Shown here one piece after another: positions 1 through 64,000 of a stretch of DNA of 64,000 nucleotides. Where the stretch lies: positions 17,298,001 to 17,362,000 of the forward strand of contig JBHGNT010000004.1 of the NCBI GenBank assembly GCA_043228905.1, given 5' to 3'. Every line of letters begins with the position of its first letter. Within the stretch, counting starts at the first letter, position 1. The notes under the pieces are model-generated. The model had not been told where the DNA came from and did no database searches. It saw only the letters and a list, made by a program, of their open reading frames with translations. The DNA is from Azolla caroliniana (taxonomy: Eukaryota > Plantae > Polypodiophyta). The position numbers and the translations under genes were made by a program.

Positions 1-1368
1 ATCCAAGAAATTTATGGATAGTGATGAAAATTAATTTTTTCACCCGTCTGTATAATGTCATTTAGCATGCAGAAGAGGCAAAGACACGAGAGAGATTATA
101 TATAATCACTATTTTCTTGCATTGCAAAATGTAAAGGGGATTTTGATTTCTTCTTTATGTACTGATTGGTGTTTATTCTACTCCATAAAATTGTCAGAGT
201 GTTAAAATATCTGCCCCTCCCTTCTAAGGCCCAATAAAACAAACGTAAAGCGTTGTTTTCTTCTCCGGAATCAACAAAACTACAAACAACAAGGTTTGGG
301 GAGGAAAGAATGGATAGCTCCCATTGGAACCTTGTTGAGAAGGCGCAAACGGAGGGGTGGGTGGGTAAGCACTCCATACATACTCTGTAATGCTCCTTAA
401 AAGAACACTTGGAGCTATTGAGCTAGACAAGCATACCATTCGAAGGTAGGCATTACGATCACCTACTATGCACGTTTACTTGTGAGATTTGAAGTTGGCA
501 TTTGAAACTAGATAGACCACGTAGGTACATTGCACCCAATGAAAAGATACAAAAATGTGCATCCTCACGTTGTGACATGTAGTGATCATGGCCATTTGAC
601 AAAGCTCACCCTCACTTGCCTTATTTATAGACTAGGACCACTACCATTTTGACAAATCCATCTTTTTAGTCATGCTAATGTGTTCTCTATGAGACATGCA
701 TAGTATTGACCATACACCAATAGGAGACACTTGCAATTCTCCTTTTTTGGGAGAAGGATGTGACTAATGATTAAGCAAATGGACGTACAATCAAAGGAAA
801 GAAATGGATTAAGGGCACTTTTTCTCCATAGATGGGTTTTCGAAGTCGACATACGTGATTTGGGAATTGAACACTTTCAAAGTAGGGTGGTTGTTGCATG
901 TAGAATTATTCATTGATTTCACCATGTAAAAATGCCATTTGAACGTCTAAATGATGAAGTTCAAGGTTTAATGATGCAACAAGTCCCACGAGCATACGAA
1001 ACGACTTTATCTTTAGAGTGGGGCTAAAAGTAACTTTGAACTCAATTCCAGGTACTTGCAAGAATCCTCTTGCAACGAGTCAAGCTTTATAATGGAAAGG
1101 CTTGCAAAGAGAATCTCATTTAACTCAGAGTACCCACTTACACGTGACTATCTTCCGGTGTCGTGATGTGGCGTGCTCGAGAGTGGGAAAAACCAGCGAA
1201 AGGGGGGGGGGGGGGGTAAAAATGTGCAAAATAAAAGGGAAAAGAAAGGGTGGAAAGGATGCATAGAAGCCCGTGCAAAAAGTAAGAGAGAAGAGAGATA
1301 AAATGTAGAGGAGAGACGAGCTAAGAATTTATAGAGATAGAATTATATATTACATAAGAGAGAGTTAG

Positions 1369-1422
1369 TGGGCTAGTGGATAGTCACATTGACTACTAAC
1401 TAGAGGTGTATGGTTCCAATCT
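1369..1422 (+). promoter_or_regulatory. tRNA-like Pol III A-box/B-box module in G1 LTR (second copy 8397-8450)
   Basis: A-box TGGGCTAGTGG with a 4-bp D-stem (GGCT/AGTC), variable-loop-like AGGT, B-box GGTTCCAATC (3' copy GGTTCAAACC), at tRNA spacing. Confidence 0.55.
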
Positions 1423-1990
1423 AGTCTTATAGTGTAACGTGATTTAAGGAATTTTATTCCTTTTTTAGTGAAGACAAAATTGGTGACCCCCTTTCTTTTT
1501 TTCCTATAAAAGGAGGTCGAGGGGGGCTCATTCGGGAGGACGTTTTGGGAGGAGGAGACTATCGCCATTTTTCCTTCGGAGCTCTTCATATTCTTCTTCA
1601 CCACTTCTCTTCATCTCATACCCCTTCATCCCCTTATCACCACGTGCTCGTCTTCTTCGCGTCGGCACTCGAAGTGCTCGTGAGCCCAAGCTTCGTTGGT
1701 TCGACGTTGCTTCACCCCGTTCGTCGTTGTGAGCCCGTGTGCTCGCCGTTCGGGTGGTCGTGGTTCGTTGGGGTTGGCATTTTAGTGGTGCTCATGTTTT
1801 CATCTTCGTCGTGGTCGGTTTTGCTCTTGTCCCTAAGGGCATTTAGTATTTATGTTTGATTAAGCCGGTGGTTAGCTAGAAGTTGCTATTGTACTCAAAC
1901 CCTATTTATAAAGGGGCCTCTTGTGTTGGAATCAAACATGTATTTACTCCTTTGGACGATATCATTCGTGTTTGTGTTATCGTCCCCTTG

Positions 1991-2374
1991 GGTTCATAGA
2001 GAGGATTCATAGAGAGAGTTCGTAGAGTGGGTTCGAAGAGAGGATTCGTAGAGAGAGTTCGTAGAGTGTGTTCGAAGAGAGAATTCGTAGAGTGGGTTCG
2101 TAGAGTGGATTCGTAGAGAGAGTTCGTAGAGTGAAGATTCGTAGAGTGAGGATTCATAGAGTAAAGATTCGTAGAGTGTTCCAAGAGAGGATTCGTAGAG
2201 TGGGTTTGTAGAGAGGATTCGTAGAGTGAAGATTCGTAGAGAGAGTTTGTAGAGAGAGTTCGTAGAGTGAGGATTCGTAGAGTGAGGATTCGTAGAGTGA
2301 AGATTCGTAGAGTGAGGATTCGTAAAGTGAAGATTCGTAGAGTGAGGATTTGTAGAGTGAAGATTCGTAGAGTG
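1991..2374. repeat. Minisatellite of 13/15-bp units (GATTCGTAGAGTGAR / GTTCGTAGAGAGA) in G1 5' LTR
   Basis: Directly visible tandem array; homologous array at 18130-18578. Confidence 0.95.
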
Positions 2375-2498
2375 CTTTATATTTATAAGATTTAAAATAA
2401 ATAAATAAATAAATATTTATCCCTTGAGTACTCCCTAGTCCAAGACCCCCGTGGTCTCGCCCAAGTAACACACGCGCGCGAAACTTCGCGACATAAAT

Positions 2499-2516
2499 TG
2501 GTGAACCCAACGTGAA
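2499..2516 (+). promoter_or_regulatory. Primer-binding site complementary to tRNA-Trp
   Basis: TGGTGAACCCAACGTGAA versus the reverse complement of the plant tRNA-Trp(CCA) 3' end as recalled (TGGTGAACCCGACGTGAA), 1 mismatch. Confidence 0.85.
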
Positions 2517-2538
2517 AGGGTAGCAAGGGAGAACCAAG

Positions 2539-4680
2539 ATGCAAGGAGGAGAACTCGCTGAAACGAAGGTGGCGGCGGTGGACTACTCGGTAAATGCCCG
2601 AGAAGGCATCACCGTCCTAGAGCAGGCCATAGAGACGATGGTCAGCACAACGGGTCGGTTTAATGGAAGAGATATCGCGAGCTACTTGGATGCCTATAAG
2701 GCCGAAATGCTTATGCGAAACGTCCTCGAAGATAGGCGGCTAACCGGATTCGCTAGAGTGCTAACGCCGAGTATCCACGTAGAAGTATTCGAGATCCAAG
2801 CGGATTGTTGCAATTGGGTGGAGTTCGAAGAAAGACTCCTCGAGAAGTACGACGTTGATGACTCACTCAGAATTTCGAAAAGGGATCTAATGGACTGGTT
2901 TGAGCTTCCCAGCAAGGGGAGAAATACTATGCTACTTTTACAAGAATTTGAGAAGCGCTTCGGGCGACTCTCGGTTCTCGATAGGATGGTGCTTGACACA
3001 AGCAAGGTCCTACTATTCATAAGGACTGTTGATGCACGAGACCGAGAGAAGGTGGGGTCCCTCCTTGAAACTGATGATGGGCTCACGACGGATTGGGCTA
3101 TGGTAAAACGGGTTTGTAGCCACTTCGATAAGAGAAGGGAATGGAATGACGGGTCTCCATTGAGCGGCCAAACATCCACAGGCTCCATTAGTGAGACACA
3201 CGAACCCAGGGGTGGTAGAATACCTCAAGATAGAGAGCAAGCAAATGCAAGGTTCGTCCCTGAGAGAAACGTGGTTGAAGCACCGTCGGGAGGGTTGGAA
3301 ATAGACGAGCTCACAAAGATGGTGCGAGATCTCCAAATAGCGCAAGCTAGGAGAGAGAGTGGGGGCCCTCAAGATCAACGTCCCCTGTTCACGCAAAGAT
3401 GTATGTGGTGCGACAACCCCGACCACCTACAAAGGGAGTGTGGAAACTTTCAAGAGGCCCTAAGAAAGGATATTGTTTATCTTTGGAACAATAGGGTCTA
3501 TTCGACGGAGACAAGGAGCCCCTTGGGATTGAATCAAGGCCAAGGGGGCATGAGAAGGCTAATGGAGGAGGCCGGAGCATGACATGTTGAAGCCATCCAC
3601 TACTCGGCATCGGCTGGGATCCGAGTGGGGAAAGAGGTGAGGAGGCAAGAGGAGAAAGAGTTTGACTTTTGGCCGTCAATCCTTGGAAGCCTCTCTAAGG
3701 GGAAGTTCAAAAGAGAAGAAGCGGAAAGAAGGGTTCAAGAAGCAACCGGATGGAAGGATCTGGTGGAAGAAAAGATAGGCTTAGTGGAAGCCGCTTGCCA
3801 AAACTACGAAGTAATGGTAGAAGAGAAGAAGGTAGGAAATGATGAGGGAGCCGGTCCATCAAGGAAATACGACGCTCGAGGTGCACGAAGAAGGGAAGAG
3901 CCAAACCAGTCTCAAGCACACGACAAAATATGGAAAGAGAAGGGGAACCCCCCCAACTTCAAGGTTTGCTCGGAGATCGAACAAGCAACGGACTTGAAGA
4001 AGGTAGTGGAAGAAAGGATCCTCGATAGTCGTGTAGAGTTTACTCTGCAAAAGGTCCTCGGAATTGCCAAGAAAGAATTCCACGAGGTCATCATCGACCT
4101 AATGAAGAGGAAGTAGCTCTCGACGGAGCAAGAAGTGGCAAAGCCCGCGATTGTAAATGCATTGTCAACCGAGATTCCCGAGGAAGACGAAGACTATGCG
4201 GACAGTCACTACACAGGGCTGCATTGGGCGAGAGCGACAACGGAGACACCGGTATGGGTCGGAGATGTAAAAGAGCCGGTTGTAGCATTGATCGACCATG
4301 GCTCTGAGATCAACCTTATGTCCATGGATTTTTATAAAAAGGGAAAGTGGCCGATCAACACGAAGCACGGGTGGAAGATTAGAGCAGCGACCCGAGCAAC
4401 CGAGGAGCTATACGGGGCTCGCCCGAATGTACGTGTGAAGGTGGGGGACGTAGAAATAGATCAACATTTCTTTGTTCAAGAGACGTCCTCACATCCGGTC
4501 ATCTTGGGTGAACCATACATCACGGCGGCTTGCATGGAGACGAAGGTGCTAGACAACGGGCCGGCATATGCGAGGGTCAAGAGCCAAGATGGGAAGCATT
4601 TGGTCCAATTCCTTACGGTGAGGCCCAACCATGAGCACAATCGAGCCTCCCTCAATGGGGAGAGCCAAGAGGATTTTTAA
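2539..4680 (+). pseudogene. G1 gag-protease, with in-frame stops at 3582 and 4116
   Basis: Three same-frame ORFs; zinc knuckle CMWCDNPDHLQREC; aspartic protease motif LIDHGSEIN...VILG. Confidence 0.85.
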
Positions 4681-7600
4681 TTCGGGCTATTAAAGAGTGG
4701 GGTCGCAATAGTTTGAGGCAAACTGAGACCCTAAACCCTTGTAAAACTATTAAATGTAATAGGAAACAGTTATGGTTCTCCGAAAATGGAGCTTGTAAAA
4801 TTACTAGTTTAAGTGATAGAGATAAGTCTAGGGCCAAGAGATACGAAAGGTATCTCAAACAATGTAATTTATTGGGGGAAGATGACACCATATGTGGCGC
4901 CATGGAGGCGGTCTCGTTCGACGACACTCTCAGAGAGATGGAGAGGGTAGTCGTTTCGGGCCTCAATGAAGACAAGGTAATTCCAGTCAACTCAGTTGAC
5001 ATGTACACCGCCATCGAAGAGCTTGGGTGGTTGATTGAGGAAGCAAGGACGGTCAAGGCGCAAACAAAGTACAAGACCGTGGACAAGAAGGTGAAGCCTG
5101 TGGCTGCCCCATTGCCTAACGATAGTTGGGATCGGATAAAGGGGGTTGCGGCTGATCCTAGCTTGCGGGACCCACGAGGCATAGGGCACTGGTTCACCGA
5201 CGAGACGCGACAGAAGCTCCGGATTGGTGGGGGTGGTTTCCTATTGCCTAGGGAGGAGGAAAGATTTAGAAGGATGATCGAAAACCATGGAAGGGCTTTC
5301 GCCTTCTCGTCGGGTGAGATAGGGTGTGTAAACCCTAAGATCATGGAGCCAATGGTGATCTTTATGGTGCTGCATGTACCGTGGAACATCAAGTCAATCC
5401 CGGTTCGAGAGCTCACATCCCGAAGTTGATTGAGCTACTCAAGGAAAAGATCGAGATGGGTATCCTCGAGCCATCAAGCGCCCCATACTCGAATTGGTGG
5501 TTCACTGTGCCAAAGAAGAACGGCACCTTACGCTTCATCCAAGACCTATAACCTGTTAATCAAGTGACAATTCAAAATGCGGGGGTCGGTCCGAGCGTTG
5601 ATGAATTCGCCGAGGCCTTCGCTGGAAGGTCTATTTATTTGATCGGTGATCTAGTGCGAATGTGTACCTTGCCACAAGGAGGCACTAACTCTGTAGCCCA
5701 CATGGTAAATGCAATGAACAAGGTATTGAGAGATTGCATCCCCGACATCACCATGCCGTTCCTCGATGACATCCCCATAAAAGGGTGCTCTGAAACGGAG
5801 AAAGATGAAACCTTGGACGAGGATGGGTGCAGACATTTTGTGGCATATCACATCTCCGATTGCGAGAAGATTCTACAAAGACTCGAAGATGCACGCTTGA
5901 CCTTCTCAGGTGAGAAATCGGCATTCGGCCAACCGGAGATCCTTGTGGTGGGACACTTGTGCGGGGCGTACGGACGGAAGCCGTCCCCGGCAAAGGTGGA
6001 CGCCATCACAGACATGAGGGAAGAATGTAAATCGCAAACAAAGGTGAGGCGATTTCTTGGTGCCTGTGCATTCCACCACATCTGGATCCCGCACTATGCT
6101 CACCTAGCCGAGCCCTTGTATGGGCTACTCAAGAAGGGGCGGAAGTTCAAGTGGGAGGAAGAGCATACCGAGGCAATGAAGAGGCTCAAAGGAATGTTGG
6201 TAGCGGCACCAACTTTACGAAAAGCCGTATACAAGGAAGGGGTGCCCATCTACGTGACGGTAGATATGAGTCCAACTGGGATCGGATGGGTCATAAACCA
6301 AGAAGGAGAGGATGGTACACGCTACGCCATCCGGTTCGGAGCCAAGGTCTTAAGTGAGCGACAACGAGGATACGCCCAAGTAAAACGTGAGCTTTGGGGA
6401 ATTGTGTCCGCATTAAAGGCGGATAAAGATTACCTAATCTGGTCAGAGGTGGTAATAGAGACGGATTGCCTTCCAATCCTAGGGATAGTTTCAGGATGTG
6501 CAACACCTGACCTAGCTATGCTAAGGTGGATTGCTTACATCAAATCGATGAACTCGGAGATTCACCACATTTCAGGGAAATATAATGCCATGGCAGATAT
6601 GCTATCGAAGGCAAGATTTGAGGGCGAATGCGACATGGTGTCTGAAGATGAGGATGTCGCACTTGACTTCTTTATGATGCCAAACGTCTATAGATGATCG
6701 AGATGTACGAGTACTCCATGCCTTCAATGAAAGTGAATACGAAGGGGAGTGGCTACACATTGGCAAGTTCTTAAGCTCAATGATAGTGGATAGTTCATGG
6801 TCGAAGCAGGAAGCACAGAGAGTCCGAAAGAAAGCATACAAGTACTTCCTATGAGGGGGATTCCTCTGGAGGCACCCGAAGAGAAGGACGGGGACACCAC
6901 AACGAGTGGTGATAAAGGAGGAAGACCAGACAACATTGGTGTCTGAGTTCCACGAGAGTCCTTGGGCGGGCCATAGAGGAACGTGGGCAACATTTGAGAA
7001 GTTAAAGGAGAAGTATTGGTGGCCGGGAATGTACAAGAATGTCACCCATTTCGTGGGGATGTGTGAAAGCTACTAGATACACTCCAACATACGCCATAGG
7101 GACGAGTTGCACTCGACCTACCCACTCACCATACACTTCAAATGGATGGTGGATTTGGTTTCGATGCCAATGGGAGTGGGCCAAATGAAATATTTGGTGC
7201 TAGCAAGAGAAGACCTAACAAACCAAGTAGAAGGGTGAGCCTTAGCAAACAAAACGACAGTGGGGGTGTGTAAATTCTTACTCGAGGATGTCATCTGCCG
7301 GTACGGATGTGTGGGAAAGATAGTGGCCGACAGAGGAGAGCTGAACGCTCATGAAGCTACAGAGCTCTTTGACCGACTTGGAGTGAAGCTCTCTCTCACG
7401 ACCGCTTATAACTTGGAGGCTAATGGAAGGATAGAACGTGGACATGGGCCTATCGTAAAACCCATTGTAAGAGCTTGTGATGGGCGAGTTGGGAATTGGC
7501 CTCGGTTACTACCTTATGCCTTGTGGGCCGACAGAACAACTCATAGCTCAGTTACAGGTTTCATGCCAGCTGAACTCATGTACGGACAAAAGCCGGTGAT

Positions 7601-8088
7601 GCCTATTGAAGACATGGGTAGCGATGCCGTGGGAAAACGAGATGAGTCGAGAAGAGCTTCTAGCCACAAGGATAAGGTAACTTGAGAGAAGACTCCAAGA
7701 CTTGGAGTTGGCAAAGGAGAGGTTAGAAGCGGCTAGGCTAAGTAACAAAGCCCGATTCGACAAGACACACCAACTACGCCCTCGGAAAATTGAAGAAGGA
7801 GACGGGGTGATTGTTTATGATAGTAGTCTCGACAATCAACATAGCTCGATGCGGAAATTCGCAAAGCGATGGTTCGGGCCGTACGTGGTGACGAGTGCAA
7901 ATGATAATGCTACCTACCACCTCTCTGAACTTGATGGGACTAAGTTGGCAGTACCAATAGCAGGGAAGCGGGTCAAAATCTTCAAAAAGCGACATGATAG
8001 GGAGCCAAACCTCGATGACCTTGACGAAGATAAAGACGAGCAAACAACAAGTCACGGGGTCAATGAGGAGGAGGAAATGAACTATTGA
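4681..8088 (+). pseudogene. G1 pol (RT-RNase H-integrase), with frameshifts, stops and an internal RT deletion
   Basis: LPQGGTNS and FLDD RT motifs; RNase H VVIETDC and NAMADMLS; integrase IVADRG...NGRIER and WFGPY; no chromodomain seen. Confidence 0.88.
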
Positions 8089-8572
8089 CCACCCTCGGCC
8101 CGCCATTCTTGGCACATACTGGAGGATGTGCGGTTTGGTGGGGGTGGATGTCGTGATGTGGCGTGCTCGAGGGTGGGAAAAACCCGGTGAAAGGTGGGGG
8201 GTCAAAAATGTACATGTGCAATGTGTGCACACAAAGCGATTAGTTGTGCATATGCAAAATAAAAGGGAAAAGAAAGGGTGGAAAGGATGCATAGAAGCCC
8301 GTGCAAAAAGTAAGAGAGAAGAGAGATAAAATGTAGAGGAGAGACAAGCTAAGAATTTATAGAGATAGAATTATATATTGCATAAGAGGGAGTTAGTGGG
8401 CCAGTGGATAGTCATGTTGACTACTAGCTAGAGGTCCATGGTTCAAACCTAGTCTTATAGTGCAACGTTGTCGTAGTGTATTTTGTACACTACGTGAAAA
8501 ACTTATAAAGTATCGATTTAATAAATATGAATAAATAGTAGAAAATATCAAAATGTATATAACATGCATAGG

Positions 8573-8629
8573 GCAAGATTCAAACCTTGCACCTCCATGT
8601 TAATAATATAATGTCTTACCATTACACTA
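8573..8629 (-). promoter_or_regulatory. tRNA-like A-box/B-box module in G2 LTR, antisense (copies ~11409-11465 and ~20722-20778)
   Basis: Minus strand reads TAGTGTAATGGTAAGAC...GGAGGTGCAAGGTTTGAATCTTGC. Confidence 0.55.
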
Positions 8630-9276
8630 GCATTTCATTAGTGTTTAAAAATAGATGTTCCACATAGAAAGGTAAGTTCACGCTAGGATAAACTTTAGAA
8701 AAACACATAATAAAAGAAAAAGCTACACATGCCCATGTAGCGTGCATGAACACTATAGTCAATAAAAAAAATGCACAAGTTAGGAAAAGCATGATCACTT
8801 TAGATAAAGCATATAGTCTATCTATAGAAAAAGCATGGAGTCTATAGTTAGAGAAAACGCATGGGTTGCAAAAGACTCTCTCATCTCTATATAAGGATGA
8901 GGAGCACAATGTAATAGGTGTGTGAAATATTTGAAAATTGGATATATTTCCGAAAACACCAACCGATTAATATAATTGTGGGATTCACGAAAATAATATA
9001 ATCTATACTTGTGGGATTCACAAGTTTCTTATATCTTTCTTTCAATCTAAATACATATTCTTATCTAAATATTGATTAATCGAATACAATACACTCGTGG
9101 GATTCACGAAATTTCTATCTCTCTTTCTAATAATCTATTCATCACTAGCCTCATCTCATATTCTTCTTTCTCCTAGTCCAAAACCTCAATGGTTCCCACC
9201 CGGCTCACGCAAACGATCTAACGCTGAAAGGCACGACACATTTGGTGAACTTGACGTGAAGACGGGTGGCAAGGGG

Positions 9277-11190
9277 ATGGAGAATCAACAAGAGGTGATG
9301 AACATGATGATGATGGTTGAGCGGATGCAACAAGAACAACGCGCGATGACGGAGATGAAGGCGGCAGTAGAGCGGCTTGTGCGACGAAATGGGGAATTCA
9401 ACGGAAATGATGTGTCACGCTATCTACGTGACTACAAAGGGGAGATGATGCGATGTGGGATACCGGAAGGATTGCAAGTGATATCCTTTAGTCGGGTAGC
9501 CACGGATGAGTTACAAGAAAGAATCTACAAGATACGGCAACAAAACCCAACATGGGGGTCCTTTGAAGAAGCTTTACGAGAGGCATATGACTACGAGAGA
9601 TCGAAGGGACGAGATCGACGCGAGTTTGACGAATGGGTGGCATCGGAGAAGACCCACCGAAGTGCAACACAAGCATTCCTAGAGTTCGAGCATCATTTTG
9701 CTCGAATCTCGGAGCGGGAACAAAGATTGGTGGGGGAGGATAAAGTCCTAATGTTCGTAAAATCGATCGATCGAAAAGAAAGGAAGGACATTGGGATTGA
9801 ACTCGAAGACGATGACGGTACGAATGGTCTTACCGAAGATTGGGCCGAAGTCCAAAGGGTATGCCGGAGACATGATGAGAGGAAGATGAGAATCTTGTCA
9901 ACGACATGGCCGATGAAGGATGGTCGATTGAAGACAAACGATGGAGCCGATATGAAGGCCGAAATACAACATGATGGTGCGACGGAAGAGGGTGTAAAAC
10001 AAGCTACCCTCTTGTCTTGCGAAAGAACAATGACGAAGGATAAGGACGATAACCCAAGTGTAGAAGAAGATTTCAGAATACAAGTGTCCGAAATATCGGG
10101 TGAAAAAGAGGTAAGCATAATTGATGCAGTGAAAGAGAGCAAGGAGGACTTGATTGAGGAGGTCGCCACGAAAGATGACATCGAATCAAAGGTGGCTATG
10201 GACAAATCAACGACGGATGGCCATATCGAGACTTCCCCACCACTGATTCCAGAGACTCCGGCGGTTGCGTTCGAAAGGCAACGTGAGACCGAAGAGACGG
10301 AAGGTGGCGGAGAGACATTAAAGGTCGAAGCCGATGCGTATGATGGAGAGATAGCCGAGAATATGGCTATGGGTGAAACAACGGAGGATGATAATACCAA
10401 GGATTCCTACCCACTAATTCTAGAGACTTCGGCGGTTGTGTCCGAGAACCAACGTGAGATTGGAGAGACGGGAGGTGGCAACAAGGAAGGTAAAGTCGGA
10501 AGCCGGTTCGGATGGAAGATGATCCGTCTGAAATTCCGATGTAAACAAAAGCACGACAACGCGAAGGTCGGGTCTACGATGGGAGAAGCATGTAATACGG
10601 AGCACGTGCTACGGCACCAAAAGAAGCACGTGCTACGGCGTAAAGAGAAGCACACACTACGGCGCAAAAAGAAGCACGCGCTATGGTGCAAAAAGAAGCA
10701 TGCACTACGGGGTAATACGACGCATGCACTACGATGGAATACGAAGCATGCGCTACGGCCTAATACGACGCATGCGCAACATCGAGAAATAAAGCATGCA
10801 TTAAAGCTGCACAAGGACCTAATAGCGAGCGCGTATTCGGAGGTCGACATCGACGCGTGGGTAGAACCTACGGAAGACAAGCGCGGAGTGGAGAGAGACA
10901 ACACACCGAGATGCTCAAGAGTACCACAAGGGACCATGACAACCACTCATGGCAATGCAAAGAATGAACGAAGATTATGGTGGATCGGATGGCGACAATG
11001 GTTCGGGTGGAAAGAAGGGATGTGCTCAAAATGGAGAGACAAAGCTGACATAGCAAGAGAAACGAAGGGTACAACAAGTAATGAAGAATTACGAGGTCTG
11101 GTAACCGGAGACCGGATAGAGCCGGCAACTGAACTGAACCGGAAACCGGGCGGAGTCGGCAACCAAAAACCGGAGACCGAACGGGGCTGA
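9277..11190 (+). CDS. Gag-like protein (637 aa) with an acidic region and a basic 8-aa HALR repeat
   Basis: ATG just after the PBS. GEFNGNDVSRYLRDYKGEM and KVLMFVKSID...GLTEDW align with G1 Gag (GRFNGRDIASYLDAYKAEM; KVLLFIRTVD...GLTTDW). No internal stops. Confidence 0.8.
   Translation: MENQQEVMNMMMMVERMQQEQRAMTEMKAAVERLVRRNGEFNGNDVSRYLRDYKGEMMRCGIPEGLQVISFSRVATDELQERIYKIRQQNPTWGSFEEALREAYDYERSKGRDRREFDEWVASEKTHRSATQAFLEFEHHFARISEREQRLVGEDKVLMFVKSIDRKERKDIGIELEDDDGTNGLTEDWAEVQRVCRRHDERKMRILSTTWPMKDGRLKTNDGADMKAEIQHDGATEEGVKQATLLSCERTMTKDKDDNPSVEEDFRIQVSEISGEKEVSIIDAVKESKEDLIEEVATKDDIESKVAMDKSTTDGHIETSPPLIPETPAVAFERQRETEETEGGGETLKVEADAYDGEIAENMAMGETTEDDNTKDSYPLILETSAVVSENQREIGETGGGNKEGKVGSRFGWKMIRLKFRCKQKHDNAKVGSTMGEACNTEHVLRHQKKHVLRRKEKHTLRRKKKHALWCKKKHALRGNTTHALRWNTKHALRPNTTHAQHREIKHALKLHKDLIASAYSEVDIDAWVEPTEDKRGVERDNTPRCSRVPQGTMTTTHGNAKNERRLWWIGWRQWFGWKEGMCSKWRDKADIARETKGTTSNEELRGLVTGDRIEPATELNRKPGGVGNQKPETERG
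10603..10810 (+). repeat. 9 x 24-bp coding tandem repeat (H[AVT]LRxxxK/T)
   Basis: His codons at 10603, 10627, ... 10795, period 24 bp. Confidence 0.9.
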
Positions 11191-12623
11191 CAACCAAAAA
11201 TGACCGGTGACGAAACCAACCATGCGGAGAACGGACGGACGAGACTAACAATCACCGACAATTTCGGCACATACCGGAGGATGTGCGGGTTCGGAGGGGG
11301 CGAGTGTCGTAGTGTATTTTGTACACTACGTGAAAAACTTATAAAGTACCGATTTAATAAATATGAATAAATAGTAGAAAATATTAAAATGTATATAACA
11401 TGCATAGGGCAAGATTCAAACCTTGCACCTCCATGTTAATAATGTAATGTCTTACCATTACACTAGCATTTCATTAGTGTTCAAAAATAGATGTTCCACA
11501 TAGAAAGGTAAGTTCACGCTAGGATAAACTTTAGAAAAACGCATAATAAAAGAAAAAGCTACACATGCCCATGTAGCGTGCATGAACACTATAGTCAATA
11601 AAAAAAAATGCACAAGTTAGAAAAAGCATGATCACTTTAGATAAAGCATATAGTCTATCTATAGAAAAAGCATGGAGTCTATAGTTAGAGAAAACGCATG
11701 GGTTGCAAAAGACTCTCTCATCTCTATATAAGGATGAGGAGCACAATGTAATAGGTGTGTGAAATATTTGGAAATTGGATATATTTCCGAAAACACCAAC
11801 CGATTAATATAATTGTGGGATTCACGAAAATAATATAATCTATACTTGTGGGATTCACAAGTTTCTTATATCTTTCTTTCAATCTAAATACATATTCTTA
11901 TCTAAATATTGATTAATCGAATACAATACACTCGTGGGATTCACGAAATTTCTATCTCTCTTTCTAATAATCTATTCATTACTAGCCTCATCTCCTATTC
12001 TTCTTTCTCCTAGTCCAAAACCTCAATGGTTCCCACCCGGCTCACACAAACGATCTGACGCCGAAAGGCACGACAACGTGATTTAAGGAATTTTATTCCT
12101 TTTTCATTGAAGACAAAATTGGCGATACCCCTTCTTTTTTTCCTATAAAAGGAGGTCGAGGGGGGCTCATTCGGGAGGACGTTTTTGGAGGAGGAGACTA
12201 TCGCTATTTTTCCTTAGGAGCTCTTCATCTTCTTCTTCACCACTTCTCTTCATCTCATACCCCTTCATCCCCTCATCACCATGTGCTCATCTTCTTCGCG
12301 TCGGTACTTGAAGTGCTTGTGAGCCCAAGCTTCGTTGATTTGACGTGGCTTCGCTCCATTCGTCGTTGCGAGCCCATGTGCTCGCCGTTTGGGTGGTCGT
12401 GGTTCGTTGAGGTTGGCATTTTAGTGGTGCTTGTGTGTTTATCTTCGCCATCTTAAGACTAATGTTGAACCGATTTGGTTCAAAATAATGCCTTGTGCCG
12501 CCTTTTATAGTGTTGTCAGGAGTACTCCTGAAGTTTCTAGAATGTTCTAGAGAACTCTAGAATATACATCAATTTCTTATAATAAAACTTAAATGAAAAT
12601 AATATTTTTCGTATAACAATATA

Positions 12624-12677
12624 TAGTCTAATGGTAAGAGCTCGACCCATGTAGTATAAGGTTATGGGTTCGAGTCT
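12624..12677 (+). promoter_or_regulatory. tRNA-like A-box/B-box module in G3 LTR, antisense to the element (second copy ~17877-17930)
   Basis: TAGTCTAATGGTAAGAG...AAGGTTATGGGTTCGAGTC. Confidence 0.6.
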
Positions 12678-12684
12678 TGCCATA

Positions 12685-15600
12685 TCATGACACTATCCCC
12701 CCTTTAAAACGATGAGTGTCACGAGTCGTTTTGGAGTGAGGACCTAGTTTGTGTGGATATTGACGATGGAAGTCTTCAAGAAGAGTACGAGCATTGATGA
12801 AATTCTCGATTGGTTCCCAAGTACGTTCGTTGGGACTATATCCTAGCCAATCGACTAGATAGTAGAGCTTGTTGCGAACAATCTTGGAATCAAGGATGGC
12901 GGCAACCTCGTACTCCGGTCCATCTTCAAGCTCAATCGGGGGTGGAGGTTGTATAATACGTCCTGGGATGGTGCTCTCGTGATAGGGTTCAAGGAGAGAA
13001 CTACGAAACACCGGATGTATCCGAAGTTGTGGAGGTAGATCGAGACGAAAAGCGACATCTTTAATGTTTTGGATAATACGGAAAGGACCTAATCGCTGAT
13101 AATCCAACTTCTCACATGGGCGAGTAGTCTTGATGTGTCGTCATAGCAGCCACACCCGATCTCCAATGTTAAAACTGGATGGAAGTCGATGACGATCCGC
13201 GTAGACCTTGTGTGTTTGTTGAGCTTCCTGGAGATGAGTAGATAAATCCGCTTGTATCTTGCGTAACCGCTCCAAACAATCCTCCGCGCAAGGATTTGTG
13301 GACACCTCTGGGGTTTCAAGTACACACCACCGAGGGTGACATCCCGTATAAGCATAAAATAACATAAGTTTAGTCGATGTGTGGATAGAGTTATTATAGG
13401 CAAATTCGGCGAAGTGGAGAATATCTGCCCAGTTATCGTGATGATAGCTGAGAAAGCACCGCAAATACTGCTCCAGCGTTTGATTTGTTCGTTCGGCTTG
13501 GTCGTCGGTTTGTGGGTGGTAGCCGGAGGAGAGGTTACAAGTGACCTTGAGCATTTTAAAAAGGTGCTTCCAGAATTTTGACGGTCGCAGATGAGGTCCA
13601 CGGTCGCAGATGATACTATCGGGAAGTCCATGATGCCAACATACTTCACGCATGACAACTTCGGCGGTGTCTTCACTGGAGATTTCCTTAGTACATGGCA
13701 AGAAATGAGCCATCTTCGTATATCGATCTACCACTGTTAGAATCACATTGAACCCCTTAGAGACTAGAAGATTTGTGATGAAGTCTAGAGCAATGGATTG
13801 CCACAACTTGCTTGGAATTGGTAATGGGTCTAATAAACCATATGGATGATGCCTTGGCATTTTCGCTCTGCAGCATGTATCACAAGTCTGAACAAAATCT
13901 TTGACAAATTGTCGCATACGGGGCCACCAGAATGATCGTTGTACTAAATCTAATGTTTTAGTACTACCAAAATGCCCAGATGTATGTGTCATGACAGTTT
14001 TGTACTACTCGAAGGCGGCAAGAACCATTAGGAACATACAAAAGTTCTTTAAAGAAGAGTAATCCATCATGGTATTTGAATTGCCGATAGTCCGTACCTG
14101 GTGGTTGCGACTGTGAACACGACGCTCGAGAGGGATCAATTTGTGCTAGTATAGCTTGGGCGAAAGCATCTGTCTTCAGGTCCGCACGTATGATATTGAT
14201 AACGTGGGAATCCATGGGCATGCCAAAGACCTGTGTTGCTTGCAGTCGTGCCGGTCCCAAGATTACTTGCTTTTGGTTATCGAAAGCTGGTTTGCCTGGA
14301 CGCGGTGCTAGGTAGGAACGCCGTGATAATGCATCTGCTTTCCCTTGATGCTTCCCAGGTCGATATGTAATCTTGAAATCGAAACGCGTGAGAAAATGGG
14401 CCCACCAAGCTTGATGTCGATTTAACACACGAGTGTCCTGAAAATAGGCGAGGTTTTTGTGGTCACTGAATACAGTGACTTGATGAAAAGATCCCTCTAG
14501 AAAATGCCTCCATTGCTTAAAAGAGTTCACTATAGCCAATAGCCCATTGCTTAAAAGAGTCCACTATAGCCAATAGCTCTTTATCATGAATTTCGTAGTT
14601 GATTTCGGCGGCGTCAAACTTGCGTGAGTGAAAAGCCACAAGATGTAGCTTTTCATCATTACCTCGTTGTGATAGAATGCTCCCCAATGCAAAATCCGAT
14701 GCGTCCGCCTCGATGATGAATGGTTTTTCTGGATCAACGTGAGCTAGAATCGGAGCCAATGTAAATGCCTTTTTAAGATTCTCAAAAGCCATGTCCGCTT
14801 CTTCAGACCAAACGAACGATTGTCCCTTCCTAGTAAGTTGTGTAAGAGGCAAAACGAGCTTTGAGTAATCCTTTATAAACTTCTGGTAAAAATTGGCAAA
14901 GCCTAGAAAGCATTGCACATCCCGCATCAAACGCGGAGTCTACCATTCTACCACTGTTTTGACCTTAGCTGGGTCCATGGAGATGCCTTCTGAGGAAATG
15001 ACATAGCCGAGAAATTCCACCTGGTTGCACCCGAAACTACATTTTTCTAGCTTTGCATAAAGACCATGTTCTCGAAGTCGTTTTAGTACTAACAGTACAT
15101 GACAATCCTGCTCTTCTTAGGTCTTTGAGTAAACCAGTAGATCATCCAAATAGATGACTAGACACACATCCAAGAGATCTCGGAAAATATCATTTGCCAT
15201 GTGTTGGAAGACTACTGGCGTATTAGTGAGGCCGAATGGCATGACTGTATACTCGAAGTGCCCATATCTGGTGCGAAACGCGGTCTTCCATTCATCTCCT
15301 GGTCGGATGTACGAGGTTATAGGCTCCCCGTAAGTCGATCTTCGTGAAGAACCTGGCACCATTGATTCGTTCTAAAAGACTTGAGATAAGGGGGAGTGCA
15401 TACCTATTTCGGTTTGTAACCTTATTCAAGACACGGTAATCTACAACAAGACGAAGTGAGCCATCCTTTTTCTTGACGAAGAAAATGGGTGCGCAGGCTG
15501 GAGATTTCAAATGTCGTATGAAACCATTCTCCAAATTCTCCTCTATATAGGCTCGAAGGACTTCCAGTTCGGTTCGTGACAGATTGTAGATCAGTCCCCA

Positions 15601-16300
15601 TGGTGGCTCTTTCCCTGGTTGTAAATCGATGGGGTAATCATATGGTCGATGGTGAGGAAGTGTATTGGCTTGTACTTTATCAAACACATCGGCATAATGA
15701 CGATACTTCTCTGGAAGTTGAACGGTGGATTCCTCTTTAGTGGTGCTAGAGGGTTTTACTGATATTGCGAAGAGGAACATTTCTTCCTTGCATCCTTCCT
15801 CACGCAACTGATGTAGTGAAATCATTGCAATCTCATGAGTAGACCCTTGGGCTTCTCGATGCTGGATTTCTCTTGTCCGCCAATCTATGTCTAGGTTATG
15901 TAATTCGAACCATGGTAATCCTAAGACAATGGGGTGTTTTGGGATGCTAATTATATTAAATGATATGACACATGCTAGATTATCTAGGGCAATATTAACG
16001 GGCTCTGATTCTTCTATGATATTTCCGAAAGCAATGGGACAACCATCAATGACTACTACAGAAGCAGGACATAGGAGTTTTCTGAGAGATATTTGATGAG
16101 CTTGGGCAAATTTCCTATCCATGAAGCAAGAATTAGCTCCGGAATCTAGAAGTGCTAAGACATGTACTGGAGGGGTACTTTTAGTACTAACTGTTACTTG
16201 GACTACGAACACATTGCTAACTTGCTTAGAGGGAATGGAACCACTAATGGGCTGCATAGATCTAGGGCTGTCCAACCAAACGACTCCTATTTTGGTTGGA
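12685..16300 (-). pseudogene. G3 pol (PR-RT-RH-INT-chromodomain), frameshifted
   Basis: Fragmented ORFs 15292-16275, 15117-15362, 14517-14930, 13964-14539, 13141-13992 and 12685-13107. Confidence 0.9.
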
Positions 16301-16301
16301 C

Positions 16302-17435
16302 TTAGTCGTTTAACTCTTCTTCTAACTGATTAAGGACATCAAATTTGTTCGCTAGATTTGGGCTATTAGTACTATTAGGACTATCAGATATCCCTACTAA
16401 AATAGACTCGGGTTTAGTACAATCAGAACTAGCAACTATTTGGTTTACCTGCCTTCTTGGCCTATGGGGACAGTTTACCGTGATATGCCCTGGTCCATCG
16501 CAATAAAGACATAGTCGGTTTGCTCGGCGTCGTTGCTTTTCTTCTTCCGATAGCGGTCCACAACGATGTGTGGTGTCAATTTCCATCGGAGTTGGAGTAC
16601 TTACTGGAGGCGCATTATATGACTCCCTCAGAAAAGGTTTCGCTACCACTAAGGCGTAGGTAGGCTCTAATCTTGCCCTCGGAATCTGGAATTGTCGTTC
16701 CGAACATCTTTCGAAGAGGCGGTTGTCGCATCTCACCGCGCGACTGATTGCTTCTGTTAATGACTTTGGCTCTTCGGGGAAGGTCAAGAGTAAATCGTTG
16801 ACATCGTTGCGTAAGCCATAACGAAATTGCTCCATCAATGTGTGATCATCCCAAGGGATATCGGCAGCGAGTAGGCGGAAATCTGCAGCATATGCGGAGG
16901 CTGGACGATCACCTTGGCGTAATCGCCGGATTTTGTTGATTGCAGTCCTTATGCTGTTAGTATCTCCAAAACAGGCTTTAAACTCACTTATAAATTCTTC
17001 AAAACTGTTTAGTAATGGAGATTCCTTTTCCAACAATGGAGCAAACCATGCTAACGTTGAGCCACTAAGGAGAGTGCCTACTAGTCCCACTCGTGATGCA
17101 TCGGTGGGATATCGAGAAGGATGCATTTGTATCACTAAACGTACCTGATTCAAAAACCCTCTAAACTGTGATCGGGTCCCATCAAATTTTGCAGGAAGAT
17201 CGATCTTGGGTTCTTTGTGAATCCCTTGAGTGCTTGATCCTTGTTGTAATGATATGATAGTCGCTTCGAGTTGTTGTACACGTAACGCCAGCTCCCCATG
17301 TTGTTTTTCCAACGCTATTTGTTGAAGATCCCCCAACAAACGATGATTTTCTTGTTCTAGTGCTACAAATTTCTCTTTTAAGCATTGGAGCTCTGAGAAA
17401 ATATTTTGGTACTCCTGAGCGCTAACAGTTTCCAT
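16302..17435 (-). CDS. G3 Gag (377 aa)
   Basis: Retrotransposon gag motifs (PAKFDG, LRQG, TPMEID) and zinc knuckle CLYCDGPGHITVNC. Confidence 0.88.
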   Translation of the reverse strand: METVSAQEYQNIFSELQCLKEKFVALEQENHRLLGDLQQIALEKQHGELALRVQQLEATIISLQQGSSTQGIHKEPKIDLPAKFDGTRSQFRGFLNQVRLVIQMHPSRYPTDASRVGLVGTLLSGSTLAWFAPLLEKESPLLNSFEEFISEFKACFGDTNSIRTAINKIRRLRQGDRPASAYAADFRLLAADIPWDDHTLMEQFRYGLRNDVNDLLLTFPEEPKSLTEAISRAVRCDNRLFERCSERQFQIPRARLEPTYALVVAKPFLRESYNAPPVSTPTPMEIDTTHRCGPLSEEEKQRRRANRLCLYCDGPGHITVNCPHRPRRQVNQIVASSDCTKPESILVGISDSPNSTNSPNLANKFDVLNQLEEELND

Positions 17436-18129
17436 TTTACTAGGGAGGATAAGAGGATTAATAAGAAGATAAAAGGAAGAGGAGGAGAGGAAGATACGGA
17501 AAGAAGAACGACCAAAATCGGTTCAAACTGTCAGGAACAGTACTAAGACAAAGAAGGAATTAGTACTAAAAGAAGTATTAGCACTAAGAGAGGTGAAGAA
17601 CTCTCGAGAGAAGGAAAGAGTGAGTGAGAGGGAGGGAGAGAGAGAGAGTGATGATAAGAAAAGATATATATTATGTGAAGAGAATGTACAGTAATAGCTA
17701 GGAGGCTTAAGACTGGCGTTCAACCGATTTGGTTCGAAATAAAGCCTTGTGCCTCCTTTTATAGTGTTGTTAGGAGTACTCCTGAAGTTTCTAGAATGTT
17801 CTAGAGAACTCTAGAATATACATCAATTTCCTATAATAAAACTTAAATGAAAATAATGTATTTTGTATACAATACATAATCTAATGGTAAGAGCTCGACC
17901 CATGTAGTATAAGGTCATGGGTTCGAGTCTTGCTATATCATGACACGCCGTGGTCAGTTTTGCTCTTGTCCCTAAGGGCATTTAGTATTTATGTTTGATT
18001 AAGCCGGTGGTTAGCTAGAAGTTGCTATTGTAATCAAACCTTATTTATAAAGGGGCCTCTTGCGTTGGAATCGAACAGGTATTTACTCCTTTGGCCGATA
18101 TTATTCATGTTTGTGTTATCGTCCCCTTG

Positions 18130-18578
18130 GGTTTGTAGAGAGAGTTCTTAGAGAGAGTTCGTAGAGTGGGTTCGAAGAGAGGATTCGTGGAGAGAGTTCG
18201 TAGAGTGGGTTCGCAGAGAGGATTCGTAGAGAGAGTTCGTAGAGTGAAGATTCGTAGAGTGAGGATTTGTAGAGTGAAGATTCGTAGAGTGTTCGAAGAG
18301 AGGATTCATAGAGTGGGTTCACAGAGAGGATTCGTAGAGTGAAGATTCGTAGAGAGGATTCATAGAGAGAGTTCATAGAGAGAGTTCAAAGAGTGAAGAT
18401 TCGTAGAGAGAGTTCGTAGAGTGAGGATTCGTAGAGTGAGGATTCGTAGAGTGAGGATTTGTAAAGTGAAGATTCGTAGAGTGAAGATTCGTAGAGTGAG
18501 GATTCGATTCGTAGAGTGAAGATTCGTAGAGTGAGGATTCGTAGAGCGAGGATTCGTAGAGTGAAGATTCGTAGAGTG
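18130..18578. repeat. Minisatellite in G1 3' LTR
   Basis: Same units as 1991-2374, with different length and order. Confidence 0.95.
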
Positions 18579-20299
18579 CTTTATATTTATAAGATTTAAA
18601 ATAAATAAATAAATAAATATTTATCCCTTGAGTACTCCCTAGTCCAAGACCTCCGTGGTCCCGCCCAAGTAACACACGCGCGCGAAACTTTGCGACACCG
18701 GTCCTTGGGATTTTCCACAATAATACATGACTCATTCTTTTGGAGACCGTTCATTTCATCTTCCATTGCTTGGTCCCACTTGTCGGCATCGTGTCCATTT
18801 AAAGCGTCTTCAACATTTAGGGGCCATCACAATCGATCGAATCTTCATTGTCAAATAGTTTCAAGACGGTCAGAATAAGTGGGATCAAGATTAGGGAAAT
18901 GAACTTCAAGGTCATCAAGTTCTTCGTAAATATCGGTGACACTTCAATACTTTTTCTGTTTTGTTAATGTGGTTGTCGGGTTATTTTCTGTACACATAAC
19001 GTAGGTGAGGGTAGGTCACTGATATTTACATAAGTGATGTGTATGTTCACTAATGTTAAAAAGGGGACTAATGTGATTGGATAGAAGGAATGATAGGTGC
19101 ATGCAATATCATGATTTGGACAACCAATGAATGGATAGCCTTTTAGAAAGGCACATCTATTCAAGGGGCCTAAGAAGAGGTATAAATACGATGCTTAGCT
19201 ACCCTCATAAGTACATTACGTCTTAGACATTGGTGGTGTGGGCTAGGGTTTCGTCTCGACGATCATTTTATCTCTTCCAAGGTATTAGTCATGCTAATAT
19301 TCGGCGGTATGAGATGTCGGCGGTAGGTTGGTTATGTCTAGATCATAGCTCGGGGGTGGTTGGGTGGAATGGGTTCTTCTTTCCAATCTATTTTCCTTCT
19401 GTTTACTTTATTCTGGTCTATTGATTAGTAATAGACTCTTAACATGTTAGGTGACGTGCTTTTTATAGTTGTGGGTGAGTGTGAAAGGATAGAAGAACTA
19501 CTTCGTGTATTTGAGTGAGAAGGGGGAGATTGGTAATGAGAAGATGAGGAGATGTGGGTAGTTATTTTGATGGGCAAGTGTGAATTAGTAATAGATGTAG
19601 GAATAGGGGTAGGAGTAGAAATAAACAAAGAGGAAAAGTAAAGAATTGTGAAGAAACATGGGAGGGAGAGCGCGCAAAATAGTTTTTCAAATCAACGTGG
19701 AGATGTTGAGGGTTGCTATTTAGTGGAAGATCGTGAGAGATTGGTTAAGCCATGGATGCACACTAGATCCGATTCACGTCGTCTATTCATTCTTCGCAAG
19801 CGTCTGTTGTTGATTGTTGTGACTCCTCAAATCTCTATAGTCCTCTATATAAGGGCTCTACTTGCATCTTTTCGAGGTAATAATTGGAAATATTCCTCTT
19901 TTTCTTATTAGGTTGTAAAGGTTCATTTCTCAATGTAGTGCCCGAGTTTATTTTCAGAGTATCCTATATGAGTGAAAGTTGTAGCATTGATGGGTAATGG
20001 AGCAGATGTTGTAACGGTAGCGTGGGAGCGATTTTGATTTTCTTCTTGGACTGGTGTTGACAAGGTGGGATCTTTTACATGTGGTTTATGTCCATACCAT
20101 AACTCGTATCGTGTCACTAATCCTATTGTTGAGTATGAGGTGCTGAAATGCGATGGCGGATTCCTTGGGCTTGGTATAATTCGTTAAATGCCCTAGAACA
20201 ATATTCACACCCACCATTGGTTTGTAGTTGTTGAATGGATCTTTGTGTCCGGTGACTAGTGGATGTGTGACGTATTTTTTTCTAGTCAACTATAATATT

Positions 20300-21640
20300 C
20301 AGACAAGGCCTTGGGGAGGAAGGCACGAAACAAGAATAAATGATGGGTCGAAGTGCCTTGACCAAGGATATAGGCGGGATGAAGGTGGCACATGCATTAG
20401 ACATGATGGGTTATGCTCATGAGGAGCACAAAATGAACGAAGAATATGGTGGATCGGATGGCGAAAATGGTTCGGGTGGAAGGAATGGACATGCTCAAAA
20501 TGGAAAGACAAAGTCAACATAGCGGGATAAATGGAGGGTACTACGGATGAAGGAGAATAACGAGCTCCGACAACTTCGACACATACCGGAGGATGTGAAG
20601 GTTCGGAGGGGGCGAGTCTCGTAGTGTAATTCGTACACTACGTGAAAAACGTATGGAATGCCCGATTGAATAAGTATAAAGAAATAGGAGAAAATATTAA
20701 AATATATGTTACATGCATAGGACAACATTCAAACCCTATACCTCCATGTTCATAATTTCAACCCTTACCATTGTACTAACACATCAAGTATATTAGAAAA
20801 ATAGATTTTCAATATACAAAAGTTCATCCTTACGCATATTTCCTAGGAAAAAGCTACTCATGCACATCTAGTGTGCGTGAATACTTTTAGAAAAAGCATG
20901 ATAGAAAGAAAGCATAAAGTTTAGAAAAAGCATAAAGTCCATAGTTAGAAAAAGCATGAAGTTAGAAAAAAGCATTAAGTTAGAAAAAGCATGGATTGCT
21001 ATGTGCTAAGCCTCTCCCATCCTTATATTGTATAAGGATGGGAGCAAGATGTATTTGGGAGTGAAAATTTTGAGTGTGATAGATTTTGTAGTAAAAATTC
21101 TTGGGTATTATTAGGGTTTTAAACATAGTACGTAAAATTTGTGTTCATCTAGCATAACGTTCGTTTTCCTATGTTGGAAAACGAATGCGAATGTTATTCA
21201 AACATTCTTGTGTTTTTTTCCCATTTTTTTAATGTTTTTTTCCATTTAAAGCTTATTTACCTCATAATAAATAGTTAATCCAAAAGTATGGTATTTGTCA
21301 TTCTTTGAGAGTGTTTTTCTTACGTGAATGATTGAAACATTCGCGAATGCGAATGCGCGTATGGTTCATAATATGGTTTTAAATATGGATTAATCTAATA
21401 AACTATACTCGTGGGATTCATGAGGTTTTCTATATCTCTCTCTTTCAATCTAAATTCATATTCTTATTTAAATATTGATTAATAAAATACATTATACTCG
21501 TGGGATTCATGAGTTTTCTATCTCTCTCTCTCACAATCTATTCATAACTAGATTTGTTTTAAAATTTTCATTCTCCTAGTCCAGAACCTCGACGGTTTCC
21601 ACCTGACTCACACAATGATCCAGCGCCGAAAGGCATGACA
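20300..21640 (+). mobile_element. 5'-truncated relative of G2: ORF tail + PPT + LTR (20617-21640)
   Basis: ~20430-20616 aligns to the G2 3' internal region; LTR end GAAAGGCATGACA matches G2; repeated TAGAAAAAGCAT motifs at ~20888-20992. Confidence 0.8.
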
Positions 21641-21643
21641 ACG

Positions 21644-21976
21644 TGTTGAGAATCAAACTTAACCTTAGGAATACCCAAATGTGTGAACATCCCACCTGCT
21701 TGTATCATAAACTAAGTGGCATAGAAGTTAAGTCCAATGACACATATTCAGTACATAGTTAAGTCTCCACCTCTTTTCGAAGTGGTGGTTGTAGTGAAAG
21801 AACATAAAGGGAAGGTGACTACATAAGCATCTTGTCCTCTTTGTAACGATTGGCTATTATTCTTGTTAATACGGTTTTACTATTTTCTGTATACTCTGTG
21901 TTTTCCCTCTCTGTCTCTCTCTCTCTCACACACACATACACATTCCGTTGCACAGAATCATATCCGATTCTTTACA
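21644..21976 (+). mobile_element. Solo Copia-type LTR
   Basis: TGTTGAGAATCAAAC...CGATTCTTTACA, similar to the LTR at 59847-60231; TSD unclear. Confidence 0.65.
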
Positions 21977-22353
21977 CAGTGAAAATCTTCTTCAAAATTT
22001 CCACGCCTCCTTCGGCGTTTTTGCATCATGAATATATCCCAGCATTTGATCGTGCACACAAGATGCATGGCAGTACAAGATTCTACTTGCTCCTTCCCAA
22101 ACTGGAAAATCCTTGTGTGTTGATTCAAGTGCTACTTCGTTTTCTCCCTAGATGTAACTCCAGTAGCCATGCCTGAGCAGGTACTAATGCATTTTGTATT
22201 CCCAAGACATGTAGTTGCTTCTATCTAACTTTTTTGTCGGAAGAGCACCACCCATTCCTTTGTCCATGTTCCTGTTCTTTCTTCTCTGGAACCTTGCTGA
22301 TTATTGTTGCTAGTAAGCTACGTCCATTGCGGAGGATGCTTCTCAACCCTCAC

Positions 22354-22862
22354 GCTTTGATGCCATGTAAAAGTTTAAATGCCGAAGCTTATGAATCGAC
22401 TGTCAGTCAGTTATCCGAAAGTTGAAAAAGAAGAGTTCGTTAACACAGAACACAGAGTACGAGAAAAAGAGAGAGAGACTAAGTGAGAGCAAACAACAAA
22501 AAATTCTATTATAGATAGAAATGCACAATACAACAATAGGCTCAAATGCACTTTATATATACAAGCCCATTTGATAGGGCGGGGTCTTCAATGCTATTAA
22601 AGGTGCCCTTAACACTAACTGCCTATATTAGGCCTATTTACTAGATAGGTCTAATCGGCACGTGTGACGTTCCGGATCCGACATCCGGTCCGTCAACTGG
22701 ATCCAGTATTCGACTTCTTCAGCCGATCCGACATTCGGTTCATAACCCATTTTGGAGCTTAGGCTTATCAGCCTAAGTGGGCCTAGCCAACCGGATCGAT
22801 TCGAGTATTGCCTACTTGCTTGTCCAACCGGTCCGGCCCATGTTGAGCTTGCTCGTTCAACA
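22354..22862 (-). mobile_element. Copia 5' LTR (22366-22862) + iMet-type PBS remnant, related to the element at 43658
   Basis: Minus strand TGTTGAACGAGCAAGCTCAAC...TTTTACA, then TGGCATCAAAGCGTGAGGGTTGAG. Confidence 0.7.
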
Positions 22863-22954
22863 CATTTCTTCCTTGGAGTACATGTTGTTTGGATTGTCTC
22901 GATCAATCCAAGAAAATGTGTTGTATTGTGTTTTGCTTGTTGTCCCTTAGAGAA

Positions 22955-23690
22955 GCTATGATACCATGTAAGGGGCAAAGAAGCAATAACCCTCAAGAAG
23001 GAGATAGGGAGAAAGAGAGATAGACAGAGATGGAGAGACAATGTTGTAAAAAAAGAACTCTATGTTTCATTATGCTAGTGAGAACACTTTATATAGAAAT
23101 TTACAGAGTATTTAAATGTGTAAGTTACAAAATAAGTTCTAACTGATTAACAATTGGCAATAGTTCGGTTTGAACTGAACCGAACCGCGAAACCGCGATT
23201 TAACGACTTAATGGTTTTAATGGTTCGGTTTCAATAGTCAAAACCCGCTGTTTAAACGGTTTAACGGTTTTTTATTTTAAAAAAATTTTAAAAATTTTCT
23301 AAAAGTTGTTTTAAACAATCTTTTCATTTTTAGACCTTATTCTCACATTTTAGGAACATCTTAAAATTTGTAAAAAAATTTAAAAATGAAATATTATAAA
23401 TTTTAAACAATTAAAAATTTGCCCTATGTTGAAAAACCGAAACCGAACCATGAAACCATGTTTTTTACGGTTTAATGGTTTAACAGTTTGAAAATGTTTA
23501 ACGGTTTCGTGGTTCGGTTCGGTTTGGTTTAGGTTTAAAAAAATTGAAACGGTTCCGTTCCAAACTGGTTCGGTTTGGATCCTCCCGAACCAAACCGTTG
23601 CCGATTGTTATAACTGATGTAATGGTTGTAATTGATGTAATAATTTAATATCTGTAACGTCTCCTATAGATATTAACATATATCCTAACA
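22955..23690 (-). mobile_element. Copia LTR (22967-23690) + iMet PBS remnant, containing a MITE
   Basis: Minus strand TGTTAGG...CTTACA followed by TGGTATCATAGC. Confidence 0.6.
23148..23610. mobile_element. hAT-family MITE (463 bp)
   Basis: TIRs TAACAATTGGCAA / TTGCCGATTGTTA; perfect 8-bp TSD TAACTGAT (23140-23147 / 23611-23618); many subterminal AACCG/CGGTT motifs. Confidence 0.88.
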
Positions 23691-24378
23691 ATTGGAAGCC
23701 TCTTGTGGTGAGCTTTTTAATAAAAGTTTACTTTGACCCAATTTCCATATCAAATGAAGAAGTTATTAGGTGGTTCTTCGATCTACATCTTCTTACACTT
23801 TTTATTTGCCTTTTTAAAAAATTCCTTTATATTGTGGTGTGCATGTGTTCCTTTGTGCCACCCTTTTAGCTCACCCTTTTTTAGGATGCACGTACTGAAG
23901 TTGACCCACCCTTTTAGCACACCCCTTTTTAGGATGCGTTTGCTAGTATTCATGCATTTGAATTTCTTGAATCCTCAATATTGACCTTTACTAATTGATT
24001 ATTACAGTTGCTTCTAACTAATCCTGGGTCAATTTATTTTGCCAATGTGTGTACTTATTTATTTGCATGTAAATGTATACATCTGGTGTTAGAATGTCTA
24101 TGTTTGAGTTCACGCATATATCATTATCTGTACAAAAGGGGGGGCATGCACTCATGAAAATGTTGATAATTTGGTACAAGCAACGACATTTGAAATTGTT
24201 GATTGGTGCAGACAACGACTTTGAAGCGCAACAATAGCTGCCAACTATGATTCTGGGTCAACGTTTGATGAAACGTCCCAATTATTGGATAGGCTTCTAC
24301 AATATTATTTTTCCAAAGCTTCCATAACATGTTATATATATTACTCCTTCCAAGAGTTGCCAAAACTAGTGTGAGATA

Positions 24379-26987
24379 ATGAGGCTGATGAACTTAGCTG
24401 TTGTTGCAGTGCTCTTATGTGTAGTGGGGGTGGTGCTAGTATTAGCCAAGCAACCCCAAAACCCAGTCCAATGCTCTAATGGATCTCACAACTGCACCAT
24501 CAAGAACACATTCGGCACATGGGCCGACCGGCAGGAATGTGTGGCCTCGTCCGCAGCCTTCCCGACCACGGAGCCTGCCCTCATGGCTGCCGTGGCCCGA
24601 GCCGTCCGTCTCAACCAAAAGGTCAAAGTCATCTCCCCTTGGGCACATAGCATCCCGAAGCTCGCTTGCCCCGATGGTCGTGATGGCCTCATCATCAGCA
24701 CAAGCCTCTACAACCGCCGCATTGTGGTCGACAAGTCGAGAAAGACTGTTGAAGTCGATGCGGGGGTCTACCTCCGGCAGCTTGTGGACGCGGTAGCTGA
24801 GCATGGCCTAGCTCTTCCGTACATGCCTTACTGGGGCGGGGTGAGCATTGGGGGCCTTATTAGTACGGGTGCGCACGGTAGCTCGCTCTTTCAGAAGGGC
24901 GGGGCCGTACATGAGTATGTTGTCAGCTTGCGCCTTGTCATTCCCGCCACCGAAGCCCAGGGCTATGCACGCGTCGTGGTGCTCGATGAGTCCCGGCCTG
25001 AAGAATTTAACGCTGCAAAAGTCGGTCTGGGAGTGCTAGGGGCTATATCCACTGTGAGCTAAACTTCTTTCTTTCTCTCTCTCTCTCTCTCTCTCTCATG
25101 CAAACACATAAAAGAGCAATCATCAAGAAAAAATAGCACATAAATCAGAACTAAGACAAAGCATACTAGTACAATTGAGATGGGTAATTGGAGATGATGA
25201 ACATGATTGATCTTGCATTCTAGATTGTTATCTTTAATTCTTTTCTACCCACAAGGTGACGAGTATTTCCTTCATAGACATTGAGATAATGACTTTATTT
25301 GATTCCATACCTCAAAAATTGCCTCCTTATGGACTATTTAAAATCTATTTTATTCATATATTAGGAGAAATTAACATTGATTATGTTATTGAATTCACAA
25401 ATTCTGGCCAGGAGCTTTAATTACAACTGCTGATAATATTCCCGACTGACTCATATATATTAAACGATGCGATAGCCTATTCAATACACTCTCAGTAAAA
25501 CACAAAGGACAGAGGATATTAAATTTTATATTACGCTAAAAAATCATTTCAATGGTTTTTGTTCCATTTTTTTATGACATTATAGGTTACTTTGCAATTG
25601 GAGCCAATGTTCAAACATTTGATTTCGAGAGAGAAGGAATCGGACGCCAATGTGGAAGAGAGGATTATGGAATTTGGATTAACACATGAATTTGGTGATC
25701 TAACATGGTATCCCTCACAAAACAGTGTTGTTTACAAGAGGGATTCTCGAGTGCCCATTGAAACAGAAGGGGATGGAGTGAATGATTTTATTGGGTTTGT
25801 GCCAGTTGATCCAATTGCTGCAGAGGCTAATCGTGCACTTGGTAATGATAACCGTATAGGAGTTAAATGTTTTGATGTAATTACAATAGATTACCAAAGT
25901 ATAGTCAGATTATACATTAAGCTTAGATTGAATGACAACCTAGTAAACAACAAACGTTCTACAATCATATGTCGTTTAATACATATATTAAGTTGATAAA
26001 AATTTGATTATACCCTTGTTCCCAAAAGTAGAGTATATTCCATACTATCAGGATCCCTACCAATATAGACTTTGCATAGTACAATTTTAGAAGTAAAGCT
26101 TCTCTAGTGGATTAATATATGCCATCAGTCAGTTTTGGTAGACACTACTAAAACATGATCAAACTAATAATGCAGAGACTTCTTTGGTCGAGACGGGAAA
26201 TGACAAAGGGATGTGTATCGTGTCAAAGCTACAAGTGTCGTTGTTTTCAGCGATAGGTTACGGTCTCAAGAACAACGGTATTTTGTTCACGGGGTATCCA
26301 GTCATCGGCCTCCACAACCGCCTAATAACTTCCAGCCAATGCCTCGAAACACCCGAGAATGATGTCCGTGTTTGCGGGTGGGACAACCGCATCGGCGGCC
26401 TATTCTTCCACGACACATCTGTTGCGATCGACATCCACAAGCTCCCTCACTTCATCCGCGATGTCAAATCCCTACGCGACCTCCACCCTTCCTTCTTCTG
26501 CAATGCAGACCTCTATACCGGCCTCCTTATGCGTTTCATCAAGAACTCGACCGCCTTCCTGGGCGGACAACACGATGCCGTTACCATCGACATTACGTAT
26601 TACCGCTCCCGTGACCCTTTAAACCCACGCCTTCACGAAGACATTTGGGAGGAAATCGAACAGATGGCAATCTTCAAATATGGAGGCCGCCCTCACTGGG
26701 GCAAGAACCGGCCAGTCGCCTTCATCGGCGTCGCTAGCAAGTATCCCAACATTGGTCGTTTCGTTGCCATCAAGAATCGCTTCGACCCAGGTGGTCTCTT
26801 CTCGAGTGCGTGGTCCGATGCGATGCTTGGCCTCGTGCCACTCGCACTCTCCCAATCTGATGGTTGTGCTCTTGATGGTCTCTGCATTTGCTCCAAAGAT
26901 GCACATTGTGCGCCTCAACGTGGCTATTTTTGTCAACCTGGTCGAATCTTTCGAGACGCTAGAGTGTGCCGAAAATTTCAATTATGA
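24379..26987 (+). CDS. GULLO: L-gulonolactone oxidase-like / aldonolactone oxidase FAD-binding protein, 580 aa; exons 24379-25053, 25586-25841, 26176-26987
   Basis: N-terminal signal peptide; FAD-binding motifs AHSIPK and STGAHGSS; LGVLGAIST|VTLQLEPMFK joined across a GT-AG intron; C-terminal RPHWGKN; Cys-rich tail. Spliced length 1743 nt is in frame. Confidence 0.92.
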
Positions 26988-27049
26988 TGATGAACAAACT
27001 TCAAATCTGCCATAGTGATTGAAATCACAAATGTCAAAAACATTGTCTA

Positions 27050-27260
27050 TTAATAAAGAATTATTATAATATTTATGTGTTTTGCTTGATCCTATAGAAT
27101 TCTATATAAATAAAGAATTATTAATGTTTATTTTAATATTCATGTGGTACTTGATCCATTAACATTGTATATTAATAAAGAATTATTCATGTTTATTATA
27201 ATATTGATGTCTTGCTTGATCCAATAACATTGTATATTAATAAAGAAATAATTCAGATGT
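27050..27260. repeat. AT-rich ~65-bp tandem repeat downstream of the gene (dispersed copy ~29445-29535)
   Basis: CTTGATCC anchors at 27085, 27150 and 27215. Confidence 0.65.
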
Positions 27261-28363
27261 TGTACAAATAGTAAACACCATGTGCCAAAACTCCCATTGA
27301 ACATCCAATTATGGTATTCCCATTTATTGGTTATTGAGTAGTCAAGATTTATTATCATACCATTATGAAATTACACTTTTCAATGTGTATTAAAGCACAC
27401 TTTATTTATTTGTTTTGTTTATTTTATTAAAGTACACTTCATACTATAATATTAGATGCACTCCACAATATTGTACACTAATAAAGAAATAATTCATATG
27501 GTTTATAAATAGTAAGCATCATGTGGAAAAAGTGGTATGACATCCAATCATGCCTTTGCATCACATAAACTGGATTATGATTTTCCCATTTATTGGTTGT
27601 AAAGTAGTCAAGATTTACTATTATATGGTATGAAATTATAGTTTTGAAAGTGTATTACAATTTCTCTAATCATGACTAGAGGTCTTATAATTCTATGAAT
27701 AAAGATCCTAACAAGGTATGTATAAATGAAGTTCCTCTCTCATAGTGGTTCCTAAATGTTTTTTCTCACCAAACATTTAATTTAATTGCATGATTAAGGA
27801 TATAATTGTTATCTTCCTTTCAGAACAAAATACAAATTTCCTATCTGAAAGCTTAGGCGGAGAAAATAAAAGATAAGTTAAGGATGATATAATATTGAAA
27901 TTACATAATGATACCAGAGAAGGGAAGTTTTTTTAACAAATAAAAGCTCAATGCCTAAGGGATTAATGTCTCATGAGTCCTACAAATAAGATTTTGGGAT
28001 CGCAATGAATACATATGCATTGACAATAAGCATTTTCATAACTAAGCTACTTAACAAATCAAATATTGTACTCATTATGAAAAGTGCGGATTGAAGGTTA
28101 GGAAAAATTTGTAGAAATCTGCAATTATATACATATGAAAGTAGTGGCTAGAGAATGCACAATTGGGGAAAATTACTCCTTTTATTCAATGTATCACATA
28201 GCCAAATGACTTATTTATAGAAGTGAGTAATCAAAAGTAACAATTCTTCAATGAACAGTTTCCTAGCTTAGATGAAGAGTTTTCTAATAAATAACTATTC
28301 ACAATTAATTACTTGTTTTTACTTCATTAATTATAGTAAATGTAATATTTTGGCTTAAATAAT

Positions 28364-29443
28364 CCCCACCCCCCCCCCCCCCCTTCCCCCCCTAAAGAAA
28401 AATATTCTTTACCAATCTTTCGACAATAAGAAATATGTTTTGTTTGTTGTACTGGCTTTCTCAAAAAATCGGCCCACACAAGTGTCGTAGGTGCACACCA
28501 CCTCTAGCTTCTTTTCTTGGATTAGGTGTCGTAGAAAATGATGCTTGAAGACATGTGTCAAATGTTATCACTCATTTTCAGATTACAAGCTCGACAACAA
28601 GAAATATGTTTTGTTTGTTGTACTGGCTTTCTCAAAAAATCGGCCCACGCAAGTGTTGTAGGTGCACACCACCTCTAGCTTCTTTTCTTGGATTAGTTGT
28701 CATAGAAAATGATGCTTGAAGAAATGTTTCAAATGTTATCACTCATTTTCAGATTACAAGCTCGACAACAAGAAATATGTTTTGTTTGTTGTACTGGCTT
28801 TCTCAAAAAATTGGCCCACGCAAGTGTTGTAGGTGCACACCACCTCTAGCTTCTTTTCTTGGATTAGGTGTCGTAGAAAATGATGCTTGAAGACACGTGT
28901 CAAATGTTATCACTCATTTTCAGATTACAAGCTCGACAACAAGAAATATGTTTTGTTTGTTGTACTGGCTTTCTCAAAAAATTGGCCCACGCAAGTGTTG
29001 TAGGTGCACACCACCTCTAGCTTCTTTTCTTGGATTAGGTGTCGTAGAAAATGATGCTTGAAGACACGTGTCAAATGTTATCACTCATTTTCAGATTACA
29101 AGCTCGACAACAAGAAATATGTTTTGTTTGTTGTACTGGCTTTCTCAAAAAATCGGCCCACGCAAGTGTTGTAGGTGCACACCACCTCTAGCTTCTTTTC
29201 TTGGATTAGGTGTCGTAGAAAATGATGCTTGAAGACACGTGTCAAATGTTATCACTCATTTTCAGATTACAAGCTAGCTTTATACATGATTGATTATCAC
29301 TGACAATGAAGGGTTAGGTTTGAAATTTTGAAGAAGTTGAGTTCTTCAAGTCTGGAATGAATCCATATTCCTTCTTTAGTAGCAATTGCGGTAGCGACAT
29401 CTTTCACTTTGGTTGAGGATAACGCGACTGTTATTTGCTTCTT
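28364..29443 (-). mobile_element. Copia RNase H + PPT remnant
   Basis: Minus strand KKQITVALSSTK...SDNQSCIKLACN...HFLRHLIQEKK...ADFLRKP, followed by a G-rich PPT. Confidence 0.75.
28421..29275. repeat. 5 x 171-bp tandem array
   Basis: Units start at 28421, 28592, 28763, 28934 and 29105, and are nearly identical. Confidence 0.97.
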
Positions 29444-31788
29444 TAATATTTATGTATGTTGCTTGATCCAATAGAATTCTATATTAACAAAGAATTACGA
29501 ATGTTTATTATAATACTCATGTGTTACTTGATCCTTTCAGTGTTGAACACATTTGCGTTCACAAGTGGAAGGATTGCGCATTCCACTTGTAGAATCTTCT
29601 TGAAACTATCCAAATATACCCTCTCTACAAAAATTGGATGCACTAGTATCACATGTTCCACAACATGATTAGAATTTGCAAATATAAAAATACATGATAG
29701 GTCTATGAGTGGAGATCATTAGAAATCATGCAAGTTTGGACGTGTTGATAAGTTAATGTAGGCATAATAAAGTTCAACAATGGCTCAATATGTCACTAAT
29801 GTGCGACATGGGAAACACTAAGTTAAAGACTTATATTAATTTGGTAAGTGTTACAAAAATATGAGGTGTACTTGTAACCATACTAATAAAATGAGTTATA
29901 ATTTATACTTTAACCCATACTTGCATGTATATAAGTGTGGACAATGTAGGATAATGCACTTTAGGATAATGTGATTGGAATAACTAACTTATTAAAGTAT
30001 TTAATACTTGTATTTACAGTTGATCTAATCTATTCCTTAGTTTGTTTCTATGGGATCAAACCATATGTATATAATTGTGGACAATGCAAGATAGTGAACT
30101 TTAGGATAATGTGTATGGGATGCATCATAGTATTTCTTCTGTCGTTCTACCATGTGCAAATGATGTTGGAGCGCACGTCGAAGCAACGGTTGATGGAGTT
30201 GGAGATGAAGCAACCATTCACCTCTATCGTTCTTTTGGGGTTGCATTTTGATGTTATGGATATCTTGTGGGAGACATGGGTCACAGTCGTATAGAGCTTG
30301 AAAAGGGCTAATCTGGGTGGACGTCTGGACCGAGGTGTTGTATGCGTGAACAATGAAGGGCAAAATCTGATCCCACGATTGATGCAGATGACATGTTTGA
30401 TTGTTTTATTCATGCGTTCTGTCAAACCATTTGTTTGTGGATGGTAGGGCGATGTCAACACCTTCTTAATTCCCAAACTATGGCTGAGCACTTGAAGAAC
30501 CTTACTGCGAAATTGTGATCCCTGATCAGATAAAAGTTGTTCAGGGCATCCATGTGGGAAGATTACTTTATGGAGCAATGCTTGAGCCACGTAGTTGGTT
30601 GTGCCATTAGGTAATGCGATTGCTTCGCACCAATGTGTGAGATACTTTGTCATGACCAAAATATATTTATTACCCTTTATTGAAGTTGGACAGGAACCCA
30701 TTAGATCCCAGCCAAGTAGTTCAAAGGGTTCCTTGACCTTGATAGGCTGTATATTGCTAGATGCTTATTGTGGTGCTTTCATCGATTGGCATGTTGGGCA
30801 TTCTTGTAGGAATTAAGAAATTGCACGGTGAAGTTTGGGCCAATAGAATAGAGATCTGATACAATGTAGAAATTTATGGAAACCAAAGTGTCCGACTAGT
30901 TGGTTGCTGTGATAAAAATCCAAATATGTTGAGCGCAATGCGTACGAGATGTAAAGGCATGGGGGTTGTCCTTGACTAACGAAGTGTAATATGTTATTGA
31001 TGATGATGAAGTTACAATTGACGTGTTGATCCCGTCCACTTTGAAGACACAGGATAATGTCTCTAATTAGCGGGTCTTGATGTTGAAGCTTGGATACTTG
31101 GTGTGGATGAATTGGTGGCTCAGTCTACACATTGATCTGGGTTGTCTGATGCTCTATGCGAGATAGTGAATTGGCTACTGTATTAGTAATGCCACGTCTG
31201 TAGGTCATGGTGAATCTGTACTCTTGTAATGCCAACGCCCAACGCAATAGACGACACGGTGGATGGCTCTTGTGTATTAATGAGACTAAAGGTTGATGGT
31301 TCATTTCTACCTGAATTGTGGTTCCATGCAAATATAGGTGAAATTTTTGGAAGGCCCAAACCACTGCCAAGAATTCCTTTTCAGTAGTTGAGTAATTCAA
31401 CTCGGCCTTTATGAGGGCACTACTAATGTAGGCGATAGATCGCTACTCATCTAAGTGATCTTACTGCAACAAAACAACACCAATTCCTGTATTTGATGCG
31501 TCCGTTTGTAGGCAGAATGTCTTGCCAAAGTTTGGAAATGCTAATTGGGCCGCTTCTTGAATGATTCGTTTGATTGGTTGAAAACTCTCTGCACATGCCG
31601 TGGATCAAGAGAATGGTGTCTCCTTTAGTAAGAGGTGCAACGGTTGTGTGATGGTTACGAGTTGTGGGACAAACCTGAGAGAGAAGTTGACAAGACCTAA
31701 GAAGCTTTGGAGTGACTTGACATTCGCCGTTTGTAGATAATCGGTGATTGCCTTGATCTTTGCCGGGTCCATGTTGATTCCTGTGGCT

Positions 31789-34700
31789 CATGGTTGTAAC
31801 ATACGTAGCATACCGTACGCGTACAATACGTACGTTATGTATTTTATAAGTATTCTAAAATATTTTTATAAGTTCTTAGAATACGTATTTAAAGGTAAAA
31901 TACGTTGAGTACGTTGAGTACGTTAAATATGTTTTGAATACGTTGAATACTTTAACACCATTGATGTTGAATGCAAAGATACTGGGATTTGAATAGTATT
32001 TACTATATAGTAAATACAAATTATCTTTATTTCCCATGGATAACACATGGTTATCTATGTTTCAATACATGTGGTATACATATTTTAAAATGAAAGTGGA
32101 GATTCAAGAATCAAGAACATAATTGAAGTTTGAATCAAAACACATATTATTTCAATCCTCATAGAAAATGAATAAAGTAATAAAAAAACTATTAAAATTT
32201 AAAACTTTCTTCATACTCATAGTTATTGGTTCTTAAATTCAAATAAATATGTAAAAACCAACAATCCATGCAATAGTGCTAGAACTTGATCCCACCAATC
32301 CTTCATCCACTATCATATTGGCAAACTTAGATTTACTTCGAGTAACCCCACCAATATGCATAGCCTCTGCTTCCTCAAAATATGCTTGTGCGACTTGAGT
32401 ATCAATATTGGTTGTTGATGGAGGCATTTCAGAGGTCTTGTCAATGTCTATCTCATCAGGATTTTACCTAAATCAAATAATATTTACGAATTAACAAGGT
32501 TCGTTAATTAACCTACAAATGATTTTCTAAACATCAACTTTCAAGTGTCAAACATGAGTAAGAAAGATGTAGACCTGCATGAGTTTGAAAGCTTCGAACA
32601 AGCGTTAAGTTTTCTCTAACATATACTAATCTCTCCACTTGTTTCACCTTCAAACGATTCCTCCTTTTTGTATGTGCCAATGCATATGCATTCCAATTTC
32701 TTTCAGCAACTCCAGAAGAGCAATCCTATGTCATTGTAGAAGATTAATAAAATTGAAACATTAATAAAAAAATGAGTTATAATACCTGAGACTCTACAAG
32801 CTAATGACACATAGTTGCTGAAATTTTTTCGTGCATTCCTTTTCTTGGTGAATAGTCTAACCACATAATTTGCTCTCTTGTGGACTCCACGAACCCAAGA
32901 CAACTTCCCAATATCCTCTAGCAATAAATCTAAACAATGTGATGCACAAGGAGTCCATACAAGGCTTGGGAATTTAGTCTCTAGAATGTGACCCATGCTA
33001 ACACAATTAGATGCATTGTCAATGACAATTTGCACCACATTTTCTACTTTTACTTCATTTATTGCAGTTGATAGCATTTCAGCCAACCACGGACCGTCGA
33101 CCCTTGTTGAAACGCCACTACAATCAATAGTTTTAAGGTACATAGTGCCATAACAACATGAGACCAAAATATTCACAAGTGCTCGCTTGCTAGTGTCAAT
33201 CCATCCATCTGAAAGTATGGTAACTCCATATTTTGGCCAAAGGGTTTTCACATTTTCCACTTTGTGTTGCACTTTCAAATGCTCTTTCTTTAAATATTTA
33301 GCTCTTAAATCATTGTAGGTAATACCACTATACTTTTCCCTAATATCAGAGAAAGCTAACAACATGTTCCTCCAACATGACATTTTCAAAAGATTAAAAG
33401 ATAGATTACCTTCCACAATGCATCTAACCAACATTGTGTTTGCATGGTCTTTCTTGATCAACATAGCAGCATTTGATCCTCTCCTTATCGTGCTTTGAGT
33501 GAGACCTTTTCTTCTTGAACCTTCTGTATCTTCAATATCAATAGGAATTTGGTCTATTGAATCCTTCTTAGATGAGGCACTTATGCTAGCCATTGAAGGT
33601 TGTGATTGGAACATTGAATCAACCATTGAATCCACAATGCCTTCTTGAAGCTCAATTTGTTGTTCCATGGATTCCACTTCTTTAATGCGTTTTAGCTTCT
33701 TGCGAGTCAATTCACTTTCTTGTGCTACTACCATAGCCTCTTGATATGCCTCTAGAGTTACTTGCACACACTTGTCTATACCTTCACCTTTAATTCCAAC
33801 AAGGTGAGCAACTAAACGTGTTAGTGTCCGAGACCCATGAAAACCACATAATCTACAATGCCAATAATAGTTCCCAGATGACTTCCCAGCTTGTCTGTTC
33901 ACACAATATTTATCCCATAAGGGGGATTCCTTGCGCGGCATAGTTGATTGAGTATGACAAGTTTTAGAGATTCGAAGTTGTCTTTTATATTTTCCTAGAT
34001 TCATGAATTCACAATGTTAAATATGTGAATAAGGAAATCATGTGATGTAAAAATGTAGGAAGAGATTGTTTGAATGATAAGCATAACCAAATGACAAATC
34101 TGAATGGAAGCTAGTTACCTAAGCAAATGGCATTCCATCCCTATTAAGAGGAAAAAATTATTATTCATTAGAAATGAATTATAAAGAGCATCATATGGAA
34201 CTTTTACCTATGATATAGACGTGCTCTTGAATGAAGAGATTATTCTTTGATAAGCCACCACAAGCTATCAATGTCTCTATCTGCCACCAACATTGTTATA
34301 TTAAAGAAGGGATAGACACACATATAACCAAACCATACATGTAACATGTTGAACTATACAATAGTCTATTTATGCATATAAATTAATGGAATTTGTGTTT
34401 TGATGAATTCAATAGGAAAAACTCCAAACAATCTTGGATGGCATCGTGGCGGTGATTTAACATCTCTACCGAATCACCGATAATTAGCTTTTATCAAATT
34501 AATAATCATTGAAGAATGCTTGAGAAGAGAGTAAGAGTGTGGTATATAGAACACATTACATCGATTGACCATAAAGCTTATCATCCCCCATAAAGCTTAT
34601 TCTTCGATGAAACAAAGAAGACTAAAGTAGGGAGAACTAAGAAACTACTTATGGCTCCAAGTTTTGCAATATTTCAACAAAAAACGAGTGTAGGGAGAAA

Positions 34701-35779
34701 TAAAGAAGCAATTTTCTACAATAACTCCTTTCCATAGATTGAGGAGAAGGAAGAAGTAATCTATCCAATGATTAAAGAATTTTATTTAGGCTTTCGAACC
34801 GAATAATTGTGACTAAATGAGGGAGAAAGAAGAGATTATTTCTTCCTAATTTAGTCCAATTTACTGCTTAATCATACAAGATCAATGGAAAGAAAGGAAA
34901 TTCCTCCTTACTTACATCTAAGTTTAGATTCAAGCAATTTCTCCTCAATTATGAATGATCAACAGAACTTGAAGCATTTTGACAGGAAAAAATTCATTAA
35001 ATTAGGGAGAGGAATCCCTAATTAAGCCCATCCAACATGCATGCCTTCCAAAGAAATAACATTTTCAAGAACATCAAAAACTAAAACGGGTGAATAAAGA
35101 GATAATTTCCTACAATATATATCCAAATTGCAGGTAATGAATTGAAGATTCATGGAGTCACATAAGATAATTAGTAGACGGATGACTCTTCAAAATTTTC
35201 ATTACATGTAGGGAGAAGGAAAAAAGCAATTTTTCTCCTAAATAAGTTCACTTTTAGATCAAAATCGATAGATAGAGGTCTTTCAACACACTAAATAGAA
35301 GTTCCAATAAGAACAATCAAGCAGAAATATATCCCTCAATCAATAGGAATTGATCTCTCTTGAGTTAACCGCAAACTAGGAGGTTATTAAATTTCAAGAA
35401 TTTTTTAAGAAGAAAGAAGGAAATCAACGAAGGAGAATATACCTTGTAATATGTACGTTGAGCTCTTAAAAGGGAAGAAAGGGAGGAGGAAGAAGAAGGG
35501 ATTCTTAGCTTCATAGTTTGGATTTCGTTTAAGAAGCTTCCATGTACCTGTGTAAAAACCTAGTGTCTACAAAATGCAAACACTGTAACACTCGTTACAA
35601 AAACCCCCAAATTGTTTTTTTTCATTATTAAAAAAAGCCCTAGAAAATTAATTTTTAAATTATTTACAAATTTAGGCTGACAAAAAATGGCAATTCCAAA
35701 AGGTAGAATACGTTTAGAATACATGTGGGTATTCTAAAACGTACTCTATTTATAAAATACGCGTTTTTTAACAACAATG
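31789..35779 (-). mobile_element. hAT DNA transposon (3991 bp), internally deleted
   Basis: Imperfect TIRs CATGGTTGT / ACAACAATG; 8-bp TSD CTGTGGCT / TTGTGGCT; subterminal TACG repeats; splits the Gypsy RT. Confidence 0.88.
32595..33941 (-). pseudogene. hAT transposase (BED finger + DUF659-type domain + dimerisation remnant)
   Basis: WHCRLC...LVAHL; LSDGW, DNASNC and PCASHCLDLLLEDIG; after a probable intron, ERNWNAYALAHTKRRNRL. The central region is missing. Confidence 0.82.
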
Positions 35780-38700
35780 TTGTGGCTGATATGATGAAAC
35801 GCAAGAATTTTAATATAGTAGTGCCCCATTTCCTCCATTGGAGTAGAAGGTTGTATTTCTGTATCCTGTGTAGAACCTCCATAAGAATGTGGGTGTTGTT
35901 CCCACTCTAGTGTATGAATCAAAATATCGTCCAGGTACACTAGTACCACCCCTTGGATCAAGTCATAAAATATTGAATTCTCCATCCTTTGAAAGGTGCT
36001 ACCAGCATCAGATAGGTCGAAGGGTATTCTTTTAAACTTAAATAAACCATGTTGCATCCTAAAAGTGGTTTTGTGTTTCTCTGTAGGACTTAATGGGATC
36101 TGCTAATAGCCTGACGCGAGGTCTAGTGAGGTGAAGTACTTCGACTTCCCGACTTGATCCAATAGATCATCCACGCATGGAAGCGGGTACAGGTTGTGGT
36201 TGGTAATTTTATTCAAAGGGCGGAAATGAATGCAAAAACGAAAGGTGCCATTGTCCTTGCGTACCAAATGCGGATCTGAGACACGGTCACTACTTGATGG
36301 CTCCATAATGTCCTTGTCGAGCATGTCTTTGACTGCTTGATTGATCCTTTGATTATCCAATGGAGATCATCGTCTGGCGGCCATCCGAACTAGCTATCCG
36401 GTGGTTGTTGGGATTGTATGTTGGACAAGCAAATTGATTTGTGTTGTGGTCATTGTCTTGCGGAATAACATCAGAAATTCCCGCCAGAGTCGGTGGATGT
36501 CAGCGGTTCGTACTGTGCTTGATGCTAAGTTGTGGTGTGCTAAGCAAGGGAATTGTTGTAAACAGCTGAAGGGAGGGGAGAACTACCAATTGAGTATCAA
36601 AATGTAGTTGTGCACTGATGTCATGGGAAATAATTGGCGCGGTAATACATAAAATGAATGCAGGAACTTATGTTGTGCTAAAAGGAAGGTGCAATGTGCT
36701 TGTGTGTTCGATTGGTAGACTCGTTTCTTATCACCAAAGACTACTTGTATTGGTGCTGCTGGGGACATGGGTAAGTTTAATGAATTGACTAAATCTATGC
36801 TAATGGAAGAAATAGTGCTTCTTGAATCTAATAGAGCCTCGTGTGATGTGTTATCTATTCGCGCTACTGTGGAACATACCATTCATTTGGAAGAGGTTGT
36901 TGCATGGATGTGCTATAACTGCTCCTCCGTTAGTTTCCTGCTTGATGGTTTCCCAGTACCTCACCAAGTGACGTGGAATCAACCAATTGTACAAGAGCAT
37001 TCTGATGATGTTTAGATTCTGGAAATTTCCTGCAATGTTTTTTAACATGACCATACCCATCACAGTAAAAACAACGCGGCTTGCCTTCAGAATCACGATA
37101 AGGTAAACTTATTTTCTTGATAAATTATGCATTCTGTACAACGATGTCCATTGGTGAAATGGAGGAATCATTTGGTTGTTCGTGATGATTGTTGCTTACA
37201 GGTTGTATGGATGGAGACAACTCTATGTAATCGGGTGCTTCAATCCGTTGGGCAATTTGGATTGCCATATGGAATGTTGTCGGTCCCTGATCCATAACAT
37301 GACGATATAGATCATGTCGTAACCGTGGTAGTAGGAAGTACAGCTTCATGGTCTCCTTCATGTTGGGGTCGACTCGAAGTAGTAGTTGTTTTAGCTTGAC
37401 GGAAGTTGTGCCACCGGCTCGTTGGGTTGTTGCCGGAGACTGTTTATTTGTTGTAGAGCAGATTTTGTCACATCATTGTTAGCGAAATGTTGTATGAGTT
37501 GCTCCTACAAATAGTGCCAATCGTTCTTGATTTCTTCCGGTTGTTGTATAAACCACGTGGCGGCTACATGCTCAAATATTGTTCGCATCTCCAATGCTTT
37601 TCTTTCATCATTCCAATAGTGATAGCTTGCGACGAGGTCACAATGATCTAGCCAAGCTAGTATATCCTCTGTGGGGAGACCGGAGAATGATCTTGGACGT
37701 ATTTGGGAATCTTTTCTTTGATCACTTATTGTTCCTATAGATTGAGATTGAAAGGTGAGCCATGTTATGAGTGCTTGATTCGTGTGATTACTTGAATCAT
37801 CATCGTAGACATCGCTTGGAACATTTGCTCTAGCTAATTCGGGTAAAAATGAAGGTTTAAAATTTGTTAATACCGTCAAATTTTGCTAAGGCCAAAGCAA
37901 TAGTACATGTATTAGTAGTTACAAATTACAATTCATAGGCTATAACATATAGTTTTATTTGAGAAGGGTAAATGTGTAAACATATGTTATGTGATATGAT
38001 AAAGGAGAAAAAGTGCCCGGACATATGCATAGTGTGAAAATAAACTTAGGGCTTATTCTCTTTTCAGCCCATTCCTCTCTTTTGCTTGTTTCTCTCTCTC
38101 TCTCTCTTTCTCTAGTCAACCACGCCATCACACCACAATACATTTCACACATGAGCTCTCTGACATATATTCTCGACATGTTCAAGCCCATCTCTCCTCC
38201 CTTGATCCCTCCCTACCTTTAGAGAGCCTTAGTATGTAAAACTCACACACATCCTTCACTCCACAACAATTAGCAGTTTCCCATATATGAAACACTCCAA
38301 TCAAGGTAGATTAGGATCTATGCCACAAAATAGATGGTATGATGACGATTGTAGGAACTTACATAGACAATTTACAATATTGCAACTCAGCTCGCAAAGA
38401 AATGCACAAGATGGCACGTCATAAGGGATGAGCATGGGAGGCATCCCAATCTTGGGAAATCTACCATATGCTCATGAGTAGCGATTGCGCCACTGCATGG
38501 AAGAGATTACGGGAACTAAGACCACAAACACCCATCGAAGATCCCGAAACCTGGCACACATATAAAGAGAGACTTTACCAATTCCCAAACCAACCACCCA
38601 TTCCAATGCCTTCTACACCCCAACCTACCGTGGGGACACTTTTCACGACCTCTAGGGTCGTGAAGGTCATAAAGAAATTACAACATAGGAAGTCCATGGA

Positions 38701-38919
38701 CCACAGAAGATTGCGAGCAGAATACATTGTTGGGAACACCGTCTTCTAATGCGGAACAAGCTCAACACTCTTCTAAGATAAGATCGTAAATGGATGCAAG
38801 ATCATAGCTTTGATGGCAACAAAGAAAGAAAGTAAAAGACAACTACTTTGCAAGAGAGAGAGAGTTAGAGTTCAATGAAGTTTATTACAAACTTTTTACA
38901 AAATGAGCAACCAACCCAT

Positions 38920-39636
38920 TGTCGTGAAGATTTCCGGCTATAGTGTGAAACCGGGGTGGAATAGGGCAAGTCGGTGGTTCAACATGTGCACAGGTGTAGT
39001 AGGAAACGGTGTATAGAATAAAGGGGAGTATTTGTCCCACATTGTAACGCCCTCCCCTCCTTGGTCTATAAAAGGAGGGAGGGGTCCCTTGTTGAGGGGT
39101 TGCCCATTTTGAGTTAGGAGGGTATATCGTTAGATTTAGGGTTAGACAGTTTCTCTTATTCTTGCTTTGTTCTAGGGTTTCATCTTGGTAGTTCTTCTTC
39201 TTCTTCGTCGTCGTCATGTGGGTTGAGAGTTCGTGGATGTTTAGGGTTTCTTCTGCTCGGTCCCCTGTGCAAGACCCCGCTCGGCGCGACGAGCCCGAGA
39301 GCTCCCCGATTGGCGGCTTGGCAGCAGGCTGCTATTGTAACCTACCCTACCTTGCTCCGGCTCGAAGTCGGGGTTGTATTTTTTTCCTTTGTAATATTTA
39401 TACTCGTATCTATTTGTGCATATTGGTGTATTTGGTGGTGTCGGGAGCATAGCCCTTTTTCCCTGTGCATAAGAGTCAGTGTCGCGTGTATGATATCTTT
39501 CTCTTCTCTCTCCCTCTCTCGTGTTTGGTTGCCTCCGGGACGCGTCCGGAATCGGCTTCTCGGCATCCCTTCCTCCCTCGTCCGAGACTCCCGTCTTTCC
39601 GCCCCTTATTACACGCACGCGCGTAATAACACGACA
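38920..39636 (+). mobile_element. Solo Gypsy-type LTR (TGTCGTG...CACGACA)
   Basis: Inserted at CCGT of the C-A LTR (TSD decayed to CCAT/CTGT); similar to 45633-46427. Confidence 0.85.
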
Positions 39637-42600
39637 CTGTAACTGGGTACAAAGTCAGTTTATATACTGACTAACTTAGGGCAATTGCCCTTCTCACTAT
39701 TTACATAAATATCTTAAGTCTAGTGTGTTCAAAAGGAGACAATGTGAATACGTCCATTAGAAACTCATATTCAACACTTCCCCGTAATGGGCGTATACAT
39801 CCGAAATCTATAGACCGAAATGAATGTACATTACAGATTGAGACAAGGTTTATGAACAATCGAGAATTCATTCAAGTCGGTGAACTCCGAAGAGTAGAAG
39901 GTCGGATTGGCTGAGTTCGGAGAGACTGAAGCCTAAGTTCGAACTATCTAGGTCTATTGTCCGAGAAACGTCCTGAGTGTCCGATTTAATCGGACTGATT
40001 CTTCATTGCGCCCATTCAATGCCGAAGGGATCAAAATTGATCTGTCGGGAGACACTTGGTCATTGCATTAGCAACGTTGTCAGTTGTAGGTACCTTCTCA
40101 AGGCCGATTTTCCCTGAAATGACACAGTCCCGAACGAAATGATATCGAACGTCAATATGGTTGGAGGCGTTGTGATGAACCGGATTTTTCGACAGACCAA
40201 CAACACCCTGACTGTCACTCTAAACAATTAGAGTCGAGCCGATTTCGGCTTGTTGAAAGGTGCAGGCTAGCCAATCGAGCCATAAGACCTCTTTTGCCGC
40301 ATCAGAAACGGCTATGTATTCAGCCTCGATCGTTGATGTGGCGGTGCACTCCTGAAGTTTCAACTTCCACGAGATCGCTCCATTGCCAAGTTTAAAACAA
40401 TATCCGGTTGTCGACGGCTGTTTATGCAACTTGCAAAGTCTAAGTCGGTGTATCCGACTACGCCTGAGATGTCATTCGGGCCGAACAGAATACCAAGGTC
40501 TTTTGTGCCCACCAGATATCTAAACACATGCTTGACTACGTTCCAGTGTGATCGGTCGGGATTATGCATAAATCGGCTGATGACTCCAACGGCGTGAGCG
40601 ATATCAGGTCGTGTCACGACCATCGCACACATTAGCGAGCCAACTGCCGGTGCATACGGTACCGACTTCATAATTTCGCCGAGACAGTCGAGTACTAATA
40701 GGGAGCAGGGTAGAGCCAGATTTTGCTGAGTGCATGTTGAAGCGTTCTAGGACACGTCCAATGTAGTCAGATTGGGACAGAAACAATTGTCGTTGAGTAC
40801 AATTCTGACTGAACTTCATACCAAGAATGTGTCGTGCCGGACCGAGATCCCTCATGGAAAACTTCAACCGAAGTTGCCGAATGAGTTCGGTGAGTTCAGC
40901 TGCATGGCGTCTTCCACGTAGATGATGAGGAAGATGGGTGATCCATCTTGAGCTGTCGTCGTGAAGAGACAATGGTCCTCATCGCTCTTTGAGAAGACGA
41001 TCAATTGGATGAAGTTGTCGAACTTCTTGTACCACTGTCGCGGCGCCTGTTTCAGGCCATAAAGACTCTTCTAGAGTCGGTAAACTAGATGTTCTTGGCA
41101 CGAAACCTTTCGGTTGCTCCATATAAATTTCCTCCTCAAGATCACCATGGAGGAAAGCCATTTTGACATGTAGTTGAATCAACTCCAAATTTTTGGCTAC
41201 TACTATGCCGAGCATGAATCAAAGGGTTGTCATCTTCACCACTGGCGAAAAGATTTCGTGGAAATCGACACCGTGTTCCTGTCGAAAACCCTTTGCTACT
41301 AATCTGGCTTTGAATTTAGGTTGGCCGAATAAGATGTCTCCTTAATTCGATAGACCCACTTGCACGGAAGAGCACGTCGATTTTTTAGTAATTCAACCAT
41401 GTTTGAATTTTTGTTTGCATGAATGGAGTTCATTTCGGACTCCATTGCTAGATGCCAAGTGGCCGAATCAACTGACGTCGATACTTCTTCGTATGACGTC
41501 GGTTCTTATGCATCCGTAAAGAAGATGCCATGAGAATATCTCTCCAGGGGTTGCGACAGTCTCTCGGATCTTCGAGGTATGAGTGGACTAGTCGCATCGG
41601 GTGTCATGGTCGGATGGTCCAAAGCCGAATCATCTGGTTGTGCGGAGTCGAAATTCTCCGAGTTGGTGTTTGACGGTTGAGCTACCCGTGAGGCTGACTG
41701 TGTGTTGTGTGTTGGGCCTTCGTGAAGGGTTGGCACATCAAGAAAGATTACCCTATGGACTTCAATCGGCTTTTCGACCGATTGATGCATGGCCGAATCA
41801 TTCAACACGACGTTCGAACTTCGAACAATCTATTTGTGTTAGGGGTCCCAGAGTCGGTATCCCATTTCGCCATCTATTCCATAACCAAGAAATATACATT
41901 TCATGGACCGTGGTGCAAGTTTGCGGCGATCATCTTTCAGGACGAGGGCATACGCCTCACATCCGAAAATCCTCAGCTTGTCGTAATTCGGCTTACCACC
42001 GATCCATAATTCCTCAGGTATCCGAAGTCCTAGAGGCCTACTAGACGACATATTGATTATGTATACTGTCGTAAGTAGGGCCTCGGCCCAGAAGCGCCAT
42101 CTGACAGTCTGGAGTGTTGAACCATGGAAAATATTTGTTCATGAATTGTTTGATTCATTCGCTCGGCAATTCCATTCTGCTCTGGACTATGAGGTGTCAT
42201 AAATTCACGTCGTATGCTGCGTTGTAGGCAAGATTTGACGAATTCCTCTGATTTGAACTCTCCCCCATTATCGGACCGAAAGCTTTTCAGTTTTCGGACG
42301 GACTGATTCTCAACCTTGGCGAGCCAATCGGAAAAGATCGAGAAAACCCGATCTTTGGTTTTGATCGGATAAGCCCACACCTTTCGAGTCGAGTCGTCAA
42401 TGAAGCTGACGAAGTACAGAGCACCGTCGAGGGATTGATGTGGCATAGGACCACATACGTCCAAGTGGACCAAATCGAGCAGACTCAATTCTCTCGGGGC
42501 AGATGAAGGGTGTGTTACAACTATCTGCTTATCGTATTGGCAATGCTCGCAGAACTGATGATCTGAGAAGGAGAGTTTGGGGATGTATTCGGCTCTAGAT

Positions 42601-43657
42601 AAGTGCATGATGTCAGCCTTGTTGAGGTATCTGAGTCGTCTGTGCTAGAGTGATGACATGGGAATGTCAACCAAAAACAGGTCACCCTCTCTGAGTGTGA
42701 CGTGCAAAGGATACAATGAGCAAGTAGGAGGTTCCCTCTCTGGAGCGTCCCCCCTCCTGATGAGAAGCCAACACGGATGTCGTCTTCATCCAATTGTCCG
42801 ACTAGGATTAGTGGTCTTGAGAGCTCTGGTACATGTCGGACATTGCGTAGTACTAATGTAGAGCCACCCGCAAGGTTGAGCTCTACCGTACCGATTCCAA
42901 TTATGTCACAATGTTACGAATTTCCTACTCGAACAAAGTTGGAATGTCGGGCCGTGTATTGCCGAAATTGGGATCGATGAGGAGTCACATGAAAGGACAC
43001 ACCCGAATCTAAGAGCCACGTGCTCGATTCTTCAGTCGTAAGCAGATCTTCTGATTCGACTGGATTCTCAATTGACAGTATATTTGGGTCGTTTGTCGAT
43101 ACTTCGGCCGAAGAGCCGATGTAGTTGATCTCCTCGTGTCGGCCACTCTTCTGCTCGGCTCGCTGAGCCTTATCGTTTTTGGTCTTGAGTGCACGGCAAT
43201 CGGCTTTGATGTGTCCGGGTTTCTTGCAGTAGTTGCAGACTCGATTATCCCAGGACTTGCGCTGACTTTGCTGATTATTTGGCTGCCATGAAGAACTTCT
43301 TCCACGGTTGTTTGATCGGTCGGTCGAACCTTGTACTACTTAAGCATTGTTGGCTGAATCGTAAGCAAATGATTTTCTCCGATCTGCTTCAATCAGAATT
43401 GCACTCGTGACTGAGGAGTACTTAACAGCAACTATCGACGTATTGCACACGGTTGTAGTGAAAGTTTCCCACGAGGGAGGGAGACTCTACTCATGAGCAG
43501 CATTGCTTTTAGTTCATCCTCGATAATTGTCCCTTGGGCTGAGATTTGGGAGCTTAAGCTTTTGTGCTCATTCAGATGTGCCTGGATTGAGTCGGACTCT
43601 TTGATCCGAAGGTTATAAAGGCGTCAAATCAGTTATATCTTCGTGGCAGCGACCTTC

Positions 43658-46600
43658 TGTTGAGCGGCAAGCTCAACCAAATCCGGATCGGTTGAATAAG
43701 CTTGAGCTGGATCGGCATCCGGAAGGATGAGCTAGATCGGTGAGCCGGTGAGCAAGCAAGCTAGTGAGCAAGTGAGCTAGTCAGCTGGGGAGCCGATTAG
43801 CCGGATCAAGCAGTAATTGGAAGCTTAGTAGCAGTCTAGACTACTAGGTAGTTAATGTCTTGTAGTTAGTGTCAGACACTCGTGTGAGCATTGATGTACA
43901 CTGTACTTCTGTTAGTCCTCTTAGGACTTGCATAGATAGTGTTGTTGAGCACGTTGTATGTACAGTGAATTTTACAGAGTTGTTGATAATCTCTGTCTTT
44001 CCTGCGTACCTTCCGTGTGTTAATCTCTCTCTCTCTCTCTCTCTCTCTCTTTGTTGCTATCCAGCTAAGCCGGTTGTCTAAAGCTTTGACACCTTCGTTT
44101 TTACATGGTATCAGAGCGCGAGGGTTGAGAACCTCTACAGGCGACATTTGCTTCCGTAGACGAACACTAGAACCCAGTAACAACAAATAGAGAGAAGATA
44201 TGGACAAAGGAATGGCTAGCTCGCTCCCGGTGGAGAAGCTCGACAGATCCAACTACGCATCTTCGTCATACAAGATGCACCAGTACCTGCTTGGGCATGG
44301 TTACTGGATCCATGTCGACGGAGCTAACGACAAAACACCTGATGCAGCACACAAGGACTTCCGAGTGTGGGAACAAGTGGCAAGCAGAGTGATGTACTAC
44401 TTTGCGTCTACTGTTGGAGACTAGTTGTTGAGCCATGTCCGAGATGCCAAGACGCCAAAAGAAGCTTGGTGAAACCTCAAGAAGGTTTTCGCGGCAAGCA
44501 CTACGGGCCAAAAGTTGCAACTCCGACAGGAGTTGAGCAATGTCCGACAGAAGGACATGTCGGTAGCCGATTACACGGCCCGAATCAAAGAGATCTGTGA
44601 CTCACTTGCCTCTATCAACGTCACTGTAGAGGAAGATGAGATGGTGGAGATCTGTCTTGGGGGCCTAGCGTCTAAGTTCAAAACACTCCAAACGGCAATA
44701 TGTACAAGGGAGAATACGCCATCATTTTTCGACTTACAGTTGATGCTCTTTGTAGAGGAGAACCATGCCGGTGCGTCAACAAGTGCACCCATTGACAGCC
44801 GGATGTTGTACACTGAGGCGGATCGGCCCCTATGGGCCTGGTGGACGAGGCGGGTCAGCTCACAATGGTAGCGGCCGGCAAGAGCAGGACCGAAGGCACA
44901 AAAAACGTGCCGACATCAGTTCCGGATCCTCCACAAGCAGGGGGAGTCAAGGCAGCACCAGAGGCCGGCAAGCAAAGGCCGACACGGAATGTTGGTACTG
45001 TGGTAAAAAGGGCCACAAAGAAAGCGAGTGCTGGAAGAAATGCACCGATTCGGACAGATCCGGATCCAGCGAGGCTGGCAGAGAGAACTGGCAATACTCG
45101 CACTACGCAGAAGGATCGGGAGGATCCAAAACCGGAAAAGCCAGTAAAGGGCCAACCTGCCTTGGTGATGAAACATGAGGCTAACTCGATGAAGAAGACC
45201 ACTTCCAAATCGGAGGAAGTGTGGTACGTTGATTCTCGTGCGTCGAATCACATGATGTGCCACAAAGAGTGGTTCTCTTTCTTGGAGAAACCGGAACAAC
45301 CGAGAGTCGTCGAAACCGGAGACGACACTCCTCACCCAATCATGCATATCAGAGAAGTCCCTTTGAGCCATGTCGGACAGAGGGGAAGGCTGATGAACGT
45401 ATTACACATTCTGAGTATCACAAAGAACCTGCTGTCAGTTGGACAAATTGTCGACCACGAGATGCAGGTGCGGTTTACGCACCTCGGGTGCTTCATCGAG
45501 GACGAGGGCCGGATAATTTCGCAAGGGCGCAGAGAAGGGAGGATGTTCATCCTCAACACTAATGACGTTGGCACCGTCATGTTTGCCAAAGGGCAGAAGG
45601 TCGAGTCAGACATCGACCTGTGGCACAAGTGGTGTCATGGAGAAAACCGTCCCTAGGCGGAATCTGAGAATATCGGGAGAATCGGCGGAGTGCATCATGT
45701 GTGCTCACCCTTGTACAAATCGAGTAAATAATAGGGGCGCCATCATGGCGCCGGACAGTAGTTAATTTGGGAGAGAGGATCCCATGTAATAAGGGATTTA
45801 TCCCACATTATTACGCATCCCTATCCTTGTTCTATAAAAGGAAGGGAGTGCCCTTTGTGAAGGGGTTGCCCATTTTGAGTTAGGAAGGGTATAACACATA
45901 GGTCTAGGGTTTGGTAGTTTTCTTGGTCTTCATCTCATTCTTATTCTTAGGGTTTCTACTTTGGTCTTCACCCTATTCCGTTTTAGGGTTTCGTCTTGGT
46001 TTTCTTCTACTTCTTCTTCCCCTTCGTGTTTGTTTAGGGTTCGCTTATGCTCGGTCTCCTGTGCAAGACCCCGCTCGCCGTGAGAAGCCCGTGAGCTCCC
46101 CGATCGGCGGCTTGGCAACAGACTGATGTTGTAACCTACCTTGGTCCGGCACGAAGCCGGGTTTGTATCTTTTCCTGTAATATATATATATATATATATT
46201 CGTGTTTGTTTGTGCATATCGATGTATTTGGTGGAGTCGGGAGTAGAGCCCCCCCCTTGTTTCCTGTGTATAAGAGTCGGTGTAGCGCGCATGCTCTCTC
46301 TCTCTCTCTCTCGTGTTCGGTTGCTTCCAGGACGCGTCCGGAATCGTCTTCTCGGCATCCCTTCCTCTCTCGTCCAAGACCCCTGTGGTCCCGCCCCTTC
46401 TACACGCACGCGCGTAATAAGGTGATAGCGAATTGGCCACGTCAACTACCAGAGGCTTCAAGACCTGCAATCAAAACAAGTTGTCTTCGGTTTGCCGAAA
46501 TTTAGCAGTCGGAAGGCCGAAATTTGTGAACCTTGCCAACTCTGGAAGCAACACCGGCTTCCATTCCCCACCGATCGAAACCGGAGCCATAACAAGCTCA

Positions 46601-49600
46601 ATTTAATCCATTCGGATTTATGGGGACCAACACAAAACGTTAGTCTTGGCGAGAGTCGGTATTTGGTCTCCTTCATTGACGACTACAACCGGCACACATG
46701 GATCTACCTCATTGAGCGGAAGAGCGAAGTCTTCGAGTGTTTCCGGAACCTACGAAGCCTGGTTGAATGGGAAACTAAGAGGAAGATCAAGTGCCTGTGG
46801 TCGGATGGCAGAAAAGAATATTTTTCCGGCCAATTCAACAGTTATCTGCAGCAAAAAGGAATTCGGAGAGAGTTCAGCTGCAGATACACACCGGAGCAAA
46901 ACGGTGTGGCCGAGAGGAAGAACCGGTCGATTATCAACGCGGCAAGGGCGATGTTGGAGGAAAAGAGCATGCCCAAATTCTCCTGGGCTGAGGCAGTCCG
47001 GACGGCCATCTATATCCAAAACCGGATCGGTGACAAGGTGTCAGCGCATGAGGTGTACTTCGGGCGCAAGCCGACTTTGAGACACCTTCGGATATTCGGT
47101 AGCATTTCATATGTGCATGTGCCAGATGAGAAGCGGAAGAAGTTGGATGCAAAGTCGGAGAAATGCATCCTGGTCGGTTACTCGCATGAGCAAAAGGGGT
47201 ATAAGTGTTATAACCCCTTGACGAAGCAGGTCCGAGTTAGCCGGGATGTTGAGTTTGATGAGACAACATCATGGTATGCCTTACCGGCTCCGACTTCCGA
47301 CCCCGACCCGATACCGGAGGATGAGGCTAGTGAGCCTAAACCAGTCCAGTTAGAAGACGAAGAGTTCGAGACTCTAGATGTGAGTACGGAATCATTTCAG
47401 TTGAGCGGGCCGAACGAGCAACTGGGTCAGACAGACCAGTCGAAAGATGAACCGGGGAGTAGTGGAGACTCTGTCGTGTTCCCCCCGTGCAAGGAACCGA
47501 GGAAACGGTTCACGCACAAGGAAAAGGGGAAGAGGAAGATGCCAGAGCACGAGACCGGCAATGATGAGTAGCATCGGAGCCAATCCAACTCAGAAAAAGA
47601 AGAAGGAGGATCTTTGGCAACAAAGACCGAACCGGCCAAGAAGGGCCTCAAACTGGGTAACGATAAGTTACGTTGGTCTTCCCACCAGAAGAACCCCGTG
47701 AAGCGGTACGGGTACAATGAGTACATGGCGCATCACTACACATACATGACCAAGGTGGCGGAAGTGCGTGAGCTAGAGAGCTATGTAGAAGTGACAAAGG
47801 ACGCAAATTGTTGTGCCGCTATGGAGGAAGAAATGCAGGTACTTGATGCCAACGACACATGGGACCTTGTTGACCCTCCCTAACACTGTAAACCGATTAG
47901 ATGTAAGTGGGTGTACAAGGTAAAGTACAATACCAATGGTTTGGTTAACCGGTGCAAGGTCAGGTTAATGGCGAAGGGGTACGCGCAGACCCATGGAATC
48001 GACTACGACGAGACCTTCGCTCCAGTAGCTAAGATGACGACGGTTCGCGTGGTGCTGGTGGTTGTTGCGGCAAGGGTGTGGCATCTTCACCAGATGGACA
48101 TGAAGAATGCATTTCTTCAAGGCGATCTTGAAGAAGAGGTCTTTATGACCCAACCGGTTTCCAGTCGGAGATGAACAAGTCGGCGATATGCCGGCTGAAG
48201 AAGTCACTTTATGGCCTGAAGCAAGCCCCCCGAGCTTGGAATGTGAAGATCACGCACCGGTTGCGTAAGATGGGGTTTGCGGTCTCCAAGTTCGACTCTT
48301 CGTTGTTCATTCGGCAAGGTTCGGACAGTCCGGTTTGCATCTTGCTGTATGTTGATGATCTAGTCATCACCGGAACCGGACTCGATGAAATCAGCCGAGT
48401 CAAGTCCCAGTTGTCGAACGCATTTGAGATGAAGGACCTGGGGTACCTTCACTATTTCCTTGGGATCGAGGTGATCCAAACCCCCGACGGCATATTACTC
48501 TCACAAAGACACTATGTGTTGAATATGTTGTACAAGTTCAGCATGATGGAATGCCGACCGATCTCCACACACTTGGACCAGAACCAAAAGCTCCGTCCCG
48601 ACTCCGGACCAGCTTGCGATGAGAAGCGGTTCCGACAAATCGTCGGAAGCCTTATATATTTGACAATCACCCGACCCAACATCAGTTATCCAATCGGCGT
48701 GATCAGCCAATATATGCAGAAGCCGACCGTGGAGCACCTTCTGTGCACGCATCGAATTTTGCGATATGTGAGTGGCACAAAGGATTGGGGACTGTTAAAC
48801 CGGTATGGTATAACCGAAGAGCTCATCGGCTCCACCGATGCCGACTGGTCCAATGATGCATCAAATCGCCGATCCACCTTCGACTATATATTTTCCCTTG
48901 GTAGTGCGGTTGTTGCATGGAGCAGCCAATAGTGGCCCTTTCGAGCACTGAGGCTGACTACCAGGGTGCTACCGTTGCGACCTGTGAAGCCATTTGGCTT
49001 CGGCGACGACTACAACGGATCGAGGTGTCGACCCCGATCCTGATCTACTGCGACAACATAAGCAGCATGCAGCTCGCCAAGAACCCTGTATTCCATGCTC
49101 GCACAAAGCACATAGAAGTGCACTACCACTTCGTGCATGAGCGTGTCTTGAGCGGTGAAATCGAATTTCGGTATGTTCATACGGATCAGCAAGTTGCCGA
49201 CATCTTCACCAAACCGCTCGGATCAGACAAGTTGCAACACTTCACCGAAATGCTTGGTTTTCAGCATCTCGACGTGCCACACTTGAGGGGGAGAATGGGC
49301 AAAGACACCGGAACGGGCAAAGGCAAAGAAACTGCCGATTGCGCCGGTGAGGGAAGAACCAACAAAGGGAGAGACAAGAAGAAGAAAGGAGCCGAGTCGA
49401 CAAGGGAAGTTGACACATCCAAACAAGTCGGAATAAGCGGCAATGGCGGAAGAGTCAAGAAGGACAGAACCAACCGGAAGAAGAAGGCCAAGACCTGGAC
49501 ATGGTTCGATGTGGTGAAGGGCCTGGAATCGGAAGACGAATCGGGAGCGACCGATTCGGACAAGAGCTGGAACGAATCGGAGACAACCGATTCGGTTCAA

Positions 49601-50332
49601 CAGACAGATTCGAAAGAACCGGATCAATTCAAGGCCAAGAGGATGAGAAAGCAACGAAAGTCGACGCCAACACGAAGGAATCGGCGAATCGGCAAGCGTC
49701 AAAGTCACAACAGCGAGGGAGCTGAATTGGGCTTGTTCAGCAGACAACCCGACCGAGGAGGTCGAGGAGCACAGAATCCGAAGGGTCGTGGCAAACGGGA
49801 CCGAACCGGACGAGGAGCACGAGCGAGGCGGAGTGACGCTAGAAGGAGCCATGTGGAAGGACCGGCTGCCATGGAGATTGACACTACGATCCGACCTCAA
49901 GTTGAGCTTGAGGGGGAGTGTTGAGCGGCAAGCTCAACCGGATCCGGATCGGCTGAATAAGCTTGAGCCAGATCGGCATCCGGAAGGATGAGCCGGTGAG
50001 CTGGGGAGCCGGTTAGCCTGATCAAGTAGTAACCGGAAGCCTAGTAGCAGCCTAGACTACTAGGTAGGTAATGTCTCGTAGTTAGTGTCAGACGCTCGTG
50101 TGAGCATTGAAGTACACTGTACTTTTGTCAGTCCTCTTAGGACTTGTATAAATAATGATGTTGAGCACGTTGTACGTACAGTGAATTTTACAGAGTTGTT
50201 GATAATAGACTTAAGTTGTTCTACTCTTTCTTTGTCTCTCCTGCGTACCTTCAATGTGTTAATCTCTCTCTCTCTCTATGTTGCTATACGGCTAAGCCGG
50301 TTGTCTATAGCTTTTGCACCTTCATTTTTACA
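43658..50332 (+). mobile_element. Ty1/Copia element C-B
   Basis: LTRs 43658-44105 and 49919-50332; TSD CCTTC; PBS TGGTATCAGAGC; gag, zinc knuckle, PR, INT, RT (YVDD) and RH fragments. Confidence 0.93.
45633..46427 (+). mobile_element. Solo Gypsy-type LTR in C-B
   Basis: Interrupts WHKR|IGHVN; TSD GTGG/GCGA (ancestral GCGG inferred). Confidence 0.85.
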
Positions 50333-50369
50333 CCTTCTTTTCGTAAGTGTCCGAAAGTGTCTTCCATAG

Positions 50370-53300
50370 TGTTAGGATTTCGTTCCCTCCGGATAGGATA
50401 CAAGTACCCGGCAAACGAAGACGCGGTGAGAACCGGATGACGCAAGCCCAGTGAGAACCTCTCACCGGATGAAGGGACATAGATATAAATATGTTTCTAT
50501 TAGCCCATTGTGGCTATATTTGTAAATAGCCTGAAAATCATATTTGTATATATATGACCTAGGGCAAACAGGGGTATGTTGGTTGTCATTATCATTGTAT
50601 AGAGCCATTGTGTTTGTAATTATTGTACAGAGCGTAGTAGAGGGAAAGATAAAGAGAGGGGGGGAGAGAGAGACAGACAGACAGACAGAAAGAGTGAGCC
50701 TCTGTTGTAACTGCCGCCAGACAAAGATTGTGAGCACGAGGTCATTGCCTTTGTGCTCCTGTTGTATTCTCCTTACATAGTGATAGTTGGAGTTTGTGAA
50801 CTCCCTCAGTTTTTCCCTTTCAGGGTTTTCCACGTTAACATCCTGTGCATTCTCTTCTATTTGTGTACTTACTTCCATTTCTCATTTTTTCTGTGTTTGA
50901 TAATCATTAAGTGATTGAAGACTTGGTTGTGGCCGAGCACTATTCCGCATATTCTTTTCAAACTGGCATCAAAGCGAAACGACACAGAAAATGGAAGATT
51001 CACTTGGCGGCATGTTCAAGCGAACCGGCTCCAACTACTCAATGTGGAAGTCGAAGATAAGGAACATGCTGGTGGTTAAAGATCTTTGGTTGTCGGTTCA
51101 GTTCGAGGACAAGAGATCGGACAAGATCGAAGCCACAGTGTGGGAGGTGATGCACATGAAGACAACGGCATACATCCGGTGTTTCATCGACATGAGCCTA
51201 TACAACAACTTCAATGAAGAGAGCAAGTCTCATGAGCTCTGGGAGAAGATCGACATTATGTTTCAGAACAAAAATGTTGTTAATCAGGTTTCGGTATTTC
51301 GGAAGCTAGTGAGGCTCCGGTACCAAGACAGATCCAGTATGGCAGAGCACATGAATGCCTTCCAGAGGCTAATTCACTAGGCAACCTCGTTGGAAGTACC
51401 TCTCACCGATGAGGTACTTGCTCTACTCTTACTCAGTTCCCTCCCAGATAGCTTGGAGACGTTAGTTGTCACTTTGGGCAACGCCGGGCCGGAAGGAAAA
51501 CAACTATCCCCAGCAAGAGTCAAGTCGAGCTTACTAGATGAGGAGGCGCATCCGAAAGACAAGGATACTAGCTCCGACTCCAAAACGCTCCTTACCAAAT
51601 CGGAACGCGGAAGACAAAGGAACCAGAGTCCCCAGAACCGAGAAAATTCGGGGGCACGGTCAAAGTCAAGGGGAAGGCCCACTTGCTTCTACTATGGGAA
51701 TCCGGGGCACTTCTAGAAGAACTGTTGGCATTTCCGGAAAGACAAGGAAACTGACAATACCGATTCGAAGCGGTCACCGGACCGGAACGGCAAAAGACCG
51801 GAGAGGACCGGACCGGAAGGGAACGACGACAATCGCGACAAGTGAAGAGGAGTTGATGCTCATCACCGAGGAGAGTGAGTTGAACCTTGTCGGCAACGAG
51901 ACAACATGGGTTGTCGATTTCGGAGCGTCGTTCCACCTATCCCCGGACCGGAAATGCTTCTCATCTTACACAGCCGATGATCACGGTTGTGTCCAGATGG
52001 GGAATGAAGGTACATGCCAAATTATTGGCATAGGAGACGTGTGGCTGACAACACCAACCGGATGCAAGTTGCTGCTAAAGGATGTCTGACACGTTTCGGA
52101 GGTTTGACAAAACCTGATATCAGCCGGTCGGCTAGAGTATGAAGGCTACACAAGTAACATCCGAAACGGAGCTATGAAGTTTAGCAAGGGAAGCCTGATA
52201 GTGGCTCGGGACCAGAAGGTCAACACGTTGTACCTGATGAGACGTAATGCACCACTGGACCTGTTGCATACCAATGTGTGTCAAGTAGACACAAAGTCAC
52301 ATGCCGGATCGCAGTACATCGTGACGTTCATAGATGACCACAACCGGAAGCTATGGGCCGCACCGCTGATGACGAAGGATCAGGTGTTATCCATCTTCAA
52401 GGAGCTCCACGCAAGAGTGGAAAGAGAAACTGGTCGGAAGCTAAAGGCAGTTCGAGCATATAACAGAGGAGAATACCCGAGGTAGTTCGAGGAGTACTGC
52501 CGCTCAAAGGGAATCCGGCTTGAATTTACCGTGCCAAAGACGCCGGAACTAAACGGGTTGGTCGAGAGGATGAACCGGACCATAATGGAGAGGGTCCGGA
52601 GTATGCTAGCACATGCTAAGCTACCCAAGACGTTTTGGGCTGAGGCACTATCGGCAGCGACGTACGTGATAAACATATCACCCTTAGTACCCTTGGACGG
52701 AGACACGCCGTAGAGAGTGCGAACCGGTAAGGAAGTGTCTAACCGTCATCTGAAGGTGTTCGGGTGTCTCGCTGACGTGCATGTGGCAAAGGACCGGAGA
52801 GCAAAGTTGGATCCAAAGTTTCGGCCTTGCATATTCCTCGGATACGGCGATGATGAGTTCGACTACCGAGTGTGGAACCCCGTCGACAAGAAGGTGTTCT
52901 GGAGTTGAGATATTATATTCATGGAGGACAAGACTCTTGCCGACTAGGAGTCGGAGAAGAAGATAATTAACTCTGAGTCGACCGGTAAGGCTCAGTTCGA
53001 TGACATATGGACCTACCCAGTTAAGAGCCGGTTGACACTCGAAGAATCGGCCGATTACGGTGGGGATACCGAACCGACAGAAGAAGGAGAGGAAGCTGAA
53101 ACCGGAACCGGACAAGACCCCAAATCGGATTCGGATGAAGAACAAACACAGGAGCTGGTTACCGAAAACCGAGGACGGAGATATCCTCTCCGGGAAAGAC
53201 GAGCCCCCAGAGATTTCCGGATGCAAAGCATGTGTTGCAGACCGATGAGGGGGAGACGAAAAGCTTCGGAGAAGCAAAGGATGACACCCATTGCCACAAG

Positions 53301-55130
53301 TGGTTGAGTGCCATGCAGGACAAGATGGATGCCTTGCATGAGAACCACACGTATGAATTGGTGGAGTTGCCAAAAGGAAAGAGGGCACTCCGAAACAAGT
53401 GGGTGTACAAGCTGAAACCGGGAGATGCCGGCAACCCCCCGAGATACAAAGCCAAGATTGTGGTGAAGGGGTTCCAGCAGAAGAAAGGACTGGACTTCGA
53501 CGAGATATTTGCCCCAGTAGTAAAGATGACTTCCATCCGGACGGTGCTGAGCATAGCGGCAAGCATGGACCTCGAGGTAGAGTAGTTAGACGTGAAGACA
53601 GTGTTCCTCCACAGCGACCTCAAAGAGGAGATCTACATGTAGCAACCGGAGGGATTTGTGAAAAAAGGGAAGGAGCACCTGGTTTTCCGGTTGAAGAAGA
53701 GCCTCTACGGTTTGAAGCAGGCTCCCCGGCAATGGTACCGGAAGTTCGACTCCTTCATGACCGATCAAGGGTACCACAAGACGCAGGCCAATCATTGCAT
53801 ATTTTTGAAGAAGTTCGAAGGTGGAGACTTCCTAATACTCCTCCTGTACGTGGACGACATGTTGATCGTCGGACGAGACCAAGTCAAGATACGGATGCTG
53901 AAGAAGGCCCTTAACCAAACCTTCTCAATGAAAGACTTGGGTCCGGCAAGAGAGATACTAGGGATGCATATCATCCGAGACCGGTCAATGAAGCAATTGT
54001 GGCTGTCACAGGAGAAGTACGTGACAAAGGTACTTCAGCGGTTCAACATGTCAGATGTGAAACTGGTCGGATCGACACTTCCGGCAAACTGCAAGCTATC
54101 CGGTAAGCAAAGCCCAAAGATGAAGGAAGAGAAGGTGGATATGATGAAGATACCATATGCCTCTGCCGTCGGGAGCTTAATGCACGCAATGGTGTGTACC
54201 TGACCGGATATCGGATACGCAGTCGGAGTGGTGAGCCAATGTATGAGCAATCCCGGCAAGGAGCACTAGAATGTGGTAAAATGGATACTCCGGTACTTGA
54301 AAGGCACCTCAAGTATGTGTCTCCGATTCGGCTGCGGTAAACCCCAACTTCACGGTTTCACTGATTCGGATATGTCGGCTGACGTGGATACTAGCCAGTC
54401 AACATCGGGATATGTTATGATATATGCAGGGGGAGTTGTTTCGTGGTAGTCGAGGTTGCAGAAGACAGTTGCATTGTCAACCACGGAGGCGGAGTATATG
54501 GCGGTTGTGGAAGCCGGCAAGGAAATACTATGGATGAAGGACTTCATCGAAGAGCTAGGGGTCCGGCAAGAGGAATACTGGCTCTATTGCGACAGTCAAA
54601 GTGCCATCCACCTTGCGAAGAACGCAGCGTATCATTCCAGGACGAAGCACATCCAGCGCAGGTACCACTGGATCCGGGAGCAAGTAGAAGATCAGGAGTT
54701 CGTGTTGACGAAAATCCATACGGAGCAGAACGGGTCAGATATGCTGACCAAAGTGCTAGTTGCATGCAGGAAGAGGATCGGATTGACGAGGCATCCCATG
54801 CTGGAGTGAAGGGGGAGTTTGTTAGGATTTCAGTCCCTCCGGATGGGATACAAGTACTCGGCAACGGAAGACCCGATGAGAACCGGATGATGAGTACCCG
54901 GCAAGGAAGACCCGGTGAGAACCGGATGACGCAGGCCCGGTGAGAACCTCTCACCGGATGAAGGGACATAGATATAAATATGTTTATGTTAGCCCATTGT
55001 GGCTATATTTGTAAATAGCCTGAAATTCATATTTGTATATATATGACCTAGGGCAAACAGGGGTATGTTGGTTGTCATTATCATTGTATAGAGCCATTGT
55101 GTGTGTAACTATTGTGTGTGTAATAGCAGA

Positions 55131-55162
<32 letters not shown>

Positions 55163-55442
55163 CAAAGAGACAAAGTGAGCCTCTGTTGTAACCGCCGCCA
55201 TGCGAAGATTGTGAGAACGAGGTCATTGCCTTTGTGCTCCGTGTTGTATTCTCCTTACATAGTGATAGTTGCAGTTTGTGAACTCCCTCAGTTTTTCCCT
55301 CTCAAGGTTTTCCACGTTAACATCTTGTGCATTCTCTTCTGTTTGTGTACTTACTTCCATTTCTCATTTTTTCTGTGTTTGATAATCATTAAGTGATTGA
55401 AGACGCGGTTGTGGCCGAGCACTATTCTGCATATTCTTTTCA
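50370..55442 (+). mobile_element. Ty1/Copia element C-C
   Basis: LTRs 50370-50960 and 54820-55442; TSD CATAG; PBS TGGCATCAAAGC; PPT GAAGGGGGAG; degenerate gag-pol. Confidence 0.93.
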
Positions 55443-56757
55443 CATAGTTGGAAGGTAGTCGAACACGATTGCCCCGTGAAGTACACAGACTCCGATAGGT
55501 GCATCTAAATGGTGGCTCGGATGATTCTGTCGAGATTTTCCCATTCAAGAGACTTGTATCCTTCTAGAGGGTCTTCATTCTCAATGGGGTCAATTTGCCC
55601 TTTGATTATTAGATAGTCTTGCATCTGCTCCTTCCAGAAGTTGCAATTCGATCCGTCGAACTTCCAAAGACTCATCTCTGACACGCCAGATGTTGAAACC
55701 ATCTGTGTTGGTATAATAGACTTTGTCTGGAGTTAGCTACGAACTATGGTGGAGTGCAGCAGTCTGGCTCACTCGATGTTGTTCTAGCCGAAGTTGAACA
55801 CAAGTCGAGATTTTCGAGATTTTCCCAACACGGATTATGTGCAGTACTCCAAGCCGATCCTGTTTCGGTTAACTACAACAATGAGAGGGACGGATTCGAT
55901 TGGTCCTCCCGAATGTCGTTCAGTCGAATGAAACACAGATTGGGGGTGCCCCTGGGGTCGTCTTTGCTTCAGGTGACTACAGGGAGTAGGAAAAAAGTGT
56001 CAGATGACCTATTCGATTTCCACCTAATCGAGTGAAGCAACAATTTGGCCTAGTTAGGATAGAAGTCTCACTCCAAGTAGTTATGATCACATAACCAAGA
56101 GTGACCTAGAACAATAGAGTGTAGACTTCGTCACGTTTCTCTTTGCGTAGACAATCTTGTTGTAGGTTGCCTGTCGGGATGAGCTAAGATCTTCAGGATA
56201 GACAAAAGGAGAGTTGTCGATGGAGACTACATAGAAGGTGGCAGCAGAATCAAACAGAAAACCATGCTCTGATATCAAATGTTGGGAACGTCGTCTTCTA
56301 ATGCAGAACAAGATCAACAGTCTTCTAGGATAAGATCGTAAATGGATGCAAGATCATAGCTTTGATGGCAGCAAAGAGAGAAAGTAAAAGACAACTAGTT
56401 TGCAAGAGAGAGAGTCAGAGTTCAATGAAGTTTATTACAACCTTTTTACAAAATGAGAAACCAACCCGTAAATGGGTTACAAAGTCAGTTTATATACTGA
56501 CTAACTTAGGGCAATTGCCCTTCTCACTATTTACATAAATAGCTTAAGTCTAGTGTGTTCAAAAGGAGACAGTGTGAATATGTCCATTAGAAACACGTAT
56601 TCAACACGCATCATATATGCAAGAGAGTGCCTAACTCCCTACTCTAATCTTCAATCGTGCCCTCGTGGAGGGTTTTCCACCACAATGGACTATGAACACA
56701 GTGGCCCCCATACATAAAGGGCGGGACCCCATGGACTGAAATACATATAGGACCATT

Positions 56758-58449
56758 ATGATAGGTCGTACCCTTGCTAAATTATATGGAGCAGTTATGG
56801 AGGTTGAGCTTAGCGATTATATAGAGACCCTAAATCTTCGCGCACTTGAACAGGCTGGCTTAAGACAAGCCTTCTCCACTATTGATCATATCCTCACCCT
56901 TAGATTCTTAATTGACCAGACTAAGGCTCGCAAGAAGAAATTATATTGTTGTTTTGTGGACTTCCGCAAAGCCTTTGACACAATCCCTAGAGAGCAGTTG
57001 TTTGGTAGGCTTAAAAGCTTGAGGATACCAGATGACATGGTTTGGGCCATCTACGCACTATATGAACAAGTGTCTGGGTGTGTTCGATGCCTAGGTGGCC
57101 TATCCAATTGTTTCACTAGTACTATTGGTGTAAAACAAGGTTGCCCCCTATCTCCGACTCCTTTTGGGATCTACATTCATGAGATCACGGATTTTATTGC
57201 TTGTAAAGGAGGAAACCAAGTAGTCCTTGGGGATACGCAGGTTCGTATCTTGCTTTATGCAGACGACATAGTTTTGCTCTCTGAATCCGAACAGAACCTA
57301 CAAAGGCACCTTAACACCTTAGATGACTTTTGCGCACAACGAGGATTGGTAGTGAATCTAGGGAAAACTAAAGTCCTTATCTTCCACACATCGGCCCAAG
57401 TTAGAGTTCAGTGTCACCTAACTATCTCCCATAGCCCAGTTGAGGTGGTTGGATCATATGTCTATCTCATAGTCACTTTCAGTACTTGCTCAAGTAAATT
57501 TTCGATGACACAAGCAAGGAAAGATAGACTTATGAGCGGACATGCATCCCTCTCACTCCTCGAGAGACAATCCCATCAAGCATACATTCAAGAGCCACGG
57601 ACTAAAGGGTGGCTCTTTGACTCATTAGTGACTCCCTCCCTCATTTATGCATTAGTGGTTTGGGCTCCAGGACTACCATCGTTCATGTGGACACAATTAG
57701 AGAGACCATTGGTGATAATGTTATCACACCAACTCCGAAGCAAATCGACAGTACCACATGACATTATTCGGGCTGAGTTTACTTTACTCCCGATGTTAGT
57801 AGAGGCACTTTTTAAACTTGTAGTCTTTATCCACAGGATACATAGCCAACCATATGATAGAATAGCCCATCAAGCCTTTAAGGCCTCTCGATCACTGTAT
57901 GAGTCCGGTTATACTAGCTCATGGTATGGCATGATGGTGAGTTGGCTTCTTGCGAACGGTCATAACCTCCCTCCCCTTAGGTACAACCACGTGATTGATA
58001 ACACTTTAATCTCTCATGAGGACCGCAATAAAGTAATACGCTAAGAAATATGGCAAATTTACACTCGGTATAAATGGATCACCCCATTAGAGCCCCTCCC
58101 ATCTAAAATGTTGTATTATAAGGAACACTTCATGCACTTCTCTAAGTTAGTTTTTATTATGCAGGCAAAATATCTAGATGTATTGTTACCACATGCACTA
58201 AGGGTTGCCATTGGACAACTTAGAATATCATCTCACCAACTTGAGATTGAGAAAGGTCGTACTAATGGAGTCCCTAGGGAGGAAAGGATATGTAGGTTAT
58301 GCCACATAGAGATAGCGGATGAGTACCACTTTACATGCAAGTGTCCCACCACCGCGGAGATAAGGGAAAAATACCAACACATACTTGGTTCCTCTCCTAC
58401 CCTTCCCAAACTATTAGATACTCTAGATATAAAGAAATTAAGCAGATAA
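56758..58449 (+). pseudogene. LINE ORF2 reverse transcriptase + C-terminal Cys/His domain
   Basis: 428-aa and 113-aa same-frame ORFs carrying RT motifs. Confidence 0.85.
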
Positions 58450-58594
58450 ATCCTAGAGCTAAAACAAAACAGAGAGAATAAGTTACAAAATGTTGACAAT
58501 AATGTTGCTAATGCTCACCAACATGTAAGAAATGAAGTTTTCTAGGAACAGGGGGAGACAACGAATGTCGACACACCTGCACCATCTTGAAAGA

Positions 58595-60231
58595 CCTGTT
58601 TCCCAACATCACCTCCATTGAATGGATGTCAAGGATGCTTTTCTTCAAGGAAAATTAGAAAAGGAGGTGTACATGGTGCAACCACCTAGCTTCGAATCGA
58701 GCACCCATCCGAAAGCAGTCTGCCAACTAAAGAAACCACTCTACGGACTTCAAAGATAACAAAATATCTTCATCGAATCTTTTTTAGAATGTCGAAATAC
58801 GACAACTCCCTCTACATAAGAAGTGATTCTAGAAGTTCGATTACATGGATGATTTGGTCATTGGAGGTGACCTTCTAGTCGACATCAACAAGGTCAAGTC
58901 CCACCTCTCCGGAAAATTCGAGATGACAGACATGAAAGAGCTTCATTAATTCCTAGGCATTGAAGTAATTCGGACTCTAGCTGGCATTATGATCTCTGAA
59001 GGACACTACATCCTTAACTTGTTATACAAGTTCGGGATGGCTGAGTATAAATTTGTGGCAACCCCTCTCGATCGAAACCTCAAACTGGATGCCGACTCTG
59101 GCACCATAGAGTGTGAGCTGACTCAATATCGACAACTGATCGGGAGCCTCATCTATCTCACAATCACTCAACCCGACCTCAGCTACCCTGTCAGACTCCT
59201 TAGCCAATTCATGCAAAAGTCACGTGACATTCATTTGGATTGCGCTAAGCGAGTGTTACGATACGTGAGCGGCACAATGGATTGTGGCATCGTCTATAGA
59301 GCTGACCAACAATCAACCTCCAGATTGGTTTTCTCTTCTTTATAGGTAGCGGAGCAATATCCTGGAGTAGCAAGAAGCAACCGAATGTTGCACTTTTGAG
59401 CACAAAGGCCAAATACAGGGTTGTGGTTGTGGCTGCATGTGAAGCCGTATGGCTCAAGAGGATTTGGAAGGATCTGGGCGTTCCCATCAAGGATCTAACT
59501 CCCCTTTATTGCGACAACATGAGAAGTTTTTATCTGGCTCGGAACCCGGTGTTCCACACATGCACAAATCACATCAAGGTGCACTATCACTTCATCCGAG
59601 AGCGCGTTCAGGCTAGAGATGTCAACCTTCAACATATCAATACCAATCTTTAGACAAATGACATCTCCACCAAAGCCCTAGGAGCTGACAAGGTTCGACA
59701 ATTCATGTCAGACCTTGGATTGATGATCCTTGACCTGCCAAGCTTGAGGGGGAGTACAAGAGAGAACCAGATATCATCCGAACCGGGTACCAACCAACGC
59801 GAACATCAACCGAAAGGAATTGACCCGAGTTGAGCTTGAGGGGGCTTGTTAAGAATCAAGCTCAACCTATTCTAGAGTGTGAACACACCTTGAGAATGTA
59901 TGAACACTCAAAGGTCAGTCACCACTACTTTTGTAGCATTAACTATATGTCATAGAATCATATTCTATGACACATAACTAATGAGTTTCCACATTCCCCA
60001 TGATTGGTGAGCTTCGATAGTTAATGACGAGAGAGGGTGACTACATAAAGCACCCTCCTTCTACTTTGAAATGTGCTGGTTAATCTCCTTTGTAATATAC
60101 ATCTTCTTGAGTATTCTATTTTCAATTCTATCTATCTTGTGTCTCTCTCCTCTCCTCTTCCCAAACACACGCACACACAATACACATCTCTAACCTATTC
60201 TGCTACACAAAATCACCATCGATTCTTTACA
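58595..60231 (+). mobile_element. 5'-truncated Copia (RT-RH + 3' LTR 59847-60231)
   Basis: MDVKDAF, YRQLIGSLIYL and YCDN...HIKVHYHFIRE motifs; PPT at 59837-59844. Confidence 0.82.
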
Positions 60232-61182
60232 GAACTCCTCCCAATTGAGTTCAAATTCAATGGACCAGCCACATACTTGAGTTGGTCACATTGGATTATA
60301 GGTGCCTTGGCAAGGAGAAGCCTTGACGGCTACCTAACGGTTCAAGAGAAAGAACCTCCTATCAAAACGAGCAATGAATGGAAAGCATTGAGAGCTACCC
60401 ACATGTCTTTGTGCACGTGGCTCCTCAACTCCATGGTTCCATCAATCACCACAACTATTGATGGAATTTTACGTGTGAAGGAGATTTGGGAGAAATTGCA
60501 AAAGATGTATGCTGGGAGGGGAAATGACATGAGATTATTTCAAATCGAGGAGGAGATAGATGTCGTCTAGCAGGGAGATAGGATGATTCATGAATATGTC
60601 ATAGATCTAGAGCATCCATGGGCAAAATATGCTCATTTCTCGTCTGTGACAGTGTGCAATGATCCTCAATGTAAGAGCAAGGAATTTTTTTCTCAAAGAA
60701 GAACCATGCAATTTTTGAAACATCTCAACCCGTCGTTTGATCAAAGAAGGGCAATTCTTCTAGCCAAGTCTGAAATTCCCACACTTGATAAGGGAATAAC
60801 GACTATGATACAAGAGGAGAGTAGAATGAAGTTGCACTCTGACACTATCGGACTTCCAAGGGTACGATCGACACTAATGGTGTCAAATTCAAGCGAAAGT
60901 GAAAATAAAAAATGCTACAATTGTGGTGAAGCTGGTCATTTAAAGAATGCTTGCCCTAAACCATCTAAGGAGAGAAAATATGGAGGACGTGGACAAACTA
61001 GAGGTCGTGATCGAGGAAGAGATGGAAGAGGAGGTCATCAAGCAAACCTAATGGTAGCAAAAGAAAAGGAAGGAACTAAGGTGGTGTTCACCGAAGAGGG
61101 TCACGCTATCGTGTAGTTCCGCTCACGCGGGAGAAACTAAGGCGGGACCGCGGGGGTCTTGGACTGAGGGGTTTAAGAGATC

Positions 61183-61218
<36 letters not shown>

Positions 61219-63480
61219 CGTGAGCGTATCGCCAGCTAGGCCTGCTCGTTGCTGACATTGTTACTGGCCGAATAAGAGTTGAACGTGTATAGTCTCCGAA
61301 CCTGATACACGCTCACCGGGCAAGGTAGAGGGAACTCACGAGAACACAAGAGAGAGAAAACAGAAGCTTGAATTCGATAGCTAGCAAGGTTTCAATGTAT
61401 GCAAGATTACAACCGGAAAGCCGGCAATAGACCCGACACAGAGAACCCACGCACACACACACGACATAGAGAACGCACGATGGAGCCTTTGCTAGAAGCA
61501 CGCGGGCTTACGCGCAGCAGAGGCAACCACGCAGAAACAGAGTGGAGAGCAACAATAGAGGAGGAGAGAGCTCGATACCTAGTCTGACATCACCTCGTCC
61601 TCGCCAGAACACGCTCCCTTCTTCTTCTCCTCCCCTCCCTTTTATAGGTCGCCGAGGAGGCCATTACATCAAAACACATCAACTTTATTCTCTGTCCTTT
61701 CGGACAGAGATACATGTCGATTTCCTAGCTAATAAATATGTCATACCTAGTATATTTACATCAGCCGTTCTATTCCTAGTTAGGTACAATGTATCAAGTC
61801 GCACACACTCGAGCAAGGGCGGGTTCACGCCTTTAATTCCTTGATTCCTCTTAAGGCTGGTTTTCTTCATGACAACGCTCTCTTAGATATACTTAAGAGG
61901 AAGCAAAAAGTTGTAAATGATACTTCATTCATGTCAAGAGGTAACATTGCCACTTATGCTTATTCGGCCACAAGTACTAACAACACAAATACTATTGCCT
62001 CTACACCAAAATGGATAATTGATTATGGTGCATCGAGTCATGTCACAGGTAATGCTAGTGAATTCTCCTCGTATACTCACCTAGCAATGCCAGAGAGCAT
62101 TCAAATTGTTGACGGTAGAACACAACTTGTAGTGGGTATAGATACAGTAAAATGTATCGACTCTATGACATTGTCTAATGTGTTGCATGATCCTTCTTTC
62201 CCAATAAACCTATTATCCATAAGTTCTATCATACGCCAACTAAAATGTGTTGTTTCTTTTGATATTCCCAAGGTGATATTCCAAGAGAAAGGGACATGTC
62301 GGAGACTAGGCATTGGCACATGGCATAGTGGACTTTGGTATTTGGATCGTGAAGGGTTGGATTCAACATTAGCATCTATGGTAAAGGGAACAGATGTAAG
62401 GGGATCTAAAATTAGTTATCATGAGTTGTTGATACTTTACCACCAATGTACGGGACATACCTCTTATGGTGTTTTGAGTCGGTTGTAGCCACACCTCTTT
62501 GAAAAGACTGATAGAACAAAACTTGTTTGTGATGCATGTGAATTTGGTAAGCTTACTAAAAGCTCATGAATATGCTAGTTCAGGCCATAGGAGTTCCCAT
62601 GCATTTGATGTAATACACTCTTATGTTTAGGGACCATGTTCCACAAGTTCTATTAATGGATATAGATATTTTGTCCCTTCCATTGATTGCTTCACTCGTG
62701 TGACTTGGTTATATTTGATGAGGAAAAAGAATGAAGTATTTTCTTGTTTTAAAGATTTTCATAGAGCAATTCAAACTCATTTAGGGCATACCTCTCAAAT
62801 CAAGGAACACAACATCAAACTACATGCCCATATACACCAAAATAAAATGGAGTAGTAGAGAGGAAGAATAGACATCTTCTAGAGGTAACAAGAAGCATGA
62901 TGATTTCCATGAATGTCCCAAAGCAGTTGTGGAGACAGGCAGTTTTCACAACTGCCGCATTGATCAATAGAATGCCTTCTAGAGTATTGGAGTGGAAGTC
63001 TCAATGTGAGTTGTTGCAAGGCAATAACTCTGGAATCTTTCCTTTGAAGGTGTTTGGATATGTTTGTTTTGTAAAGGACAGTAGACCATCTGTAGGAAAA
63101 CTTGATCCTAGAGCTGTGAAATGTGTATTTGTGGAATACTCTGCCACACAAAAAGGCTATGTTTGTTGGAGTCCAGTAGAGAAGAGATTATTTGTGAGCA
63201 GGGGTGTGCATTTCAGAGAGTTAGAGCCATGTTATAAACAAGAGGTAACTTAATTGAGACGGAAAATATGAGGGAAGGAGATAATATTGAGAGGTTGCTA
63301 AAATTAGGATGAATTCCTTTGTTGATCCCTACATCAGCTGAGAAATAAGTGAGCATAGGCGATAAGGAAGAAGAAGGAAAAGAAGACGAGGAACCTATAT
63401 GTGTTGGGTCTCAGCTAATTGAGGGGGGGCTAAAGGTGTATACAAAGAAGAGAAGTCAGAAAGAAGGAAATATGAGCACG
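60232..63480 (+). mobile_element. Degenerate Copia gag-PR-INT fragment
   Basis: Zinc knuckle CYNCGEAGHLKNAC, PR WIIDYGASSH, INT KLDPRAVKCVF. Confidence 0.82.
61107..61874 (-). mobile_element. Solo Gypsy-type LTR
   Basis: TATCGTG...CATGACA termini with a perfect 4-bp TSD ACGC (61103-61106 / 61875-61878); TATA on the minus strand near 61642. Confidence 0.82.
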
Positions 63481-63481
63481 T

Positions 63482-64000
63482 TGTCGTGGAGAAAACCGAC
63501 CATAGGAGGAATTGGGAATCCTAGCGCGAGAACGAGTTTTACATGGATACGCCCCAATTTAAGTTAATGTACCTTATTTAAGAATAAGTCGGCGTGATGT
63601 AAATATAAACATATTAATAAGTCAGCAAATCAAGCCATATCTCTGTCCGAAGGGACAGAGAATAAAGGTGATGTAACTAGGATGTAACGGCCCACCCTTA
63701 GTGGCCTATAAAAAGAGGGAAGAAAGATTGAGAGGGGTATCATGTTTTGGGAGGAGGAGGTGTTGTCGGACTAGGAACCGAGCACCGATCTTTGTTTTTC
63801 TTTGTATCAATCCTTGTTGTAGTCTTTGTTTGGTTGTAATCAATTTTTCCGAAGTGTAATCTCTGTCTATCTTTGGCATGTGGTCGAGTCCCTGTCTGAA
63901 CCGGCAAGTGTTGTGCTTGTCGGTACCCGACGTCCACCGTTCCTTTCTCTTTCCTTTCTCTTTTCCTTCTATCTTCGCACACTCCTCGGTCCAGGGCCCC
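63482..64000 (+). mobile_element. Start of a Gypsy-type LTR running off the window
   Basis: TGTCGTGGAGAAAACCG start, like 45633; preceded by ACGT; TATA at ~63707. Confidence 0.7.

What the first reader, a model, noticed from the sequence alone, without database searches (positions are those of the whole stretch)
1155..63481. CpG-centred integration: all seven insertions of the TGTCRT...RACA LTR group sit at NCGN
Seen: perfect 4-bp TSDs CCGG (1155/18698), ACGT (8465/12076) and ACGC (61103/61875). Two are reconstructed from decayed copies: CCGT (CCAT/CTGT at 38916/39637, with the empty site CCGT visible in the sister LTR near 56466) and GCGG (GTGG/GCGA at 45629/46428). Two single flanks read ACG (21641) and ACGT (63478). 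All have CG at positions 2-3, although the host TEs show CpG decay. The Copia TSDs CCTTC and CATAG are 5 bp and lack this pattern. Inference: this lineage's integrase prefers a central CpG, possibly methylated, which would steer it into silenced TE DNA without a chromodomain.
Basis: partly seen in the sequence, partly recalled or inferred. Interest (0 to 1): 0.75.

Follow-up and report, generated by a model that had tools for sequence, protein, structure and literature searches.

The report
Plant retrotransposon inserting only at CG
A group of plant jumping genes in this genome has inserted almost only at four-letter sites with CG in the middle, a habit already published for the moss Phygy lineage to which they likely belong; their integrase likely reads the CG letters directly, and whether it needs the CG to be methylated is untested.

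Summary
All seven junctions read as stated. One LTR family has CG at TSD positions 2-3 in 716 of about 800 host flanks, another group in 1025 of 1212 junctions; background is 3.9%, a Copia control 6 of 569, a chromovirus control 51 of 2140. Most exceptions are TG/CA with CG kept in the twin copy, so about 98% of targets were CG at insertion. The elements are chromodomain-less Ty3/gypsy with a tRNA-Trp primer site and 4-bp TSDs: the profile of Phygy, for which Neumann et al. 2019 already report the NCGN preference. No tree with Phygy references could be built. Added here: near-absolute specificity; T avoided at position 1 and A at 4 (a general integrase trait); several families, in a host that is probably not Physcomitrium patens. 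The CG rule alone lifts landings in repeats from about 61% to 80% (seen: 89%), so methylation is not needed to explain the pattern, though not excluded; no bisulfite data were available. Best mechanism: direct CG readout by the integrase at the bent centre of the target, tolerant of methylation. Two look-ups in the scan's earlier notes did not return this finding.

The parts
1155..1158 (+). TSD CCGG, left copy (family B element)
1159..18697 (+). Phygy-type Ty3/gypsy element, family B, about 8.4 kb without its two nested inserts; gag and pol broken by stops and frameshifts
1159..2493 (+). 5' LTR of family B element, with a short-unit tandem array at about 1990-2374
2499..2516 (+). primer binding site complementary to tRNA-Trp(CCA), one mismatch in this copy
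2524..8085 (+). gag (DUF4100), RT, RNase H and integrase pieces; no chromodomain
8149..18697 (+). 3' LTR of family B element, preceded by a short purine tract, interrupted by two nested elements
18698..18701 (+). TSD CCGG, right copy
8465..8468 (+). TSD ACGT, left copy (family A element)
8469..12075 (+). gag-only non-autonomous family A element; LTRs 8469-9238 and 11305-12075 differ at 12 of 770 sites; 704-codon frame 44% like the gag of pol-bearing relative L402
12076..12079 (+). TSD ACGT, right copy
12452..17946 (-). control, not of the group: Tcn1-like chromovirus with chromodomain; LTR also starts TGTCATGA; no NCGN rule
20617..21640 (+). older family A 3' LTR; host flank ACGT at 21641-21644
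38916..39640 (+). solo LTR 38920-39636 (family C) with decayed TSD CCAT/CTGT, inserted in a Copia LTR
56466..56469 (+). empty site CCGT in the sister Copia LTR
45629..46431 (+). solo LTR 45633-46427 (family C) with decayed TSD GTGG/GCGA, inserted in a Copia Arg codon
61103..61878 (-). solo LTR 61107-61874 (family D) with perfect TSD ACGC (+ strand reading)
63478..64000 (+). flank ACGT and start of a family C/D LTR at 63482, cut by the window end
43653..50337 (+). control: Copia element 43658-50332 with 5-bp TSD CCTTC

Best explanation
These are chromodomain-less Ty3/gypsy retrotransposons, likely of the Phygy lineage, that have inserted almost only at 4-bp sites with a central CG, and their integrase likely selects the site by reading the C and G bases directly, whether or not the C is methylated. 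Shown: the 4-bp stagger, CG in about 98% of targets at insertion, T avoided at position 1 and A at position 4, little preference outside the four bases, no chromodomain. Inferred from the foamy-virus intasome, the nearest solved relative, which also makes 4-bp duplications: the target is bent and unstacked at the central pyrimidine-purine step, and the edge bias is the general thymine-methyl clash. Inferred: bendability alone would admit TA, TG and CA, so base-specific contacts must single out CG. Candidates are the conserved Arg and Glu just after the second catalytic Asp and a longer basic loop in the C-terminal SH3-like domain. Because TE DNA is the CG-rich part of this genome, the rule by itself sends most insertions into other TEs; selection likely removes those in genes.
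For: Counts: against background 3.87% and controls. Twin-copy test: in 20 of 20 solo LTRs picked without regard to flank at least one TSD copy has CG (15 perfect); of 21 solos picked for a TG/CA 3' copy, 17 keep CG in the other copy, 3 show the same change on both, 1 does not pair. 8 of 8 pol-bearing copies with both ends found have CG TSDs, of 12 fetched. No central TA among the 898 family A junctions apart from linker-class rows. T at position 1 in 18 of 716 and A at position 4 in 21 of 716, against 32% each in background; TCGA 0 of 716 against 10.5%; the same T/A exclusion is near-universal in retroviruses (PMC4422553). Integrase: zinc finger, DDE core, SH3-like domain, then an acidic tail; best PDB matches by sequence and by fold are PFV integrase. 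D-R-G-E-L stands where PFV has D-Q-G-A-A in most relatives. Flanks hit repeats in 136 of 153 cases (89%), against 642 of 800 random VCGB sites (80%) and 492 of 800 random sites (61.5%); non-repeat AT-rich DNA is hit at the rate its CG content predicts, 10.5% against 11.9%.
Against: No biochemical or methylome data. The 89% against 80% excess is significant at face value (Fisher p = 0.012; tile bootstrap for the background 72-87%). It comes from near-absence in GC-rich non-repeat, gene-like DNA (1 of 153 against 7.9%), which a methyl-CG requirement would also give. No insertion into a recognisable host exon was found: of 50 frames from 16 of the 17 non-repeat flanks, 3 hit TE domains and none a host family. 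The residue candidates rest on alignment only; PFV Ala188 contacts bases outside the TSD, not the centre, and the model is modest (pLDDT 67, pTM 0.48).
Confidence: 0.65

Rival explanations
1. The integrase needs or strongly prefers 5-methyl-CG, so it uses host DNA methylation as its heterochromatin signal in place of a chromodomain.
For: 89% of flanks are repeats and GC-rich non-repeat DNA is almost unhit, 1 of 153 against 7.9% expected. About 10% of TSD copies have decayed to TG/CA, so the sites are methylated at least after insertion. TE CG methylation is about 80% in the moss P. patens (PMC9994747, passages).
Against: CG density alone gives 80% repeats, and AT-rich non-repeat DNA is hit as expected. 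Selection against exon insertions explains the rest; Copia and Tcn1 controls also show 0 of 27 and 0 of 14 there, too few to decide. No methyl-reading domain by Pfam. TG, a partial methyl-C mimic, is hardly used. Decay after insertion says nothing of the state before it.
Confidence: 0.18
2. Shape readout only: CG is simply the step that this intasome can bend and unstack best, with no base-specific contact.
For: 4-bp-TSD integrases favour flexible pyrimidine-purine centres (PMC4422553); PFV is the nearest solved relative.
Against: TA, TG and CA are also flexible steps and together are five times commoner than CG in the genome, yet are almost unused once decay is removed; retroviral preferences are described as weak.
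Confidence: 0.1
3. A host CG-binding or chromatin protein tethers the complex and sets the cut exactly around the CG.
For: Tethering is known for other integrases (Ty3 with TFIIIB, PDB title). The acidic tail could bind a partner (inference).
Against: Base-exact, symmetric centring on two letters with almost no flank signal fits the intasome's own two-fold centre better than a tether; the acidic tail is not conserved in sequence.
Confidence: 0.06
4. Artefact of boundary calling or of small numbers.
For: Two of the seven TSDs are reconstructions and two are single flanks; three LTR ends in the window are decayed.
Against: Over 1700 CG junctions genome-wide with exact terminal anchors, perfect 4-bp twin copies, and two negative controls.
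Confidence: 0.01

Closest known systems
Phygy clade of non-chromovirus Ty3/gypsy (Neumann et al. 2019, PMC6317226; passages, section 9 and supplementary file 5 read)
   Same: 4-bp TSD with NCGN, tRNA-Trp primer site, no chromodomain, no extra RNase H, size 7-9 kb, coding region filling the interior.
   Different: Described there as specific to Physcomitrella patens; this host is probably another species (43.6% GC, 22 large contigs, against figures for P. patens that I recall, not from a call). Shown here in addition: near-absolute use of CG, edge bias VCGB, gag-only derivatives and solo LTRs obeying the same rule. Several copies (6.9-7.4 kb) fall just under the published size range.
Ginger1 DNA transposons (Bao et al. 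2010, PMC2836005; passages read)
   Same: Gypsy-integrase-like enzyme, TGT termini, 4-bp TSD that is CCGG (75%) or CCGT/ACGG (24%), so a central CG too.
   Different: Cut-and-paste elements of animals with inverted repeats; narrower motif led by CCGG, whereas ACGT leads here. Kinship of the two enzymes was not tested.
Prototype foamy virus intasome (Serrao et al. 2015, PMC4422553; passages read; PDB hits)
   Same: Nearest solved integrase; 4-bp duplication; flexible pyrimidine-purine centre; T and A avoided at the edges.
   Different: Weak preference for any YR step, not CG alone; small neutral residue at Ala188 where this family has Glu.
Tcn1-type chromoviruses (RLG1 of P. patens, PMC7466625; passages read)
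   Same: Gypsy elements of the same kind of host that also pile up in TE-rich DNA; one lies in the window with a similar LTR start.
   Different: Chromodomain present, 5-bp TSD, CG near background.

Membership tests
Phygy | Ty3/gypsy domain order gag-(PR)-RT-RH-INT | tested here: met
   Pfam order RT, RNase H, integrase in three intact pol frames; gag in an overlapping upstream frame. Protease not detected by Pfam.
Phygy | 4-bp TSD | tested here: met
Phygy | NCGN target motif | tested here: met
   716 of about 800; 1025 of 1212; 48 of 62
Phygy | PBS complementary to tRNA-Trp | tested here: met
   exact 18-nt match to the host tRNA-Trp(CCA) 3' end
Phygy | no chromodomain, no archaeal RNase H, no extra ORF | tested here: met
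   one RNase H stretch and no chromodomain by Pfam; integrase ends in an acidic tail about 75 bp before the 3' LTR
Phygy | length 7.7-10.0 kb (mean 8.6) | tested here: inconclusive
   6.9-9.3 kb in the copies with both LTRs; overlaps the range, some below it
Phygy | groups with Phygy references in RT/RH/INT trees | not testable with these tools
   the reference FASTA is too large to read; no hit is labelled Phygy or Physcomitrium; named relatives are from the liverwort Riccia
Phygy | host is P. patens | not tested
   host not identified; bryophyte inferred from Riccia relatives and the Tcn1-type neighbour
TatI (also 4-bp TSD, tRNA-Trp) | archaeal RNase H between PR and RT | tested here: not met
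   no such domain by Pfam
Selgy | tRNA-Ala PBS, about 5 kb | tested here: not met
   tRNA-Trp, 6.9-9.3 kb
Chromovirus | chromodomain at the integrase end | tested here: not met
   the same scan finds it in the Tcn1-like neighbour
Ginger1 | terminal inverted repeats, no RT | tested here: not met
   direct LTRs and RT present

The most novel reading that the evidence does not exclude
The integrase of this bryophyte lineage is a methyl-CG reader: it integrates only, or far better, at 5-methylated CG, using DNA methylation itself rather than a histone mark to hide in silenced DNA. It would be a retroelement integrase that senses DNA methylation at its catalytic centre.
Probability: 0.18. Interest if true: 0.75.

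Novelty: new member of a known kind. Interest (0 to 1): 0.3.

Why it matters
Plant LTR integrases are usually almost sequence-blind. One that needs CG at the centre of its target is a rare natural case of strict base choice by this enzyme class. The habit is published, but my search for 'NCGN' with 'retrotransposon' found it in only one relevant paper, without a mechanism. It offers a chromodomain-free way to land mostly in other TEs, since TEs hold most CG here. If methylation proved to be required, it would link DNA methylation directly to integration chemistry.

Tried and rejected
Boundary artefact or 5-bp TSD: rejected. TGTCRT start as the marker of the group: rejected, the chromovirus shares it. 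True TG/CA targeting: at most about 2%. Wider palindrome around the site: none clear in 165 CG half-sites; the A excess at outward position 12 is an artefact of the W in my patterns. Bisulfite data: none was listed, which is no evidence. Host exons among non-repeat flanks: none recognised. Cross-kingdom test through fungal Ylt1: the original paper is not held and two other papers gave no Ylt1 TSD in the passages read. Metagenome relatives: 80 loci, mostly collapsed interiors; the 3 with a readable 5' flank were CCGT, GCGG, CCGC, but they are close relatives. Phygy reference sequences: not obtainable. Protein atlas: generic Gypsy integrase clusters only. GingerRoot (PMC6839031, passages): 6-bp GC-rich TSD, no CG rule, not comparable. 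Earlier notes on tRNA-Arg replacing the purine tract concern another lineage: these elements have a purine tract. The largest supplements of PMC6317226 (per-element table and FASTA) could not be seen and may already hold the edge bias and the CG percentage.
Full report
1. Observation. The window is a nest of plant retroelements (G000:C4:17298001-17362000, 523 Mb genome). Three TSDs are perfect (CCGG, ACGT, ACGC). CCAT/CTGT is backed by the empty site CCGT in a sister Copia LTR. GTGG/GCGA splits a conserved Copia Arg codon. Two are single flanks, both ACGT. With CG at 3.83% of window positions, chance is 5.6e-5 for the three perfect cases.

2. Genome-wide test. Exact patterns at LTR ends give whole-genome counts; each pattern fixed A or T twelve bases out, so the counts cover that subset only. 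Family A (LTR 8469): 898 junctions, split into 47 with G/T at position 2 (44 TG, 3 other), 40 with C then not G (38 CA, of which about 5 look like linker variants, and 2 CT), 95 with A at position 2 (94 begin with the internal linker), leaving 716 CG by subtraction, about 90% of host flanks. Family C/D: 1025 of 1212. Family B: 48 CG, 8 CA, 4 TG, 2 other among 62 host flanks in the 100 rows listed of 105 (counted by eye). In 100 evenly spaced 10-kb tiles CG is 3.87% of positions. The looser scan of those tiles found 40 junctions: 24 CG, 10 TG/CA, 6 other, the lowest share seen, as expected with older copies and fuzzy anchors. Controls at the same offset: Copia 6 of 569; Tcn1-like chromovirus 51 of 2140, about 43% of which are host flanks by the first 100 rows, so roughly 5.5%.

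3. The exceptions are decay. Among solo LTRs fetched without regard to flank, 20 of 20 have CG in at least one TSD copy and 15 are perfect; one locus with a purine-tract-like 5' flank was left out. Among solos picked for a TG or CA 3' copy, 17 of 21 keep CG in the other copy, 3 show the same change twice and 1 does not pair; three ambiguous loci and one local duplicate were left out. So at most about 2% of targets were not CG. Of 12 pol-bearing copies fetched, 8 had both ends and all 8 had CG TSDs, one decayed on one side.

4. Shape of the motif. T at position 1: 18 of 716; A at position 4: 21 of 716; C at position 1: 134 of 716; TCGA: 0. Background among NCGN sites: T 32%, C 28%, TCGA 10.5%. 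ACGT is commonest (56 of 165 half-sites) and flanks carry little signal. The edge bias is not special: T and A are avoided at TSD edges by nearly all retroviruses, ascribed to a thymine-methyl clash (PMC4422553, passages), and by plant 5-bp TSDs (PMC6911290, passages).

5. What the elements are. Intact relatives are 6.9-9.3 kb, with gag and pol in overlapping frames, RT-RNase H-integrase order, a short purine tract and a primer site matching the host tRNA-Trp(CCA) over 18 nt. The integrase has a zinc finger, a DDE core and an SH3-like domain, then an acidic tail, with no chromodomain or methyl-binding domain by Pfam. The 8469 element is a gag-only derivative. The family C solos match LTRs followed by the same primer site; for the family D LTRs the link rests on about 70% LTR similarity and the shared terminus. 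Named integrase relatives are from the liverwort Riccia. The host is likely a bryophyte and was not identified.

6. Known already. Neumann et al. 2019 (PMC6317226; passages, section 9, supplementary file 5) write that Phygy elements have an insertion preference for NCGN and list 186 elements: TSD 4 bp (100%, NCGN), tRNA-Trp 81%, 8.6 kb, no extra domain. Every testable trait matches except that some copies are a little shorter; the tree could not be built. A whole-word search for NCGN with retrotransposon returned this paper and one unrelated paper. A search on CpG, insertion preference and methylation returned 8 listings, of which I read only GingerRoot (passages), which has no such rule. Ginger1 transposons, with a Gypsy-like integrase, also make CG-centred 4-bp TSDs (PMC2836005, passages).

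7. Does it steer into silenced DNA, and is methylation needed? 300-bp host flanks were compared with random sites. With the 1-Mb tile library, repeats were hit by 82% of 153 flanks, 74% of random VCGB sites and 57% of random sites. With all own-genome loci as library: 136 of 153 (89%), 642 of 800 (80%; tile bootstrap 72-87%) and 492 of 800 (61.5%); Copia 21 of 27, Tcn1 11 of 14 (800 of the 1500 background sites drawn were used). So the CG rule alone accounts for about two thirds of the shift towards repeats. The rest is near-absence from GC-rich non-repeat DNA (1 of 153 against 7.9%), while AT-rich non-repeat DNA is hit as expected (10.5% against 11.9%). Selection against exon insertions and a methyl requirement both predict this. 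No flank frame matched a host gene family and no bisulfite run was listed. Because most targets lie in TEs, whose CG is about 80% methylated in P. patens (PMC9994747, passages), the enzyme likely tolerates methyl-CG; a requirement is not shown.

8. Mechanism. The nearest solved integrase by sequence and fold is that of prototype foamy virus (model pLDDT 67), which bends its target at the central pyrimidine-purine step of a 4-bp site. Bendability would admit TA, TG and CA, which are not used, so I infer direct reading of CG at the two-fold centre (0.65). Candidate residues, by alignment only: D-R-G-E-L for PFV D-Q-G-A-A, and a longer basic loop before the WFGPY motif. Rivals: methyl-CG requirement 0.18, pure shape 0.10, host tether 0.06, artefact 0.01.

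9. Verdict. Real, strong and genome-wide, but the central claim is in print for Phygy. New here are the near-absolute strength, the spread over several families in a probably different bryophyte, and the demonstration that composition explains most of the TE bias. Interest 0.3; 0.75 if methyl-CG sensing were proven.

Noticed in passing
window 8469-12075: Young gag-only non-autonomous element (LTRs differ at 12 of 770 sites; 704-codon frame, no pol) that still obeys the NCGN rule.
   Followed up: partly
family A rows: ACG sites seem to decay faster: 35 of 44 TG-decayed flanks start with A, against 46 of 81 intact CG flanks in the listed rows.
   Followed up: no
G000:C11:10476290-10476328: A family A LTR end is followed by a sense copy of the tRNA-Trp 3' arm instead of the primer site; possibly an aberrant reverse-transcription product.
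   Followed up: no
G000:C8:17.80-17.82 Mb, C16:4.99-5.11 Mb, C5:10.11 Mb: Dense clusters of the tRNA-Trp 3' end pattern, about 1.2 kb apart on C8, probably tandem tRNA gene arrays.
   Followed up: no
G000:C5:13229102-13232627 and C15:8923059-8926566: Head-to-tail repeats of family A LTR plus primer site at 1166-bp and 1740-bp spacing.
   Followed up: no
window 12452-17946 (-): Tcn1-like chromovirus nested in the family B 3' LTR; its LTR begins TGTCATGA but does not end in CA in either copy; apparent 5-bp TSD CGCCA/CGCCG.
   Followed up: partly
window 24370-26984 (+): Host L-gulonolactone oxidase-like gene (FAD_binding_4, ALO, GULLO2-like) amid the TE nest.
   Followed up: no
window 28420-29275: Tandem array of five copies of a 171-bp unit, about 97% identical.
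   Followed up: no
window 32706-34016 (-) and 56740-58041 (+): A DUF659 (hAT-like, label recalled) frame and a LINE-like reverse transcriptase frame.
   Followed up: no
The lineage is very abundant: 15,225 integrase candidates in the first look, and many of the 150 scored lie in open pol frames of about 1170 codons, so it expanded recently.
   Followed up: partly

What the first reader, a model, noticed from the sequence alone, without database searches (positions are those of the whole stretch)
1369..17930. Dissimilar Gypsy LTRs each carry a tRNA-like Pol III promoter module in U3
Seen: three LTR families with otherwise dissimilar sequence each hold a ~55-nt cassette. They are non-chromovirus G1 (1369 and 8397, sense), Gag-only G2 (8629 and ~11465, antisense; also its relative at ~20778) and chromovirus G3 (12624 and ~17877, antisense). 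The cassette has an A-box (TGGGCTAGTGG / TAGTGTAATGG / TAGTCTAATGG), a 3-4 bp D-stem, AGGT at positions 36-39, and a B-box (GGTTCAAACC / GGTTTGAATC / GGTTCGAGTC). The G before the B-box TT is the 45th nt from the A-box T in each family, which is tRNA spacing. Acceptor and anticodon stems are not kept, so the promoter boxes look conserved rather than the tRNA fold. All copies lie upstream of the LTR TATA box. Known: A/B boxes bind TFIIIC, tDNAs can act as chromatin barriers, and Cassandra elements carry 5S Pol III units in their LTRs. Inference: these retrotransposons acquired a tDNA mimic, convergently or by exchange, as an insulator or anti-silencing element or as a source of Pol III RNA.
Basis: partly seen in the sequence, partly recalled or inferred. 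Interest (0 to 1): 0.85.

Follow-up and report, generated by a model that had tools for sequence, protein, structure and literature searches.

The report
tRNA promoter boxes inside Gypsy LTRs
Many full-size jumping genes in this plant genome carry the two control boxes of a tRNA gene in their end repeats, mostly back to front, and distant lineages have kept the boxes while losing the tRNA fold, so they likely recruit the tRNA-gene factor TFIIIC to keep the element's own promoter open, which is untested.

Summary
Observation confirmed. The seven cassettes are the top seven hits of an A/B-box model trained on host tRNAs, and each is family-wide. A blind 800-kb sample gave 38 strong cassettes against 0.75 by chance, about 25 of them in Gypsy LTRs.

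- Tcn1-like chromoviruses (G3's clade): 67 of 75 LTR starts carry an antisense B box. Five lineages with largely saturated synonymous sites keep 13-14 of 14 box positions, while free box positions, anticodon arm and flanks vary.
- Met-primed LTRs: 0 of 19 carry one.
- G1 and G2 are related, so two origins are more likely than three.
- Against function in G1/G2: 13 of 29 G1 copies lack an intact B box, both LTRs of this G2 carry C56T, and six sister LTRs lack the cassette.

Best reading: a tRNA/SINE-derived TFIIIC site kept beside the Pol II promoter as a barrier or nucleosome-clearing element (0.5). Binding and RNA are untested. The closest known elements are Helenus and Cassandra TRIMs, but these are long coding elements whose cassette cannot make genomic RNA. 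The scan noted similar cassettes in fungal LTRs.

The parts
1159..18697 (+). G1: Phygy-like non-chromovirus Gypsy element (broken gag-pol), host of the nested G2 and G3; target duplication CCGG at 1155-1158 and 18698-18701
   Evidence: LTRs 93% identical; NCGN preference of Phygy in PMC6317226 passages
1159..2493 (+). G1 5' LTR (1335 nt), TATAAAA at 1505-1511, followed by a tRNA-Trp-type PBS
1369..1421 (+). G1 5' cassette, sense (T8 to C61): A box TGGGCTAGTGG, B box GGTTCCAATC (damaged); T4 run about 30 nt after the B box, before the TATA box
8397..8449 (+). G1 3' cassette, sense: TGGGCCAGTGG ... GGTTCAAACC. The 3' LTR starts at 8149 and is split by G2 and G3
8469..12075 (+). G2: Gag-only Trp-primed element, LTRs 8469-9238 and 11305-12075 (98.4% identical), target duplication ACGT, TATATAA at 8888-8894
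8577..8629 (-). G2 5' cassette, antisense to the element: TAGTGTAATGG ... GGTTTGAATC (C56T)
11413..11465 (-). G2 3' cassette, antisense, same C56T
12452..17945 (-). G3: Tcn1-like self-priming chromovirus (gag, RT, RH, INT, chromodomain); 5' LTR 17529-17945, 3' LTR 12452-12692 lacking its U5 end; TATAAAA at 17757-17763
   Evidence: self-priming Tcn1 in PMC6317226 passages
12624..12676 (+). G3 3' LTR cassette, antisense to the element, B box 16 nt inside the LTR start: TAGTCTAATGG ... GGTTCGAGTC
   Evidence: (28.6 bits)
17877..17929 (+). G3 5' LTR cassette, antisense, pointing out of the element: TAATCTAATGG ... GGTTCGAGTC
   Evidence: (26.1 bits)
20726..20778 (-). Cassette in a G2-related LTR (20617-21640), antisense, decayed B box GGTTTGAATG

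Best explanation
These Gypsy LTRs carry a tRNA-derived A-box/B-box cassette in U3 that distant chromovirus lineages have kept box by box, and it likely works as a DNA binding site for TFIIIC that keeps chromatin open, or blocks silencing, next to the LTR's own Pol II promoter. Shown: position upstream of the TATA box, antisense orientation in G2 and the Tcn1-like families, family-wide presence, box-specific conservation across lineages with largely saturated synonymous sites, loss of the cloverleaf, and absence from Met-primed LTRs. Inferred origin: capture of a tRNA or SINE head, probably once in the Tcn1-like clade and once in part of the Phygy-like clade. Inferred step 1: TFIIIC binds the B box. 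Inferred step 2: because the cassette points out of the LTR, TFIIIB and the nucleosome-poor zone upstream of tRNA genes (established knowledge, recalled) would fall on the AT-rich stretch leading to the Pol II TATA box, at the outer edge of the 5' LTR. Inferred step 3: this helps copies stay transcribable in TE-rich chromatin. The cassette is accessory: it is strongly kept in Tcn1-like families, and optional or decaying in G1/G2.
For: Enrichment: 38 hits above 20 bits in 80 fixed-position 10-kb stretches against 0.75 in shuffles, peaking at tRNA spacing (38 against 6, 2, 14, 4, 1 in five other spacing bands). Found blind through the chromodomain, 57 of 75 distinct LTR starts have both boxes at tRNA spacing, and 67 of 75 have an antisense GTTCRANNC (controls 1 and 4). 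Five blind-found lineages match 13-14 of 14 box positions; 10 of 14 box columns are invariant against 2 of 43 free, arm and flank columns (Fisher p=1.3e-6, lineages not independent). Four-fold-site identity is 0.22-0.44 between the A, B and C/D groups, and their LTRs align only in patches. The five free positions inside the boxes vary (identity 0.30), as expected for a protein site. No cloverleaf covariation in 21 representatives (48.7% paired against 48.4% shuffled; no consensus fold). A young family with 1199-aa open frames keeps the B box at the LTR tip in 11 of 12 and has no A box at tRNA spacing in any of 12, which fits B-box-centred binding. Copies with 1222-aa open frames carry the cassette. 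Met-primed LTRs: 0 of 19 have their own cassette. TFIIIC sites without Pol III near heterochromatin borders are reported (PMC6950938, abstract).
Against: No binding, chromatin or RNA data. Within families the boxes are not significantly more conserved than the rest of the LTR (p=1.0, 0.62, 0.30). In G1 the B-box CpG is intact in 2 of 26 scored rows, against a mean of 80% at other CpG sites, and only 16 of 29 rows keep GTTCRA, which argues against protection from methylation there. Both LTRs of the window's G2 carry C56T, so that element likely inserted with a damaged box. Six blind-found Trp-primed LTRs have no cassette above 9 bits. Positions 44-52 outside the canonical B box are also conserved (6 of 9 invariant), and the inner three T-stem pairs stay pairable in 19-20 of 21 rows, so an RNA-level role is not excluded. 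A free mobile element has a head 64/73 identical to lineage C, so some lineages may be separate recent captures.
Confidence: 0.5

Rival explanations
1. The cassette is an active Pol III promoter whose short antisense RNA, or the act of transcription itself, regulates the element, for example by feeding small-RNA pathways or damping expression.
For: Both boxes are kept at exact tRNA spacing in 57 of 75 chromovirus LTR starts, although TFIIIC can bind a B box alone (recalled). AT-rich upstream DNA. G2 has a T4 run 23 nt after the B box and G1 30 nt after. The inner T-stem stays pairable.
Against: Tcn1-like LTRs carry no terminator of their own; the first T4 lies 53-118 nt on, outside the LTR, so the RNA would differ from copy to copy. 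Family E has lost the A box at tRNA spacing. No conserved fold.
Confidence: 0.2
2. The cassette is a functionless relic of tRNA-derived SINE heads that inserted into ancestral LTRs; the boxes look conserved because SINEs keep them.
For: Free tRNA-like heads are mobile in this genome, one 64/73 identical to lineage C. G1 and G2 boxes decay. Sister Trp-primed LTRs lack it. Orientation and number vary among Trp-type LTRs. Kojima 2024 proposes SINE insertion as the origin of Helenus.
Against: Lineages A and B have homologous LTR interiors and saturated four-fold sites (0.24), yet keep 14 and 13 of 14 box positions. Every Tcn1-like family sampled has a cassette or B box antisense near the LTR start. 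Repeated captures at one place and orientation would itself imply selection. This rival fits G1 better than G3.
Confidence: 0.18
3. The antisense cassette acts in the genomic RNA as a tRNA-complementary or hairpin element that aids priming or strand transfer, like the tRNA-Lys3-like sequence in HIV-1 U3-R.
For: Antisense orientation makes the element's RNA complementary to tRNA D and T loops. A precedent is cited in PMC6468702 (passages). Family E's B box forms a hairpin with the LTR tip.
Against: G3 and relatives are self-primed. G1 and G2 are primed by tRNA-Trp, yet tRNA-Trp is not among the four best matches to their cassettes among 14 host isotypes sampled. G1 is sense. Positions 59-60 vary freely.
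Confidence: 0.08
4. The cassette is a landing pad that attracts Ty3-like integration just upstream of Pol III start sites.
For: Suggested by earlier scan notes on fungal DNA (unchecked). G2 sits 72 nt downstream of the G1 T8.
Against: None of 171 LTR-host junctions lies 5-30 nt upstream of a cassette's T8; the nearest are 37, 59, 91 and 115 nt. G1 and G2 insertions follow an NCGN motif.
Confidence: 0.03

Closest known systems
Helenus / TRIMp3 (Kojima 2024, PMC10886601; parts 1-5 of 6 read, supplements not opened)
   Same: tRNA-like sequence in both LTRs, conserved around boxes A and B, unlikely to be a working tRNA; SINE capture proposed as origin. The paper also notes that 'not a few' Repbase LTRs contain part of a tRNA, but studies only the TRIMs.
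   Different: Helenus is 311-1263 bp and non-coding, and its promoter is proposed to make the template RNA; the paper says autonomous partners must use Pol II. Here the elements are 3.6 kb or longer, code for protein, include copies with long open pol frames and have TATA boxes. The cassette is antisense (G2, Tcn1-like) or followed by a T run before R (G1).
Cassandra and Ajax (5S-bearing TRIMs; known here through Kojima 2024, the original paper was not held)
   Same: A Pol III-type internal promoter carried in the LTR of a retroelement, in plants for Cassandra.
   Different: 5S type-1 promoter, miniature elements, and Pol III makes the transposition RNA of Cassandra; none of this applies here.
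Tcn1 chromoviruses and Phygy non-chromoviruses of mosses (Neumann 2019 PMC6317226, Novikova 2010 PMC2864245, Vendrell-Mir 2020 PMC7466625; passages only)
   Same: G3 has a chromodomain and self-priming; G1 and G2 have 4-bp NCGN duplications and no chromodomain hit.
   Different: The passages read mention no tRNA-like or Pol III element in the LTRs ('polymerase III' occurs 0 times in the latter two main texts).
Extra-TFIIIC sites and tDNA barriers (PMC6950938, abstract only; yeast ETC/COC sites recalled)
   Same: A/B-box or B-box-only DNA sites proposed to bind TFIIIC and border heterochromatin.
   Different: Those are host sites with measured occupancy; here the sites ride on retrotransposons and occupancy is untested.
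tRNA-Lys3-like sequence in HIV-1 U3-R (cited in PMC6468702, passages)
   Same: A tRNA-gene-like sequence embedded in U3 of a coding LTR element.
   Different: There it matches the primer tRNA and acts in reverse transcription; here it does not best match the primer, and it occurs in self-primed elements.

Membership tests
Helenus / TRIMp3 | tRNA-derived sequence with boxes A and B in both LTRs | tested here: met
   Rfam tRNA 25.2 bits (E 0.0015, below gathering 29) for relative L212, 13.4 bits for a young G2 copy, none for G3
Helenus / TRIMp3 | miniature (up to about 1.3 kb), non-coding | tested here: not met
   G1, G2 and G3 are 3.6 kb or longer, with gag or gag-pol
Helenus / TRIMp3 | Pol III promoter placed to make the genomic RNA | tested here: not met
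   antisense in G2 and G3; in G1 a T4 run follows 30 nt after the B box, before the TATA box
Helenus / TRIMp3 | actual Pol III transcription | not testable with these tools
   only contig-level runs were listed
Functional tRNA gene | cloverleaf with acceptor and anticodon stems | tested here: not met
   (acceptor 41.5%, anticodon 31.4% paired); only lineage C keeps a 7/7 acceptor stem
Tcn1 chromovirus (G3) | chromodomain at the integrase C-terminus | tested here: met
   PF00385, E 8e-14
Tcn1 chromovirus (G3) | self-priming PBS complementary to its own LTR | tested here: met
   sequence
Tcn1 chromovirus (G3) | RT phylogenetic placement | not tested
   no reference set was fetched
Phygy non-chromovirus (G1, G2) | 4-bp NCGN target duplication | tested here: met
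   CCGG and ACGT in the window; family tallies
Phygy non-chromovirus (G1, G2) | RT phylogenetic placement | not tested
   no reference set was fetched
Single SINE insertion | confined to one or a few copies, with tail and target duplication | tested here: not met
   30 of 30 loci per family; no tail seen in the LTRs
Extra-TFIIIC / barrier site | TFIIIC occupancy and barrier activity | not testable with these tools
   needs ChIP and reporter assays

The most novel reading that the evidence does not exclude
A whole clade of autonomous plant chromoviruses has domesticated a tRNA promoter as a portable TFIIIC barrier at the outer edge of its LTR, and a second Gypsy clade did so independently. Some 16,000 LTR-borne sites (extrapolated from 25 in 800 kb) would then likely outnumber tRNA genes, let these elements stay active inside TE-rich chromatin, and shape Pol III factor binding genome-wide.
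Probability: 0.35. Interest if true: 0.85.

Novelty: new variant of a known kind. Interest (0 to 1): 0.62.

Why it matters
Pol III promoters in LTRs are described for miniature non-coding elements that use them to make their RNA. Here long, protein-coding elements keep the boxes in an arrangement that cannot make genomic RNA, which points to a different use. If TFIIIC binds, this would be a simple cis-acting way for a plant retrotransposon to resist silencing, and a first handle on TFIIIC barrier function in plants. It can be tested with one point mutation in a moss reporter. It also warns that tRNA and Pol III annotations in such genomes will meet thousands of LTR-borne mimics.

Tried and rejected
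- Working tRNA gene: rejected.
- Chance motif: rejected.
- Single SINE insertion: rejected.
- Landing pad: 0 of 171 junctions at Ty3-like distance.
- Pairing with primer tRNA-Trp: not among the best matches; only 14 isotypes were sampled.
- Within-family conservation test: not significant, low power.
- Expression: no RNA holder listed. The runs laid were contigs only and cannot show starts, strand or level; this is no evidence either way.
- The drop in cover over the lineage-B cassette in run X2 was not interpreted.
- No look-alike scan note by sequence. Same-genome notes shown concerned a different feature, a tRNA end replacing the PPT.
- Nine literature searches listed no paper describing such cassettes in autonomous Gypsy LTRs or in mosses. 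Subscription journals and Repbase entries are not covered, and the Kojima and Neumann supplements were not opened.
Full report
SETTING. The window is G000:C4:17298001-17362000 of a 523-Mb genome. It is probably a moss, inferred only from its Tcn1-like and Phygy-like retrotransposons, which Neumann 2019 (PMC6317226, passages) places in mosses and club-mosses. Positions 1159-18697 hold a nest. G1 has broken gag-pol, a tRNA-Trp-type PBS and target duplication CCGG. Its 3' LTR was hit by G2 (8469-12075, Gag only, duplication ACGT) and by G3 (minus strand, gag-pol with chromodomain, self-priming PBS). G2's protein is 34% identical to G1 Gag over 181 aa, so G1 and G2 belong to one clade.

OBSERVATION. 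All seven cassettes are where stated, with G53 at offset 44 and AGGT at 36-39. A box matrix built from 13 class-I tRNAs of this assembly, some probably organellar, ranks them 1-7 in the window. Four exceed 22 bits against 0.017 expected; three (13.9-17.4) are individually within chance range. In the 30 best loci per family (of 552, 2144 and 5194 first-look candidates) the cassette is present in all. ARAGORN and whole-window Rfam find no tRNA. Locally, Rfam gives 25.2 bits for a relative that keeps its acceptor stem, 13.4 bits for a young G2 copy and nothing for G3.

HOW COMMON. In 80 stretches of 10 kb taken at fixed positions, 38 hits exceed 20 bits against 0.75 in 8 shuffles, with a peak at tRNA spacing. 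By my reading of their context, 14 lie in Tcn1-like LTRs, 11 in Trp-type LTRs and 8 in a free element or its relatives; 5 are unassigned. That extrapolates to roughly 25,000 cassettes, about 16,000 of them in LTRs.

WHICH LTRs. LTRs were then found without using the cassette. Met-primed LTRs: 0 of 19 have their own; one hit belongs to a neighbouring chromovirus. Self-primed matches: 5 of 6. Trp-primed: 3 of 11 score above 15 bits, G1 scores 13.9, one is cut short, and six have nothing above 9 bits in their own LTR. G2-type LTR starts: 26 of 28 have it within 330 nt, and the other two have it further in. Chromodomain-anchored LTR starts came to 86 rows, collapsed to 75 distinct. Of these, 57 have both boxes and 67 have an antisense B box, against 1 and 4 in control windows. 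These loci are best hits of three queries plus the blind sample, not a random draw. They include young copies with 1222-aa and 1199-aa open frames. Family E keeps only the B box, at the LTR tip (11 of 12), with a displaced, degenerate A box. Contigs from runs under three coded organism labels cover the G3 cassette with both boxes; one of them may be the window's own source.

IS IT CONSTRAINED? Five blind-found Tcn1-like lineages match 13-14 of 14 canonical box positions. Ten of 14 box columns are invariant, against 0 of 5 free box positions, 2 of 18 anticodon-arm columns and 0 of 20 flank columns (p=1.3e-6; A/A2 and C/D are related pairs, so this overstates). Four-fold sites between the groups are 0.22-0.44 identical. 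Positions 44-52 are also kept (6 of 9). Nine G2-type lineages show the same trend more weakly, with boxes at 0.83-0.90 and the arm at 0.60-0.74; several of them were picked by score. The cloverleaf shows no covariation over 21 representatives, 16 beyond the five blind ones and partly score-picked; only the inner three T-stem pairs stay pairable.

RESULTS AGAINST. Within families the boxes are no more conserved than the rest of the LTR. G1's B-box CpG is intact in 2 of 26 scored rows, and GTTCRA is present in 16 of 29 rows (G2 22 of 30, G3 29 of 30). Both LTRs of the window's G2 carry C56T.

ORIGIN. Tcn1-type cassettes share AGGTYATGG before the B box, and Trp-type ones share AGGTRCA. Two captures are therefore the simplest reading (inference). 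A free element of about 200 bp with two convergent tRNA-like heads, inserted mostly in CT repeats (2160 candidates), has one head 64/73 identical to lineage C. Mobile donors exist, but the direction of transfer is unknown.

MECHANISM. The cassette cannot make genomic RNA: it is antisense in G2 and the Tcn1-like families, and in G1 a T run follows before the TATA box. It is not a landing pad and does not best match the primer tRNA. What is kept is the pattern of a type-2 Pol III promoter, and in family E the B box alone. From established knowledge (recalled), TFIIIC binds mainly through the B box, and tRNA genes clear nucleosomes upstream and can block heterochromatin. An outward-pointing cassette at the LTR's outer edge would place that effect on the stretch leading to the Pol II promoter. 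I give this 0.5, an antisense Pol III RNA 0.2, a relic 0.18 (more likely for G1), an RNA-level role 0.08 and a landing pad 0.03. No binding or RNA evidence could be obtained.

COMPARISON. Kojima 2024 (PMC10886601) describes Helenus TRIMs with tRNA-like LTRs. It notes that other Repbase LTRs hold tRNA pieces but does not study them, and it expects autonomous elements to use Pol II. These elements fail the TRIM criteria of size, coding and promoter arrangement, so they are not Helenus, though they share the cassette type. Nine searches found no description in autonomous Gypsy or moss LTRs, within the limits stated under Tried and rejected. Earlier scan notes report tRNA-like boxes in fungal LTRs (unchecked AI notes). 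The landing-pad idea came from there and failed here.

VERDICT. Real, widespread and under apparent constraint in the chromovirus clade; function inferred only. New variant of a known kind; interest 0.62.

Noticed in passing
L198:1586-1786 and 4437-4637; L316-L335: A roughly 200-bp interspersed element with two convergent tRNA-like heads and sharp ends, inserted mostly in CT or T-rich microsatellites, sometimes in tandem; 2160 first-look candidates. Possibly a double-headed SINE-like element of unknown mobilization; deserves its own study.
   Followed up: partly
L284:1377-1443 (minus strand), family E: Young chromovirus family (1199-aa open frames) whose LTR tip forms an 8-bp hairpin with the B box in its loop; A box displaced to offset about 52 and degenerate.
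   Followed up: partly
L219:4130-4915; L038:2530-3030; L032:780-1120: Trp-type LTRs with two or three cassettes: antisense ones in U3 and a sense one downstream of the TATA box next to a CT repeat.
   Followed up: partly
L212:5089-5160: Chromovirus lineage C cassette keeps a perfect 7-bp acceptor stem, extended to a 12-bp inverted repeat, and scores 25.2 bits to Rfam tRNA.
   Followed up: partly
window 12446-12452: G3's 3' LTR lacks about 175 nt of its U5 end exactly at the insertion junction in G1's LTR.
   Followed up: no
window 1992-2380 and 18118-18580: G1 LTR U5 holds arrays of 13- and 15-nt tandem repeats that differ in number between the two LTRs.
   Followed up: no
window 24370-26987: Host gene exons of an L-gulonolactone oxidase-like FAD protein.
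   Followed up: no
window 28420-29403; 32703-34016; 43658-55442; 56740-58044: A 171-nt tandem array of five copies, a DUF659 transposase-like ORF, two Copia elements without cassettes, and a separate RT ORF.
   Followed up: no
G000 C5, C8, C16: Large single-isotype tRNA gene arrays: tRNA-Lys(TTT) about every 370 bp, and 70 matches to a tRNA-Trp 3' end, mostly in tandem clusters.
   Followed up: no
L203:5190-6064: Two LTRs of lineage B joined in inverted orientation directly after the self-priming site.
   Followed up: no
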